64,000 nt of DNA. Origin: a virus. The DNA is taken from positions 1 through 64,000 of the IMG/VR virus record IMGVR_UViG_3300045120_000498. One strand, written 5' to 3'. Both the position numbers and the translations under genes were made by a program. The notes under the pieces were generated by a model that did no database searches, was not told where the DNA came from, and saw only the letters and a program-made list of their open reading frames with translations. Shown in pieces: positions 1 to 64,000 of the stretch; within the stretch, counting starts at the first letter, position 1; each line of letters begins with the position of its first letter.

Positions 1-75
1 GGCGGCCGACACCGGCCGCCCCCCCACGACTCTCCCCTCGGGTTGCCCGGGACGAGGGGGAGCTTCAGACGCGGA

Positions 76-678
76 CTAGCTGACGCCCTGCGTCGAGTTG
101 AGCGGCATCCCAGCGCACGCCTGCGCGGGAACCTTCCCGCCGCCGAGCGCCTTCACGTACTGGCCGTGGTTCTTCACGGACTCGGTGCCGACGGTCGTCG
201 TGACGGTGGTCGTGATGACCGGCATCGCGATGCGCATGTCGATGCTGACCTGGAACGAGTTGTTCGGGCCGGTCGCGGAACCGATCACCAGCGAACCGTT
301 GGCCGGAGCGTTGACGACGGAGTGCGACACGCCGTCGTTCCGCTGCGTGACGAAGCTGACGGTGCTGCCGAGCGGGCTGCCGCTGAACGAGCCGGAGACA
401 AGCTCGGTGTAGTGCTGCGTGCCGTTGCCGTCCGTGCCGTCCTGAACGCCGGTGCCGTCGAACGTGTTGTCCGGGTTCACGATCACCGTGTAGCTGTGCG
501 TCCAGACGTTCTCGAACTGGTGCTCGACGTTGGCAGGCTCGGTCCACGTGAACGTCGCGGTGCGGACCGTCGTGTTGACGGGCACCGACGCCTCGCAGCG
601 CGGCACGTCGGCCGACGCGACCGAGGGGAGAGCGAGAGCCGCGACCGCGGCGACGCCCAGAATGAACTTACGCATCAT
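76..678 (-). CDS. Secreted hypothetical protein
   Basis: Start refined to MMRKFILGVAAVAALALPSVASA (signal peptide, AxA site) 10 nt after a GGAAAGG SD; C-terminal KNHGQYV motif. Confidence 0.7.
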   Translation of the reverse strand: MMRKFILGVAAVAALALPSVASADVPRCEASVPVNTTVRTATFTWTEPANVEHQFENVWTHSYTVIVNPDNTFDGTGVQDGTDGNGTQHYTELVSGSFSGSPLGSTVSFVTQRNDGVSHSVVNAPANGSLVIGSATGPNNSFQVSIDMRIAMPVITTTVTTTVGTESVKNHGQYVKALGGGKVPAQACAGMPLNSTQGVS

Positions 679-688
679 GCGTTTCGTT

Positions 689-736
689 CCTTTCCGTCGG
701 GATTGCCCGACTGGGGGGATGGAGCAATGGCGCTCC
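689..736 (-). promoter_or_regulatory. Conserved leader (copy 1): GGAGCGCCATTGCTCC-ATCCCCCC + hairpin + GGAAAGG
   Basis: 21/24 identity with the copy at 2027-2050; hairpin GTCGGG-caat-CCCGAC. Confidence 0.6.
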
Positions 737-787
737 GCACTGCGCGGGCAGCCGCACCGGCCACCCGCGCAACACGCAACGTCTCGC

Positions 788-1258
788 CTACCGACGTGCC
801 GAGGAAGTGGCGAGCGAACCCGCCTGGAACATCGGCCCGAACGCACGAGCCGCCGAGCTACGTCCGGCCGACTGACACTCCGGAGCGATGATCAGGAACG
901 GCGTGCCGGTGTCACCCGTAGCCGTCGCATCGACGCCCGTCGTCGCGAACAGCCCCAGAGGCGGATCGAAGCCCGCACCGGCGCTGCCGTAGGCGTAGCC
1001 GAACGTGCCGCCGTCACCGTCGCCGTACTGCGTCAGGTTCACGAACTGCATACAGCCGACCAGCCCGTTCAGCGCGGCCGCCTGCATCTTGACCCGCTTC
1101 GACAACACCTTGTTGTCGTGCTGGAGCTTCTTCACGGCCTTCGCCAGTGACTTCAAGCTCGTGGCCGCCTCCGCGCCCGGCGCCAGCGCCGCGAACAGCG
1201 ACGCCACGGCCAGCACGACGACCAGCCGACGAATGATCCATGCCTTGCTCACGTGCAT
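788..1258 (-). CDS. Secreted hypothetical protein
   Basis: Signal peptide (IIRRLVVVLAVASLFAALAPGAEA) followed by a short coiled coil; start codon overlaps the upstream gene stop. Confidence 0.65.
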   Translation of the reverse strand: MHVSKAWIIRRLVVVLAVASLFAALAPGAEAATSLKSLAKAVKKLQHDNKVLSKRVKMQAAALNGLVGCMQFVNLTQYGDGDGGTFGYAYGSAGAGFDPPLGLFATTGVDATATGDTGTPFLIIAPECQSAGRSSAARAFGPMFQAGSLATSSARR

Positions 1259-1746
1259 CAGTCCTTCCACTTCGTGATGACAGCGCAGGCGTCCTTACCG
1301 GCCTGGGTGTACCGGTAGCTCGCCCACCCCTGCTTATCGGTCGCGGGCAGCCGGAACTTGACCGTCCGCTTCTGGGCCGCTCGCAACACGACCGTCTTCT
1401 TCAACTTCAGGGCCTTGCCGCCCTTCTGGAACCACTTCACGGTCGCGAGGATCGTGCCGTCCACGTGCGACGTGTTCTTGAAGATCAGGTCGGCGTACAT
1501 CGTGACCTTGCCGTCGCTCAGGTTGCCGACGGTGTACGAACACGTGTAGCTGATCGTGCCGGTCGGCTTCGCGACCGGAGCCGCGGTGGTCGTCGGAGCC
1601 GCCGTGGTGGCCGGAGCCGCCTTCGCGGTCGTCGCCGGAACGGGCGGCCCGGCCGTGCTGCCTGCGGACGGCGCGGACTTCTCCACACCGCCGCAGCCAG
1701 CCAGCACGACCGCGCCGATCACGGCGCTGATGATCGTGGCCCGCAC
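1258..1746 (-). CDS. Lipoprotein with Pro/Thr/Ala-rich linker
   Basis: GTG start MRATIISAVIGAVVLAGC (lipobox LAGC), APTT-type linker, beta-rich C-terminal domain. Confidence 0.7.
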   Translation of the reverse strand: MRATIISAVIGAVVLAGCGGVEKSAPSAGSTAGPPVPATTAKAAPATTAAPTTTAAPVAKPTGTISYTCSYTVGNLSDGKVTMYADLIFKNTSHVDGTILATVKWFQKGGKALKLKKTVVLRAAQKRTVKFRLPATDKQGWASYRYTQAGKDACAVITKWKD

Positions 1747-1748
1747 GC

Positions 1749-1988
1749 CTAGAACCCCGGCTGCGTCCCGTTGGCGATGTGACCAGCGACCTTCGCGAGC
1801 AGCACGTCCTCGTGCTGCGCGGCGAGCGTGGTCAGGATCGCGGGCGGCGTAGCCACCTCGGCGGCCGTCGGCGCGCCGGTCGTGACGGCGGGGCTGCCGT
1901 CGGGGTTGAGCGGCATCGCGACGGCCGCGGTCGTGCCGGTAACGGCGACGGCCACGCCCACAGCGAGCGCAATCGTGAACTTCCTCAT
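1749..1988 (-). CDS. Small secreted hypothetical protein
   Basis: MRKFTIALAVGVAVAVTGTTAAVA signal peptide; preceded by GGAAAGG SD. Confidence 0.65.
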   Translation of the reverse strand: MRKFTIALAVGVAVAVTGTTAAVAMPLNPDGSPAVTTGAPTAAEVATPPAILTTLAAQHEDVLLAKVAGHIANGTQPGF

Positions 1989-2000
1989 TCGGGGGGACTT

Positions 2001-2050
2001 CCTTTCCGCTGGACTTGACCAGCAACGGGGGGACAGAGCATTGGCGCTCC
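2001..2050 (-). promoter_or_regulatory. Conserved leader (copy 2) + hairpin + GGAAAGG
   Basis: Hairpin GCTGG-tcaagt-CCAGC abutting the SD. Confidence 0.6.
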
Positions 2051-2087
2051 AGAACCGGTCAGGGGGCTGGGGTCCCTGACCGGTTCT
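2051..2087 (-). terminator. 14-bp hairpin, putative intrinsic terminator
   Basis: AGAACCGGTCAGGG...CCCTGACCGGTTCT just downstream of the 2094 stop. Confidence 0.55.
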
Positions 2088-2282
2088 GCAACGTCACGGT
2101 GCTCGGTGCGCGCGGTCGTCCCACGCAATCGGCAGGAACCCGCCGCTCGTGATCCACTTGTGCAGCGCCTCGAATGACTCGGCAAGCTCGACCGCCGTGG
2201 CCGCCTCAGCGCCCTTCGTCGCGATCACTCGCGCACTCGCGTCCAACGCCGTGCGCAGTGCAGCCTCAGGGTCCATCTCCAT

Positions 2283-2360
2283 CCTTCCCGCGGGGCCTTC
2301 CCCGCTGTCGTTGATCAACCGTAGCACACGTTGTGCGCATTGAGCGCACAACGTGTGCGT
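2283..2360 (-). promoter_or_regulatory. Cassette with a doubled, inverted operator
   Basis: Hairpin-GGGAAGG plus perfect 15-bp inverted repeat 2324-2338/2344-2358. Confidence 0.7.
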
Positions 2361-5049
2361 CACTCTGAACCTACCCCGCGCTCCCGCGTCGCGTCAAGCG
2401 CATCTCGTCCATCGCCTCGGTCGGCGTCGGCATCCGCACCGCCGACCACGCCGCCAGCGCCATCCCCAGGCCCGGGTCGCGCTCCCACAGCGACGCCAGG
2501 TTCAGCCACTCCCCCGGCGACGGCTCGCGCTCCGTGAACCGCTCCAGCATCGCGAAGAACTCCGGCCGCGACAGCGTGAGCGGGTGGAACTCGCGCATCA
2601 GCACGTCGCCCACCCGATCATCGCCGCACGACTCGCGCGCGTTGGAGCGCGCCTTCGCAGCCGCGACCAGCAGCATCTCGCACGACTCGCACGACCGCTC
2701 CAACACCGGCAGGCCCATCACTCGCCGTCCTCGGGAGCCGTGAGCAGCCCGGCCACCGCCGACGGCTCAACGCCGAGCGTTTCGGCGTGCGCGACGACCA
2801 TCGCCTCGATGTCGGCCTTGGACTTCTGGACGACGTTCTCGGAGTGCTCGATGAGCGACTTGGCCGCGAACTCGATGTTCGCGGGCATGTTCTCGATCAT
2901 CGCCTGCAAGTGCCGCAGGTTGCGGGCCGTCTTGTGCTCGGAGTAGGTCTTGAACGCCGCCGCAACCTCCGCGGCGGCATCCTCGGCGGCGTTGCGCACC
3001 TCGCTCATCGACTCGGCCAACCGCGACTCGAACGGCATCCCCGGCACCAGCAGGTCGCCCTCGCGGCGGCGGATCGTGCACGGCACGCCGTTGCCGGAGT
3101 TCATCGACGACACGAACGACGCCCACTGCGCCTCGCTCAACTCCACCTCCACGAACTCGCGGTCGATGCCGTGCCAGTCGCGGTGCAGGTCGCGCTTGCG
3201 CTGGCCGGTCGCGAGCCGGATGTGGACGGTGTTCATGTGCCGGATGTCGGAGTCGTACAGCACCGATCCCGGCGTGGACTGCGTGCGAAAGGCGCCGATC
3301 ATGCCCCACGCGGGGTGCGTCTCGTAGCCGCGCTCGTCGGTCGTCGGGTTCTCGATGTCGCGGCGCGTCACAGCGCACCGCCCATCTCCGCCAGCGCCGC
3401 CTCGGCCGCCTCCGGGATCATCCCGAAGCCGTCGTGGCCGCACACGTCCGTCAGCTTCACTAGCTCGGCCAGCGTCAACTCGATCACGGCCACGACTGGC
3501 GCCTCGCTCGGATCGTCCTCCCCGAGCGCCCCAATCGTCCCGGCCGGAATCGTCTTCACCTTCCCGAGCAGGGACAGGATCGCCTGCAAGTCGGAGTCCA
3601 TCGCCTCCAGCGTCTCGGCCATGCCCTCGTCATCGTGCTGAAGGCCGTACGGGTCGGCCTCCAGCGCCCGCACCCGCGTGAGCACACCACGCACGAGCGC
3701 CGCCAGCGACTCGTTCAATGTCATCTGCGCTTTCGCCATCACGCCGTCACCTCGTGCTCGTGCAGCCACGCCGTCACGTACAGGTAGCCACTGTTGCCAT
3801 GTGGACTGCCGACCACGCGCGCCACGCCGTCGTCGAACAGCGTGAACACCGACTCGCTGCCGCGCATCTCCGACGCGATCCGAGCCGCCGTGTCGAACGG
3901 CTCCGTACGAACCGTCTCGCGCAGGTAGCCGAGCAGCTTCGCCTTCGCGTCCGGCTCGCCCGCCGCGTCCGTGCGATCCCACACCACGTCGTTCGGGAAG
4001 ATCAGCCGCGCGCCCCACGCCGCCGTCACGGCGGGCAGGTCGTGCTTGTGACCGAACATCAGATCGTTGACCGCGCTCATCGCGATCACCCCTTTCCGCG
4101 GGCCGTGCCCGCAATGATCTTCTGGCACCGCTTGCACGTCACGCGCGCCAGCGGCTCGTCGTAGTTGACCGGCGGGCGCCCGTAGATCGTGACGCCGCAG
4201 ACCGCCGTGAACTTGCCACTCTCGGGCGTCATCGCGTGCGCCGCACGGCTCGTGTAGCGGCTCCGGAAGTGCGCCTCCGAGTAGCCGACGGAGATGCCCG
4301 TCGCCATGTCAGCCGCCCCTCTGGAGCGAGTTCAGCAGCACCAGCCCGTAGAACTGGCCGGTGTCGGCGTCCTCGACGAAGCAGTGGCCCATCGTGCCGT
4401 TGCGCGGGCAGCCGTGCGGCTGCACCTTGCGCACCAGCGTGCCCGGCGTCGGCTGATTCTCGCGCCGGTCCCAGCGATCCGCGCCGACCGGCTGGAACTC
4501 GAACACCTGCGTCCCCTTCTTCATGCCGTCCCCCACTCTCCGTTGCGGAAGCACGAGGCGCGGTAGGCCACCTCGCCCACCTCCTCGCAGAACACGTCGC
4601 GCTGCTCGCCCTTGACCCAGACCTTCGCGCCGCGCTTGAACACGCGGCGGACGACGTAGGTGTCGTTGCCGTCCAGATCGACCGTGACGCTGTAGCCGTT
4701 GCTGACCGGCAGCGTGATGCCCGTCTCGCGGACGCCCACCCGGCCGCCGCTGATCGACAGCACGTTCATGCGGCCGATCTGCTCGACTAGCTCGCGAGCG
4801 TTGCACTGGCAGAAGTTGTCGGTCATCAGGCACCCCCCGTCGTGTCGAACTCGTCGCGGCTGAACCACTCGCGGACGTGACCGTCGCGGACGGTGCCGCC
4901 GTGGACCGGACGCCCGGTGGGCTGGTAGTCGATCAGGTAGATCAGGCCGAACGGGCGCGTCTCGTCGATCCTGACGATCACGCCGAGCGTGGGGACGTCG
5001 CGCATGGTCACGCGGTCACCGGCGGTGTATCCCTGCATCTCCGAACCTG

Positions 5050-5102
5050 CCTTTCCGCGGGGCTTCTCCCCGCACCCGAATAGTAGCACACTCTGTGTGT
5101 AT
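5050..5102 (-). promoter_or_regulatory. Full expression cassette
   Basis: ATACACAC-aga-GTGTGC-TACTAT-6nt-GCGGGG agaag CCCCGC-GGAAAGG. Confidence 0.8.
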
Positions 5103-5757
5103 TGCGCCGGTTCAGCGCGCCCACGTCCGGTGCTTGTCCATGAACGCGGGCCAGCGGCCCTCCCACTCCGCGTGCAGCTTCGACCCCTTCGGCAGCGGCG
5201 TCAGATTGACGGCCGCGATCCGCACCTCCTCCGGCTCGAACTGGCGCCGCTCGCCCTCGTCGAACCGCACGCGGTAGCCGTTGTGCGGCGAGATGTAGCG
5301 GACGATGGTCGCCTCGCGGCCGCCCTCGTGCAGCACCCGCTGGCCGGGCTTCAGCAGCAGCGTCTTCCGCGCCATCAGGCACCCCCTCCAAGGTCGATGT
5401 TCTCCGGCACCAGCACGCGCCGGGCCACGCAGTCGTTGAGCACGATGTCGTCCAGCAGCGCGCCCCAGCCGCACTCGTAGTGCCACACCTTCGCGCGCTT
5501 CGTGCGCGGCACGTAGGTGCCGTAGGGCTTGACCTTGCCGTCGTCCTCGATGCCCTTGTGGCAGTAGCAGCAGGTCGGCGTACCGACCTCGCGCGTGAAG
5601 CGCGCCAGGCCCTCGTTCGTGAGGATGAAGCTGATCGAGTTGCGGCGCCGCTTCGTGGCCGCGGGCAGGTCAGTCAGGTCCTCGACCCGCCAGTACCCCC
5701 ACGGATTGCCAGCCGTGCGCGGCGCGAACACCGTCGTTGCTCCGGTCATGTCGCTCC

Positions 5758-5809
5758 CCTTTCCGCGGGGCACTCCCCGCACCCGAAGGATAGCACACGC
5801 CGTGTGTAT
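5758..5809 (-). promoter_or_regulatory. Full expression cassette
   Basis: Palindrome, TATCCT, 6 nt, hairpin, GGAAAGG. Confidence 0.8.
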
Positions 5810-6622
5810 CGGTGTCGCTACTCGCCGGGCGGCGCCGACGGCTCGTCGAACTCGTCGTCCTCGATGTCGTTGATCCGCCGCATCAGGTCGGTCGGCACGC
5901 CTCGCAGTGCCTCGTCCGGCGTCTGCAACATCGTCGCCAGGTCATTCGCGTACGTCGTCGCCGTGCCCGTCAGAAACGGCCGGTCGAGGTCCTCCGCGGG
6001 GTCGGCCACGATCTGATCGCGCACCTCCAGGATGCGCTCCACGTCGCTGTCCATCACCGCCGCGTCGAGCAGCGCCATGTACGCCCTGTCTCGCTCGCTC
6101 ATTCCGTCTCCAGCATCGCCATCACGATCAGCGCCAGCTTCCGCGCCACCGTCTCGGCGTCCGTGCCGACCAGCGGCCGAAGCTCCCGCTCGAACCGCCG
6201 CAGCATCTCACGTCTCGTGTCGTCGTCGAGCGATCCGTTCGCGCCGCGCATCTCGACGACCACGTGGTGATGATGCTCGTGCCGCTGCACCGGCACTAGC
6301 GGCGGCGGCGTGAGCGGCACCAGCGCCGGGGCGCTCGTCGTCTCATCCAGCATCCGGCACCTGGAGCGGCGGCGGCCCCTCACGCGGCCCGTAGATCGCG
6401 TCCAGGCCCTCGTCCTGAAGCCGCTTCAGCAGCGCCGAGTCCTCCGGCGTCAGCCACGCCATCCACCCCGCCACGCCCGCCGGATCATCGGGCAGCACCG
6501 GCTCGTCCTCATCCTCGTGCCGCGCAAGCACCTGCTCGCGCACGCGCTCGCGGGCGGAGTCGAACACCGCCTGCTGCTGCGCTAGCTCGCGCTCGGATGG
6601 GAAGTCACGGGACATCTGACGC

Positions 6623-6645
6623 AGTGTATCGCACTTTGTGTGTAT
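6623..6645 (-). promoter_or_regulatory. Operator/promoter only (leaderless gene 6615)
   Basis: ATACACAC-aaa-GTGCGA-TACACT-7nt-ATG; abuts the giant-gene stop. Confidence 0.7.
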
Positions 6646-9600
6646 TCACTCGTTCTGCGACGCCAGGGCCGAGCCGTTGTACCGCCACACGTCCGCGCCC
6701 CAGCCGGTCGGCGTCAGCACCCGCTCCTCGCCGATGCCCCAGGTCGCCGGAACATCCGTCGCGACCACCTCGCCGACGACAGCACTGCCCCGGTTCTCCA
6801 CGATCCGCACGAAGTAGTTCGTCGCCGTGCTCGGGTCGCGACGACTGATCACGTCACCCGGCTGCAAGTCCCGGAACGCAGGCTTCTCCTGCTCCGGCCA
6901 GTCCGGAATCACGCCGACCCGCTGCACCGCACCCACGCCAGCAGGCGCCTCGGGCGCGGACGGCACGAGCGGCGCCGACGGCGGCTCGTCCGACTCGGCG
7001 TTCCCGTGGTACGTCCACCAGTCCAGGCCCCAAATGCCCGAGTTGATCGAGCGTACGTCGCCAATCTGCCGGTGATCCACGTTCGACGCGATCACCTCCG
7101 TCCGCGTGCGACCCGTCGCGTTGGCTTCCGTCACCCGCATCCAGTACGTCTCGCCGTCCTCCGACCGGCGGATCACGTCACCGACCCGCAACGCCGAGTA
7201 CGCAGGCTTCTCCCGCACCGGCCAGGACGGAAGCACACCGAACGCCTGAGGCGTCCCGAGCGGCCCCGATGCCTCGACCGTCGGCGCCTCGGCCGACCCG
7301 GCCGGTGCGTCCGCCGCGTGCAGTTGTCCGATCTGCGCCGCGCGGTCCCACTCGTCGTAGCTCCACGGCTCGTCGCCGCCCCACTGGCGCGTCTCGGCGT
7401 TCCACCGCTTCAGGTGCAGCATCCGTTCCCCGAACCGGCCCGCCACCTGGAACGTCCGATCCGGATGGCCGTACGGGTCCTCCATCCGCACCATGAACCC
7501 CGTCGTCACGTTCGCGGCCGACGGCACCCAGCCCGGCGCCGTCCCGGGAGCGGCTGGCGCGTCGGGCGCGACGTGCCCGTAGAACTGCCACGCATCGCCG
7601 AAGCCCCCCCAGCCGAGCGGACCGACCGTCCGCTGCTCGCCCACCGGGAACGTGTTGACCACGTTCGACGCGACGATGGTGCCGCGCACCTGCCCGCGCC
7701 CGTCGATGTCCGTGATCTTCACGAAGTGCTTCTCCTGACCGTCCGTACGGCCGATCACGTCGCCCACCTGTAGATCGTCGAAGGCGGGCTTTGGCAGCAC
7801 CGGCCACTCCGGGATCACGCCCTGCGGCTGCATCGCGCCCAGCGTCGGGTCGGCCTCCGGCGGCCGCGCGCGAATCCGGCGCTGGCCGACCAACTGCTGC
7901 CACTCGTCTTCGTACATCAGGAACCCCGACCCCCACCGCATGTTGTCGCCCGGAGCGTTCGCGTCGAATTGCTTCTGCTCGACCGTGATCGACCGGCCCG
8001 ACGACGGCCCAGCCGGATGCGTGTCCGTCACCCGGCCCGTCCACGCCACGTCGCCGTCCGGCGTCGTCATCGTGAACTGGAACCCCGGCGTGATGTTCTC
8101 CATCGACAGCGGCCCCGACGGTGGCGGCTCAGGCGCAGGCGGCGGCTCGGGCGGCGTCGCGGGGCCGTGGTACGTCCACTGGTCAAAGGCGTAGTGGGTC
8201 GCCAGCAACTCGCGCGACTGGCCGACCGGCCGTCCCCGCATATTCGACGCGACCACCGTCCCGTGCACGACCCCGCTCTCCGTCCGGTCGATCTTCAGGT
8301 AGTAGCCGTTGGTTTCGCCGAACCGGAGCACGTCGCCCGGCTGGATGTCCGTGAAGGCGGCCTTCGGCAGCACCGGCCACTCCGGCATCACGCCATCCGG
8401 CTGCACGGCGCCCACCCCGCCCACCGGCACCGGCGCAGGCGGCGGCTCCGGCGGCTCGGGCGGCGGCGGCGGCTCCGCTCGCGGCGGCCGCGGCGGACGA
8501 TCCGGCCGCGGCACGTAGCTCGCATGACCCGGCAGGTACTTCACACCCGACCACGACTGGCCCACCAGCACCTTCTGGCCCAGGTTGAAGTTCGGCCGCT
8601 CCGTCCCCGCCGGACGCCCGTCCGCGTGCGCCAACTGCTCGATCACCGCGATGTCGCCCGAGTCGATCCGCTCACGCAAGTGCGTCGCCTCGTCCGCCGT
8701 GATCCTGCTACTGCGCGCCGCCGAGTCAACGAGTCCCCGCATCGTGGCCTTCTGATTGCTCTGCACCTGGAAGCCCATCGTCGCCCACGTGTACGCGCCG
8801 TTCTTCAACGTCGCGCTGACCGTGATCGCGGTGATCCCGGCGTCCACGTACGCCTTCTCCGTCTTCCGGATGAACCCACCAGCGAAGCCCGTCCCCTGGT
8901 GCGAATCCTGAATCTGGAGGTAGGAGTGATGCACCTTCTGCGCGTCCGGGTAGATCGCCCGCTTGAACTCGCCCACCCGGCTGCCACCCGCGTCGATCAC
9001 CGACCCGCCGACCGCCATGTGATCGCCCCGCACCGTCGTGCTCGTCACCATCGCCCGCAGGTCCGAGCGGCCGAACACGCCCGAGAACGACGACCGTAGC
9101 CACGCCTCCGACTTCAGGTCGTACGTTGGCGCCTCGACCCACGGCGGCAGCACCACGCCGTTCTGCGCGAGCGAGTCAACCGCCCATTCGTACAGCATCG
9201 GATGATCGGTCTGAAGCGTCCGCGCGGCCGCCTCGTTCGTGTAGACCGCCTCGATGGACGCCGCCAGGAACGCCCGCGGCTTCTCGCCCGTCAGGATGCC
9301 CCGCTCGTCGTCCGCCTGCCGCACCAGCGCCGCGGCCGCGCCCTCCGCCATCTGTGTTGCGAAGGACGTGCCGATCTTCTCGCCGAGACGGCGCGTCTCC
9401 GCGGTGTCGGCCCAGTCCACCCGGCCCAACTCGCCCATCGCCTTCGACAGGCCAACCACCGGCTCGACCCGCGTCAGCGGCTCCGGCTTCCACCGCGTCA
9501 CCGCCGACGGCTCGACAAGCACCTCGGCGTTCGATGCCATGTCGCGCACCAGCACCGTCGGCTGCGGAGCGTTCTCGGCCATGCCGATGATCCACCCCTC

Positions 9601-12600
9601 GCCCGATGTCGTGGTGCGCAGGCCCGCGACGGTGCCGCGCTCGTAGCGCACCGGGTCGCCCGCCTTCAGCCCGTTCGGCAGCGTCGTCACGCGCAGGTGC
9701 CGCGGGTCATACGCGGTGTCGTCGCCGACCAGCTTGATCACCGGGAACGCGCCGCGCCAGTCCACCGACTCGACGATCCCGTCGTGCGAGTCCTCGCCAC
9801 TCGTCGTCACCAGGTCGCCCTGCGTGACGATGTGCCCCGACGCGATCCGGCTCGCAACACGCAGCGTGGCCGGATCGAGCATGTGGTGCTCCGCGCCCTG
9901 CCGCAGCTTCACCAGCCCGCCGTCCGGCTCCTCGGCGACCTCCATGAGCGCCTGCGTGCGCAGGTCATCGCGCGACAGCCTCGGGTTCCGCTCGTCGCCG
10001 TACGCCAGCACCATCCCGCCGCCGCCCGGCCGAATCCAGCCACCCGGAATCTCGTTCGGGTCAAGCGGCGGCTGCGGCTCCGGCCGATCCGGCTGTGCGT
10101 GCCCGGGCGCCAGCATCAGGAACTCCGGCCACCGCACAACCTCCGTGCCCGACGGCGACCCGTCCGCGCCCAGGATCACCGCTCGAATCCGCCCGTCCGG
10201 CCGAATGCCGAGCACCTTCATCGGCGACCGCGTGCCCGGCGCCTCGCCCGGCTGCGGACGGGCGCCGATGGCCCTCGTGCTGCGCACGATGCTGCCGACG
10301 TACGCCTCCTCGCCATCCGACAGCGTGGCGATGTTGCCGACCGTCGGCACCCACTCGGACAGGTCGCTCGGCCGCCACGGATGCCCCGTGTGGTCGATCA
10401 CCGCCCACTCGCCCGCCGTCGCCGTCGGCGCGAACCCCGCCACCACGACCGGCGCCCCCGAAGGCGTCACGTACCGGCGGCCCGCCATCACCTCGACATC
10501 GCCCGCGCCGCTCAGGCTCCGCGGCCGGAACGCCAGCGACTCCGCCGCCACCAGCCGCGATGTCGGCGCGACCGGCACCCCCGCGTCGCCCGCGCCCACC
10601 CGAAGCTCGCGATGCGTCGGCTCGCCGCGCGTCCCCTCGCCGGTCTGCGTCAGGATCGTGATGCCATCGCCCGCCGCGGTGTCCCAGACGATCCCCTCCA
10701 CGTCTCCCACCCGGACGCGCTCGCCCGCCTTCCACTCGCGGCCGCGCCACAACACCGACCCGCCCTTCGCGGTCAGCGGCGGCAGCGCCCGCTCCGGCGT
10801 CACGCCGCGCACGTACTCGCCCGGGATCGCGATGCCCAGCGTGCCGTACGTGTCGCGCTCGACCGTGCCCAGCTTCACCTCGCCGTTGTGGAGCACCGCC
10901 ACCTGCGTGCCCTCCACCGGCCGGATCGCCTCGTGCTGCACGATCCCGAACTCGGAGTCTGGCGCCAGCCCATCGAACGACCCGTCGTCCAGCCATTGGA
11001 TCGTGTAGCCCGCCCGGTTGCGGCCCGCCGAGTCCTGCCGGTACGTCGCCGTGATCCGGCCCAGCCGGTCGCCCACCGTGACCACCGAACCGATCCGCAA
11101 CTGATCGCGGCTGCGGTACGGATCGGCGCCCTCCGGGAACCGCTCCGGCGCCAGCCCAGCACCGATGGGCACCAGTTCCGTCGCCTTGTAGAGCCGCTGC
11201 GTGCCGTCCGGCGACTCGCCGTACCACTCCACCGACTGACCGACCCCGGACGTGCCGATCAGCCGCACCACGTTGCCCGCCCGGTCGGTCACGACCTGAC
11301 CCTGCTCCAGCGGCGTCGGGTGCGGATCGAGCTTCAGCACCGCCTGGAAGTTCGGCGGCGTCCGGTTCCCGTCGCTCGCGGAGCCGTACAGCCGCGTCGA
11401 GGACTCGCGGCCGCTCGGGATCGTCCCGCCGTTGGCGTCCCGCATCAGTTGGTTCAGCCGCTCCAGCCGCGACTCGCCCGGGTAGCCGTAGCGGAGCCGC
11501 ATCAGCAACGCCTGCCGCTCGCCCTGCGGCACCTTCGCGTCGTCCATGATCGTCCGCATCCCCTGCCGGAACCCGCGGTACGACCCCAGCACGCGCTCGT
11601 TCGACGGGTTCTCCTGCGCCCACTCCAGCACATCGTGGTAGCCGTGCTCGCCGAGCCAGTCGCGCGCCGTGACGTGCGCCAGTTCCTCGACGACGGCTTC
11701 CTCCAGGCCGACCCCGCCGTACGTGTTGATCGGGTCGCGATCCTGGTTCACCGAGTGCAGCAACTCGTGCGCCATCACCTTGTAGGAGGCGTACAGGTCG
11801 GCCTTCTCTTGGTTCGTCAGGTGCTCGTTGTTGTTGCGACGCTCGATGCCGCGCTGAAGCGCCGGAAGCACCGCCGAGCCGAGCCGGATGTAGCCCCGCA
11901 ACTGGTGCAGGCCCGAGAACCCCTCATACCCGGTGCCGCGCCGGGTGCCGGTCGAGAAGATCACCTCGCTGATTTCCGACTGCTTGCCCTCCGGCACACC
12001 GTTCGCGCGCGACAACTCCAGCGCCAGCGCCGTCAGGTCACCCGCGTACTCCGCCTGATTCTGCGGCACCCGCCCACGCACCCGCTCGCGCCGCAACGCC
12101 ACCGACCCGCCCGGCAGCTTGAACGCGCGCGAGTCGGTCAGCATGTACCGCGGCCCGAGCGGCGTCGGCCGCTTCGCGAAGTCCACGATGATCGACGCGC
12201 CCGTCTCCGCCGACTTGTAGCTACGCGACAGCACTTCCTCGCCGTCCGGCGTCGTGCGACGCCGCGCGTTCCGGGTCGTCGGCTTCATCCGCAGACCCTT
12301 CAGCACCGCCTCGACCTCAGTGCTCGTGGCCTCCATCATCGTCGCCGTCCGGCCCCGGCCGATCTTCAGCGGGTTGCGCTTCGCGTCCGTCGCCGCCGTC
12401 AGCGCCTCGCGGATCGCCTCCGTCCGCTGATCGGTCGCGTTGTTCCACGCCTCCGCCTCCGCGATCCGCACCCGCTCCTGCGCGTCGGCGGCCTCAGCGT
12501 CGGTCAGGATGTCGTGCGGCCCGGCGCCCGGGATGCCGACCTCGACCACCTTGTCGTTCATCGGCCCGTCGCGACCGACCCGGAACCGCATCGGCGTGCC

Positions 12601-15600
12601 CAGCCCCGACTTCGGCCACACCGTGAAGATCGGCGCGTCCTTCGCGTGCTCGACCTCGCCCACGATGTCCGCCGCCTGCCGCGCCGTGTCGAACGGCGTG
12701 CCGACCGGGATCGCGTCACGCCACCGGCCCGCGCTCGCGAGCGCGCGGATCGCCTCGACCCGGCGCGTGTTCGTCATCACTTCCAACAACTGCCACTTGT
12801 GGGACCGCTGCACGTGATCGACGCCCGCGTACACCAGCGAGTAGCGGCCGTCCGGCGAGAAGTACGGCGCGTAGCCGTAGCTGCCCGGCTTCACCCACCC
12901 GCGCGCGGTCAAGTAGTTCTTCGCCGCCTGCGCATCGAAGACGCTCAGGTCGGCCTGCAACCGCTGAAGCGTCCGCGGCCCCGCCGTCGCGTCCGCCGCC
13001 GGGATGAACGACGTGCGGACGTTGACCACGCCCCAGTCCTGCCTCTGCCCTTCGTACGGCGGCGTCTCGCCCGGCAGCAGGTCGCGGTAGCGGCGGTCGA
13101 ACGTCACCTGCATCCGGCCCTCCGGCCGGGTCAGAATCCAGCCCTCGCGAGAGCTTTCCTCCGCGAACCCGTTCTCCCGCAGCAGCGCCGTCAGCGGCCG
13201 CAGCAGCCCGCCATCGTGCTCGCGAAGCTGCGTGAACAGCGCCTCCGGCGCGAGCTTCTGATCCGGCGGCGGAATCCGGTTGTCGTTCCCGTCCTCGGCG
13301 TCCATCCACGTCTCGAACTCGGGCGGCAACGGCAACTCCAGCCGCCGCGCGATGTCGCCCACCGTCCGCGACCAGTGCGGCGACCGCTGCACCGCCGAGT
13401 TCCAGTCGCCCATGATCGCCGCGTAGCCCTCGGCAATCGCCTGCTGCGGAACGCCGTGGCTGTGATCGCCGTACCGGAAGGCGTCCGACGCCAGCACCCG
13501 GAACTCCGGATCAAGCGGCCCCGTCGTGCGGCTCAACCGGTTCGCCATCGCGATGTTCGCCAGTTCGGCCAGCGAGTTCTCGCGGCCAGGCCGCCAGCCC
13601 GACCAGTCCGGCACCGTGATGCTCGAATCGCCACGCGCGATCCGCTCGAACGACTCATACGACGTGGCGTAGATCGACACCGCATCCCACGCCTTCGGCT
13701 GCCACGGATCGACCATCGCGATCTGCGACACCGCCACCGTCCGCCAGCCCGAGTGCTCCGGCAGCGTGTGGTCGTTCTCGGCCACGAACACCCGCACCAT
13801 CCCGTCCCGCGGAACCTCGCTCACCTGCGCACCGTGAAGCTGGCCGTTCGCCTCGCGCACGACCACCGACTGTCCCGGCCGGATGTCCAGCACGGGAGCG
13901 TCCGTCACCGGCGGCGGAGTCAGAGTCGGCCGCGGAGTCGGCCCAGCCCGAGGCGACGCGGGTGGCGGAGTCGTGCGCGTGCTCGCGCGCCGCTGCCGCA
14001 GGTCCGGGTGCGTACGCCGCCACCGCGGCGCCGACGCCACCTGCGCTTCGCCCCACGTTCCGTCCGGCTGGCGCTCCGCTCGCAACACGCGCGTCGTCCC
14101 GGCCGGACTCGTGAACAGAACCAGCCCATCCTCCGACTCGCGCGAGAAGTCCTCGTCCAGCGGAATGAAGTTGCGACGGCCCTGGATGAACACCGACCGG
14201 CCCAACCGGCCACGGAACATCTGCGCGAACTCGCGCTCCTGGTCGTACGTCAGGTTCGGCGGCGCGTCCCGGTAGTCGAACTCGATCCGCTCCACCGGCC
14301 GTGCGCTGTCCGGCGACATCGACACGGCCTCGTCGCCGCCGTTCACGATCACGCCGTCGTAGCCGTCGGCCAGCAGCCGATCCGCGATCATCGCGTCCCG
14401 CTCGGGACTGATCGGCGACACGCCCCGCGTGCGCAGGTCGGCGACCACCGGCTCCACGTACCGCTCCCGGAAGTGATCGTCGTCGCGGCCGGTCACGTGC
14501 AGGGGCTTCTCGATCCGCAGCGCCACCGGCACCGCATCGCCGAACTCCGGATTCGAGTGCGTCGCCGCCCACACCCCGCGGCCCCACGGCGACCGGCCAG
14601 CCATCACGTCGATCCCGTGCGACTCGATGGCGGCCCGCTCGTCCTGCCGCACGCTCAGGTGCATCACACCCCGCACCGCCGACGAACCGAGCCAGTCCGG
14701 CACCTCGCTCTGCGGCAGCAGTTGCGAATCGCCGGTCGTCGCCAGCGGGTTCGGCACCGCCGGGTACTGCACCGCGCCCAGGCCCGCCCCGCGCAGGTCG
14801 GCCGCCTCGTAGCCGACCGCCTGCATATACGCCGTCACCGGGTCAGGCGTGTTCGCCGCATACACCGCCGCCTGGTACTTGTGCTCGTCGTCGCGGCCGG
14901 ACGCCGGATCAGGCAGGTCCGCCGCCACGTCCCGCAGCGTCACGAGCCGCCCTTCCAGGTCGATCACCGAGTTCTGCCCGGCCGTCGCCGACGCCAGCGC
15001 GTTGAACGCGCCCAGCACCCGCGGCGCGTCCAGCGGGTCCGGCGTATATACGCTCGTCATCCGGCGCAGGTCATCGTCGTTCAGCTTCCGGCCGGTGCCG
15101 ACCTGCGTGAACGCCACCGGCGCGCCGACGCCGACGCCCGGCGTCATCCCCTTGTTCGCGACCGACATCCGGCCAATCTCGCGCCGCAGGCCGGGACTCA
15201 TCGGCACGCCGCCCTTCGCCGACCACAGCGCCATGTCCAGCGCCCGCTCCGGGTCGTCCTCGACCGCGCCCTCCCACTGATCGCCCAGCATCCGCGTCAG
15301 GAACGGCTCCACCGCACCGATGGCGTCCGCCCGCTCCGACGGCGTGAGCAGGTCGGCGCGGTACGTCGCCGCGTCCACCTCCAGCGCGTTCGGCAGGTCC
15401 TCGTCGTGGACGATGCTGACCTCGCCGAACGGCTTCCGCGTCTCGTCGAGCAGCGTCCGGTACGGCATCTGCGACCCGTCCGGCAGCGTCGCCATCTCGT
15501 CCTTGCCGACGTACAGCCGGTTGAACTCGCTCGTGCTGATCTTCAGGAACCCGTCCCGCGCCCGCTGCACCGCCGCGATCCGCGCCCGCAGCGTCTCCGA

Positions 15601-18600
15601 GGCGTTCGCACGGGCCTCCAGCAGCGCGTTGAGCCGCACTTCCTCGGATTCAAGCTCGCCCCTGTCCAAGTCCTGCCGTGCGCCCGTGCCGCGCCGCAGC
15701 AGCGCCCGGAGGTGCGCCAGCCGCTTGCCCGCATCCTCCGCCGACAGCCGCGCCATCTGGGGTGAGAGCATCAGCAGCAGCGCCTCGCGGCCAGCTTCCG
15801 CCTGTGACGCGAAGCCCGCGTCCTGCCACGTGCCCAGGTCGCCGGGCACCGGCGTCGGCAGGAACAGGTCAGGCCCGAGGCTGTGCGGCGTCACCTTGAT
15901 CTGCCCGGCCCCCGGCTCGGCGCCCTTCGGGTCGCCCGCGCGCGTCGCGCCCGCCAGCCGCGCCTCGGTCATCCACACCGACCCGTAGTCGCCGCCGACC
16001 CGCACCGCCCGCACCGTGCCGTCCGCGTTCTCGTCGATGTCCTCGACGACGCCCTTCGTGCCCTCCCCGAAGTCCACCTCGTCGCCCACACCCAGCGTCT
16101 CGAACCCGCCCGTGCCCAACCACTGGAACGGCACCCGATGCACCGGCCCGCCCGGCTCGGCCGGGATCACCCGCTGCAAGTCCGACTCCGTGACGATCTG
16201 CCCCGTCTCCAGCACCCCGAACGGCACACCGCTGCGCTCGCCCGCATCGACCATCGGCACCGGCGTCCCGTCTCGCAACACGGCGATGGCGCCCAGCCCG
16301 GCCCGCTCGCCCTTCATCGTCCACGTCGCCGGACGAATCGGAGAATCCGGCGCCGCGCCGATCATCGGCACGTAGTCGGGCGTCACCTGCGTCGTGAAGA
16401 ACGACGCCAACTCCACCGGCTCGCGCCCCGTCCGCTCGGACAGGAAGGCCGACCGCTCATCCGGCGACATCTGCGTCTTCATGTGCCACAGCAGCGCCGG
16501 ACGATCCGCCACCGGGATGCCCGCCTCGTTCAGCAGTTCGTCGAGCGCCGCCCGGTAGTGCTCGTAGTAGCCGACCGAAGCGTCGTGCCGCGGGTTGTTC
16601 GCCATCCACTGCGCCACGTCCGTCAGCCCGTGATCGTCCAGCAGTTGGTTCACGACCGAACCGGTCACCTCGTCCGTCAGCGCCTCCTCCAGCGCCGCGC
16701 CCGGCTTCCTGGTGTCCACGTAGTCGCGCCAGTTCGTCGGGTTCACGCCGTGCAGAAGCTCGTGCACGACCGTCCTGTAGGCCCGCGCGGTCGTCGCCGG
16801 GAACGGGTCAGCCTCGCCCTTGTCCGCGCGCGCCAGCGCCGCCTCGATGTCCGCCTGCACCCGCGGCGCCACCAGCACGTTGCCGTCCCACAGGTGCACG
16901 CCCGTGTGATCGTGGAGCGACTGATCGAAGCCCATCGTCCCGTACGCCCAGCGCGCGTCCGTGCGCGCGGCGATGCCACCCACCACTGCCACCGCATCCT
17001 GAAGGAACTCGCCCCACGTCTTCGGCGCGTGCTCGACCCGGTGGAAGTCCTCCTCCTTCGGCACGAACGACCGCTCCACGAGCGCGTCCGTGACCAGGCC
17101 GTCCTTCGTCTCGACCGTCACCGTCGAGCCGTCCGTGTGCCGGTACGACGCCCACCCCTCGCCCGAGTCCGCGTGCACGAAGCCCGCGTCGCGCGCCACC
17201 GCATCGAGCACGTCCGCTGGCGTGCCCTTCAGCACCGCCTGCGGCGACCGGCCCGCGAGCACGTCGTGCACCATCTGCGCGTCAGCGGAGAACTTCGGTG
17301 GCGTGCCGACCGTCAGCCGCCCCGTCTTCCGCCAGTCGAGCACGTCCGGATGCGCCTCCGGTGCGTCCGGCGTCGAGATGAGCTTCCCGTCCCGGTACAC
17401 GTTCGTGCTGTCCGGCGGACTCGTGAACGTGTGCCCGTCGATCACCCGCTGGAAGTTCCGGTGCTCCGGGACCGACACCCGGCGGCCACGCAGCCGCACC
17501 GTCCGATGACGGGGGGCACCGCGATCCTCTGGAACCAGGTCCCGTAGCACGCTCCCCGCTGCCCCCAAGCGACGTACTACGGCCCGGGTCGAAGGGATCG
17601 CGGCGCCACGGCGCGGACGGAACTGGCCGCCCTTCACCGTCCCCTTCGCGTAGCGTAGATCGTACGGGTGCGTGCGCGAGCGCGCCTCGACCAGCGCCAG
17701 GTACTCGTCCACCAGCGCCGGATCGACTTCCTCCAGTTGCCGCGCCTTCCGCGCAATCGCGTCCGCGCGTCGCATCGCGTCGGCCGGATCGGGCAGCGCA
17801 CCACGCCGCAGCAGCCCTCGCGCCTGCGCCTCCGCGATCCCCAGCAGCCGACACGGACACCCGGCGTGCAGCGGCGGATGGTACTTCCGCAGCACCGCCC
17901 ACGGCCACGCCTTCCCGCTCATCGCGATGCAGTCCGGCGTGTGCTGCCGCACAGTGTTCGACAACTGCCAGTAGGCGCCCTGCGGCGAGGATTCCTGGAG
18001 CCGCTTCATGTCTGCGAACCCCGCCAGCCGACCGGACAACGCCTGCCGTCGCTGCTCGATGTAGCGCCGCTCGCGATCCACGATCTTCTGGATCGCCTGC
18101 CGCCGGTCGCCCGCTTCCTCGATCCGCAGCGCCTTCGGCAGGTCGCGCTTCACCCGGCGGCTCATCTTCCGCATGAACTCCGCCTGGTAGCCACGCTCGC
18201 GGTCCAGCACCTCGTCCACGTCGGTCGGCTCCAACTCGGGATGCTGGCCCATCGCCGCGGCCACGGCCTCGGCGTCTGTCGTCTTCACCGCCGACACCGC
18301 GAGTGACTGGAGCACCATCGAAGTCGCCGCCGCCACCGTGTCCGCGCCGCCCGCAGCCGCCTTCGCGCCGACCATCAGCGGCATCGCCGCGACACCCGAC
18401 ACGCCCAGCGCCCCGAGCAGCCCCGACGCGGCCTGACCCGCGCTCGCGCTCGGCGGAGTCGGCTCCGTCGGCGGCGGATCGGCGTGCGTCTGCGGCTCCG
18501 TCGCCGTCGCCTCGGCAATCGTCCACGCCACGCCGCGCCGCGTCAGAGCGTCCAGCAACTCGTCGCCCGGGTCAGTCGGGAAGTCCACCCCGGACACGTC

Positions 18601-19095
18601 GCTCCACGCCACGCCGCCGTGCACGTGCGCCTCGGCCACCGACTCCAGCCCCGCGAACGGCCCGAACAGGCCGTCGTCGCCCGCGCTCGCAGGCGACGGA
18701 TCGTTCACCGCCGACGGCTCCACCCCCGCCTCTTGCAGCACGAACGTCGTCCGCTCGCGCACCGCCGACTTCAGCCGCACCCGAATCTCGCCATTCGGCG
18801 GCGCGTCCGGCCGCTCCATCACCCCGTAGTGCGGACACCGATCAGGCCGCGCATCCGGGTCGATCCCGAACCACGCCTGCTCGATGTCTCGCAACACACC
18901 GCCGACCACCTCGCGGGCCGACTGGAACCGGCCCTCCGCGAGCGCGAACGCGATGGCGTCCTCGTCCACGTGCAGCACCGGCACCGCGCCGCTCGACCGA
19001 CCGACCGACCGCTCCAGCCACTCGCGCACCGCCGCGTCGATCCGGCGCTCGCCGCGCTGCCGCGCGAACCCGTCCAGGCGCGGAGGCTCGGGCAT
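6646..19095 (-). CDS. Giant (4149 aa) MuF/SPP1-gp7-like head morphogenesis polyvalent protein
   Basis: Directly downstream of portal. MuF motif HTPDC...HPPLHAGCPCR (~17845-17950); two zincin HELLH...LEEA motifs (~16750, ~11755); ART-PolyVal-like segment (H...WGRGVW...FG...GYDGVI, ~14320-14680); GNAT-like segment (QGTGFAGG...GAYTWATMGF, ~8770-9010); C-terminal repeats. Confidence 0.85.
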   Translation of the reverse strand: MPEPPRLDGFARQRGERRIDAAVREWLERSVGRSSGAVPVLHVDEDAIAFALAEGRFQSAREVVGGVLRDIEQAWFGIDPDARPDRCPHYGVMERPDAPPNGEIRVRLKSAVRERTTFVLQEAGVEPSAVNDPSPASAGDDGLFGPFAGLESVAEAHVHGGVAWSDVSGVDFPTDPGDELLDALTRRGVAWTIAEATATEPQTHADPPPTEPTPPSASAGQAASGLLGALGVSGVAAMPLMVGAKAAAGGADTVAAATSMVLQSLAVSAVKTTDAEAVAAAMGQHPELEPTDVDEVLDRERGYQAEFMRKMSRRVKRDLPKALRIEEAGDRRQAIQKIVDRERRYIEQRRQALSGRLAGFADMKRLQESSPQGAYWQLSNTVRQHTPDCIAMSGKAWPWAVLRKYHPPLHAGCPCRLLGIAEAQARGLLRRGALPDPADAMRRADAIARKARQLEEVDPALVDEYLALVEARSRTHPYDLRYAKGTVKGGQFRPRRGAAIPSTRAVVRRLGAAGSVLRDLVPEDRGAPRHRTVRLRGRRVSVPEHRNFQRVIDGHTFTSPPDSTNVYRDGKLISTPDAPEAHPDVLDWRKTGRLTVGTPPKFSADAQMVHDVLAGRSPQAVLKGTPADVLDAVARDAGFVHADSGEGWASYRHTDGSTVTVETKDGLVTDALVERSFVPKEEDFHRVEHAPKTWGEFLQDAVAVVGGIAARTDARWAYGTMGFDQSLHDHTGVHLWDGNVLVAPRVQADIEAALARADKGEADPFPATTARAYRTVVHELLHGVNPTNWRDYVDTRKPGAALEEALTDEVTGSVVNQLLDDHGLTDVAQWMANNPRHDASVGYYEHYRAALDELLNEAGIPVADRPALLWHMKTQMSPDERSAFLSERTGREPVELASFFTTQVTPDYVPMIGAAPDSPIRPATWTMKGERAGLGAIAVLRDGTPVPMVDAGERSGVPFGVLETGQIVTESDLQRVIPAEPGGPVHRVPFQWLGTGGFETLGVGDEVDFGEGTKGVVEDIDENADGTVRAVRVGGDYGSVWMTEARLAGATRAGDPKGAEPGAGQIKVTPHSLGPDLFLPTPVPGDLGTWQDAGFASQAEAGREALLLMLSPQMARLSAEDAGKRLAHLRALLRRGTGARQDLDRGELESEEVRLNALLEARANASETLRARIAAVQRARDGFLKISTSEFNRLYVGKDEMATLPDGSQMPYRTLLDETRKPFGEVSIVHDEDLPNALEVDAATYRADLLTPSERADAIGAVEPFLTRMLGDQWEGAVEDDPERALDMALWSAKGGVPMSPGLRREIGRMSVANKGMTPGVGVGAPVAFTQVGTGRKLNDDDLRRMTSVYTPDPLDAPRVLGAFNALASATAGQNSVIDLEGRLVTLRDVAADLPDPASGRDDEHKYQAAVYAANTPDPVTAYMQAVGYEAADLRGAGLGAVQYPAVPNPLATTGDSQLLPQSEVPDWLGSSAVRGVMHLSVRQDERAAIESHGIDVMAGRSPWGRGVWAATHSNPEFGDAVPVALRIEKPLHVTGRDDDHFRERYVEPVVADLRTRGVSPISPERDAMIADRLLADGYDGVIVNGGDEAVSMSPDSARPVERIEFDYRDAPPNLTYDQEREFAQMFRGRLGRSVFIQGRRNFIPLDEDFSRESEDGLVLFTSPAGTTRVLRAERQPDGTWGEAQVASAPRWRRTHPDLRQRRASTRTTPPPASPRAGPTPRPTLTPPPVTDAPVLDIRPGQSVVVREANGQLHGAQVSEVPRDGMVRVFVAENDHTLPEHSGWRTVAVSQIAMVDPWQPKAWDAVSIYATSYESFERIARGDSSITVPDWSGWRPGRENSLAELANIAMANRLSRTTGPLDPEFRVLASDAFRYGDHSHGVPQQAIAEGYAAIMGDWNSAVQRSPHWSRTVGDIARRLELPLPPEFETWMDAEDGNDNRIPPPDQKLAPEALFTQLREHDGGLLRPLTALLRENGFAEESSREGWILTRPEGRMQVTFDRRYRDLLPGETPPYEGQRQDWGVVNVRTSFIPAADATAGPRTLQRLQADLSVFDAQAAKNYLTARGWVKPGSYGYAPYFSPDGRYSLVYAGVDHVQRSHKWQLLEVMTNTRRVEAIRALASAGRWRDAIPVGTPFDTARQAADIVGEVEHAKDAPIFTVWPKSGLGTPMRFRVGRDGPMNDKVVEVGIPGAGPHDILTDAEAADAQERVRIAEAEAWNNATDQRTEAIREALTAATDAKRNPLKIGRGRTATMMEATSTEVEAVLKGLRMKPTTRNARRRTTPDGEEVLSRSYKSAETGASIIVDFAKRPTPLGPRYMLTDSRAFKLPGGSVALRRERVRGRVPQNQAEYAGDLTALALELSRANGVPEGKQSEISEVIFSTGTRRGTGYEGFSGLHQLRGYIRLGSAVLPALQRGIERRNNNEHLTNQEKADLYASYKVMAHELLHSVNQDRDPINTYGGVGLEEAVVEELAHVTARDWLGEHGYHDVLEWAQENPSNERVLGSYRGFRQGMRTIMDDAKVPQGERQALLMRLRYGYPGESRLERLNQLMRDANGGTIPSGRESSTRLYGSASDGNRTPPNFQAVLKLDPHPTPLEQGQVVTDRAGNVVRLIGTSGVGQSVEWYGESPDGTQRLYKATELVPIGAGLAPERFPEGADPYRSRDQLRIGSVVTVGDRLGRITATYRQDSAGRNRAGYTIQWLDDGSFDGLAPDSEFGIVQHEAIRPVEGTQVAVLHNGEVKLGTVERDTYGTLGIAIPGEYVRGVTPERALPPLTAKGGSVLWRGREWKAGERVRVGDVEGIVWDTAAGDGITILTQTGEGTRGEPTHRELRVGAGDAGVPVAPTSRLVAAESLAFRPRSLSGAGDVEVMAGRRYVTPSGAPVVVAGFAPTATAGEWAVIDHTGHPWRPSDLSEWVPTVGNIATLSDGEEAYVGSIVRSTRAIGARPQPGEAPGTRSPMKVLGIRPDGRIRAVILGADGSPSGTEVVRWPEFLMLAPGHAQPDRPEPQPPLDPNEIPGGWIRPGGGGMVLAYGDERNPRLSRDDLRTQALMEVAEEPDGGLVKLRQGAEHHMLDPATLRVASRIASGHIVTQGDLVTTSGEDSHDGIVESVDWRGAFPVIKLVGDDTAYDPRHLRVTTLPNGLKAGDPVRYERGTVAGLRTTTSGEGWIIGMAENAPQPTVLVRDMASNAEVLVEPSAVTRWKPEPLTRVEPVVGLSKAMGELGRVDWADTAETRRLGEKIGTSFATQMAEGAAAALVRQADDERGILTGEKPRAFLAASIEAVYTNEAAARTLQTDHPMLYEWAVDSLAQNGVVLPPWVEAPTYDLKSEAWLRSSFSGVFGRSDLRAMVTSTTVRGDHMAVGGSVIDAGGSRVGEFKRAIYPDAQKVHHSYLQIQDSHQGTGFAGGFIRKTEKAYVDAGITAITVSATLKNGAYTWATMGFQVQSNQKATMRGLVDSAARSSRITADEATHLRERIDSGDIAVIEQLAHADGRPAGTERPNFNLGQKVLVGQSWSGVKYLPGHASYVPRPDRPPRPPRAEPPPPPEPPEPPPAPVPVGGVGAVQPDGVMPEWPVLPKAAFTDIQPGDVLRFGETNGYYLKIDRTESGVVHGTVVASNMRGRPVGQSRELLATHYAFDQWTYHGPATPPEPPPAPEPPPSGPLSMENITPGFQFTMTTPDGDVAWTGRVTDTHPAGPSSGRSITVEQKQFDANAPGDNMRWGSGFLMYEDEWQQLVGQRRIRARPPEADPTLGAMQPQGVIPEWPVLPKPAFDDLQVGDVIGRTDGQEKHFVKITDIDGRGQVRGTIVASNVVNTFPVGEQRTVGPLGWGGFGDAWQFYGHVAPDAPAAPGTAPGWVPSAANVTTGFMVRMEDPYGHPDRTFQVAGRFGERMLHLKRWNAETRQWGGDEPWSYDEWDRAAQIGQLHAADAPAGSAEAPTVEASGPLGTPQAFGVLPSWPVREKPAYSALRVGDVIRRSEDGETYWMRVTEANATGRTRTEVIASNVDHRQIGDVRSINSGIWGLDWWTYHGNAESDEPPSAPLVPSAPEAPAGVGAVQRVGVIPDWPEQEKPAFRDLQPGDVISRRDPSTATNYFVRIVENRGSAVVGEVVATDVPATWGIGEERVLTPTGWGADVWRYNGSALASQNE

Positions 19096-19096
19096 C

Positions 19097-21040
19097 TCAG
19101 TCCTCGGTCACTAGCTCGACAGCCGCGATCCACGCATCGCGGAACGCCGGATCGGCCAGAAGCTCCGCCTCCAGCATCGACAGCGCCGACTGCTGCACCA
19201 CGCGCTGCTCCGGCGGCGGCTGCTTCATCGGCGCGCCATACGGGTTCGTCGCCTGATCCACGCCATCGCCGCCGGTCGGCGCGCCCTCGCCCTGACTGTT
19301 CTGCTGCTGCTGATCCGACGGCGGCTGCTCCGGCGGCGCGCCCTGCGCCGCGGCCTGCGCCGCAACCACCGCCGGGTCCTGATAGCCGACCGGCAGGATG
19401 CGTTCCACCGCCTCTGCCGGGTCCTGCATCTCGAACGCCTCGCCGAGCGTGATCGTCAGCAGCGTCCGGCTCAACTCCAGGTTCGTGTTGTTCGGGTCGA
19501 ACGTCCGCGCCGTGTTCGTCACCGCGCTCACCAGGTCAGCCATCATCCGCCGCAGCGCCGACGGCATCTTGAACTCGTAGCTCAGGTCGCGCTCCGTCTG
19601 CGTCTCGTCCTGATCGTCCGCCGCTTCCTGCGTCGCCGTCGTGGTCGTCGTGGTCGTCTCCGCCTCCGGCTCGATGGCCGCCAGCGCCGACCCCTCCGGC
19701 GTCGCGAACTTGTCCAGCCGTCCCACCTCGACGGCCCGCTCGATCACCCGGTCGATGAACGCCCGGTACAGGTTCTCGAACAACTCCTGCCGCGCCTCGA
19801 CGTGCTTCAGCACCGGCAACTCCAGCGCCGTGTTGCCAGCCACAGTGCTCGCGCTCGCGTCGCCCAGGTAGTGCTGCGGCCAGCCGACCGCCGCGCTCAC
19901 CTGCGCCCGGATCATCTGCGTGTCCTGGATGGCGTTCGCCGACCCCGAATCGAGCTTGAACGGCGCCGAGTTCACCGCGTCGTTCTCCAGCAGGATCGAG
20001 GCGTTCGCCGGAGGAATCTTCGCCGCGCCCGTGTCCGGGATCGTCGCCGCGCCCAACTCCGACCGCCGCGAGATGGCCTGCGACGCCAGCTTCGACAACT
20101 GGCCCGGCGTCGCCTTCGCGGTCTGCTTCATGATGTACGCCGCCGCCGCCTTCGCCATGTCCACCCGCGCAGCGACGACCTCGTTGTAGCCCGACAGCCA
20201 CCGGAGCGTCCGCTGCATCGTCGGCACGCCGAACGCCATCTCCGACATCCGGTTCTGCGCGACGTGGTAGATGCGGCCCTCCGCCAGCTTCTCTGCGGGC
20301 GGCGTCGGGAACGTGACGCCTTCCTCTCGCAACACGCGCGGGTTCAGCCAGTGCTCGTAGTAGACGACCTTCTGGCCCATCCGCAGGTTCGACTGCTGAT
20401 CCCGCTCGTTCGTCAGGCCGCCGCGGCCGCCGCTCGTGCCGCCCGCCGTCTTCAGCATGTCGTTCTTGAAGTCCCACTCCGCGTCGGCCTTCTCGACCAC
20501 GTAGTAGAGGATGCGCATGGGGTTGTCCTGATCGCGCACCACGTCCACCACGCGGTCGTGCGGCATCACGGACACCTTCACCTTGCCGTCGTCGCCGCCG
20601 TCGAAGATCGTCAGGAACAGGTTCGACTGGAGCGACAGGTCGGTGCCCAGCGCCATCTGCGCCGCGTACGTCGTCAGCGCCGCCTTGTTGTCCACGTCGT
20701 CCCACGCCTCGTCGATCACGACCTGCACCTCGGGATCGCGCGCACGCGGGCGAGGCACGCCCCGCGCGAACGTAAAGTCGTTCTGCAGGTCCACCGCAGC
20801 GCCCGCCATCGGGTCGGTCCGCCACACGTCCCGCGCCGCGTGCGCCCACTGCCGCCGCGTCGCGATGGGCGCATCCGGCTGCCCCGTCCGGGTCAGGTAG
20901 TCGAGCGCCGTGTACCCGATCATGTCCAGGTCGCGCCGCGTCGCGCGAAGCTCGGTGACGGTCGCCTCGTGCAGCGCCAGGTCGTCCGTCGTGACGACCG
21001 CGAACCCGGTCGCCTCCCGAAGCCGATCAAGCAAACCCAT
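19097..21040 (-). CDS. Phage portal protein
   Basis: 647 aa; portal-like segments (DPMAGAAVDLQNDF, FGVPTMQ, IRAQVSAAVGWPQHYLGD), low-complexity tail; adjacent to the MuF gene. Family assignment is by pattern and synteny. Confidence 0.75.
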   Translation of the reverse strand: MGLLDRLREATGFAVVTTDDLALHEATVTELRATRRDLDMIGYTALDYLTRTGQPDAPIATRRQWAHAARDVWRTDPMAGAAVDLQNDFTFARGVPRPRARDPEVQVVIDEAWDDVDNKAALTTYAAQMALGTDLSLQSNLFLTIFDGGDDGKVKVSVMPHDRVVDVVRDQDNPMRILYYVVEKADAEWDFKNDMLKTAGGTSGGRGGLTNERDQQSNLRMGQKVVYYEHWLNPRVLREEGVTFPTPPAEKLAEGRIYHVAQNRMSEMAFGVPTMQRTLRWLSGYNEVVAARVDMAKAAAAYIMKQTAKATPGQLSKLASQAISRRSELGAATIPDTGAAKIPPANASILLENDAVNSAPFKLDSGSANAIQDTQMIRAQVSAAVGWPQHYLGDASASTVAGNTALELPVLKHVEARQELFENLYRAFIDRVIERAVEVGRLDKFATPEGSALAAIEPEAETTTTTTTATQEAADDQDETQTERDLSYEFKMPSALRRMMADLVSAVTNTARTFDPNNTNLELSRTLLTITLGEAFEMQDPAEAVERILPVGYQDPAVVAAQAAAQGAPPEQPPSDQQQQNSQGEGAPTGGDGVDQATNPYGAPMKQPPPEQRVVQQSALSMLEAELLADPAFRDAWIAAVELVTED

Positions 21041-21520
21041 CGACGCCCTCCCGTGACCGCCGGACGAGCTTCATCTTACGGACGACGGACATATCGTGCT
21101 CCCCCGTGACCTCCGTCCGACAGTTCTCGACCACTGCGCGGGGACCGTCGATCAGAAGTATCTGGAACAGACGCCGACCGTCCGTCAGATAGTCACCGAC
21201 CATCGGCTCGTATCGACGGAGCGTTCCCTGGTCCGCCATGCGAGCATCATAGGCCGCTACACGTCCACCAGTTCAGTACGCCGCGCCGCCCACACCCGCT
21301 CCTTCTCCGCTTGCCACGTCGGGCACGCGCAGTAGTCGCCCAGGCAGAACGCCATCAGCGACCGCGGACTCGTCGCCGCCATGATCGCCGACCGCTCCAC
21401 CCGGCAGTGGCAGCCGGACCCCGCCACCGCCTCGGCAATCGGCTCACCGGCGGGACAGCCCACCACGGGATCGAACACCCGTGGCAGGCCCGCCGTGATC
21501 CTCACGCGCGTGTCCGCCAT
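21027..21520 (-). other. Two small hypothetical CDSs (21027-21239, 21257-21520)
   Basis: 21239 is preceded by TATGAT + 6 nt (leaderless) and overlaps the portal start; the second ORF is Cys-rich. Confidence 0.55.
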
Positions 21521-21534
21521 CCGGCGGATGCTAC

Positions 21535-21897
21535 CTACGTCAGCGCGAACTCGGGCGAACGGCCCCGCGACTCGCCCGTGCGACGCACCTGCTCGCGCCG
21601 CTCCAGCACCCCGAGCGCGTGCGTTGCGCGCGACCGCGGCCCGCCGATGCGACGGCTAATCTCCGCCTTCGTCATCGGCCCTTCGCCGGTCAGCAGTTCC
21701 GCCACCTTGTCCGCGAAGTCCGGCTCGTCGCGCCGCTGGCCGACCGCCGGGTCGAGCGACTTCAGCGCCGTCTCGATCCGCCGCAGGTCGGCCTTCGCAG
21801 CGTCCAGCCGCTCCATCAGCGCACGCACCTCGTCGTGCTTCTCGTCGCGCGCAGCGACAAGTTCCGCGGTCGCTGTATCCATCCGCGATCCGGCCAT
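21535..21897 (-). CDS. Coiled-coil plus winged-HTH DNA-binding protein
   Basis: N-terminal heptads then GPMTKAEISRRIGG...THALGVLERREQVRR wHTH pattern. Confidence 0.6.
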   Translation of the reverse strand: MAGSRMDTATAELVAARDEKHDEVRALMERLDAAKADLRRIETALKSLDPAVGQRRDEPDFADKVAELLTGEGPMTKAEISRRIGGPRSRATHALGVLERREQVRRTGESRGRSPEFALT

Positions 21898-21982
21898 GTT
21901 GAAGCTCCCTTGCACTCGGGGGTTCGTCGGCACGAACCCAGTACGCGAAGATTACCAGCCCGGTGTCGGTATGTGCCAGCCG

Positions 21983-22552
21983 CTAGCGCGACCCGGCGAC
22001 CGCTTCCACGTCACCGTCAGCCATGAGCAACTGACGGTCGAGCGACCGGATCGTGCGCGAGCCGGTGCGCTTCTCAGCACACTCCGGTCCCAGCCCGCGC
22101 TCGATGGACTCGATGTCGGTCAGTTGCGCGCCGCACCGGCCGCACCGCGCCGCTTCGACCGCCTCGACCGTGCCGTTGCTCGGCGTCGGCACCTCGCCCG
22201 TCCAGGCGTACTGGAGCGCCGCATGCGCCGCGTACCGGATCAGCGGCCGATGCCCGCGCTCGTCCCGCCCCTCGAACGCCTGCCGCGAGAGCAGGTTCAG
22301 GTGCAGGCACGTGATCGGCTGCACGCCGTTCGCCCAGTCGGCCGACCCGTGCACGCTCACGCTCAGGTTCCGCGAACCGTCACGGCCATGCCACTGCCGG
22401 ATGGCGAACGTCTCGTGGTAGCGGCGGCCTCCGTCAGCCTGCGCCACCGTCACGGTGACGAGGACGACGCCCTTCCGATTATCGGACTGGGCGAGTGCCG
22501 CCAGTTGCCGACCGACGCGAGTGTCGGTGTTGATCGGGAAGTCGTAGAACAC
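21983..22552 (-). CDS. DUF6011-like phage protein
   Basis: C-terminal RCGRCGAQLTDIESIERGLGPEC zinc motif typical of this family. Confidence 0.7.
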   Translation of the reverse strand: MFYDFPINTDTRVGRQLAALAQSDNRKGVVLVTVTVAQADGGRRYHETFAIRQWHGRDGSRNLSVSVHGSADWANGVQPITCLHLNLLSRQAFEGRDERGHRPLIRYAAHAALQYAWTGEVPTPSNGTVEAVEAARCGRCGAQLTDIESIERGLGPECAEKRTGSRTIRSLDRQLLMADGDVEAVAGSR

Positions 22553-22575
22553 GGCTACCTCTCATCGCTCGGCCA

Positions 22576-22598
22576 AGCGTAGCACACGTTGTGTGTCT
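22576..22598 (-). promoter_or_regulatory. Operator/promoter only
   Basis: ACACAC-aac-GTGTGC-TACGCT upstream of the DUF6011-like gene. Confidence 0.7.
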
Positions 22599-22781
22599 CA
22601 GAGGGGTCAGCCGAAGGCGCCGAGGGGCATACGCACCCCTCGACGCCCGTGTGGCTCCACGCCTGCCTCCTGCCACGGAAGGCCGACAGCCCAGTGTAGA
22701 CCGCCTACCCCCCAACGGTCCCGCCCGCGGACCATTCCCAGCGAGTCCAGGCCGCGAGTCCCTACTAGCCGTCGAACGGTA

Positions 22782-23153
22782 CTACCGCTCGGCCGCGTCT
22801 GCCGGATGCGGCATCTCGCGCTCTGCCACCCACACCACACGCCGCTTCGGTATCCGGTTCGCAACACGCACCTCCCGCAGCACCGGCCCCCACTGCGGCA
22901 CCAGGTGCACGGCGTCCTTCGCGTCCAGCGACACCTCCCACAGGTCCCACCAGCCGTACGGCGAACCGAACGCCTGCGCCGACAGCCGCCACGCTCGCAC
23001 CGGCGTCGGACCCAGGCAGATCATCTGCTCCCAGTCCGTCACCGCCATCACGCCGCCCGGCGCCGTCGGCCGCTTCCCGGGCACCAGCCCGAGCCGCGTG
23101 ATCCCCGTCCGGCGCTCCCGCGGGGACCAGTGAAAGAGCACGTCGAGGATCAC
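22782..23153 (-). CDS. Hypothetical protein, possible ART/KptA-like fold
   Basis: N-terminal LFHWSP...I...GL.P pattern resembles the first strand of ADP-ribosyltransferase-fold enzymes; weak. Confidence 0.4.
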   Translation of the reverse strand: MILDVLFHWSPRERRTGITRLGLVPGKRPTAPGGVMAVTDWEQMICLGPTPVRAWRLSAQAFGSPYGWWDLWEVSLDAKDAVHLVPQWGPVLREVRVANRIPKRRVVWVAEREMPHPADAAER

Positions 23154-23163
23154 TCATCCGAGC

Positions 23164-23553
23164 TTATACGGCGGCCGCCCGGTCGCCTGTCAGCCGTCGC
23201 CATGCCGCCGCAATCCCGCCCGCCACGAACACCGCCCGCGCCTGCTCCTCCACCGTCAGATGCGGCAACAGGTCAATCGTCCGGCGGTCATACGACCGGT
23301 GATGCGTCACGCACAGCGGCACCACGTCCACCGGGTTCACCCACAGCGTCTCGTCGCCCAGCGTGCGCGGCCCGTCGTGCTCGCGGCCGATCAGGTGCGC
23401 AGCCTCCACCTTGCCCTTCCGCTTGCACGCCCGACACCGACCCTCCGCCTTGCACTTCGCCAGCGCGTCCGACCAGTCCCGCTCCACCCGCACCCGCTTC
23501 ATCGCCGACCGCTTCAACGGCGTGTTGCGAGCGGGCGGCCCGGACCGCTTCAT
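23164..23553 (-). CDS. HNH-like (His-Me finger) endonuclease
   Basis: CRAC...EAAHL...NPVDVVPLCVTHH motif order. Confidence 0.65.
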   Translation of the reverse strand: MKRSGPPARNTPLKRSAMKRVRVERDWSDALAKCKAEGRCRACKRKGKVEAAHLIGREHDGPRTLGDETLWVNPVDVVPLCVTHHRSYDRRTIDLLPHLTVEEQARAVFVAGGIAAAWRRLTGDRAAAV

Positions 23554-25067
23554 CGCCGCCGTCGGAAGTCCGCCGCGTAAGGGCACTCGGCGAAGTGAGT
23601 CACGTACCGCAGCGCGCCCGCCGGAGCCGCCTCGCCCTTCTTCAGCACGTGCGCGAGCGGCGGCCGGGCGCCATCCGCGGGCAGGATGATCACGTTCCCG
23701 TCCGGCACCGGCTCCGGGTTCAGCGGCATCATCCGCGGCGGCGCGGCCTGCCACCCCGTCTCGGTCGCGTAGAACTTCACCGGCGCGCCGCACTTCGAGC
23801 ACTGATTGACCGGCGCCATCACGCAGCCCGGCCGCGGCACACCCCAGCCCGCGGCTCCATCCGCACCCGGCGTCGGACGCCACCGCCCCTCTCAGCGCCC
23901 CCGGCACGGCACGACACGACGCGATCCGCCGCACGCTGCCGAACCCCTGTCTCCGCCGGGCGGCGCTCACGCGCCCGCCTACGCGCCTCGCGCGCGAGCC
24001 GTCGAAGCTCCGGCAGCAGCCGCTCGACCACGCGCTTTACCGCCGCCGCGAACTTGCGCACCACGCCAGCCAGCCGCTCCATCGCACGCCGGAACCGCTC
24101 CATCATCTCGATCAGGTCGTCGGACACGCTGCCCCCTCGGTCAAGGATAATCAGCCCCGCCGCAGGTCACGACTTCCGCCTCCGCCGCCTGCGCGCCTGC
24201 ACCATGTCCGACGCCAGCTTCAGGCGCGCGTGGTGCGGCTGCTCCATCAGCAGCCGCGTCGGGCCGATGCACTTCACGCCGCTCGCAACACCACACACCG
24301 GGCAGGCCGCGCCCTTGACCGCGAACTCCGCCGTCTTCTCGTCCATCAGAACCGATTCCCAGGCACGAACGCCGCACCCGGCAGCAACTCCGACATCGGC
24401 CGAAGCGCAGCCTGCGGGACGAAGAACGCCGGTCGGCCCTTCCTCGCCGGATCGCCCCACCACCGCGTCTGCTTGCCGTTGGCGCCGTGAATCCAGCCGA
24501 CCATCGTCAGCGTCGGCGGGGTGCCCGTCACGAGCACGAACGTCCCGTCTTCCGGATCGCGGGCGGTGTCGTGCAGGATCAGCCGTCCGTTCGCGTAGGT
24601 CGTGCTCCGCACGTGGATGTTCGGGAACACGTCCGGCGCGCCGGTCACGCGCTCCAGCACCGCGTACCAGTGCCGCCCGAGCGTCCGCGAGACGACGTAC
24701 TCCGCCGCGGCGCCCAGAGCGTGGTTCTCGGTCGGATCGCGCGGCGGCGCGCCGTACGGCTCAGGACGGCCCTTCTCGACCGCCGCCTGCTGGCGCAACA
24801 CACCGACGTACGCCACGTACCGCATCTCGATGCCGGACAGCCCGACCCGCATCAGTGCCGCCGCCGGTTCGACTCGACCGCCGTCGCCACCGCGTACACC
24901 GACTTCACGTCGTTCGGCCGCGACCGCGCAGGCACCAGCGCCGCCCGCCGCGCGTGCACCTTGTCCGCCCGCTTGTCCTCGCAGCCAATCGAGCAGTATT
25001 CGCCGACCCGCGCATGGCACGTCGGGCACGAGAACGACAGCGCGTCCGTGTACCGGGCGCGACTCAT
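23550..25067 (-). other. Five small CDSs (23550-23819, 23819-24127, 24167-24346, 24346-24852, 24852-25067), three with zinc-finger CxxC motifs
   Basis: Overlapping start/stop codons; CSKCG...HFAEC, CPVCG...C...H, CPTCH...C...H. Confidence 0.6.
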
Positions 25068-27457
25068 GCCGCCTCCGCCTGCCGCTCGGCCATCCGCGCC
25101 ACCAGGCTCGCCATGATCGACTCACCGCTCGCGCCGACCGTGCCCGAGTTCACCGCGTCGGTCACCGCCCGCTTCGCGTCGATCAGGTCCGCCATGTCCA
25201 GGTCGAACGTGTCCTCACCCAGCAGGTAGTAGCTGGAGATGCCGTGCGCGTCGTTCAGGCGCCCGTAGGCCCGGCCCTCGGCCTGATCCACGTCACCCGG
25301 CCGCCAGGGAAGCTCGACGAACGCGACGTGATGCGCCGCGGTGATCGTCAGGCCGACACCGCCGACACTCAGCGAGATGACGATGAGCGGCACGCTCGCG
25401 TCCTCCTGGAACCGGCGCACCTGCTCGTCGCGCACCTGCGGCGCGTCGTCGGCCAGCACCCGCGCGGCCGTCGGGAAGGCGTCCAGCAGCGCCCGCTGCA
25501 CGTCCACGTGCCAGGTGAACAGGATCAGCTTCTCGCCCTGCTCGACGAACTCCGCCGCCCACTCCTTGACCGCCTCGATCTTGCCCTCGCCGGTCAGCCG
25601 CCGCAGCGCAGTCATCCGGCGCAGAGCCTCCGCCGACTCAGCCCGCTTGCCCACCTCGTCGGCGTGCTTCTTCACCGCCGCCTCACGCTCGGCCTTCGAC
25701 AGCCCCGCCAGCGTCGCCCGGAACGCGGAGTCCGCGGCCGCCTGCGTCCGCGCCCACTCCACCACGTCCTTCTCCGCCCGGCGATACTCGGCCCGGTTCG
25801 TGATCGGCAGCAGCACCGACTGGCGCTGCACTGGCGGAAGCTCCGTCAGCACGTCGCGCTTGTCGCGCCGCACGTAGCACACCTCGCGCAGCCGCTCGTT
25901 CAACTCGTCCAGGTGCGACGCGCCCGACACGTCCCAGTGCCCAAGCCCGTCCACGTGCCCGTCGCAGTAGCGCCGCTGGTAGTACCCGCTGCCGCCAAGC
26001 TCCCCGATCCGGCCCAGGATCGAGAGCGGCGACAGAAGCTCAATCGGCCGGTTCAGGATCGCCGTGCCGGTCGCCATCAGCCGCAGCTTCGCGAGCCGCG
26101 CGATGCTACCCGCGGCAATCGTGCGCTGTGCCTTCGGGTTCTTCAGATAGTGCGCCTCGTCGAAAATGACGGCGCCCAGCTTCGTGCCCGTGAACCGCGG
26201 CAGCACCTTCTTCAGGATGTCGTAGTTCACGACCATAAAGTCGGCCGTCGTGTCGTTCAGCGTGATCGTCCGGCGCCCACCGCCCGCCAGCGCGTGCTTC
26301 CGGAAGCTGCCCGCCTTCACCTCGCCCTTCGAGTCGAGCAGCGTGATCGACCGGCCCGGCAGCCACAAGTCAAGCTCGCGCAGCCAGTTGATCTTGACCA
26401 GGTTCGGCACCACGATCAGCGCCGGGAAGGCGTCCGCCGCCTGCACCGCCAGCATCGTCTGCGGCGTCTTGCCCAGACCCATCTCGTCGCCGATGATCCC
26501 GCGGCCGTCCGCGTGCTCCAGCAGGTAGCGAATGCCCGCCTTCTGGAACGGATGCAGCGCCAGCCCCTCGCGGATGCCCGCGATATCCAGGTCGGCGTCA
26601 AGCGCCCGGCTGGCGTCCACCTTCGCGCCGCGCACCGCGTCCGCAGCCTCCACCGCAGCGACCAACTCGGGCGCCACCGTGAAGCCCTTCGACTCCAGTT
26701 CGACCAGCTTCCGCGCTCGCGCCAGCGGCACCTCCCAGCGGGTCGCGCCGCGGTTGAACGTCGCGCCCGTGATCGTCCGCATGATCGCCACGATGTCCGC
26801 CGCGTACGGGAAGAACACCAGCGCCTTGTCGCCGTCAAGCTCGACCCGGCACGGCGGCTTCGCAGCCTCCGCCTCAGCCCACTCCGCGAACGCCGCCAGC
26901 GCGTGCCGAGCACCATCGCTCATGGCCGCGCCGAACCGCTCCGCCCACACCGCCAGCACCGCCGCGCCCGCCGGGCGAACGATCCACCGGCGCAAGTCGC
27001 GGTCCCACGCCCGCGCGTCCTTCGGCACCTCGCGGATGCCCGCCACCATCTCGTCGTCGTACGGGAACCGGACATCGAAGTCGTCGCCGCTCATCACGAT
27101 CCGCGGCTGATTCGCCGTCCGCCGCTCCGCCGCGCGCTTGTGCACCCGGTACGTGTACGCGAACTCGCGCGCCGCGCCTCGCGCCTCGTCGGACGCCAGC
27201 GGCACCTGCGGCACCGGGATCGCGTCGAAGTCGATGCCGTAGCCCGCAAGCTGCCCGCGGTACTTCCGCAGCATCACCCACGCGCCGTACTCGACCTCCG
27301 CGCCCCACGTCGCCTGATCGGTCGCCGCGAGCGCCTGTCCGATGTACGTGTCGGCCTTGTTGAAACCCTGCCCGTTGAGCGCCGTTGCGAAGTCGCCGTC
27401 GCGTGCTGCAAGCGCCTGCGCCGCCCCTACGAGAGTCGGTTCCGTCTTCGTCGCCAT
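25064..27457 (-). CDS. SNF2-family (HARP/SMARCAL1-like) helicase with N-terminal extension
   Basis: GDEMGLGKT (I), DEAH (II), ATGTAILNRPIEL (III), VGGVGLTIT (V), QAEGRAYGR (VI); start refined to MATKT after the cassette SD. Confidence 0.9.
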   Translation of the reverse strand: MATKTEPTLVGAAQALAARDGDFATALNGQGFNKADTYIGQALAATDQATWGAEVEYGAWVMLRKYRGQLAGYGIDFDAIPVPQVPLASDEARGAAREFAYTYRVHKRAAERRTANQPRIVMSGDDFDVRFPYDDEMVAGIREVPKDARAWDRDLRRWIVRPAGAAVLAVWAERFGAAMSDGARHALAAFAEWAEAEAAKPPCRVELDGDKALVFFPYAADIVAIMRTITGATFNRGATRWEVPLARARKLVELESKGFTVAPELVAAVEAADAVRGAKVDASRALDADLDIAGIREGLALHPFQKAGIRYLLEHADGRGIIGDEMGLGKTPQTMLAVQAADAFPALIVVPNLVKINWLRELDLWLPGRSITLLDSKGEVKAGSFRKHALAGGGRRTITLNDTTADFMVVNYDILKKVLPRFTGTKLGAVIFDEAHYLKNPKAQRTIAAGSIARLAKLRLMATGTAILNRPIELLSPLSILGRIGELGGSGYYQRRYCDGHVDGLGHWDVSGASHLDELNERLREVCYVRRDKRDVLTELPPVQRQSVLLPITNRAEYRRAEKDVVEWARTQAAADSAFRATLAGLSKAEREAAVKKHADEVGKRAESAEALRRMTALRRLTGEGKIEAVKEWAAEFVEQGEKLILFTWHVDVQRALLDAFPTAARVLADDAPQVRDEQVRRFQEDASVPLIVISLSVGGVGLTITAAHHVAFVELPWRPGDVDQAEGRAYGRLNDAHGISSYYLLGEDTFDLDMADLIDAKRAVTDAVNSGTVGASGESIMASLVARMAERQAEAA

Positions 27458-27469
27458 CTCAGCACCCGT

Positions 27470-27519
27470 CCTTTCCGCGGGTCTTCCCGCACACGAACCA
27501 TAGCACACTTTGCGTGTAT
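27470..27519 (-). promoter_or_regulatory. Full expression cassette (helicase)
   Basis: Palindrome, TATGGT, 6 nt, GCGGG aaga CCCGC, GGAAAGG. Confidence 0.8.
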
Positions 27520-27613
27520 CTAGCGGCCCTGACTGCCCGCCCCACGGCATGGGGCGGGCATGGTCGGGAGGTGCGTAGGAACGTGTTGCGAGGATACCCG
27601 GTTTGCGCCCGGG

Positions 27614-27847
27614 TCACTCGCCCTTCGGCCCAGCTTCGGGTGACTTTCCGCCCGCGCGTCCCAGCAGATAGCCCGACCCCAGCCCGAGCACGCCCGCGAA
27701 CATCGTGCCGAACCCGCTGATCATCCGCGACGCGATCACCTTGTCGCCGACCAGCGCCACGACCATCATCCCGACTCCGTACAGCAGCAGCAGCAGCACC
27801 ATCCCGCGCACGAACCGCAGGAACAGGGAGTCTTGTTCGCGGCTCAC
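27614..27847 (-). CDS. Small two-TM membrane protein (holin-like possible)
   Basis: Two hydrophobic helices; TATGCT + 6 nt + GTG leaderless start. Holin role is a guess. Confidence 0.5.
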   Translation of the reverse strand: MSREQDSLFLRFVRGMVLLLLLYGVGMMVVALVGDKVIASRMISGFGTMFAGVLGLGSGYLLGRAGGKSPEAGPKGE

Positions 27848-28051
27848 GACGCAAGCATAGACCCCCTGGAAAGTGCCGGTTTCTGTCCGTCTGACAGACG
27901 CAGAGAGGGGAGCGACGACCGGCGCGGCCCAGCGGCGGCTAGGTCGGCCGCCGCCACTCCCCGACACACGATGCTACCCGAGCATGACGACGGGGCGCCC
28001 ATCTGGACGCCCCGTCTCGCGCATTCATCCCCAGCAAGGTGTTCGCCGAGT

Positions 28052-28882
28052 TTACAGGTACTCGCGGCGGTACTTCTTCTCCGCCTTCGCCTGCGCCGTC
28101 TCGCGCACCGTCTCGGCCGTCTCGCCCGTCTTGAAGACGATGGCCTCGATCAGCTTCTCCGCGTCGGCCTGGTACTCGGCGATCAGCCCGCTCAGGTGGG
28201 TCGCGCCGCGCTGGTGGCGGTCGGAGTTCAGCACGATCACCTGGAGCAGCGCGCTGGTCAACTCGTTGCGCGCCGTGACCAGCGTGGCGACCGTCGTGTA
28301 CCGGAGCCGCAGCGTCGTGCCGTCCGGGTTCGTGATCGCCTTCGCCGCCTTCGCGTCGGCCTTGGCCTGCTTCTCAGCCTGCTTGGCCGCGGCCTCGTCG
28401 GCCGTCAGCCGCTCCGTGCGGGTCAGCAGCCCGGCCGCCTTCAGCCGCGCATACTCGCTCGGCGCGTCCGGGAAGCAGACCGTGCACGCCTTCTCGCCGC
28501 AGTCCGCGACCATCGCCGCCTCGTCGCAGTCGGCCAACTCGACCAGCCAGGCGTACTGCGTCGTCGCGTAGCAGGTCGTGCAGTCCGTCCCGCGGTGCAC
28601 GTGGCCGTTGCCGTTCGTCACCAGGAAGTACCGGTTCCACTGATCGACCGCGTAGCGGGCCTGGTAGGGCGCCGCCGCCTCGCGCAGCCCGGCCAGCGTC
28701 TCGCGAAGCTCCGCGATAGCCGCCTCGCCGCGCTCGACATCGTACGGGCGCGCCTCGCGCCCGCGCGGGTTCATGAACTTCTGCCAGCCCGCGATGGACG
28801 CCTCGGCCTTGGCCTGCGCCGCCCAGTTCTCCGCGAGGAACGTGTCCACCTCGACCGGAGTCATCGTCGCCACGTAGGTCAT
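28052..28882 (-). CDS. Hypothetical phage protein with His/Cys metal motif
   Basis: GHVHRGTDCTTC...ACTVCFP; starts after a full cassette. Confidence 0.65.
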   Translation of the reverse strand: MTYVATMTPVEVDTFLAENWAAQAKAEASIAGWQKFMNPRGREARPYDVERGEAAIAELRETLAGLREAAAPYQARYAVDQWNRYFLVTNGNGHVHRGTDCTTCYATTQYAWLVELADCDEAAMVADCGEKACTVCFPDAPSEYARLKAAGLLTRTERLTADEAAAKQAEKQAKADAKAAKAITNPDGTTLRLRYTTVATLVTARNELTSALLQVIVLNSDRHQRGATHLSGLIAEYQADAEKLIEAIVFKTGETAETVRETAQAKAEKKYRREYL

Positions 28883-28892
28883 CTCGTCGCGT

Positions 28893-28945
28893 CCTTTCCG
28901 CGGGGTCCCTCCCCGCACACAGAGAATAGCACACTCCGTGTGTAT
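28893..28945 (-). promoter_or_regulatory. Full expression cassette
   Basis: Palindrome, TATTCT, 6 nt, hairpin, GGAAAGG; abuts the hicA stop. Confidence 0.8.
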
Positions 28946-29347
28946 CTACGCAGTCGCGACGGCGGCGCCTGTCATGGCCGCCGCCATGATGCTCATGAGC
29001 GTCCCCCGCGGAATCGAGTGCGACCCGTGCATCGGCACGATCACCTTCCGGCCGCCGCCCGGCGGCTCGAACACCGCGTGCGACCCCTTCTGACCGACCT
29101 TCGTGAAGCCCGCCTTCGTGAGCATCTTCCCGATCTGCTTCGGCGTCATCGCCGGGAACCGCGAGCCGACGAACCTCCGCGGCTGGCCCGACTCGATGAA
29201 CCGGCCCGAGTTCGGGTCGGTCGGATGTAGCGCCTTGCTCCACGGCACGTGCGGGCCGCGCGCCTCCATGATCCGGGCCGCCCGCAGCGCGACCGGCCGC
29301 GTCAGGCCGCGCGCCTCGAACCGCGCCACGAGCGCCCAGAACGTCAC
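28946..29347 (-). CDS. hicA: HicA-family mRNA interferase domain fused to an N-terminal HP-x-D-x3-GRF-type segment
   Basis: C-terminal half MTPKQIGKMLTKAGF...QKGSHAVF...VIVPMH...IPRGTLMSI matches the HicA fold including the GSH motif; leaderless TAGACT + 6 nt + GTG. Confidence 0.8.
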   Translation of the reverse strand: MTFWALVARFEARGLTRPVALRAARIMEARGPHVPWSKALHPTDPNSGRFIESGQPRRFVGSRFPAMTPKQIGKMLTKAGFTKVGQKGSHAVFEPPGGGRKVIVPMHGSHSIPRGTLMSIMAAAMTGAAVATA

Positions 29348-29356
29348 GCGCCCAGT

Positions 29357-30985
29357 CTACGCCGTGCGAATCGCCTCCGCCGTGCGCAGCGCGAGCGCCG
29401 CCAGTGTCAGCGTCGGGTTCGCCGTCCCCACCGTCGGGAACAGCGAGCTACCGGCGATCCACAGGTTGCGCACGTCGTGCGACCGGCCGAACCCGTCCGT
29501 CACCGAAGTCGCCCGGTCGGCACCCATCTTCGTCGTGCCCATCAGGTGCCCAGCCCCGAACGGGAAGCCGACGTGCGTCCGCTCGGTCGCGCGAAGCTGA
29601 TCGAACAGCCGCTCGTGCAGCACCGCCGCGTCCGCCATCCCGTCCCGCACGTACTGGCCGATGGTGAACGCGATCCGCGGCCGCGGCAGCCCGATGGCGT
29701 CGAGGTGCGCGAAGTCCGGCGTGATCCGGTTGGCCGGGTTCGGCAACTGCTCCATCAGCGACGCGAACCGAATCTCGCGGGCCACATGATCGTGCCACCG
29801 CTTCGCCAGCGCGTTGCCGCCCTCGCGCAAGTCCACGAACGGCTGGCCGTCCGGCTGCGACGTGAACTCGAACGTCGGGTCGCCAATCGGGAACTTCCAG
29901 CCGTCGTTCCCCACCTCCACCCGGAACGCCGACTTCTGGCCGCGCGTCGGCGCCTGCCGCGGCGACTCGATCCCAGCCGTGCTCAGTGGCCCGCGCTGCG
30001 GGAACACCGGGTCGGCCGACAGCGCGTACGACAGTTGGATGGGGTGATCCATCAGGTTCCGGCCCAGCATCCCGGACGAGTTGCCGACCCCGTGGCCGCC
30101 GTTCGCGGCCAGCATGATCTTCGGCGTCTCGACGGCGTTCGCAGCCATCACCACGACGTTCGCGAGCACCGTCACGTCCGCCCTGTCCGGCTGCCGGTAC
30201 ACGACCCCTCGGGCGGAGCCGTCCGCGTTCAGCAGTACGTCCCACACGACCGCGTTGAAGATCAGCTTCGCGCCGCGCGCGGTCGCCTGGTCGAGGTGGA
30301 TGAGCGCGTCGTACTTCGCGCCGACCGGGCAGATCGGGATGCAGTTCGAGCAGCCCTCGCACCGGTCGCGATTGTTGAAGCCCTCTGTGTTGCGAGCCTG
30401 CGGCGTCGCCTCCACCCGGAACCCGATCTTGCGCGCCGCCGTGTCGATCACCTTGTCCAGGTAGCTCGTCGGCACCGCCTCCATCGGGAAGCCCGCCGAC
30501 CGCGGCGATCCCTGCGGCGCGTTGTCGTTCCCGGCCACGCCAATCTCGTGCTCGGCCTTCACGTACCACGGTTCCAGGTCGTTGTACGCGAGCGGCCAGT
30601 CCGCGCCCACCCCGAACAGCGACTTCATCCGGAAGTCCGACGGCAGCAGCCGTGGCGTCGTCCCGAGCCAGTGCCACGTCGTGCCGCCCACGATCCGCTC
30701 GTAGGTCGAGCCGAACGGGTCCGGCCCATCCTGGATGAAGTAGCCGGTGCCCGGCACGCCAATCTCCAGCACCGTCGGATGCGGCGCCCACGCCGTGTTC
30801 GGGTACGGCGACTCCGGCACCTTGGCCGTCGCCGCACGGAACACCTTCACCGCCGCCGCCCGGTCGATGGGCGGCCCGGCCTCCAGGATCGTCACCTTGC
30901 GCCCGGCCTTCGCGAGCTTCGCGGCGATCAGCGCACCGGCCACGCCGGAGCCGACCACCGCCACGTCTGTGCTGATGGTCGTCAC
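29357..30985 (-). CDS. GMC-family FAD oxidoreductase (sugar/sorbitol dehydrogenase large subunit type)
   Basis: GSGVAG Rossmann motif, VGGTTWHW, CEGCSNCIPIC Fe-S-type motif, GRNLMDH, HLMGT, FPTVGTANPTLT; GTG start with GGAGGA SD overlapping the upstream stop. Confidence 0.9.
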   Translation of the reverse strand: MTTISTDVAVVGSGVAGALIAAKLAKAGRKVTILEAGPPIDRAAAVKVFRAATAKVPESPYPNTAWAPHPTVLEIGVPGTGYFIQDGPDPFGSTYERIVGGTTWHWLGTTPRLLPSDFRMKSLFGVGADWPLAYNDLEPWYVKAEHEIGVAGNDNAPQGSPRSAGFPMEAVPTSYLDKVIDTAARKIGFRVEATPQARNTEGFNNRDRCEGCSNCIPICPVGAKYDALIHLDQATARGAKLIFNAVVWDVLLNADGSARGVVYRQPDRADVTVLANVVVMAANAVETPKIMLAANGGHGVGNSSGMLGRNLMDHPIQLSYALSADPVFPQRGPLSTAGIESPRQAPTRGQKSAFRVEVGNDGWKFPIGDPTFEFTSQPDGQPFVDLREGGNALAKRWHDHVAREIRFASLMEQLPNPANRITPDFAHLDAIGLPRPRIAFTIGQYVRDGMADAAVLHERLFDQLRATERTHVGFPFGAGHLMGTTKMGADRATSVTDGFGRSHDVRNLWIAGSSLFPTVGTANPTLTLAALALRTAEAIRTA

Positions 30986-31449
30986 GACGGCCGATCCTCC
31001 CACTTCGGGAACCCGAGCTTCGTGCTGGACGGCTGTGCGAAGTCGTCCACCGACGCCCACGCGAGCGCGCCCACGTAGTCCGCCGTCTTGTTGCTCACCA
31101 GCCCGCTGTACCAGTAGACCAGCACTTGCTGTGCCGTCGCCGCGTTGCCCGGATCGTTCAGCGCCCCGGATGCCAGGATGCCGTTGAACGTGGTCGGCGG
31201 ATGCGCGGAGCGCACCGTCGCCTGCACGAGCTTCAGGATCGCCGCAGGGTCGAGCGCCGCCAGGTATTGCGCGCCCACCGTGCGGCTCAGGTCGAACTCG
31301 TCATCGGTCAGCGCCTCGGACAGAGCCATGAACTCGTCCAAGGTGACGGGGCCGGTAGCTGTCCGGGCCATGCTCGGCCAGGCAGCGAGAATCGCACCGG
31401 ACGCGACCCCCACCAGTGCCCCCCGGCGGGTCGTCCGTGTTGTGTCCAT
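30982..31449 (-). CDS. Tat-signal small subunit of a membrane-type FAD sugar dehydrogenase
   Basis: TRRGALVG twin-arginine signal, F..LS..LT and YWYSG motifs, C-terminal W...P; coupled to the GMC gene. Confidence 0.75.
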   Translation of the reverse strand: MDTTRTTRRGALVGVASGAILAAWPSMARTATGPVTLDEFMALSEALTDDEFDLSRTVGAQYLAALDPAAILKLVQATVRSAHPPTTFNGILASGALNDPGNAATAQQVLVYWYSGLVSNKTADYVGALAWASVDDFAQPSSTKLGFPKWEDRPS

Positions 31450-33170
31450 GCGTCGATGCTACATGGCGGAGAGCAGGCAGAATCGGGCAGTTACTCGGCC
31501 AGCCGCTTCAGCGCCTCCGCGTGTTCCGTCGCAATCTTGCGGATAGCTTCGGACGAAAGCATCCGGCCCTCGTGCGGCTCGGGCGGCATCTCGACCTTCC
31601 ACTTCTTCGCGAACCGCTCCGCACCGGCGCGGTCGGTGATCCGCTGCATCGACTGCGGATAGCGCAGCCGCGAGCCGGTGTAGTACCGGTCCCACGTCCA
31701 CGAGATGCGGAACGTGTCCGGCCCCATGTGGCGGATGCGATGCCCGTACGACGACGACCGGTAGCGACTCACGACGACACCGCCACCGGACGGTACTCCA
31801 GGACCCGCGTTGCGAGCACCTGCGTCGTGTGGCTACACACCTCGGAGTGGAGCTTCGCCGCGGCCCGCACGTAGCCGAGCGTCAGCGGCGCCGAGTCCTC
31901 GTCCGGGAACCGCCAGCCGCAGCCGTCCTCGCAACACACCGCCACCGCTCGCGCCCGGCCGACCCGGACCCTCTCGACCGTCGTCATCACTCGGCCGCCT
32001 CGCGCTCGCGCGCCTCGAACTCCGCGCGCAGCGTCACGTACGCATCGCCTCGCGCCTTCGCCATCGCCTCGCACAGCATCAGGTGAACCTCCTGCCCGAG
32101 CGCCGTCAACCGCTGCTTGTTCGGATCGTGCGGCACCGCCTCCGTCAGCGGCGAATGCACCAGCCACCGTTCCTGCTCATCCTCCGGCCGCTGGCTCCGG
32201 GGCAGGAACATGCCGCTGAACCCGGCCGCGAACAGTTCGCCGATTAGCTCACGCCGCCGCCGCATTTCCCGCTCGTGCGCGCTCATCTCTTGCCCCTTCC
32301 CGCGGGGATCGCCCCGCCATCGTTCAATCGTCCTCGCCTCGCAACACGCGAGCGGTCGCCACGTTCCGGGCGACACCATCCCAGCCCTCGACCACCCGCA
32401 GGATGTCGTCCGGCCGGAACCGGATGATCCGGCGCGACTTGTCCAGCGCCACCTCGACCGTCGAATCCTCGCGCACGCCCGTCACGACGCCGTACCGGTC
32501 GCCGCGCATCCAGTGATCCGTCGCCGGGTGCAACTCGACCCGCTGACCCACGCGCGGGGAGATGTAGACCGCCTCGCGCAGCCGCTCGTGGCAGAGTCCG
32601 CCGTCCTTACTCGGCACCGCGCACACCAGCGGCCCCGTGGGGCCGCCGTAGCGATAGCCGACCTGCGGCCCATGCGTCGGACAGATCATGTCGCCGCCCT
32701 CCAGGCGCGCCGGTCGCGCTTCGTGTAGCCCTTGCCCTTACCGCGCACGCCGCCGCGCAGCGCCTCCCGCTTCGCGAGCGCCAGCGCGTACTCGTCCCGC
32801 AGCACCCGCCGCGGCAACGTCGTCGTGATCGTCGTCTTTGCCATCACCAGCCTCCAGTCTGCTCGGCGTACCACTCCGCCCCGAAGGGCATCAGCGCCTC
32901 CTCGCGGTCGCGCCGGTCGGCCTCCACCTGCTCGCCCCAGGCCGCAGCCTCGACCGCGTAGAACGAGCGCACCGTGCGCTTCACGTCGCCCGCGAAGTCC
33001 GGCTCGTCGTTCGTCGAGTCGAAGCCGCTGTCGGCCTCGCACTCCAGCGCGAGCAGCGCCGCCGCGTCGAACGTGTCGGCCGTGGCGAACACCTCTGCGT
33101 GCGACTCGAACTCGCCCGTGTAGTAGCTCGTGTAGGTCGTCTCGATCACGAGAGCAGCCATCGTGCCCGT

Positions 33171-33230
33171 CCTTTCCGCGGGTTCTTCCCGCACCCGGAG
33201 TGTAGCAGGTCTAGCGCACGTTGTGTGTAT
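33171..33230 (-). promoter_or_regulatory. Full cassette, long-spacer variant
   Basis: Palindrome + TAGACCTGC + TACACT + 6 nt + hairpin + GGAAAGG. Confidence 0.75.
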
Positions 33231-35504
33231 CTGGCAGGTACAGGCCGCTCGGGTTCCGGTCGGTCAGCATCCCCACGATGTCGATGGGAATGATCCCGGC
33301 CAGCGTCGCGCCCGGCACCGACGGGTGCGGCGTGTCGCACATCGCGCCCAGAATCTCGCCCGCAGGCCAGCCCTGCACCGGCGCGTGCGCGAGCATCGAC
33401 CAGCCGCTCACGTCGAGCGGCCCGAGCAGGTCGAGGAAGCTCCGCGCGCGGTCCGACCACGGCGTGCTCGGCGTCAACTCCACCGCCGGGCCGACCGCCT
33501 TGTGCGGACGACCCCACTGCCAGATCGACCCCCAGCCGAACGGCAGGTGCCGACCGTCGCACATCGTGCCGACCCAGATGCCCTCGACCGCCGCGTCGTA
33601 GCTCCACAGCGTCGGGTCGATGATCGTCGCGTCCCGGTCGTAGCAGTCGTCGCCGACCACGATCCACGAGTGCTGGCCGCCGACGCCGACGCCCATGCCT
33701 CGCGCGACGCGCGCGCGGAAGCTCGCCTCCCGCACGACCTTCAGGCTCGCCGCGTGACACTGCGCCGCCCACCCGTCGAGCGGCCCCAGAATGCGCGCCG
33801 CCTCGGCCACCATCGCGTCGGTCGTCACAGCGTCCCACCCGGGCACACGAGCATGTCGTTGATCCGGTGCGGCCCGCCGCACTCATACGAGCCGCACCAC
33901 TGCACGCCCTGCTCCGACCAGCCGGGCGACGCCCCCGGCACCGCCAGCCCGCGCTTGCGGCACTCGCGCACCGCGTAGCCGTACGACTCGACGGCCTCAT
34001 CCACGGCGACCTGCGCCGCCGCCAGTCGGTCGATGGCCTCGGCCAGGAGCCGCGCGCGCACCTTCGCCGCCGTCTGCGGCGAGCCGTTCGGCGCGATGCT
34101 CATGTCTCGGGTCATGCTCCCTCGTCTCTCTCACGGGCGCACTGCGTGCAGACGCCCAGCTTGTAGTCCGCCGTCTCGTCCACCTCGGCCAGATAGCGCA
34201 CCCGCAGGCACACGCTGCACTGACCCATCGGCCAGAAGTCCTCCGCCAGCCCGACCAGTTCCTCGCACAGCGCCACCTTCGGATCGTCCATCCGGACGCA
34301 CACCAGCGTCCGGGCGCCGAACGTGACGACGTTCACCACGTGCCCGGTGTCGTGCGTGCCCTTGTCGCGTACCTGATCACCCACCTTCACTGGAACGACC
34401 TCCTCGGATCGTCGCTGCCGTACGGACTGACCGCCGGGGACCCCGGCACCTCCGGCCACCGCGGCTCGTGCTCCGGGCAGCACAGCACCTTCGCCTTGCT
34501 CGTCTCGTCCTGCACCCACTCGCCGTTCACGCAGCGAGCGCGAACGAGGCGCCACCCCTCGGGGTAGGCGCCGCCGTCCGCCATCGTGCCGACCACCGGC
34601 CCGACGTGCAGACCCGGCACGCAATACGCGCGCACCGGGAGCCGCCGACTCGGCGCAGGGCGCCGGGGGATCACAGGTTCACCCCGGGCCACTCCGGCAC
34701 GTCGAAGCTGTCCGGGTGGCAGTTCGCCCAGACGCCGCCGTAGCCGCTGTCCCAGATGCTCACGAACGGCGACTCGTTGACGCCGTTCTCGAACGCGGCC
34801 ACGACCATCCCGGTCGTCTTCGTCAGCCCCGCCGCGGCGACCGCCCGGTCGCACAGCGTCCACGTGCTGGCCCACGACCTGCCGTCGCGGTCGCTGATCA
34901 CGACCGGCACCACTTCCATCTCCAGCGCCGGGGTGCACACCATCGCGGCCACCGTCGTCATCACCGTCGTCATCTCAGTTGCCCCCTCGGTAGAAGTCAG
35001 CCGCATCGGCCAGGAACCGGGCGCGCTCGTCCTCGCCCATCGTGCGCAGCAGGTGGAACGTCTCGACTTCCTCGTTCGCCGTCACCCGCCCGCCGTGGTA
35101 GTACCGGACGACCGCATCGCGCATCGCCCACTGCGACCGCGGCCGCAGATTCGTCGGCACCATCAGGTACGCCGTCTCCAGCGCCGCCGTCAGGCCCGCG
35201 TGATCGTCGCGCGTCAGGTCAGCCGCCACGTCGAGCGCCCGCGCCAGCCGGAGGTTCGCCCTCATCGGGCACCCCCTCCGGCCAGCCACGCGACCGCCTC
35301 GCGCTTCGTGTCGAACCAATCCAGCACCTCGCCGTCAGCGACGCGCACCGCGCACCAGCCGTCGTCGTCGCACCCGGCGTTCACGCCCAGACCGTCGCGC
35401 TCGTCGGCCGTCACGTTCCCGGTCACGTCGCGCTCGACCCGGAACTTGCCGTCCAGCGTCTCGTAGACGCCCGGCGCTACTCGCTTCATTCGCATCTCGC
35501 GTCT

Positions 35505-35564
35505 CCTTTCCGCGGGGCCTTCCCGCACACCCATTGTACCAGGTATCGCACACGACGTGTGTAT
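35505..35564 (-). promoter_or_regulatory. Full cassette, long-spacer variant
   Basis: Palindrome + GATACCTGG + TACAAT + 6 nt + hairpin + GGAAAGG. Confidence 0.75.
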
Positions 35565-36679
35565 CAAGCGTCGCGGTACAGCACCGACCCGTCTGACCGC
35601 TCGCACACCCACCGCCCGTCCTTCCACTCCCACAGCCGATAGCTCGTGGACGGGTGCCAGTCAGGACGAATCTCGCGCAGCCGCCGGTGCAGCCGGAGCG
35701 ACGCCACCGACCGGCTCTCGGCGTCCAGAGTCACCTCCGGAAGCCCCGAGCCGGGCGGCGGCTCGCACAGCCACAGCCGCGTCATGCCATCGACGCAGCG
35801 ATGAACGCCGACGGGTCATCGGCCAGCTTCGACAGCGAGTCGCGCACATCGCACCACGTGCCCCAGATCGCCCACCAGTTGTCGTCGGCCGACTCGTTGT
35901 TCGTCGGATCATTCGGACGCACCGAAGCCAGCGTCTCGGCCACCCTCGACTCGGCCATCCCGGCCGTCTTCTCGCAGTTATCCATCACCCACCTCCCTCC
36001 CAGGTGTAGTCCAGGTCGGACTTCGCCTCGCCACCGGCCAGAATGGCCTCGATGAGGCTCATCGACGGGGCATCCAGGATCAACTCGTAGGTCACGTCGC
36101 CCACCGGGGACACGACCGTCTCGCCGTCCTCGTTCTCGGTGCTGTTGAAGCTGACCGGCCACACGACCTTGATCGCCACCGGCGCGCCGAACAGCCCGCT
36201 GAACAGGTTCGTTGCCTGCTCGATCCGCTGCTGCGCCGCGTGCGCCTCGTCCGCGTCGGAGAAGTAAAGCCTGAACTCGGCCATTACCGTGACATCCGGT
36301 CGTAGTCGGCCCACGTCTCGTAGCGGTCGTGGAGGTCCACCACGCGGTCGCGGACGCCGGTGATCTTCGTGACGGCATCGCAGAACCGCGAGTCCGACGT
36401 GCCGACCACCGTGCCGCCGTACATCGGCCCGGCCGCGCCCTCCGGCGCCGCGGTGCCGATCATCGGCACCCACCAGGTCGCCACCTGCATCGCGGGCACG
36501 ATCCGTGCCGTGCCGCGCAGGTTGCCGTCCACGAGCATCACCGCCGGAGCTTCCGGCGACGGCTCGTGCGGCCCGTCCACGTTCACGACGGTCACTTCGT
36601 CGGCCGTCTCGGAGATGCCGCCAGCCGAGTACGACTGGCCCTTGTGCTTGTAGATGTTGGCGATGAGTCCCATCGCGCT

Positions 36680-36739
36680 CCTTTCCGCGGGGTCTTCCCG
36701 CATCCGCAGCATAGCAGGTAAAGCACACGCCGTGTGTAT
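36680..36739 (-). promoter_or_regulatory. Full cassette, long-spacer variant
   Basis: Palindrome + TTTACCTGC + TATGCT + 6 nt + hairpin + GGAAAGG; overlaps the terL stop. Confidence 0.75.
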
Positions 36740-38463
36740 CAGTAGTCCTCGGGGTCGTCCTCCGCCTCGTCGTCGAACACCTCGAACGCCGCGTCGCCCA
36801 TGTTCGGCCCGGCGTGGTAGCCCATCGACGCCGGATCGCCCACCTGCGACCGCTCGAACTCCAGATGATCCTCCAGCGGCACAACCTCCGTCCGCTGCGC
36901 GCCCGCCACGACCGCCTGCCGGTACAGCCACATCTCCGACGCCACCAGGTCGTACACCTCCGCCTGCGCGTAGTCGTCCGGCCCCGTCTTCTTGTAGCCC
37001 ACGACCACCTTGTCCACGTCGTCGATGGTCGCGTGCCGCACCAGCGCCCGCATCTGCGCGCCGTACCCCTCCGGCAGGTCCACCGGCAGCCAGTTCCGCT
37101 GCTCGCGCATCACCGCCATCATCGCGTCGATGGCCTCCGTCCGGCGGATCGACACCGTGCGTGTTTCCTCCCGCACGACCATCACCGCGCCGTCCTTCGG
37201 CGCCGAGTAGTTCACCAGGTAGACGATGCCCGGGAACTGATTCGCCAGCCCCATCGCCATCCGGTGCTCCGGCAGGTGATCGACGCACGCCATGTTCACC
37301 CGGAACTCGCGCATCTTCTCGGCCACCTCGTTGAACGAGTCGCACTCGCCGATCCACAGCGCCCGCTTCACACCGTCGCCCAGGTGCTCGCTGATCCGCA
37401 CGTTCAGCGCCCGCGTGGACGCCACGTCCACGCCCATCGTGACCAGGTTCACGCCGCCGTAGCCCGTCTCCATGTAGTAGAAGCCGCCCGCCGACTGCGC
37501 CGCTTGCAACACCGCCGACGTGAGCCGCCCTTCCTCCGGCGCGTATTCCTCGGCCAGGTCCTTGTTGTGGAACGTCGTGACCTCGTAAGGCCGCGTCGCC
37601 TTCGACGCCTTCACGATGCTCGCCAGCGCGCCGTTCTCGTTCGTCGCAACACGCGGCACGATCAGCCGCGGCGCGTGATAGCCGCGAATGTCGCGATCCG
37701 GGAACTCCGCCACCCACTCGCCGACGCCCACGTCGAGCGGCTTCCGGCACTGCCGACAGACCACCAGCACCCGGTCCTGATCGACGTTCTCCCAGAAGTC
37801 GATGTGCTGCCACGTCCCGCACCCGCACTTCACCATCCACCGCCGCTTGTCCGACGCTTCGTACTGACCGCTGACGCCGAACTCCGGCACCGACGGCACC
37901 CCGACCCGCCGGATCAGCCCGTGTTGCGAGCCGGACACGCGCCGCTCGGCGTCCGGGATGTTCTCCTGCGTGAGCGTGTCGTACTCGTCGAACGCGATGG
38001 TGTCGGCATCCACCGAGTCGAGCGCGCGCTTCACCTCCGAGCCACGGAAGTAGACGAACCCCAGACCGATCCGCTTCAGGCCCTTGTTCTGCACGTCCCG
38101 GCGGCTCGCGCGGCCCGACAGGTAGTCCGACCCGTCAATCAGCGTCTTCACCCGCGCGTCCGAGAAGTCGTACAACTGGCTCGCCGTCGGGAACACGTAC
38201 AGGCTCGTCCAGCCCTTCGTGTCGGCGTGGTACATCGACCACCGCACGAGCCACGCCGACACCCCGATCTGCGTCGCCTTCTTGACCACCAGTTCACGCT
38301 GATTCGCGCCCGCCTCGTATAGCTCGCGCTGGAACGGGAACCGGTCGAAGTCGAGCGCCGCCTTCGGCTCCGGCACCCGCAGCGCCCACGGCATGAACTC
38401 GACATCCAGCTTCTCGCGCTCCGCCGCATCCCGCTTCGCGCGAAGCTCAGACCGGGTGGTCAT
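36739..38463 (-). CDS. terL: Terminase large subunit, lambda GpA-like
   Basis: VVKKATQIGVS (Walker A-type), FDEYD (Walker B), CGCG...CRQC zinc segment, MGVDV and GPDDYAQA nuclease motifs; start refined to MTTRSELR. Confidence 0.9.
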   Translation of the reverse strand: MTTRSELRAKRDAAEREKLDVEFMPWALRVPEPKAALDFDRFPFQRELYEAGANQRELVVKKATQIGVSAWLVRWSMYHADTKGWTSLYVFPTASQLYDFSDARVKTLIDGSDYLSGRASRRDVQNKGLKRIGLGFVYFRGSEVKRALDSVDADTIAFDEYDTLTQENIPDAERRVSGSQHGLIRRVGVPSVPEFGVSGQYEASDKRRWMVKCGCGTWQHIDFWENVDQDRVLVVCRQCRKPLDVGVGEWVAEFPDRDIRGYHAPRLIVPRVATNENGALASIVKASKATRPYEVTTFHNKDLAEEYAPEEGRLTSAVLQAAQSAGGFYYMETGYGGVNLVTMGVDVASTRALNVRISEHLGDGVKRALWIGECDSFNEVAEKMREFRVNMACVDHLPEHRMAMGLANQFPGIVYLVNYSAPKDGAVMVVREETRTVSIRRTEAIDAMMAVMREQRNWLPVDLPEGYGAQMRALVRHATIDDVDKVVVGYKKTGPDDYAQAEVYDLVASEMWLYRQAVVAGAQRTEVVPLEDHLEFERSQVGDPASMGYHAGPNMGDAAFEVFDDEAEDDPEDY

Positions 38464-38498
38464 GCTCACCCGCCGCCGGATCAGGTCGGCGCCGCGGG

Positions 38499-40551
38499 TC
38501 ACGGCGACGCCTCCCACCGCATCGGGCCACGCTCCGTCGCGTGCAGCGGCCCGGCCAGTTCCATCTCGGCAGGCGTCATCAGCGGCGCTCGCAACACCAG
38601 CGCGTCGCGCGAGACGCGCGGCTCCGTCGAGGACAGGCCGACCGGTGGCCCCTTCCAGCCGAACGCCGCGCCGCAGTCCGCGCACACGACGGTGATTTCG
38701 GCCGCGAACGCATGAGGATCGACCTTGCCGTCGCTCGTCAACCGGAACACCTCGACGTTCGCAGCGAACTCCAGGTGCTCGCAGGTCATGCCACGGCCCG
38801 CTCGGTCGGCGCGGGCACCGGCACGTACCGGCCCCTGCGCGCACGCCGCAACAGACCCCGCGCCTCCAACCGCCCCAGCGCCACCGACGGCGCCGAGTAG
38901 GGCGCCGCGTAGCCCAGCAACCGAAGCTCCCGCGTGCGCACCTCCCCATGCGCGCGCGCCCACTCCAGCACGCCGTGCTGCTGCTGCGTCAGCCCACGGA
39001 CATTCCAGGCGCGCTCGGGCGCCGTCAGCGCCAGTTGCTCAGACGCTCGCGCCAAAGACAAGCTCCGCCGCGCGCCGCGTGCCCATCGGCCTGCCGTCCA
39101 CTTCCCAGTAGCCACAGTGGTCACGCCGCAGGCCCCGCTCGATCAGACACGCCTCGACGAACGTCCAGTCCACCGGCAGCGGCGGCTCCGACGGCCCGAA
39201 CCGCGTCTCCGACCCCTGTACCCACAGCGTGCCGTACTGCAACCGGTGCCCCTCGGGCATGTCGTTGTCGGTCACGACCGGCATCCGCACCCGGAACAGG
39301 CTCGTCTCCACCTCCATCCGCAGCTTCGTGCGCGCGCGGAGCGGCTGCCGCAGCGGCGGCATCTCGACCGGCGACTCGACCCGGTACGCGCCGCCGTCAT
39401 CGCGCCACCGGACAGCGCCGATGAACTCGGTCAGCGTGCCGCCGAACGATCCGTACAGCGCGATCCGGGTCAGCAGCATCTCCTCGTCGATCCCCAGCGG
39501 GCCGCCGACTCGCAACACAGTCGGCTTGCCGAATACGACCGCCCCGTCCATGCCCGAAGCGTACTAGCGGACGTAGTTCAGCGCGCGCTTCGGCGCCGCC
39601 GCGCACCGCTGCCAGTGCGCCGCCACATGCGTGATCGCCATGTCCCGCCCAGCCCGCCGCAGCCGCTCGCTCATCATCCGCGCGTCCATCGCCTCCGCGG
39701 CGATCCCGCGCCCATCGACCATCACCAGCGTCCCGTCGCGCACCGACACGAACTCCATCGGCGTGCCGGTCGTACAGCCGCGGCCCAGGAACACCAGCCC
39801 GCCACACGAGCCGCACCGGTACGGCGGCTCCGGCCGCAGGTGCCCGGTCGGCACGTCCTCGACCACGTTCGAGTCGTCCCACTTCAGCCGCGTCACGTGG
39901 TTGTCGCTCACGCGCACGAACCCGATCCGGCCCGGCCACGACGTAGCGAACGGGTCCACCGTGTCCGTACCCGGCTCGAACCGCACCCGGTCACCCACGT
40001 TCAGCATCGTCGTCCTCCTCGGTGATGTCCTCGACTTCGGCGTTGGCAATCTCGTCCATCGAGAAGCCGTGCTCCCACAGGTGCGCGGCGCTCAACTCCA
40101 GCGGCACCTTCGCGCCGCAGATGCCGCAGATGCTCATTTCCTCGGTCACGGCCACACCTTGCGGCCCTCGTGCACGACGTGCAGCGCCGGAACCTCGTCG
40201 CCCCGCTCCGCCGCGAGCCGCTGCTTGCGCTCGCAGAACTCGACCGCGCGCTCCAGCGTGTCGCGAAGCTGGCACTCGCGCCACTCCCGCACAAGCTGCC
40301 CGGGTCCGACCAGGAACGTGCCCAGCTTCATCACCACGTACAGGCTCACGAGCCGTCCACTATCTCTCGCGCCTCGTTCAGCGCGTTCTCAATCTCGGCC
40401 GTGATGGTCGCCACCGGCACGCCCCGCAGATACGCCGCGACGACGGCGCCGTGCAGCGTCCCGCGCGCCTTCCCCTGCACCTCGTCACCCGCCGTCAGGT
40501 ACGGATTGTCCGGGCACCGGATCAAAACCTGGACGACAGGCGCCTCAGCCA
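38499..40551 (-). other. Small hypothetical CDSs (38499-38789, 38786-39124 wHTH-like, 39039-39551, 39564-40049, 39991-40137 approx., 40146-40349, 40346-40551 approx.)
   Basis: Continuous minus-strand ORFs; 38786-39124 has YAAPYSAPSVALGRLEARGLLRRARRGRY wHTH pattern. Confidence 0.55.
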
Positions 40552-41030
40552 TTGGACGGCTCCTTCGCGGCAACCACCAGCGCGCGAAGCTCCATCTCGC
40601 TTGACGGGTGCCAATACTCCGGCACCACGTTGTATCCGGGGCGGAGGATGACGGCAAGGTCGGCGAGGGGCAGCCCGGGCGGAAGCAGCGGCACCTCGAT
40701 CCAATGCTGCGCTGGCCGACCCTCGCACGCGCACTCCATCTCCTCGATGGCCGTCTTGCAACTCGGGCAGTACCAGGCGGTAGGCGTGTCGGCGGGAGCC
40801 GCGGACCGGGCCGACCCGCGCGGGCGGCCGGGCATGTTCTGCGGCAGGCCCGCAGCGTCCACCGCCGCGCTCCACGTGCCGAAGTGGCGTACGACCGTCG
40901 CCCTGGACGGAAGATCAATCGCACCCGAACGCCGCGATGTCTGCGACGGGGATCGTCCGTGACGCGCGTGGAAGTTCTGGAACGCAGCGATCACAGCGTC
41001 CCTCGTCCAAGGATTCGTGCTCAATGCCAT
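40545..41030 (-). CDS. Homing-endonuclease-associated-repeat protein without a nuclease domain
   Basis: WTRDAVIAAFQNF...GRSP...PSRATVVRHFGTWSAAVDAAGL repeat pattern, followed by a WYCPSC zinc motif. Confidence 0.65.
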   Translation of the reverse strand: MALSTNPWTRDAVIAAFQNFHARHGRSPSQTSRRSGAIDLPSRATVVRHFGTWSAAVDAAGLPQNMPGRPRGSARSAAPADTPTAWYCPSCKTAIEEMECACEGRPAQHWIEVPLLPPGLPLADLAVILRPGYNVVPEYWHPSSEMELRALVVAAKEPSNG

Positions 41031-41036
41031 CGGCTC

Positions 41037-41094
41037 CCTTTCCGCGGGGGCCGGTCGCTCCCGCACACCGGATCATAACGCACTCCGTGTGTAT
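41037..41094 (-). promoter_or_regulatory. Full expression cassette
   Basis: Palindrome, TATGAT, 7 nt, hairpin, GGAAAGG. Confidence 0.75.
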
Positions 41095-41100
41095 CCCCCC

Positions 41101-41318
41101 AGAAATGCGAACGCCCGGCCGGTAGCTACTCCGGCCGGGCGATGCTGCGTGACGCCTCACCGCCTGCATAGCGGCTATCGCCCGTCTTCGACCACCGCCG
41201 CCCATTCCGAGCGAACGCGCCGCTCTCACCGTGTGCACCAGGTGAGCACATCGACGAAGGAACCTCCACGAGTCAGCCACTCGGACTGGCGGGGGTCGAA
41301 CCCACTCCCACGTCGCGC
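41101..41318 (-). ncRNA. Candidate tRNA-like (circularly permuted) structured RNA
   Basis: Own promoter (TATTCT at 41325-41330), no plausible ORF, T-arm GTGGG-TTCGACC-CCCGC, acceptor-like pairing CCAGTCCGA/TCGGAATGG, 5'/3' closing stem, 11-bp terminator hairpin 41112-41141. Confidence 0.5.
41112..41141 (-). terminator. 11-bp hairpin followed by TTCGCATTTCT
   Basis: CGCCCGGCCGG-N8-CCGGCCGGGCG closing the candidate ncRNA. Confidence 0.6.
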
Positions 41319-41324
41319 ACCCAG

Positions 41325-41347
41325 AGAATAGCACACTTTGTGTGTAT
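41325..41347 (-). promoter_or_regulatory. Operator/promoter of the candidate ncRNA
   Basis: ATACACAC-aaa-GTGTGC-TATTCT, with no SD or ORF downstream. Confidence 0.75.
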
Positions 41348-41422
41348 CGCGCCGGTTACGCGGCGGCCCCCGGCGACTGCGAGGAAACCGGGGGCCGCAC
41401 ATGCGTCGTCGATGGGACGGTT

Positions 41423-41848
41423 CTAGGCCGGAGGCTGATCCGCAGGCGCGCCGCCCGCGCCGGGATCGGCCGGAGCAGCGCCGCCGCCCTGCGCGTCGGA
41501 CACCGCAGCCTGCATGTCCACTGCCGCCTGCGACAGCGACTCGGCCACGGCCGTGATCTTCTCGGCCGCCGCGCCCGTGTCGGGCGCGCTCCGCACCTCG
41601 TCCGCGAGCGTGCGAAGCTCCTCGACTACGGCCGTCTTCGCGTCCTCCACGACCGACTGGGTGGCCGCCTGAAGGTCCAGGATTGCCTGATCAAGGTCCG
41701 CCATCTTCCGCTCCATCCTCTCCGCCCATGCGGGCTGTTGCTCAGTGGCAGCCGCCGCAATCGTCTCCAGCGCCGTCGCGATCCGATCAAGCTCGCGCAC
41801 CGCGACGTGCTCCAGGAAGTGATGCTCTTGCCGCTCTCGCTCGTTCAT
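41423..41848 (-). CDS. Coiled-coil hypothetical protein
   Basis: Ala/Glu/Gln-rich heptads; TATGCT just upstream; hairpin 41363-41398 downstream. Confidence 0.6.
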   Translation of the reverse strand: MNERERQEHHFLEHVAVRELDRIATALETIAAAATEQQPAWAERMERKMADLDQAILDLQAATQSVVEDAKTAVVEELRTLADEVRSAPDTGAAAEKITAVAESLSQAAVDMQAAVSDAQGGGAAPADPGAGGAPADQPPA

Positions 41849-41884
41849 CCCCGCGGAGCATAGGCCGAACCGTCCCTCCCTGCG

Positions 41885-43159
41885 TCAAGCGAACAGGCTC
41901 AACTGCTGGAGCCGCTTGGCCGCCAGCTTCAGGTAGTCCGCCTTCAACTCGACGCCCACCGCGTGCCGACCGAGACGCCGCGCCACCAGCGCCGTCGTGC
42001 CGCTCCCCAGGAACGGGTCGAGCACCACGCACGGCCGCACCGGATGCGCGTCGAGCGAGACGCGCGGCCGGTACACCTGCACCGGCGTCACCGTGCCGTC
42101 CGGCTCGTCCACCATCACCGTCTCGAACTCGCCGTTGCACGAGCAGGTCGGCGCCCACCCGACCGTCTCCGTCTCCGTGAACCGCTGGCCGTTGTTCCCA
42201 CCGCCGTAGATACCGGCCCGCTTCGCCTCGTCGTACCGGCCCGGCCGGTAGCGAGGATCAGCCGGGTCAAGCTCGAACCGCTCCACCGACCGCCGCTGCA
42301 CCTCGCGCGCCCACGGCGCGCCGCACACCCCGCAGCAGCCACGCTCCGACGTGCCCGCCTTCACGCACGGCTCCACGAGCTTCTGCGGGAACGTCGCGAA
42401 GTGCGCGCCCGGATAGTTCTCCGTCGGGATCGTCCACACCGACCGCAGGTTCCGACCCGAGCCGTCGAAGCTGCTGCGGCCGCCGCCGCCCCCGGCCTGC
42501 TCGGTGTCGTTCTGGAACGCCGCGCCGTTCACGTACCGCACGTCGCGGAAGTTCGCCGACCGGCCGAACCCCTCGCCCTGCTCGCGCACCGCCTCCGCGT
42601 CGAAGAAATAGCGGCTCGCCTTCGTCAGCAGGAACAGGTACTCGTGCGCCGTCGTCGGTCGGTCCGTCGCCGCCTCCGGCATCGGGTTCGGCTTGTGCCA
42701 GATCACGTCCCGGCGTAGCCACCAGCCGTCGTCCTGGAGCGCCAGCGCCACCCGCCACGGCGCGCCCACCATGTCCTTCACCTTCATCCGCGGCAGCCGC
42801 GGTCGCGTCGGCAGGGCAGCGGCACCGCGATTCCGCGCCTGCTTCGAGGCAGCATTGCTCGGCGCGTCCCGCGAATAGCCGCCGTCGCCGACGTAGCTGT
42901 CGCCCAGGTTCAGCCACACCGTGCCGTCCGCTCGCAACACCCGCCGCACCTCGCGGAACACGTCCACCAGCGCCTCGACGAACTCGGTCGGCGTCGCCTC
43001 CAGGCCGATCTGCCCCGGCTCGCCGTAGTCGCGCAGGCCGAGATACGGCGGACTCGTCACCACGCAGTGCACCGACCCCGCGGGAAGCTCTCGCAACACC
43101 TCCCGCGCCTCGCCGTGGTAGAGACGGACATCGCCGTCATCCAACCACGGCGGCCTCAC
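41885..43159 (-). CDS. DNA amino-methyltransferase (N4C/N6A, beta class)
   Basis: VTSPPY (motif IV) precedes VLDPFLGSGTT (motif I); WHKPNPMPE, HFATFP; GTG start overlaps upstream stop. Confidence 0.9.
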   Translation of the reverse strand: MRPPWLDDGDVRLYHGEAREVLRELPAGSVHCVVTSPPYLGLRDYGEPGQIGLEATPTEFVEALVDVFREVRRVLRADGTVWLNLGDSYVGDGGYSRDAPSNAASKQARNRGAAALPTRPRLPRMKVKDMVGAPWRVALALQDDGWWLRRDVIWHKPNPMPEAATDRPTTAHEYLFLLTKASRYFFDAEAVREQGEGFGRSANFRDVRYVNGAAFQNDTEQAGGGGGRSSFDGSGRNLRSVWTIPTENYPGAHFATFPQKLVEPCVKAGTSERGCCGVCGAPWAREVQRRSVERFELDPADPRYRPGRYDEAKRAGIYGGGNNGQRFTETETVGWAPTCSCNGEFETVMVDEPDGTVTPVQVYRPRVSLDAHPVRPCVVLDPFLGSGTTALVARRLGRHAVGVELKADYLKLAAKRLQQLSLFA

Positions 43160-45972
43160 GTCTCGGCGGCCTCCATCAGCCGCACCGCGTCGCCGGTCAC
43201 GCTCACGACAAGCTGATCGCCCAGCACCCGCGCCGACACCTCTCCTACCCGCTGGCCGTTGCGCACGAGCACCATTCTGCCGAACAGCGAGTTGTCGCGC
43301 CGCACCGCAAACCCGTTCCCCTGCCGCGGGATCGCGGACGCCTCGATGGCGTCGATGGCGTCCAGCAGCGCACGCCGCTCGCGCTTGTCCCACTGCACGT
43401 CGTCAGGCACCTCGGCCGCGTCGATCCGCTCCGTCAGGTAGTCCACCCGGCGGCGGAGAATCGCCGCCGTCCGCTTCGGGCCGATGCTCGCGTCCTTCGC
43501 CATCTCACCCGCCCGATCCGTCGTAGGACTCGACCGACGCCACGTGCGCGGGCGCGATGAACACCGTGCCGGACGCCAGCCCGCGGGCGCGGTACTTCGG
43601 GAACTCGATCAGCGCCACGTCGTAGTCGGCCGAGTTCAGCGTCTCGGCCACCTCGTCAGCCAGGCCGTCCAGCAGCACAGCCTCAGCGATTCCAGCCAGC
43701 CTGACTCGCGTTGCCATCAGCGCCGTGTCCTTTCCGCGCGGGCCTTCTGCTTCGCCTTCGCGCACTGCCGTGCACCGTACCCGAACAGGGCCAGGATCAC
43801 GAGCGCGTTGAAGGTCGCGTTCGCGAGAATCCCGATCACGTCTCCACCTCGATCAGGTCGGTCGTCCGCAGCGTGCAGGAACCCCAGCCGACGCCCAGCT
43901 TCACGCCCCACCCGCCGGGCCAGCCGAAGTGCTCGTCGTGCTCGCCCTCGACCACCTCGCGCAGCCGGTGAAACGCCGTGCCGTCCGGCATCCGCGCCTT
44001 CATGCCGACCGTCGCGCAGACGGCCGGGATCGTTTCCGTCGCCATCAGACCAGCCCGCCGACTGTCTCGATCCGCCAGGCCAGCGCGTAGGCGTACAACG
44101 CCGCCTGCCCCGCGCTGTAGAACTGCACCACGTTCTCGGTCTGCGGCGCCGATACCTCGTAGACCGTGTTGCCGTGATCGGCCACCGACACGCCGCCGAT
44201 CACGACGTGCACGTCCACGCTCTCGATGGAGACGTGCATCGACGCCTTGACGGCCTCCAGCGCGTCCGCTAGCGCGTCGATCTGCTCGTTGTCCATCGTC
44301 ATCCTCACGACCGCCCCGCATCGCTCGGGCGGAAGTCGTCCGGATGCTCGTCCGCGTCCTCGTTGACCGCGGCCCACATCGCGCGCTCCGACGCCTTGTC
44401 CTCGTCCTCGGCCATCTTCTTCTCGCTCCAGGCCCGCTCCGACGGACGACGCAGGAACGCCCTTGCCGCGTCCTCAGCCCGCTTCAGCGCCACGCCGCGA
44501 TACGCAATCGCGCGCTCGATCTTTTCACGGTTCATGCCGTCTCCTTTCCGCGAGCACCGCTCGCACGTCGAACAATAGCACCCATCGTGTGTATCAGCGA
44601 GTCGGGGTCGCCTTCCGCACGAACCGCATGTCCAGGCACACCTCCCGCGTCCCGCCCTCCGGCGGGTCGTACTGCACCCGCCACAACGCAGAGCCGTCAC
44701 GCGGCGGCGGAGGCGCCGCCACGGCCACGAACGACCACACCGGCGCCAGCGGCACGAACACCGAGTGCCGCGTCGGCGGCAGCCGATCCTCCAGCAGCAC
44801 CTCCCGCGGCACGAACCACACCGTGATCCGGTAGGCACGCGCCATCCGGGGAGCCTACTCGTCCGGGTTCAGGCTCGGCGTGACGCTCATCGAGCCGCCC
44901 ACGTGCAGCGAGTACGTCGCACCGCCGAACGGGCCGTTCGGCCACCCCGCATCGCGCGCCGCGACGAACTCGGCCTCCGATATCGCCGTCAGCACGCCCG
45001 GCGCGAGCGCGCCCAGCGCCATGTCCTCGCCCGCCGAGAACACGTGCATCAGCACGTAGCCCCCCGTCTTCAGGTCGTTCGCGTGCTGGCGCTCCAGCGG
45101 GTCCGAAACCTGCTCCGGATCGACCACCTCGTAGTAGACCCGGCCGTGCCCCTCGATGTCGCGGTAGCCGAACCGCATGTTCTCGTCAGCCATCGTCCAC
45201 CTCGTTGAAGATGTCGCCGGATTCCTCCGTCGCGCAGTCCAGCCACGCCACGAACTTCCGGTCGCGCGTCACCGAGATGTTGCCAGTCCGGTTCCCGGTC
45301 AACTCGTCGTCCGGCCGCAGCCGCCCGTCCGCCACCATCTGAAGCAGGTCGCTCACCGTCACCACGTTCTCCGATCCGGGAGCCGCCGCACCCACCGATT
45401 CCAGGCCCGTTGCCACGACGGATGTAGGTAGCCACGCAGCCACGGCCTCCGCCGCCGGGCCTCGTTCAGCCACACCGGCTCCGGCTGCTCAACCGGGCCG
45501 CCGAAGCCCTTCTCCAGCAGCGACTTCGGCATCGGCTTCGACTTCGGCATCGGCTTCGCAGGCGCCCGCGGAACCCCCGCGTACGGATTGAGCGCCATCT
45601 GCGTCTGCCACGCCGTCAGCCGCTTGCGCTCGCGCACCGCCACCCGCCACCGCACCAGCGCCACCGTACCGTCGAAGCACAGCGCGCCGACCACCAGCAG
45701 CAGACACGCCGCCGCCACCAGGCAGTACCACGCGCCGACCAGCATCAGCCGCATCACCGGGAACATCGCGACCAGCACGATGAACGCCAGGAAGATCATG
45801 GCTCGCACCGCCCCCGATGCGTCGGCAACGCCCGCCCAGCGATCAGCGCCCCGCACACCACGCACCAGCGCGGCCGCGGCGCCGAAGCGTCCGTGTGCAC
45901 CTCCATCGCCACCACGAACCCCGGCGGATCAGACGACACCACGACGCCATCCAGCACCTTCGTCGGCTCCAT
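43156..45972 (-). other. Run of about 11 small hypothetical CDSs, two with TM segments (e.g. 43156-43503, 43505-43765, 44305-44535, 44594-44845, 44855-45193, 45186-45473, 45359-45800 approx.)
   Basis: Packed minus-strand ORFs with overlaps; one full cassette at 44543-44594. Confidence 0.5.
44543..44594 (-). promoter_or_regulatory. Full expression cassette
   Basis: TATTGT, 7 nt, covariant hairpin GCGAGC-ggt-GCTCGC, GGAAAGG. Confidence 0.75.
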
Positions 45973-45982
45973 GTCCCGCTCC

Positions 45983-46855
45983 TTACCGCTCTGTGCCCTT
46001 CGGCCCAGTGCTCCATGCCCGCGTCGGGTGATACGTCGCCTGCGGGCAGTGCCCCCACGCGCCCATCCCCGCCGCACGCGCTTTCCGCGCCGACCTGTCC
46101 AGCGTCGCCGCATACCGGCCACGGTCACCGCCGAAGAAGTACGGCGCCGCCGCCCCGTCCAGCACCAGCCGGTGCTGCACCAGCCTGCCGCCCACCGACA
46201 CGTACCGCAGCAGCCTGCCGAACCGATCCACCTTGTCCAGCTTCGGGTCGATGCTCACGACCACCCGCTTGCCCAGCACCAGCCGCCGAAGCTCATCCCG
46301 AGCCGCCAGCCCGAAGCACTCGCCCGGCCGAAGCTCCGGCGTGTCGATCTGCACCAGCCGGATCGTCCGCACCTTGCCGTCCCGGAACCGCGCCTTCAGC
46401 GTGTCGCCGTCGTACGCCGACACGACCGTCACCTTCGCGCTCGTGCCAGCAGACCGGCCCACCGTCCGCCACCGCGCCTTCGCGATCCCGTCGATCCGCA
46501 GCGCCCGCCCCGGCCGGTACGTCAGGTCAACGTCCCGGCCAGCCACGAACGGCCCGCGATCCTGCACCGGCACGACCACGCACCGCGAGCGGACGCAGAC
46601 CTGAATCCGCGTCCCGCACTTCAGCGACTTGTGCGCGACCGCCCACGTCCTCGTGGTCACCCGCCTGCCGTTGCACGCCATCCCGCCGCAAGGCTCCCCA
46701 GCAGCCCCGCACGGCCCGTACGTGCTCGCGATGGTCGTATGCCACGGCCCGGCCGCGTGCGCGTGAGGCGGCCAGATGATGCACATGGCGACCGTCAGCG
46801 GCAGCGCCAGCGCCAGCCGCCGCCCGAGCCGTTGCCAGCGTTCCCTCGGCGTCAT
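45983..46855 (-). CDS. Signal peptide + RlpA-like DPBB domain + thermonuclease (SNase) fusion
   Basis: ASTYG...AVAHKSLKCGTRI...VQDRGPF...DVDL (RlpA/DPBB), then YDGDT...IRLVQIDTPE...DRFGRLLRYV (SNase). Confidence 0.8.
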   Translation of the reverse strand: MTPRERWQRLGRRLALALPLTVAMCIIWPPHAHAAGPWHTTIASTYGPCGAAGEPCGGMACNGRRVTTRTWAVAHKSLKCGTRIQVCVRSRCVVVPVQDRGPFVAGRDVDLTYRPGRALRIDGIAKARWRTVGRSAGTSAKVTVVSAYDGDTLKARFRDGKVRTIRLVQIDTPELRPGECFGLAARDELRRLVLGKRVVVSIDPKLDKVDRFGRLLRYVSVGGRLVQHRLVLDGAAAPYFFGGDRGRYAATLDRSARKARAAGMGAWGHCPQATYHPTRAWSTGPKGTER

Positions 46856-47469
46856 CACAGGCCCGCCTCCTTTTCGTCCCGCGTGAGCACCGCATCCAGT
46901 GCTCGCAACACGCGCTTCAGGCCGCCCTTCAGCGCCGCGTCGCGCCACAGGCCGACGCCGCCGAGCACCGTCTTCAGGCTCGCCTGCACCGCCCGCATCT
47001 CCTCGTGCAGCCGGTCGGCGCGCGGATTCGGGATGTACCGCTCGGTCGGGCCGAACGCCTCGTCGATGGCCTCCATGTCCTCGTCGTCCGGCCGCACCAG
47101 CGGCCCGCGCGCGTCCTCGCGCAGGCGAGCCTCGTCCAACTGCCGCCGCAAGGCCGACAACTCGTCGTCCACGCCCAACTCCGGCCGGTTGTTCAGCAGG
47201 TGCAGCAGCGTCGCCTGCGCCTCGACCAGGTTCAGCGCCGCCTCCAGCGCCATCTCGCCCGCCGTGTACCGATCCGTCGCCACGTGCAGGTCGCGCGACA
47301 ACTGCGCGATGCGATCAGCGGCGTCTTCGGCTAGCCCTGCCCCAATCGGATCGCCTTCCTGCACCCAACTCCACGCTGCATCGCGAAGCTCCTTCTGGAT
47401 GCCGTCGTCGCTCACGCGCACGGCCTCAACCGGCACGTCCAGATTCTCGTCCACAGGCCCCTGAGCCAT
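46855..47469 (-). CDS. Hypothetical coiled-coil protein
   Basis: Starts after a hairpin-SD element at 47477-47501. Confidence 0.55.
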   Translation of the reverse strand: MAQGPVDENLDVPVEAVRVSDDGIQKELRDAAWSWVQEGDPIGAGLAEDAADRIAQLSRDLHVATDRYTAGEMALEAALNLVEAQATLLHLLNNRPELGVDDELSALRRQLDEARLREDARGPLVRPDDEDMEAIDEAFGPTERYIPNPRADRLHEEMRAVQASLKTVLGGVGLWRDAALKGGLKRVLRALDAVLTRDEKEAGL

Positions 47470-47511
47470 CAGGACTCCTTTCCGCCCCCGCAATCGGGGG
47501 CATCACGCCCC

Positions 47512-47988
47512 TCAGAAGGGGATGTCGTCGTCGATCCCGCCCGGCGTACCAGGCGCGCCCGCGTCCCACGGGCCGCCCGGCGCGTCCGGCCGCCGCCCAG
47601 GCGTCGCCACCTCGTGCGGCACCGGCTCGTTCGAGCCGCCGTCCGAGCGCCGTCGCTCGCACGGGATCGCCTTGTCCGCGATCACGTCCAGCGTCGAACG
47701 CCGAGTGCCGTCCGGCGCGTCCCACTGACGGAACCGTAGCTTGCCCTGCACCGCCACCATCGTGCCCTTCGACGAGTTCCGGGCCAGCCACTCGCCCAGC
47801 TTCCCGAACATCGAGCAGTTCACGAACACCGGCCGGTCGATCCACTGATCGGTTTCGCGATCCTTCACCTGCTCGTTCACCGCGATCCCGAAGTCGCACA
47901 CCGACAGCCCGCTCGGCAGCACCTTCAGTTCAGGGTCGCGCGTCATGTTGCCCATCAGGCACACGACGTTCACTGCGAATGCGCTCAA
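47512..47988 (-). CDS. ssb: Single-stranded DNA-binding protein
   Basis: NVVCLMGNMTRDPELK...VAVQGKLRFRQW OB fold; acidic DDDIPF tail; TTG start. Confidence 0.95.
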   Translation of the reverse strand: MSAFAVNVVCLMGNMTRDPELKVLPSGLSVCDFGIAVNEQVKDRETDQWIDRPVFVNCSMFGKLGEWLARNSSKGTMVAVQGKLRFRQWDAPDGTRRSTLDVIADKAIPCERRRSDGGSNEPVPHEVATPGRRPDAPGGPWDAGAPGTPGGIDDDIPF

Positions 47989-48016
47989 CTACCAGCCCTC
48001 GGTCTAGGGTGTCTCG

Positions 48017-48039
48017 ACACTAGCACACACCGTGTGCAT
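48017..48039 (-). promoter_or_regulatory. Operator/promoter of ssb
   Basis: ATGCACAC-ggt-GTGTGC-TAGTGT. Confidence 0.7.
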
Positions 48040-48774
48040 TCAGCCCAGCAGGCTCATCTGATGCTCGGGGTCGGCCCACACGACCTCCGCCGCCATCCGC
48101 CCCATCGAGTCGCGCGAGCCGCGCAGGTGCCGGAACGGCAGCCAGTCCGCCCCGTCCTGCTCGCACACGATCCGCTGGCCCGGCAGCGACCGGCACCACG
48201 CGCCCAACTCGGCGTAGTCCAGCGACGCCGCGCCGCACCCCTTCGCGTACCCCGCGCCCTGCGGCCGGATGTTCCCATTGGGCGACCGCTCGCCGATCAT
48301 GTACGGCGGGTCCACGAACCACGTCGCCTCCGTGCCCTGCGGGACGCACCAGCGCGCCTCGTGGTAGTCGCCGAGCACGACTTCGACCTTCGCCTTCACC
48401 GCCTCCAGCAGCGGCCCCATCTGCCGCAGCATCCCGCGGAAGTAGCTCGCCTGCCGCGCCGTCACCGTCATCGACTTGCACGACGCGATGGCATTCGACG
48501 CCGCGCTGGTCATCACCAGGAAGTCGGTCGTCGTCTCGCCCTCAACCGGGTCAGGGAACGCCCGCAGGTCGTCGGCGCTCATCTGGAGCAGCCGCAGCCA
48601 CGTGTGCACGACCCGCGGGTCCTTCTCGATCAGCACCACGCGCCGCACCGCCCGGCTCCGCACGTGCCGCATCGAGTACGCCGCCGCCCCGGCGAACGGC
48701 TCGATGATCGTGTCGTACGACGGCGGCGGGTACAGGCCCGCCAACCGTCGTTTCGAGCCGTAGTAGTAGAACAC
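48040..48774 (-). CDS. DNA adenine methyltransferase (Dam-like, alpha class)
   Basis: YYGSKRRLA, IIEPFAGAAAY (motif I) preceding FVDPPY (motif IV). Confidence 0.85.
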   Translation of the reverse strand: MFYYYGSKRRLAGLYPPPSYDTIIEPFAGAAAYSMRHVRSRAVRRVVLIEKDPRVVHTWLRLLQMSADDLRAFPDPVEGETTTDFLVMTSAASNAIASCKSMTVTARQASYFRGMLRQMGPLLEAVKAKVEVVLGDYHEARWCVPQGTEATWFVDPPYMIGERSPNGNIRPQGAGYAKGCGAASLDYAELGAWCRSLPGQRIVCEQDGADWLPFRHLRGSRDSMGRMAAEVVWADPEHQMSLLG

Positions 48775-50260
48775 CGGAGAGAGCCTACCCGAGCACCTTC
48801 CGCTGCCGCCGGAGCTTCACGATCAGCCCATCAGCCGCGCGCAGTTCATGCTCTGTCCGGCCGTTCGTCTCGGCCAGCGCCGCGATCTTCCGGCGCAGGT
48901 CGTCGTCCTCGACTCGCAACTCCAGCGTCCGCATCAGCCCGGCCAGCACGTCCGTCAGGTCGGCCAGGTCATCCACGTACCCCAGCAGGTCCTCGCTCGT
49001 GACGACGCCCCAGAACGCCATGTCCTTGTCACTGACGCTCTCGATGTTCGCCGTCGCCCGCATCGTGTTCCGCCGCAACTCCAGCCACAGCCCTCGGTCA
49101 CCCGGCTGCCGCTTCGGCATCTCCGCCAGCCGTCGCCGCACCGAGCCACGCCTGCGCTTGCGCTTCCCACCGGCCTTCGCCTGCCGCGCCGCGCAGTCCG
49201 CGGCCGCCTGCTCGACCTCGCCCATCGGCACGGCCACGTAGATCATCGGCTTGATCCCGTTCGTCGTCGCCTCCGTGTCCCGCCCGGCGTCCCGCAGCAG
49301 ACCGAGCTTCATCAGCTTGCCCAACTCCTTCGTCAGGCCGTCGCCGCGGTTACACGGCGCACGCAGCCGCGGAGCCGTCACCGGCCCCTTCGCAGCCTCA
49401 GCCATGATCGTCCGATACACCTGCGGTAGCCCGGCAAGCAGCGCGTCGTATTCGTCCCTCGTCATCTGCACCTCCAAGTGCAGGCGTGGGGGGCAGCGCA
49501 GGCCGAAGCCCGCGCCGCCCCCCAGGCCGCCCTAACTACTCGCCAGCCTCGGTGGACACGCCCAGCGCAAGCTGGAACGTCTCCCGAGCGTGGGTCGTAG
49601 CGGTCTTGGTCGCGGACTTCACGACGGACTCGGCGTGCGCCGCCAGCGCGGGCTGGCGAACGCCCACCAGGCCCATGTTGCGCGCGAACCGCTTTGCCAG
49701 GTTGTCGAGCTTCTTGTCGAGCGGAGCGATGAAGTCCCGGTCGAGGCACTTCTGATCGCCCGTCACGTAGCAGGCGGGCACCTCGTTCGCGTCGATGGCG
49801 ACGCCGAACTTGACCAGGATCATGCCCTCGGCCAGTTCGCCGACCATCCGCTGCACGGCCGAGTTGTATTCCGGTGACGCCTCGCGCCACACGGCCGCCT
49901 CGATCTTCACGTACGCCGCGTTCTCGACCTCGGACGCCGACTCGCGCGCCTCGCCGGTCGGCTGGACGGACGGCACGACCAGGCACGTCAGCGCGCCCTT
50001 CGTGATCGCCTTCGCCTTGCGGTCGGCGAGCGACGCGGCGACGCAGTTCGTGGCGACGTGCTCCGCGATCCGCGTCCGGAGCTTGCCCTTGTCCAGCACG
50101 CCCTCGTCGGTCAGTAGATCGGCCGCCGCGTACCACTGGCTGACCTGTGCATCGACCTGCTCTTGCAGGTCACTTCTCGTAGCCATTTCCGCGGCCACCC
50201 TTTCCTCAGTCCGCGATCCATCCGGCGCGAGTGCGGCGGAATCGTCGGGGAGCGGGATTC

Positions 50261-50283
50261 ACCGTACCTCACGGCGTGCGTAT
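50261..50283 (-). promoter_or_regulatory. Degenerate operator/promoter
   Basis: ATACGCAC-gcc-GTGAGG-TACGGT; an oppositely oriented operator-like copy lies at 50328-50346. Confidence 0.55.
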
Positions 50284-51808
50284 CCGCAACCCTCGTGGCC
50301 GCTATTTGCGGGATCGGCTGTCACCTGCTACGCACAACGTGCGCTACAGGCGGCCGTACTCGTGGATCGTGTCCCACGCCAGGTACAGCGTCACCACGAA
50401 CGCGCCCAGCGCCCACACCTCCAGCAGCCGATCAAGCGAATGCGGATACGTCAGGCTCGACGCCCACACCGCCAGCGACGACAGCACCAGCGTGATCACG
50501 GCCGCGGCAACCACCCGCCGCCGTGCATACCGGTGCTCATGGATCACCCAGCGCCGCCTTGATCAGTTCCGCCTCCGCATCGAACGACGCCGCCTCGGCC
50601 GCGTCCGTCGCCCATTCCTGCTTCGCCGCGTAGATCGAGTTCACGATCCCCTGCCACGTCTCCCGCGTCGCCGTGATCGCCACCTCGTCCGTCGAGAGCG
50701 GCGGCACGCCGTCGCCGCTCGACCACTGGTACTTGCGCTCGAACACCGACTCCAGGCACGGGTAATACTCGCCCTGCGTCCCGCAGATCACCCAGTAGCC
50801 GACGGTCGCCGTCGCCTCGCCGGTGTCCGTCGGGATCACCAGTACCGTCTCCGGCTCCATCCCCGGCGCCGTCGAACGGTTCACCACGCGGCCGCCGCAC
50901 CACTCGGCGATGGCCTCCCAGTCGGCGTCGTCCGTCAACTGCACGGCCTCCACCTCAGCAGGCTTCGTCACGTAGCGATCCATCGTTCCTCCCGGTGTGT
51001 TGCGAGGCGGAGCCTGGTACGTCGCAGCCTCGGCCGCGGCCCCTCCGGCAGGGAGGCTCGCCCCGCAGTGCCGGAAACCTCAGCGGCGCGCCATCAACTC
51101 GGCCATCGCGGCGTTCCGCGCCAGCGCGTACTTGTCGAACTCGACCTGAATCGCCGCGTGCGTGTCGCGGATGCCCTCGGCCAGCCGGTCGCGCAGACCG
51201 ACCAGCTTCTCGTGCCGCTGACGCTCCAGCGTGGACTTGCCCAGCGTCCGCCAGCCGTCCGTGCCGTGCAGCAGCAGGTCAACCGACTCCAGTTCCGCGG
51301 CCGCCTCGCGCGCGACCGCGAGCAGGTCGGTGATCGCGCCGAGCATGTCCTTCGTGAAGTCCACCCGCTCCTCGGGCATCGTGCCCTCGACGACGCTCAC
51401 GGCGCGTCTCCCTGCTCGTCTCCCGCATCGGGATCGACCGGAGCCACCGGCTCGGCCTCGTCCGAGCGTGGCGTCAGCGAGGCGTACACGTCCCGTCCGT
51501 GCGCGTTCACCTCCAGCACCATGCCCGTCGGCACCTCAGCCGCCGAATCGAGGAAGTCAGCGAACCGCTCCGCCCGGCTCGGATCACGGAACGACCGCAC
51601 CCGCGCCGTCCGCCCCGGCTGAAGCGTCAACGCCCGCACGATGGCCGCAGCCGACCGGCTGTCCGTCGTGCTCGCACCCTGATCGCGCCACTCGAACGAC
51701 GGCGGCAGGTTCTCGATGTCAGCCACCCCGGACCGGTCGCGCGCACGCGGGCGCCGACCACTTCCCGGAGCGGGCGCCTCGGCAGCGCCTCGTCTCGCCA
51801 TACGTGTT

Positions 51809-51849
51809 CCTTTCCTCGGACGCGCAACACTAGCACGCGCCGTGTGTAT
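51809..51849 (-). promoter_or_regulatory. Operator/promoter + GAGGAAAGG SD (no hairpin)
   Basis: ATACACAC-ggc-GCGTGC-TAGTGT. Confidence 0.7.
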
Positions 51850-53162
51850 CTAGCTGATCCTCCACACGTGCACGACCGTCCCCGACCACGGATCGGTCGT
51901 CGTGCCAATGTACGCCGCCGTGGGATCGGCCGTGACGAACTCGTCCGGCAGAAGCTCGCCGGTCGTCACGATCCGCAGCAGCACCGCCACGTCCGGTCGG
52001 TCCACCGGCACCAGCGCCCACGCCATCAGCCGCATCTTCCCCTCGACCGGCTGGAAGCCCACGTCCAGGAACCGCGCCGGAGCAGGCGCAATCACCTTCG
52101 CGACCAGCGCCCCGCCGTCCGGCGTGTCGTTCGCGTAGTCCGCGTCCGGGCCGGTCAGTTCGTACTTCCAGATCGCCAGCGTCACGCGCTCACCCCGCAG
52201 CGCCGGGCGGCGCCTCGTCCAACTCGCCCATGATGTCGGACTCGTCCATCTCGCCCGACCCCAGATCGGACGGCGCAGGCTCGATCACCCGCGCGATCAG
52301 GCCCATGAACTCCATCCCGTGCGGCGCCGCCAGCGGATCGGTGACGGTGATGATCGTCTTGCCCTTGCCCGTCTCGATGATCTGCGGACCGGCCGCCGCG
52401 AAGCCGACCACGATCCGCTCGACCTGATTCGTGCCGTCGGAGTAGACCGCCGTCATCGCGATGCACGGCGCGAAGATGAACGTCATCGCTCCCTCCCCTG
52501 CTCGGTTGCACGAGCGACCATACCAGCGGCGTTCGCGCGCGGCGGATGCGAGTCAAGCAGCGGCCGCGGCAACGCCCCGACGATCATGCTCGTGCACACC
52601 CGGCCCGGCTTCGCGCCGCACACCGGGCACGTCACCGTCAGCGCCAACGCCCGCCGTGCTCGCGACGCGCCCACGCTCACTCGACCGCCAGGATCGCGCG
52701 CGCGGCCCGGCCACGCTCCGCGTCCGCCTCCAACTCGCGGCACTCATCCGCCAGCCGCAGCACCAGCGCCGCCAGGTCGTCCAGCCGGTCAGCCAGGGTG
52801 CTCGCAACACGATCCCCGTTCGACCGCACCTGCGGCCGCGCGACCTGCCCAGTGCGCGTCAACGAGTAGTACCGCTGCGCGATGGTCAGCGGCTTCACGC
52901 CGGTCGCAATCGCCACCCGGTTGATCGCCGCTTTCGGTCCCAGCCCATCGTTGATCAGGTCGGCCACCCGCTGCGCCGTCAGCAGCGTCGATTCGTTCGC
53001 GCTCACGACGACACGCTCCGCAGCGCCACCAGCGTGAACACGGTCGCCATCACGACCACGCTCGCCATCCACCCCGGCTTCACGCCCAGGCCGCGATAGA
53101 CCAGCCCGACGCCCGCGCCCAGCGCCAGCGCGACGGCCACCTCGACCACGCCCACCGCCACG

Positions 53163-53675
53163 TCACGCATCGACAACCGCCCCCGCTCCGCACGCGAACG
53201 CCGTCACCGCGACGACCTCCTTGTCGTCCCACTTGCGGCCCGCCAGCGTCAACGCCAACTCGCCCGCCAGCGCCAGCGCCGCGTTCTTCAGGCAGCCCTT
53301 CAACCGGCGGCCCGGCATCGTCCCCGGATTCGCCCACCAGTCGGCGAACTTCCGCCGCGTGTAGGTCGCCTTCGCCTGCGCGTTCACGAGCAGCTTGCGC
53401 GCGCCGCACTGGCACGCCTCGATGCGCGTCCCGCGCGCTCGCGCGATCCCGCTCGCGACCTGGTACTGCACCCGCCGCGCGTTCGCGGCCAGCAGCACGT
53501 CCACGTAGTTGCCGCCGCACACCGTCACGCGCGCCCGGTGCGTGAACGGATGCAGGAAGCAGAGTCGGTTCTGCTCGACCGACCGTTGCAGCGCCGTGCT
53601 CGCGTGCGCGGTGCCCGCCATCGGCACCGCCAGTGTTGCGAGAGCGAGCGTCATCGTCACCACTCGGCGTGTCAC
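53163..53675 (-). CDS. Secreted/membrane hypothetical protein
   Basis: MTRRVVTMTLALATLAVPMAGTAHA signal peptide; GTG start overlaps the stop of a 9-codon upstream ORF. Confidence 0.6.
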   Translation of the reverse strand: MTRRVVTMTLALATLAVPMAGTAHASTALQRSVEQNRLCFLHPFTHRARVTVCGGNYVDVLLAANARRVQYQVASGIARARGTRIEACQCGARKLLVNAQAKATYTRRKFADWWANPGTMPGRRLKGCLKNAALALAGELALTLAGRKWDDKEVVAVTAFACGAGAVVDA

Positions 53676-53710
53676 GATGCGCACCTCATCGTCCGGGTCA
53701 TGTAGACCAT

Positions 53711-53773
53711 CCTCTCCGCGGGAACCGCTCCCCGCCTTGCACACCCGCTCAGGCTAGCACACGTTGTGCGTAG
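53711..53773 (-). promoter_or_regulatory. Expression cassette variant
   Basis: Palindrome, TAGCCT, hairpin GCGGG...CCCGC, GGAGAGG. Confidence 0.7.
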
Positions 53774-53785
53774 CCGCTCGCCGGG

Positions 53786-56521
53786 TTAGTGCGACACCCG
53801 CGTCGGCCACGACCACGTGCCCAGCGGTGCCTCCGCAGCCTCCACGTGCGACGCCTCGACGCCCTCCTTCCAGAGCACGTCGTTGCCGTCCAGGAACACC
53901 TGAAGGTTCTCCGTCGGATCGGCCACCCGTACCACCATCGCAGCGAACACGTCGCCCGGCGCCACCCGCGCGCCCACGTGCAACTGCTCGCCGGTCGCCA
54001 GGTCCCCCCGGCCCATCGTCGCCCGCCGCCGGTTCACCGCCTGCGCGTCGCCGTCCGTCAGCTTGTAGTGCACGATCCGGCCCAGCGACGGACCCAGCGA
54101 CGGCGCCATCACTGCACCCCGAACAGCGCAGGCCCCAGGAACAGCAGCCAGTAGACCGCGAGCGCCAGCACGACCAGCCCGAAGAACGCCACCCGTTCGA
54201 TCACGCGGGCACCCACCGCCCGTCCGTGATGAAGCCGTGGTCGCCGCACGAGTTGCACAGCAGGCTCGGCGTGAAGGTCGGCGGGTCGAGCGACACCACG
54301 TCCCACGTCGCCGCGTACGGGTCGATCCTGCGTTGCGCGTCCGTCGGGAACGTGATCGCGCCGAAGCACTCCGCGCCGGTCGGCGTCAGGTGCCGCACCG
54401 TCGCGCCGTACCACGGCTCGTCCGCCACGTCCGCGTACTGCGGATTCAGCTTGCGGTCCGGCCGCCACGACGACCACCGCATCGCGTGATCATGGCCCAG
54501 GTCGAGCCACCCGCTGTCACCGCCGTCCGCCACCCTCCGATCATGTCATTTGCCGGTGCCCAACTGCAACCGTCCGCCGTCTCGCAACACAGGGATCAGC
54601 GTCTCCCCGACGGTCGTGCCGTCCGGCGCCTCGATGAAGCTCAGGAACACGTCCTCGAACCGCACCAGCCCGAACTCGGCCGCCTTCAGCGTCGCCTCCA
54701 GGTAGTGCGCGATCCCACGCCATGCCTGCCGGTCGCGCTGCTCGGGCGAGAACCGCCAGCCGGTGCCGCGCGACAGCCGCTCCGGCGCCAGCGGGTTCAC
54801 CCGAATCCGCACCACCATCTTCACCAGTTCGCCGTCCGACTCGCGCAGGATCGGCCACACGAACCGGCAGAACAGCGCCCGCGGCTCCTCCCACGTCTCG
54901 TCGAACGAGACGCCCAGCGCGCCCGCCTGCTGGAGCCGCTTCCGAATCTGGCCCTGCGACCGCTCGATGGACACCGCCGTGTCCTCGTAGGGCGACTGCA
55001 CCGGACTCATCCCGCCTCCCTCCGGCGGCGGCGCTCGTCGTACCAGCGGTGCCCCTTCAGCGTCGCGATCCACACGATGGCCTCCGACCCCGTGTCCGTC
55101 AGGCGCGTCCGCTCAGAGTTCATCACCAGGCCGTCCCTCACCAGGTCGTTCTTCCGCGTCCGGTGCGCGTTCGTCTTGATCCCCGGGATCAACTCCATCT
55201 CGTTCTGCGTGTAGCCCTGGTGGCCGCTCTCCACAATCGCCCGCAGCAGCAGCCCAGCCTGCGCCTCCCAGCCCGGCAGACGACGCGCCGCCGCGGCGCG
55301 CTCCGTCGGCTGCGGATTGCGACGCATCGTGCCGGTGCTGCCGGGCCGCAACTGCGCCGCCTCGGCGTCCAGGCCGTCCGCGATCCGCACCATCATCTCC
55401 GCGATGTCGGGGTGGAAGATGCACCGCAGCGCACCCTCGCGTAGCTCATCGGCATAGCTCATCGGGCCGCCGCCCTCCTCTCGGTCAAAGCTCGTAGAAC
55501 ACGATCATCACGGCCCAGACGATTGTGGCTACCGCGCAGGCGAACACGAACGCCTCGGCCGGGTCAAGGCCCGTGTCCAGCCACTTCCGCCAGTAGTCGC
55601 GAAGCGTCACGTCTCCAGCCCCGGCTCGATCCGGTCCAGCACCTCCACCAGCCGGAACCGGCGAAGCTCGATGTGGTTCGGCGCCATCGCCGCCATCTGC
55701 TGCGCCGCCTCCCGGTACTGCTCCACCCGCCGCCGGTCGGCACCGATCAGCGGCATCGGCCCGAGCGCCGTCATCGTCGCCAGGATGCCCTCGTTGTCGT
55801 CGTTCGGGTCAAGCATCACCCACGCGAACACCTCCGTGATTCGGTCGCCGCGGCGCGTGCCGCCGTCCCCGTCGCCGTAGCTACGGACGTTCATGCCTGC
55901 CTCGCAGGGGTGTTGATCTGGAACAGGCCGCGATCCTGCGACGGCTCGCGCACCGCGAACACCCGCACGTGGTTCATGAACATCTGCCGCACCGGGAACC
56001 CGGCCGACACCTCGTCCGTGTAGACCTGGAGCCGCGTCACCGTCCAGCGCCCGCCGTGCCGGTCGGTCACCGTGTCGCCCGGCTCCACGTGCACGATCCG
56101 GCCGTAGCCGCCGGACGGGATCGACCGGTCGCACCACGGCGCCTCGAACGGCAGCCCGTCGTAGATCAGGAACTCGCCCGGCTCGCGGTGCGTCCACGTC
56201 TCCGACAGGCCACCCATCCGCTGGCGTGCTCGCGCCGCCGCGCGGAGCCGCCACCTGCCCCACCAGGACAGCCAGTCCGGATGGATCGGGTCACCCCGCG
56301 GCACGATCCGCCCCCTCATCGAAGAAGTCCAGGCCCCGGCCCATCGTGCCGCGCAGGTCGATCCACCCGACGTACGTCTCGCCGTCTCGCAACACGACCA
56401 GGTTCCCGAGTTCGTTGCCCATCACCACGTCGCCCGGCCGCAGCCGCTCATCGGCCAGCACCTCGACCAACTCCCCGATGGTGAGCGGCTGGAACGGCAC
56501 GCTGGCAGGCCAGTCGGTCAC
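53786..56521 (-). other. Hypothetical CDSs: 53786-54112, 54201-54533 (DUF6527-like PSLLC..CGDHGFITDGRW), 54546-55010, 55007-55462 (HTH-like), 55607-55894 approx., 55891-56319, 56291-56521
   Basis: Packed ORFs with plausible composition; family hints from motifs only. Confidence 0.55.
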
Positions 56522-57192
56522 GTGCTCGACGACGGCTTCGTCGTGACCGTCTCCGCCTCGTCCTCGTCCGGCACCGCCTCCGGCTTCACGAAGGCGTCGT
56601 CCTGCGCCTTGCCGCTACGCAGGTAGCTCCGCGTGTCGATCACGCCGCGGTCACCCATGTAGCCCATCCCCTGCGCCGACACGTTCCCAGCCCCGGCGCC
56701 CTTTGTCATGTTCCGGCTCGACACCGACTCCAACTCGGCCGCCAGGAACACGAACGTCCACCGGCCCGTCTTCGTCCGCTTCCGCATCACCTTCTGGAGC
56801 CGCGCCCAGCCGTCCTTGTCCGCGTCGAACTCGGTGCTCGCGTTCTCCTGCCCGTCGGTGATCACGACCACCAGCGTGCGGCTGTCGTCAGCGTCCGTCT
56901 TGTCCAGCTTCCGGATCATCTGCGCCGTCGCGTCGTACAGCGCCGTCGAACCGCGCGGCTGCACCTCCAGGCCCGACCAGTCGTCGAGCGGCTTGCGCTT
57001 CTCGTGCTCGAACTGCTCGTCGAAGTAGACGACGCGCATGTCCGTGCGCTCCGACCCGGGCGCGCCCTGCACGCCCTCCAGCCACTTCGCCAGGTCCTTC
57101 GTCGCGTGCGGATTCGTCCACCGCATCGACCCGGAACGGTCGATCACCAGCCCGATGTGCGTCTCGCCCTCGAAGCCTTCGTCCGTGCTCAT
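56518..57192 (-). CDS. Stand-alone von Willebrand factor A domain protein
   Basis: MIDAS DRSGSM, STALYDA, VVITDGQENAS, WTFVFLAA. Confidence 0.9.
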   Translation of the reverse strand: MSTDEGFEGETHIGLVIDRSGSMRWTNPHATKDLAKWLEGVQGAPGSERTDMRVVYFDEQFEHEKRKPLDDWSGLEVQPRGSTALYDATAQMIRKLDKTDADDSRTLVVVITDGQENASTEFDADKDGWARLQKVMRKRTKTGRWTFVFLAAELESVSSRNMTKGAGAGNVSAQGMGYMGDRGVIDTRSYLRSGKAQDDAFVKPEAVPDEDEAETVTTKPSSST

Positions 57193-57204
57193 GTCGTGCT
57201 CCCT

Positions 57205-58299
57205 TCAGCCCTTCCCGGGCATCCCAACGAACCCCAGGTCCTTGCCGTTCGCGCGGAAGATCGCGCGCAGGTGCATGATCAGGTCAGCCATCGCCGTCGC
57301 GTCGTCCGCGTAGCCGTGCATCACCAGCCCGCCCCGCTTCTCGTCTTGCAGGAACACGATGCACTGCACGTCCTCGCCGTTCTCCGGCTGCGCGACCAGC
57401 GCCTCGATCATCGCGTCGCACAGCCGCGTCAGCCGATCCACCGGCTCGGATGTCCGGGTCGGTCGTTCCTCAGCCATCAGATTTCTCCCATCTCCCGGCC
57501 ATGCTCCCGGATCAGCCCCGCCAGCGGGTGCCCCTCGGCCAGCAGCGCCTCGACCAGCGCGTCATACCGCGCGACCGCCTCCGGCGACTTCCGCACGTCC
57601 CGCATCTCGCCGGTCGTCGCGACCTCCTCGGACTTCAGGCGCCGCTGCACATGCACCGCCGTGCCGCTGCCCGGCAGCACCCACTCGCCTGCCCGGTGAT
57701 CGCCCACGCCACGCAGCATGTGCCGCGCCATCGCCTCGCTCGACACGCTCGACTTGCCGATGGCGCTCGCGTGCCAAACTGGCCCGCCCAGGTCGCGCTC
57801 GATTCACTCATAGCCCGCGTTCACCGTCAGCACGTGCGTCCCCGAACCGCTCACCCACCCGAACCGCGGATGGATCGTCTCGGCCGCCAGCAGGCAGAAG
57901 TTCCCGAGCGCCCTGATCTGCTCCGGCGTCATCGCCGCACCGTCGTTTCAGTTCCGTTCGAGCCGTCATTTCGGTTCCGCACGTCGCGGCCGCACCCGAA
58001 CCCGACCACGAACGCGGACGACGCGCTCACCCTCGGAACTCCAGGGCGCGGTAGGCGTGATCGAGCACGACCACCTTCTGCCAGCGCGGCTGTGCCCCCT
58101 CAACCTGCTTGATCAGCGCGCGGAGCGCCGCCTCCAGCACGGCCTCGCGGGCGGTAGGCGACTGGCCCGGGACGAGCAGCGGCACTTCGATCATCTCGAC
58201 GGGGCACCATCCTTCGTCGTCCTCGTGGTCGCCCGTCAGGTCGTAGCCCGAGACGTGACGGCAGTAGGGGCACCACCAGGCGGTAGGCGACTCAGCCAT
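57205..58299 (-). other. Hypothetical CDSs 57205-57477, 57477-57746, 58027-58299
   Basis: Minus-strand ORFs; the last has a PTAWWCPYC motif. Confidence 0.5.
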
Positions 58300-58838
58300 C
58301 ACGCCGTCGCCCGCCACTCGCTCGCCCACAGGAAGTCGATTGAGCAGATCATCGCGCACTCCGCGTCCTCCACCCGGTCGCCGACCATCAGCGCCAGGTG
58401 CGGCGGATAGAACTCGCGGTGGATCGGCGCCATGATCAGCCCCGCCTCGATCAGCAGGCCCGGCGCAGGCTTCCGGCACCAGCATCGCGCGTACTCGGGA
58501 TCAGCCGCGTCCGGGTGATGCGCGCAGACCATCATCCGGTCGAACAGGCGCTCGGCCTGCCGCTGCGTCTCCACCATCGCCAGCATCACGTCCGCCAGCG
58601 TCACCAGGCCGAGCGCGACGCCGCCCTGATTCGACACGCCCACGATCCGACCGCCGCGATCCTTCCACCGGCGCATCAGCACCACGGCCTCCGGGAACAC
58701 GCGCACGTCCTCGGGGCCGTTCACGAACCGGCCCAGCGGGTCGTCCTTGCCCTCCCGCACCGTGCCGTCGATGTCGAGGTACAGCACCGGCGTCGCCTTC
58801 CCGTGCGGGGAATCCGCATGAGCTTGGATCGTGCTCAC
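58299..58838 (-). CDS. HAD-IIIA phosphatase (GmhB/HisB-like)
   Basis: YLDIDGTV, VSNQGG, CWCRKPAPGL, MVGDRVED. Confidence 0.85.
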   Translation of the reverse strand: MSTIQAHADSPHGKATPVLYLDIDGTVREGKDDPLGRFVNGPEDVRVFPEAVVLMRRWKDRGGRIVGVSNQGGVALGLVTLADVMLAMVETQRQAERLFDRMMVCAHHPDAADPEYARCWCRKPAPGLLIEAGLIMAPIHREFYPPHLALMVGDRVEDAECAMICSIDFLWASEWRATA

Positions 58839-59074
58839 TCAGCCACCACGCAGCCGCTCTGCGTCCGACGGCGACAGCAGCCCCTCGCGATCCGCTCGCA
58901 ACACCGCCAGCGCCGACCACAGGCACGCCGCATCCTCCACCGCGGACATCGCCATCACCTGCGCTCGACCCTCCTGCGTCTCCGCCGCGTTCGCCATCGT
59001 CGAGTACGTGTTCCACGACGACCGCTCACCGCGAAACCACGCCCGCGCCTCGTCCACCCGCACCTGGATGTCGG

Positions 59075-59272
59075 TCACGTGAACACCCCGTCGTTCGCCT
59101 GCCCGACGAACCGCCGGACTTCCTCCAGCACCCACTCGCCGCGCCCAGCCGCGATCAGGTCGTTCGGCGACTCGCCTCCGAAGCGGCGGTTCTTGCCGCG
59201 CATGAACTGCTCCACGCCCTCGGCCGTGTAGACCTCCGACAGCATCAGCCGAACCTGCTCCGTCTCGGTCAT
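59075..59272 (-). CDS. MbcA/ParS/Xre antitoxin C-terminal-like domain protein
   Basis: VYTAEGVEQFMRGKNRRFGGESPNDLIAAGRGEWVLEEV pattern; ATGA-coupled to the RHH gene. Confidence 0.65.
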   Translation of the reverse strand: MTETEQVRLMLSEVYTAEGVEQFMRGKNRRFGGESPNDLIAAGRGEWVLEEVRRFVGQANDGVFT

Positions 59273-59544
59273 CCCGTCCACCCGCAGTACCCGCATCTCT
59301 GGCCCTTCCGGTGCCGCTGCTGATTCCGGCACTGCATCGTCCCGGCCGTGTTGCGAGACGGCACCACGCTCACCGCCGCGCCGCTCGTGCTCGTCACCTG
59401 GTAGCCCGGCCCGGCCAGCACGTTCTCGACGCACCCGCGGATGAACTCCGACATGCCAACGCCGCGCTGCTCCGCAGCCTCCCGCCACCGGTCGCGATCC
59501 GCTTCCGCCAGCCGTAGCCGCACCGTCGTGTCACTTGTAGCCAC
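59269..59544 (-). CDS. Ribbon-helix-helix DNA-binding protein
   Basis: TTVRLRLAEADRDRWREAAEQRGVGMSEFIRGCV: beta-helix-helix RHH pattern. Confidence 0.75.
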   Translation of the reverse strand: MATSDTTVRLRLAEADRDRWREAAEQRGVGMSEFIRGCVENVLAGPGYQVTSTSGAAVSVVPSRNTAGTMQCRNQQRHRKGQRCGYCGWTG

Positions 59545-59576
59545 AACGGCGATCCTAGCACCAGTTGTAGCTACAC
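59535..59576 (-). promoter_or_regulatory. Paired palindromic operators flanking a -10 (TAGGAT) of the RHH gene
   Basis: TTGTAGCCACAA (59535-59546) and TTGTAGCTACAC (59565-59576), 30 bp apart. Confidence 0.6.
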
Positions 59577-59669
59577 GTCACGAGCGGGGCCATCGCCACA
59601 GCAGCAGCGCAGCGATCACGAGGAACCCGACGATCAGTTCCACGGCAAGCACGATGTCCGCGACATCCA

Positions 59670-60303
59670 CTAGCGGCCGCGCTGGCGCTGCAACGCCGCG
59701 ATCCGGCGCTGCTCGAACTCGTCCAACTCCCTCGGCAGCACGTCCGACCCGGCCGGGTTCACCGCGATCCCCAACGCCTCCAGGATCGGCAGCGCGTCCG
59801 CCGGGTCAGCCATCCCCTCCCAGTACGCCGCGTACACCGCGTACGCGACCGACAGCCACGTCTCCCGCGACGCCGCGACGGTGATCTGCTCGCCGCTCAT
59901 CGGCCGTTCACCAGCCGACTCAGCGTCTCCACCAGCAGGTCGCGCTCCGTGCACACGTGCCCGATGCCCCGCACCAGCGTGCGCGTCGGCAGCGCAGGCA
60001 CCATCGGCGGGATCGTCGGCGCCTGCCACTCGACCGGCACGTCCACGGCCGCGCCGCAGTCGGGGCACTCGACCGTCATGTCCAGTCTTCCAGGTGCCAG
60101 TCGTCCGGCGGCTCGGGCACCACGACTCGCAACACGCAGTCGTCGCGCAGCCGCAGTTCCATCTGGCCCAGCACCACCTCGTCGTTCTCGGTGACCGGCA
60201 GCAGCATCACGCCGTGCCGCATCGCCAGGCCCATGACCACGCCGCAGTAGAGCGCGTGCCGGGTGCGCCGCTCGGCCTGCTCGGCGGTCAGCAGGTCGGT
60301 CAT
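59670..60303 (-). other. Small hypothetical CDSs 59670-59900, 59897-60079 approx., 60076-60303
   Basis: Overlapping start/stop codons. Confidence 0.5.
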
Positions 60304-60650
60304 GCCTCCACCAGCAGCCGCGCAAGTTCATCGTGGATGCCGCATAGGCCGCTCCGCCGCCCCGCGCGCCGACGACACCCATCCTCCCGGCATGTCCGAA
60401 CCCGACTCTCCCCGAGCGGGTCGCCCGCCTCGCGCCACCGCTCGTAGTGCCAGCGGCACCAGCCGCGGCTGTGTGCGGGGCGGTCGCATCCCTCGATGGA
60501 GCAGTAGCCCGCTGGCAACGCTCGCCTCGCGATAGACCGCGCCGCGAGGGGATCGCCGTGGCGCCGCCAGCGTGCGTAATGCGATGAGCACCAGGTGCGG
60601 GCGATCTGCGGATAGTCGCAGCCCGCCACGCTGCACGGCTCGCCGGTCAT
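60300..60650 (-). CDS. Tandem zinc-ribbon repeat protein (C..GC...RGWC..HY.RW...GDP)
   Basis: Two full copies and one degenerate copy of a motif often found N-terminal to actinophage HNH nucleases; no HNH domain here. Confidence 0.6.
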
Positions 60651-61207
60651 GCCTCGACCAGCGCGTCAAGCTCATCCAGGAACGCGGCCTGCATCTCGTC
60701 CGGCACGAACCGCAGCGCCACCTTCACCATCTCGTCCGCGACGCGCGCGATGTCGCGCGGGTCCAGGCCGCGGCCCTGCTGGAGCGCGCGCGAGCGGTGC
60801 TCGGCGTCCATCCCGAACTGCACCATCCGCAGCACCGTCGCCGGTGGCATGTCCGCGATCCGCTTCAGCGCCTCGTCGTCGTCGTCGGGCAGCAGGTGCT
60901 TCACGCCCAGTTGCCACGCGCGGCGGCCGACTCCGGCGTGCTCGTCCAGCATCTTGCGGCGCATCTCGCCGCGTTCGATCTGATCGCGGGCCTGGTCGGC
61001 GGCGTCGGCTTCGGCGTCCCACGCGCGGACCCGGACGCGCCAGTCGTAGGTCCGGCTGAAGCGGGCCATGATCGTCTTCGACTTGCCGAACATCGCGGCG
61101 ACCTGCGCGTGCGACCGGTTCATCGGCCCCATGTCGCGGTATGCCTTGAACGCTGCCCAGGCTTGGTCTGACTCGTTGTCGCGGCGGTCCCAAGCCTTGG
61201 TCGGCAT
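60647..61207 (-). CDS. Probable terminase small subunit (HTH)
   Basis: [22 protein letters not shown]...RSHAQVA...W..RVRAWD pattern followed by a helical region; leaderless TACGAT + 6 nt + ATG. Confidence 0.55.
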
Positions 61208-61963
61208 GGCACTATCGTACAACCGGTGCGTAACGGTCAGTCACACGCGGGTCAGGGCTAGCTGCGCGAACGGTACGCGGCGTCCGAACTCGAAGATCGG
61301 TCGCACGAGCAGCACCGTCTCGGCGGCGAAGTCAATCTCGCCGATCCGCCATACGCGGCAGTCCCAGTAGACCGGCGTCTCGGCTTCCGCTGCTTCCCGT
61401 ACCTCGTCCGCGGTCATCGCGGCGGCTTGCAGTCGGCGTGGGTGTAGTAGCTGCCCCACATGGTGGCGACGGGAGCCTTCCAGCGCGTGCCGTCCCACTC
61501 GGCTTCGCCCTTCAGGTAGCCGCCGTAGATGCCGACCGGCTGGCCGCAGCGGACGCAGACGCAGTTCACGACCGGCGGGCGGCGCTTATCCTCGGGCATC
61601 ACAGGCCGCCGAGTAGCCCGGCGACGGCCAGCTTCGACAGATACGCCGCCAGGATCACGGCCACGGCGACTATCGGCGTCCACGGCGGACGCACCCCCGC
61701 CCAGCGCAATGCCAGGGCCATCGGAACCCCGAGCGCCACGCCCAGCAGCAGCGCACTGAACAGGTCAGAGTCGGGCATCGTCCGCGTCCTTGTGCAGCAG
61801 CGTGACCCGGAACGTCGCGCCCTCGCGCGGGTCGGGTGCGTGCGCGTTGAGCGCGTCGCCGACCGTCTCGGCCACGATCACGCGGTTCGTCAGCACGCGG
61901 TCGTCCTCGTCGGGGAAGCGGCTGTCTAGCGTCTCGACCCGTACGACCATCATCGGGGACCTG

Positions 61964-62015
61964 CCTTTCCGCGGGTTCCTCCCGCACGTCTGAGAATAGC
62001 ACACTTCGTGTGTAT
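61964..62015 (-). promoter_or_regulatory. Full expression cassette
   Basis: Palindrome, TATTCT, 7 nt, GCGGG aggaa CCCGC, GGAAAGG. Confidence 0.8.
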
Positions 62016-62912
62016 TTCAGCGGGTCACGATGCGGCCCTGGCCCTTGCACATCACGCACTCCGTCTCGCCCCCGGCGGGGTCCACGACCACCGTGCCGTA
62101 GCCCGAGCACTTCGGGCATCGCAGCACCTTGCCGGGCATCGTGCCGGTCAGATGGATGCGCGCCAGGCCGCGGATCGCGCTCACGCCGACCGGCCCCACC
62201 GGAACGTCGGCGCGTGGCGTTGCGCGCCGCACCGGCGGCAGCGTTCCAGCCACACGACCTTCGGGTCGCGCTTCCAGCGGTGCCGGATCGTGCACAGGTA
62301 CGGGCGGCGGGGCAGCTTCAGCTTCACGCCAGCAGGCGGACGCCGGTGCCGCCGCACGACGTGCACTCGTGCGTGGCGATGATCGGGTCGAGGCAGCAGC
62401 GGCCCTGCACGAGGTTGCCGCAGCAGCGGTAGTCAAAGTCCAGGCCGTGCTCGCATTCGCACGGGGACGAGAGTAGGGCGGCGGGCGCCGCGACGGCCAA
62501 CGGCGTCGTGGTCACGTACTCGGTTTGGGTTGTCATCGGGTGGGCCTTCGATGGGTCGGCGAAGCAGCCGCCGACGTGTGGCAGGAAGTAGCGGAGCGTG
62601 CCTACGAGCCGCGGGGTGGCGGACGTACGGGTAGCTCGGTGCCGCACAAGCGGCAGGCTGTGTCCCGCTCGTGCAGTGCGCCGCATCCGCTACACACGGT
62701 GTGTGTCAGTTCGGCGTACACGAGCGTGCCGTGGATCAGTCGGTGCATCAGGCGTCCTGCGCCGCCGCGCAGGTAGACGGTGTTGGGCGGTGCGGAGTTG
62801 ACCCACATCGCGTGCGCGGAACGGCTCACGGTGAGGATCGCTCCATCGAGCGGCCCTCCCCATACCTGAACGGCGCCCACGCGGCGAGTCTAGCGCGCGT
62901 GTCCAGGAAGCG

Positions 62913-62951
62913 CGAAGCCCGCGCTCGCCGGGGCAACGAGCGCGGGCTTCG
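62913..62951 (-). terminator. 15-bp hairpin, putative terminator
   Basis: CGAAGCCCGCGCTCG-N9-CGAGCGCGGGCTTCG between genes 63008 and 62880. Confidence 0.55.
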
Positions 62952-64000
62952 GTGTCAGGCTCGGCGCGGAGGGTGGGGGAGGAATGCGCCGTGCCTGCTC
63001 CGGGTCGTTAGGGCGAGATGCCCGCGGCCCGAAGGTCGTAGTGGCAGTCGTCGCCACTGATCGCTGCTAGCAGAAGGTGCAACGCTGCTCCGTCGGTGTC
63101 GTTCTTCAGGGTGAGCTTATCTGCCAGATACGACGCCATCGGGGCGCCGACGGGGAACTCGTAGCTCGTTCCGAAGTTCAGGATGGCGACGATCCACTGA
63201 TCGGGGTATTCGTGCTTGGCGGGGCCGACCTGCTCGGCGTAGTTCACGATCAGGATGTCGTACCGGGTGCCGTTGCCGGGCTGGTACTCGACGCGCACCG
63301 TGCCGTTCGAGTGGAGCGTGTTGCGAGCGTCGGCGCCCAGCGCGGCGATGCCCTCCAGCGTCATCGCGGGCATCAGCCGCCATCCCTCTCCACCAGCAGC
63401 CAGTTGGGCGCCGGACGCTCGTCCAGTTCGACCTTGTATCCGACCCCGCGGAGGAAGGCGGCGAGCCGGTCCAGCGGCTCGTTAGCGAACACGGCCATGA
63501 TCCGGTCGGCCTTATCCTCGACGCCTTCGCCGAGAAACAGCGCCTCGATGATCTTCGCGCGCAGGGTAGGCGACTCAGCCGCGCCGGTTTCAAGGTCGAG
63601 GCGCCGCGCTGTCTCCGGCGGGATGCCGTCGTGACCGTTCTCGCAGACCGGCCCGTACTCGCCCATCGCGACGATCTTGCCGCCGCACACCTCGCAGACC
63701 GCCTCGGCCTCGCTCATGCCAGCCCTCCCGGCATCGCGGGCACCGCGTGCTGCGCGAGCATCCCGGTGCGGAACGTCGTGGACGCCATCGCGCCGATGGT
63801 GTAGAAGCCGCCGTCGAGCCAGCTTCGCGTCGTGAGCCAGTTCTTGAACGTGCGCTCGAACTCGCGCCGCGACATCTCGTAGGCCACGGCCGGGCGATCC
63901 GTCGGGTACGTCTCGACGCGGAACCGCTCGTCGAGTTCCATCCGTTCGATCAGCCCGCGGTAGGCGGAGAAGTTCGCGTTCTCGTGCGCGAACACGATCC

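What the first reader, a model, noticed from the sequence alone, without database searches (positions are those of the whole stretch)
1381..60135. Cryptic 10-mer CTCGCAACAC written into coding sequence about 29 times, in all frames and on both strands
Seen: 29 exact TCGCAACAC copies (26 as CTCGCAACAC), roughly one per 2 kb, nearly all inside genes. A rough independent-base estimate gives fewer than 1 expected. It is not a peptide motif: it encodes V-L-R (GTG TTG CGA), V-A-S/T (GTT GCG), C-C-E (TGT TGC GAG), A-R-N-T, S-Q-H and L/F-A-T (GCA ACA), repeatedly through codons that are rare at about 70% GC, while other VLR peptides use CTG CGG. The motif is non-palindromic and unrelated to the promoter palindrome. 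The 21:8 strand ratio may only reflect base skew. Inference: a selected genome-wide binding or processing site (stoperator-like, Chi/KOPS-like, nucleoid, packaging or self-recognition tag) for an unidentified factor.
Basis: partly seen in the sequence, partly recalled or inferred. Interest (0 to 1): 0.85.

Follow-up and report, generated by a model that had tools for sequence, protein, structure and literature searches.

The report
Phage-private 10-letter DNA tag in genes
An uncultured soil phage has written one exact 10-base word (CTCGCAACAC) about fifty times into its own genes, on both strands and in every reading frame. Its relatives and likely hosts lack the word, so it is almost certainly a selected recognition tag for a DNA-handling factor that is still unknown.

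Summary
The window holds 30 TCGCAACAC and 27 CTCGCAACAC. The whole 127.5-kb, 70% GC IMG/VR phage record holds 53 and 47. About 0.3 are expected, and it is the commonest 10-mer of the genome. A shuffle of synonymous codons gives 1.2 copies (maximum 5) against 37 in the called genes. Twenty of the 27 Val-Leu-Arg tripeptides are spelt GTG TTG CGA.

Comparison with orthologues shows that the sites arose by synonymous and mild amino-acid substitutions, not by insertion. The strand bias (37:16) is what base skew predicts. One-mismatch copies are rare (14).

A near-identical relative keeps all 7 sites it covers. Relatives at 50-69% terminase identity have 0-1 copies in over 590 kb. None of 401 sampled Actinomycetota genomes, nor 109 kb of host-like contigs, is enriched. 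Independent soil runs hold the phage, so this is not an assembly artefact.

Best reading: a lineage-private DNA tag of the "more is better" kind for a very sequence-specific DNA-processing factor, working by Chi-like or nick-site-like logic.

One unrelated phage carries the same 10-mer at the end of a CRISPR-like repeat and of a promoter leader. This may be coincidence.

First-stage readers of this scan noted the same word in other windows of this genome. The scan also found a different decamer shared between hosts and phages in Saprospiraceae.

The parts
1380..1389 (+). 10-mer copy; sense strand of the minus-strand ORF reads GTG TTG CGA (VLR)
9354..9362 (-). 9-mer copy only (T before it); in the 4149-aa ORF, sense strand TTC GCA ACA CAG (FATQ)
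9851..9860 (+). 10-mer copy; 4149-aa ORF, CGT GTT GCG AGC (RVAS)
14079..14088 (+). 10-mer copy; 4149-aa ORF, VLR
16272..16281 (+). 10-mer copy; 4149-aa ORF, VLR
18888..18897 (+). 10-mer copy; 4149-aa ORF, VLR
20326..20335 (+). 10-mer copy; 647-aa gene, VLR; the G002 orthologue has ATG CTG CGA GAG (MLRE)
22859..22867 (+). 9-mer copy only; gene 22782-23153, CGT GTT GCG AAC (RVAN)
23522..23531 (-). 10-mer copy; ORF 23164-24036, GCT CGC AAC ACG (ARNT)
24282..24291 (+). 10-mer copy; ORF 24167-24760, GGT GTT GCG AGC (GVAS)
27583..27592 (-). 10-mer copy; probably intergenic, just upstream of the SNF2 helicase start (27550)
30387..30396 (-). 10-mer copy in the GMC oxidoreductase gene, GCT CGC AAC ACA (ARNT). 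Cellular homologues already carry GCN CGC AAC ACC here, so this site was nearly pre-formed.
31928..31937 (+). 10-mer copy; ORF 31769-32176, GTG TGT TGC GAG (VCCE)
32338..32347 (+). 10-mer copy; ORF 32324-32737, VLR
37644..37652 (+). 9-mer copy only; terminase large subunit, CGT GTT GCG ACG (RVAT); the G002 orthologue has CGC ATC GCT CGG (RIAR)
37921..37930 (-). 10-mer copy; terminase, TCG CAA CAC (SQH); the G002 orthologue has TCC GAG CAC (SEH)
38588..38597 (+). 10-mer copy; ORF 38499-39038, VLR
39509..39518 (+). 10-mer copy; gene 39039-39551, VLR
42931..42940 (+). 10-mer copy; N6/N4 DNA methylase gene, VLR; three orthologues keep V-L-R but spell it GTG/GTC CTG/CTC CGC
43090..43099 (+). 10-mer copy; DNA methylase gene, VLR; orthologues have LLR, ALR or RLR with CTG/TTG CGG/CGC
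46902..46911 (+). 10-mer copy; gene 46855-47493, VLR
50997..51006 (-). 10-mer copy; ORF 50537-51079, CCT CGC AAC ACA (PRNT)
52801..52810 (+). 10-mer copy; ORF 52677-53162, CGT GTT GCG AGC (RVAS)
53633..53642 (-). 10-mer copy; gene 53163-53744, CTC GCA ACA CTG (LATL)
54581..54590 (+). 10-mer copy; gene 54546-55073, VLR
56386..56395 (+). 10-mer copy; ORF 56291-56614, VLR (the frame call is ambiguous with an overlapping ORF)
58895..58904 (+). 10-mer copy; ORF 58839-59369, VLR
59348..59357 (-). 10-mer copy; ORF 59269-59577, TCT CGC AAC ACG (SRNT)
60126..60135 (+). 10-mer copy; gene 60076-60303, VLR
63318..63327 (-).

Best explanation
CTCGCAACAC (GTGTTGCGAG on the other strand) is a positively selected recognition word at the DNA level, private to this phage lineage. 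It was written into pre-existing genes by point substitutions wherever that was cheap. Most were synonymous changes to rare codons, such as CTG to TTG and CGC to CGA. Some were mild amino-acid changes. This pattern shows that every extra copy is useful ('the more the better'). It must also accept the word in either orientation, which points to duplex DNA, or either single strand, rather than mRNA. The most likely mechanism is inferred, not shown. In this reading the word tags phage DNA for a DNA-end or DNA-strand processing activity. It could act as a private Chi-like signal that stops or redirects a helicase-nuclease or exonuclease and hands DNA to recombination. It could instead be the target of a site-specific nickase, like the nick consensus words of T5, phiKMV and tf phages. 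The phage has its own DNA-end toolkit (Ku, a PD-(D/E)XK exonuclease with RecT, RusA, an SNF2 helicase). The component that reads the word is unidentified and may be one of the many orphan genes or a host-strain factor.
For: Shown:
- Enrichment: 47 exact 10-mers against about 0.3 expected; commonest 10-mer of the genome.
- Synonymous-codon shuffle: mean 1.2, maximum 5, against 37 observed. Twenty of 27 VLR tripeptides are spelt GTG TTG CGA, against 0.4% expected.
- Sites align to ordinary residues of orthologues, so they are substitutions and not insertions. Several cost an amino-acid change: E to Q, R to T, S to R, and I, M or C to V.
- The definition is sharp: 47 exact, 14 at one mismatch, 82 at two.
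- No flank conservation.
- Both orientations are each far above chance (33 and 14 against about 0.15 each). Their ratio equals that of the near-cognate background, and there is no polarity switch along the genome.
- Spacing is somewhat more even than random: CV 0.77 against 0.98, P = 0.026, and no two sites are closer than 159 bp.
- Density is the same in conserved genes (0.37 per kb) and lineage-unique genes (0.44 per kb).
- The word is kept at 7 of 7 sites in a relative about 5% diverged.
- It is absent (0-1 copies) from five whole related phage records and four further contigs at 50-69% TerL identity. None of these has an analogous word.
- It is at chance level in 401 sampled Actinomycetota genomes and in 109 kb of contigs carrying the closest cellular homologues of the phage's GMC oxidoreductase gene.
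- Ku, PD-(D/E)XK nuclease, RecT and RusA are present.

From the literature: phage tf carries 14 copies of a sharply defined 9-mer (11 of them exact) that are nick sites (PMC3517423). RecBCD degrades DNA lacking Chi, and some phages load themselves with Chi (PMC3784561).
Against: - No reader was found. The unique proteins tested have no informative Pfam or PHROG match.
- The Ku and the recombination genes are shared with relatives that lack the word.
- Known nick words lie on one strand only (PMC3517423). Known Chi words are 5-8 nt long, polar and frequent in the host. Here 30% of copies are on the other strand, and the word has 10 fixed bases.
- The conservation test in the close relative is not significant on its own (7 of 7 kept, against a 0.71 background per 10-mer; P about 0.1).
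- The host is unknown. A host-encoded reader or a host genome rich in the word cannot be excluded.
Confidence: 0.4

Rival explanations
1. Architectural or regulatory binding sites, like stoperators. A phage-encoded DNA-binding protein, for example a monomeric repressor or a nucleoid or coating protein, binds the asymmetric 10-bp word at about 50 places. It would silence, organise or protect the genome.
For: Cluster A mycobacteriophages carry sets of 13-bp asymmetric stoperators across the genome. Their motifs differ between clades and co-vary with the repressor (PMC6550527, PMC9283540). Lineage restriction of the word fits a co-evolving reader. 75% of copies have GTGTTGCGAG on the sense strand. 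Small wHTH genes exist at 21535-21933 and 38786-39124.
Against: The orientation ratio is no greater than composition predicts, and the minority orientation is itself about 100-fold enriched. At least 49 of 53 sites are inside genes rather than in short intergenic gaps or at promoters. Exactness (47 exact against 14 one-off) is unusual for operator sets. Near-saturation of VLR codons argues for 'more is better' rather than for placed sites. The wHTH gene at 21535 has a G002 orthologue, and an AbiEi_4-like gene homologous to 38786 is present in L001 and L171, although G002 and L171 lack the word. No integrase or repressor was recognised.
Confidence: 0.2
2. A host self-recognition word mirrored by the phage. 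The host chromosome would be saturated with the same decamer, as with a DNA-uptake-sequence-like or other self tag, and the phage has adopted it.
For: The anatomy matches DUS and USS: 9-12-mer, sharp core, both strands, all frames, about one per 1-2 kb (PMC3630211, PMC2397512). Earlier notes of this scan describe a decamer (TACTGAGGGG) shared by Saprospiraceae genomes and their phages (not checked here). An unrelated phage, G416, carries the same 10-mer at high density, which could point to a common host factor.
Against: The maximum is 20 copies per genome, equal to the control word, in 401 Actinomycetota drawn evenly across the phylum. There are no copies outside one homologous codon position in 109 kb of contigs with the closest cellular GMC homologues. 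Relatives of the phage have no word of their own. No inverted pairs lie closer than 268 bp.
Confidence: 0.15
3. Packaging or encapsidation signal. The word would be a dispersed pac-like or condensation site that lets the terminase or an internal protein recognise phage DNA anywhere along the concatemer.
For: 'More is better', orientation independence and mild even spacing all fit. The word is private to the lineage. A small wHTH gene lies just upstream of the terminase gene.
Against: Known pac and cos sites are single and complex. The terminase and the wHTH gene are conserved in relatives without the word. No clustering near the terminase genes.
Confidence: 0.08
4. Mimicry of a CRISPR repeat end. 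The word equals the last 10 nt of a 36-nt CRISPR-like repeat found on two other soil phage contigs. Sprinkling it through the genome would interfere with a host CRISPR system that uses such repeats, for example through tag-based self recognition or decoy integration sites.
For: The repeats of G416 and G417 both end in GTGTTGCGAG, directly before each spacer. In G416 the last 15 nt are invariant while the rest of the repeat varies. RNA anti-CRISPRs built from repeat mimics are known, but this is from my own knowledge and was not checked here.
Against: Only 10 nt are shared. The best match of any G000 site to a full repeat is 24 of 36. The arrays lack Cas1, give no Rfam CRISPR-DR hit, and their spacers match nothing held here. 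In G416 the dispersed copies are a 15-mer just downstream of TATAAT boxes, which is a different anatomy. Searching 2.9 million contigs for one 10-mer is expected to find some unrelated repeat family by chance. The same 10-mer also sits in 22-bp iteron-like repeats of an unrelated MAG. Protection of protospacers by a flanking tag would cover only a tiny part of the genome.
Confidence: 0.06
5. No function. The word would be a by-product of a mutational or repair bias, of a repeated protein or mobile element, or of assembly.
For: Very-short-patch-type repair can over-represent short words (my own knowledge). One site (30387) was nearly pre-formed in the donor gene.
Against: All frames and both strands are used, and there are no shared flanks. 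Sites arose by two or more coordinated substitutions, including amino-acid changes. Relatives with the same GC content and codon usage have none. Independent assemblies hold it. No known repair system has 10-bp specificity.
Confidence: 0.04

Closest known systems
Localized nick consensus words of phages (T5; phiKMV group 5'-CGACNNNNNCCTACTCCGG; P. putida phage tf 5'-TACTRTGMC, 14 sites in 46 kb) - PMC3517423
   Same: A short, non-palindromic, sharply defined word, private to a phage group, is repeated about once per 3 kb along the genome. Very few one-mismatch variants occur. The function is still enigmatic.
   Different: Known nick words lie on one strand only (14:0 in tf). Here the ratio is 37:16. 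Physical nicks could not be tested. There are many more copies here (53).
Chi sites (RecBCD/AddAB) and their enrichment in recombinase-less lambdoid phages - PMC3784561
   Same: A G/T-rich word inside genes that works by 'more is better' and marks DNA as self for a destructive helicase-nuclease. Phages can be loaded with it.
   Different: Chi is 5-8 nt long, polar, read by a host enzyme and frequent in the host (about 0.2 per kb, observed/expected about 2.3). Here the word has 10 fixed bases, observed/expected is above 100, no polarity exceeds composition, it was not found enriched in any genome searched, and the phage has its own RecT system.
DNA uptake sequences (Neisseriaceae DUS 10-12-mer; Pasteurellaceae USS 9-mer core) - PMC3630211, PMC2397512, PMC2346458
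   Same: Length, sharp core, both strands, all reading frames, a density near one per 1-2 kb, and lineage-specific 'dialects'.
   Different: DUS and USS saturate a competent bacterium's chromosome and are read by its uptake machinery. Here the word is seen only in one phage lineage. There are no terminator-like inverted pairs.
Stoperators of Cluster A mycobacteriophages - PMC6550527, PMC9283540
   Same: An asymmetric site dispersed through a phage genome in tens of copies, with a motif that is specific to the clade.
   Different: Stoperators are 13 bp, degenerate, predominantly in one orientation relative to transcription, and include the operator of the early promoter with a known repressor. 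Here the word is an exact 10-mer, lies inside genes, both orientations are selected, it is not at promoters, and no repressor is known.

Membership tests
Chi (crossover hotspot instigator) | Frequent and over-represented in the host chromosome whose RecBCD/AddAB reads it | tested here: not met
   At most 20 copies per genome, equal to the control word, in 401 sampled Actinomycetota. 0 copies outside one homologous codon in 109 kb of host-like contigs. The host itself is unknown.
Chi (crossover hotspot instigator) | Polar: orientation biased relative to replication or the DNA end beyond base composition | tested here: not met
   The exact-site ratio is 2.36, against 1.8-2.6 for words at 2-3 mismatches. 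Both orientations are spread evenly along the genome.
Chi (crossover hotspot instigator) | Attenuates a helicase-nuclease and loads a recombinase | not testable with these tools
   Needs biochemistry. The phage does encode a PD-(D/E)XK nuclease, RecT and Ku.
DNA uptake sequence (DUS/USS) | Sharp 9-12-nt core on both strands, inside genes in all frames, about one per 1-2 kb | tested here: met
DNA uptake sequence (DUS/USS) | Saturates the chromosome of a naturally competent host lineage | tested here: not met
   Not found enriched in the genomes searched. This is a sample, not proof of absence.
DNA uptake sequence (DUS/USS) | Frequent close inverted pairs acting as terminators | tested here: not met
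   The closest opposite-strand pair is 268 bp apart (37644/37921).
Stoperator (Cluster A actinophage) | Tens of asymmetric sites with a clade-specific motif | tested here: met
   53 sites. Absent from relatives.
Stoperator (Cluster A actinophage) | Predominantly one orientation relative to transcription | tested here: inconclusive
   75% co-oriented (40:13), but this equals the compositional expectation, and the minority orientation is itself strongly enriched.
Stoperator (Cluster A actinophage) | Cognate immunity repressor, with the same site acting as operator at the early promoter | tested here: not met
   The word is not part of the promoter palindrome cassette. No repressor or integrase was recognised.
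Localized nick consensus (T5, phiKMV, tf) | Short exact non-palindromic word repeated along the genome and private to the phage group | tested here: met
   comparison with PMC3517423.
Localized nick consensus (T5, phiKMV, tf) | All sites on one strand | tested here: not met
   37 on + and 16 on -.
Localized nick consensus (T5, phiKMV, tf) | Physical single-strand interruptions at the word in virion DNA | not testable with these tools
   Only assembled contigs of the runs could be laid. Raw long reads are needed.
CRISPR repeat mimic (solitary repeat unit / RNA anti-CRISPR) | Similarity over the whole repeat, including its structure, in an intergenic transcribed position | tested here: not met
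   Only the terminal 10 nt are shared. The best match is 24 of 36, and the sites lie inside genes.
KOPS/SRS (FtsK/SpoIIIE guide words) | Strong strand polarity pointing to a terminus | tested here: not met
   No polarity beyond composition and no switch point.

The most novel reading that the evidence does not exclude
The word is a phage-private self/non-self tag. A nuclease or helicase-nuclease active during infection, encoded by the phage or commandeered by it, destroys DNA that lacks the word (the host chromosome and competing phages). It is stopped, or converted to a recombination or repair mode, at CTCGCAACAC. This would be a Chi-like logic invented by a virus for its own genome. A still bolder variant links the word to the invariant end of a CRISPR-like repeat carried by other soil phages (G416, G417).
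Probability: 0.2. Interest if true: 0.9.

Novelty: new variant of a known kind. Interest (0 to 1): 0.74.

Why it matters
Dispersed recognition words such as Chi, uptake sequences, KOPS, stoperators and phage nick sites are among the few cases where selection acts on DNA as text across a whole genome. Each has revealed a DNA-handling machine. Here a virus has pushed the principle very far: an exact 10-mer, more than 100-fold enriched, taking over three quarters of all Val-Leu-Arg codon triplets and even changing amino acids. Yet its closest relatives and likely hosts lack the word. That combination implies a strong, recently evolved and very specific DNA-protein (or DNA-RNA) recognition system that no annotation explains. 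It could also yield a new 10-bp-specific DNA-binding or DNA-cutting activity. The word is also a practical marker for tracking this phage lineage in soil metagenomes.

Tried and rejected
- **Host-abundance.** The 10-mer was counted in 5 named actinobacterial genomes and in 401 evenly drawn Actinomycetota. That sample includes 15 unpublished genomes, used only as counts. All were at control level. The five highest (G321 and others) were dispersed chance hits, not arrays.
- **Two-copy scan of genome contigs**. One MAG (G006) has 37 copies, but these are 22-bp iteron-like repeats.
- **GMC oxidoreductase as a host pointer.** Its homologues point to Nocardioides-type hosts. None of the 401 sampled genomes holds a close homologue, so the donor lineage was tested only through metagenome contigs.
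- **Actinophage markers.** WhiB and Lsr2 were not found in the phage. ParB_N was not found in G000 either.
- **Search for a reader.** Pfam or PHROG scans of about 45 proteins gave nothing lineage-specific with a DNA-reading domain. No protein is shared between G000 and G416 or G417, apart from a short generic methylase segment and SSB.
- **Other carriers in IMG/VR.** Three further scans for other phages with the dispersed word, checked, found only local repeats plus G416 and G417. A 14-mer scan gave only chance singletons and G416.
- **CRISPR checks.** There was no Cas1, no Rfam CRISPR-DR family and no spacer match.
- **Conservation.** Only 7 sites could be compared with a close relative.
- **Read laying** listed only 40 of about 1,030 differences and used contigs, so it gives no test of site conservation, nicks or ends.
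- **Other.** No tRNA in the window. No match in cultured phages at DNA level. Only about 25-30% protein identity for terminase and capsid.
- **Not used.** Complex prediction, structure prediction and the protein atlas were not used, because there was no candidate pair to test.

Full report
**What is there.** The window is the first half of a single 127,514-bp IMG/VR virus record. It is 70% GC, and CheckV estimates it 88% complete. Nearly all genes lie on the minus strand.
- TCGCAACAC occurs 30 times in the window and CTCGCAACAC 27 times.
- In the whole record the numbers are 53 and 47 (33 on +, 14 on -).

**Is it more than chance?** Yes.
- Dinucleotide shuffles expect 0.85 and 0.26 copies in the window.
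- Markov models of order 1-4 expect 0.2-0.45 copies of the 10-mer in the genome.
- It is the single commonest 10-mer of a 70% GC genome, ahead of GGCGGCGGCG.
It gives a mean of 1.2 and a maximum of 5, against 37 copies in the called genes.
- The word is sharply bounded. All ten positions are essentially invariant, only 14 one-mismatch copies exist against 47 exact ones, and nothing is conserved in the 25 bases on either side.

**How the copies sit in genes.**
- At least 49 of the 53 copies lie inside frames with the GC3 signature of genes. About half read GTG TTG CGA (Val-Leu-Arg). Others read xGT GTT GCG Axx, TGT TGC GAG (Cys-Cys-Glu), xCT CGC AAC ACx, TCG CAA CAC or xTC GCA ACA Cxx.
- Of the 27 Val-Leu-Arg tripeptides in the called proteome, 20 are spelt GTG TTG CGA. 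Codon usage predicts 0.4% (TTG is 12% of Leu codons and CGA is 5% of Arg codons, and both figures are inflated by the word itself).
- Reliable alignments to orthologues in related phages show that the word replaces ordinary codons. It is not an insertion. In the methylase gene, three relatives keep V-L-R but spell it GTG/GTC CTG/CTC CGC. At 126057, S-Q-H is TCA CAG CAC in the relative and TCG CAA CAC here.
- Elsewhere the word cost an amino-acid change: E to Q and R to T in the terminase, S to R at 63318, and I, M or C to V at three sites.
- The site in the GMC oxidoreductase gene was nearly pre-formed, because cellular homologues already carry GCN CGC AAC ACC at that position.
- Density is the same in genes shared with relatives (0.37 per kb) and in lineage-unique genes (0.44 per kb).

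**Orientation and spacing.**
- The ratio of + to - copies is 2.36. Words at 2-3 mismatches show 1.9-2.6, so the bias is what base skew and coding constraints give.
- The three copies in the small plus-strand gene block (69-71.4 kb) flip with the genes.
- Both orientations are individually about 100-fold enriched, and both are spread evenly over the four quarters of the genome.
- Spacing is mildly more regular than random (CV 0.77 against 0.98, P = 0.026). No two copies are closer than 159 bp, and the largest gap is 8 kb.

**Not an artefact.** Soil metagenome runs listed under different sample and study codes hold the phage. One has identical contigs, and three carry a variant about 4% diverged. 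A JGI contig (L001, 13.3 kb, 90-96% identical) keeps all seven sites it covers. With 71% of random 10-mers unchanged, that is P of about 0.1, so it is suggestive only.

**Who else has it?** Relatives exist in numbers, because the terminase has hundreds of metagenomic homologues. There is a gap between 97% and 69% identity.
- Five whole related records (88-135 kb, 54-67% TerL identity) hold 0, 0, 0, 1 and 0 copies.
- Four contigs at 65-69% identity hold none, and 26 loci of the wider family hold 0-2.
- In three relatives read in full, the only enriched words belong to Shine-Dalgarno and promoter cassettes. Nothing is comparable to this word.

Hosts were tested as follows.
- The phage's GMC oxidoreductase is 70-82% identical to genes of Nocardioides, Nocardioidaceae and Ilumatobacteraceae. 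One terminase homologue sits in a Nocardioidaceae MAG.
- In 109 kb of metagenome contigs carrying the closest GMC homologues, the word occurs only at the homologous R-N-T codons.
- Among 401 Actinomycetota genomes drawn evenly across the phylum, the maximum is 20 copies per genome, no more than the reversed control word. The sample includes 15 unpublished genomes, used only as counts.
- The 401-genome sample did not contain the GMC donor lineage.

So "not found in those searched" is the correct wording.

**A lead from IMG/VR.** Scans for two copies at set distances found one unrelated phage, G416 (61 kb, 61% GC). It shares no protein with this phage. In G416, GTGTTGCGAG ends a 36-nt repeat that alternates with unique spacers of 36-39 nt in more than 40 units. 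The 15-mer GAAGTGTGTTGCGAG also stands 8-9 nt downstream of TATAAT-like boxes at about 25 intergenic places. A second phage contig, G417, has a 36-nt repeat that starts with CTCGCAAC and ends with GTGTTGCGAG.
- Neither has Cas1. There is no Rfam CRISPR-DR hit, and the spacers match nothing held here.
- In G000 only the 10 bases are shared; the best match to a full repeat is 24 of 36.
- The anatomy differs: intergenic and promoter-linked in G416, intragenic in G000.
- Searching 2.9 million contigs for one 10-mer is expected to meet some unrelated repeat family. The same word also occurs in 22-bp iteron-like repeats of an unrelated MAG.

I therefore treat this as a lead, with perhaps one chance in five that the link is real. 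It is not evidence.

**What it most likely is.** The facts require selection, or an equally directional process, acting on DNA text. The reading is orientation-independent, has 10-bp exactness, and gains from every additional copy. It is also specific to this lineage.
- That excludes a peptide motif, a mobile element, a promoter and an mRNA signal.
- It argues against polar systems such as KOPS, classical Chi and stoperators.
- It argues against a host-mirrored word, as far as hosts could be sampled.

The remaining class is a tag for a DNA-processing or DNA-binding factor. The closest known anatomy is the nick consensus of phage tf: 14 copies of a 9-mer in 46 kb, 11 of them exact, and only three one-off variants (PMC3517423). 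Those words lie on one strand only. The closest known logic is Chi as a self-mark against a destructive helicase-nuclease, which some phages accumulate (PMC3784561). Chi, however, is shorter, polar and frequent in the host. The G/T-rich strand of the word (8 of 10 bases) resembles Chi words; that point rests on my own knowledge.

The phage has Ku, a PD-(D/E)XK exonuclease with RecT, RusA, SSB, an SNF2 helicase and a DNA methylase. All have homologues in relatives that lack the word, so none is an obvious reader. The methylase is notably more diverged from G002 than its neighbours (41% against 66-68% identity) and itself carries two copies. About half of the genes are lineage-specific orphans.

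I therefore commit to a lineage-private, "more is better" DNA-processing tag with Chi-like or nick-site-like logic, at 0.4. The rivals and their weights are listed separately.

**Novelty.** I found no description of a phage-private exact 10-mer embedded in coding sequence on both strands at this enrichment. Known actinophage repeats are intergenic, oriented and degenerate (PMC7302621). It is a new variant of the known kind "dispersed genomic recognition words". It would be categorically new if the self/non-self reading holds.

**Note on earlier findings of this scan.** First readers of two overlapping windows of this genome noted the same decamer. Elsewhere the scan reported a different decamer shared by Saprospiraceae genomes and their phages, which I did not check. 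That report raised my weight on the host-mirrored rival.

Noticed in passing
G416 = IMGVR_UViG_3300033153_010600 (loci L263-L266); arrays at 25.75-25.96, 39.0-40.6 and 42.3-43.9 kb: A real phage (portal, helicase) carries more than 40 units of a 36-nt repeat with unique 36-39-nt spacers. It has no Cas1. The repeats are polymorphic except for an invariant 3' 15-mer, GAAGTGTGTTGCGAG. The same 15-mer sits 8-9 nt downstream of TATAAT-like boxes at about 25 intergenic sites, some as divergent pairs. A ParB-like gene and a D12 methylase flank the mini-array. It could be a CRISPR-like array without an adaptation module, or an operator and centromere system.
   Followed up: partly
G417 = IMGVR_UViG_3300033166_000008 (L267-L268), 20.05-20.35 kb: Mini-array of 4-5 copies of a 36-nt repeat whose two ends are inverted repeats (CTCGCAAC ... 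GTTGCGAG) around an inner hairpin. It lies beside a 431-aa orphan gene, between the tail genes and the early genes.
   Followed up: partly
window 29357-31060 (-): The phage carries a GMC-family FAD oxidoreductase that is 70-82% identical to cellular genes of Nocardioides, Nocardioidaceae and Ilumatobacteraceae. This is an auxiliary metabolic gene and the best pointer to the host.
   Followed up: partly
G000 68130-68969, 85119-86672, 86674-87930, 80191-81177 (beyond the window; loci L173, L174): A Ku homologue, a PD-(D/E)XK exonuclease next to RecT, and a RusA-domain protein. Together they form a full DNA-end and recombination toolkit. Ku recalls the Ku-encoding mycobacteriophages Omega and Corndog (my own knowledge).
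   Followed up: no
window 6646-19095 (-): A 4149-aa open frame with no Pfam family at E<0.001. Relatives match only parts of it (39% identity over 1048 aa in G002). It carries five copies of the word.
   Followed up: no
window 41885-43393 (-): The N6/N4 DNA methylase is far more diverged from the G002 orthologue (41% identity) than the neighbouring terminase and helicase (66-68%). It carries two copies of the word 159 bp apart, the closest pair in the genome.
   Followed up: partly
whole G000: Codon usage is dominated by G-ending codons (GTG 64%, GCG 69%, ACG 73%, TCG 56%). This gives a strong G over C skew on the coding strand (GC skew about -0.15 on +).
   Followed up: no
G000 127,400-127,514 (right contig end): The record ends in long poly-G and poly-C runs. 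This is probably low-quality assembly at the contig end and not a biological terminus.
   Followed up: no
G006 (MAG labelled uncultured Bacteroides sp., about 57% GC; loci L057, L100, L119): Several contigs carry 22-bp iteron-like tandem units of the form AACGTGTTGCGAGCGYGCTYCC. There are 37 copies of the 10-mer in 2.5 Mb, against 1 for the control word.
   Followed up: partly
window, many intergenic sites (e.g. words CGCGGAAAGG and GATACACACG): The second and third most enriched words of the genome belong to the Shine-Dalgarno hairpin cassette and the promoter palindrome noted by other first readers. Relatives have their own versions (CCGACCAAGGAGG; CTCTCTGCGGGG).
   Followed up: no
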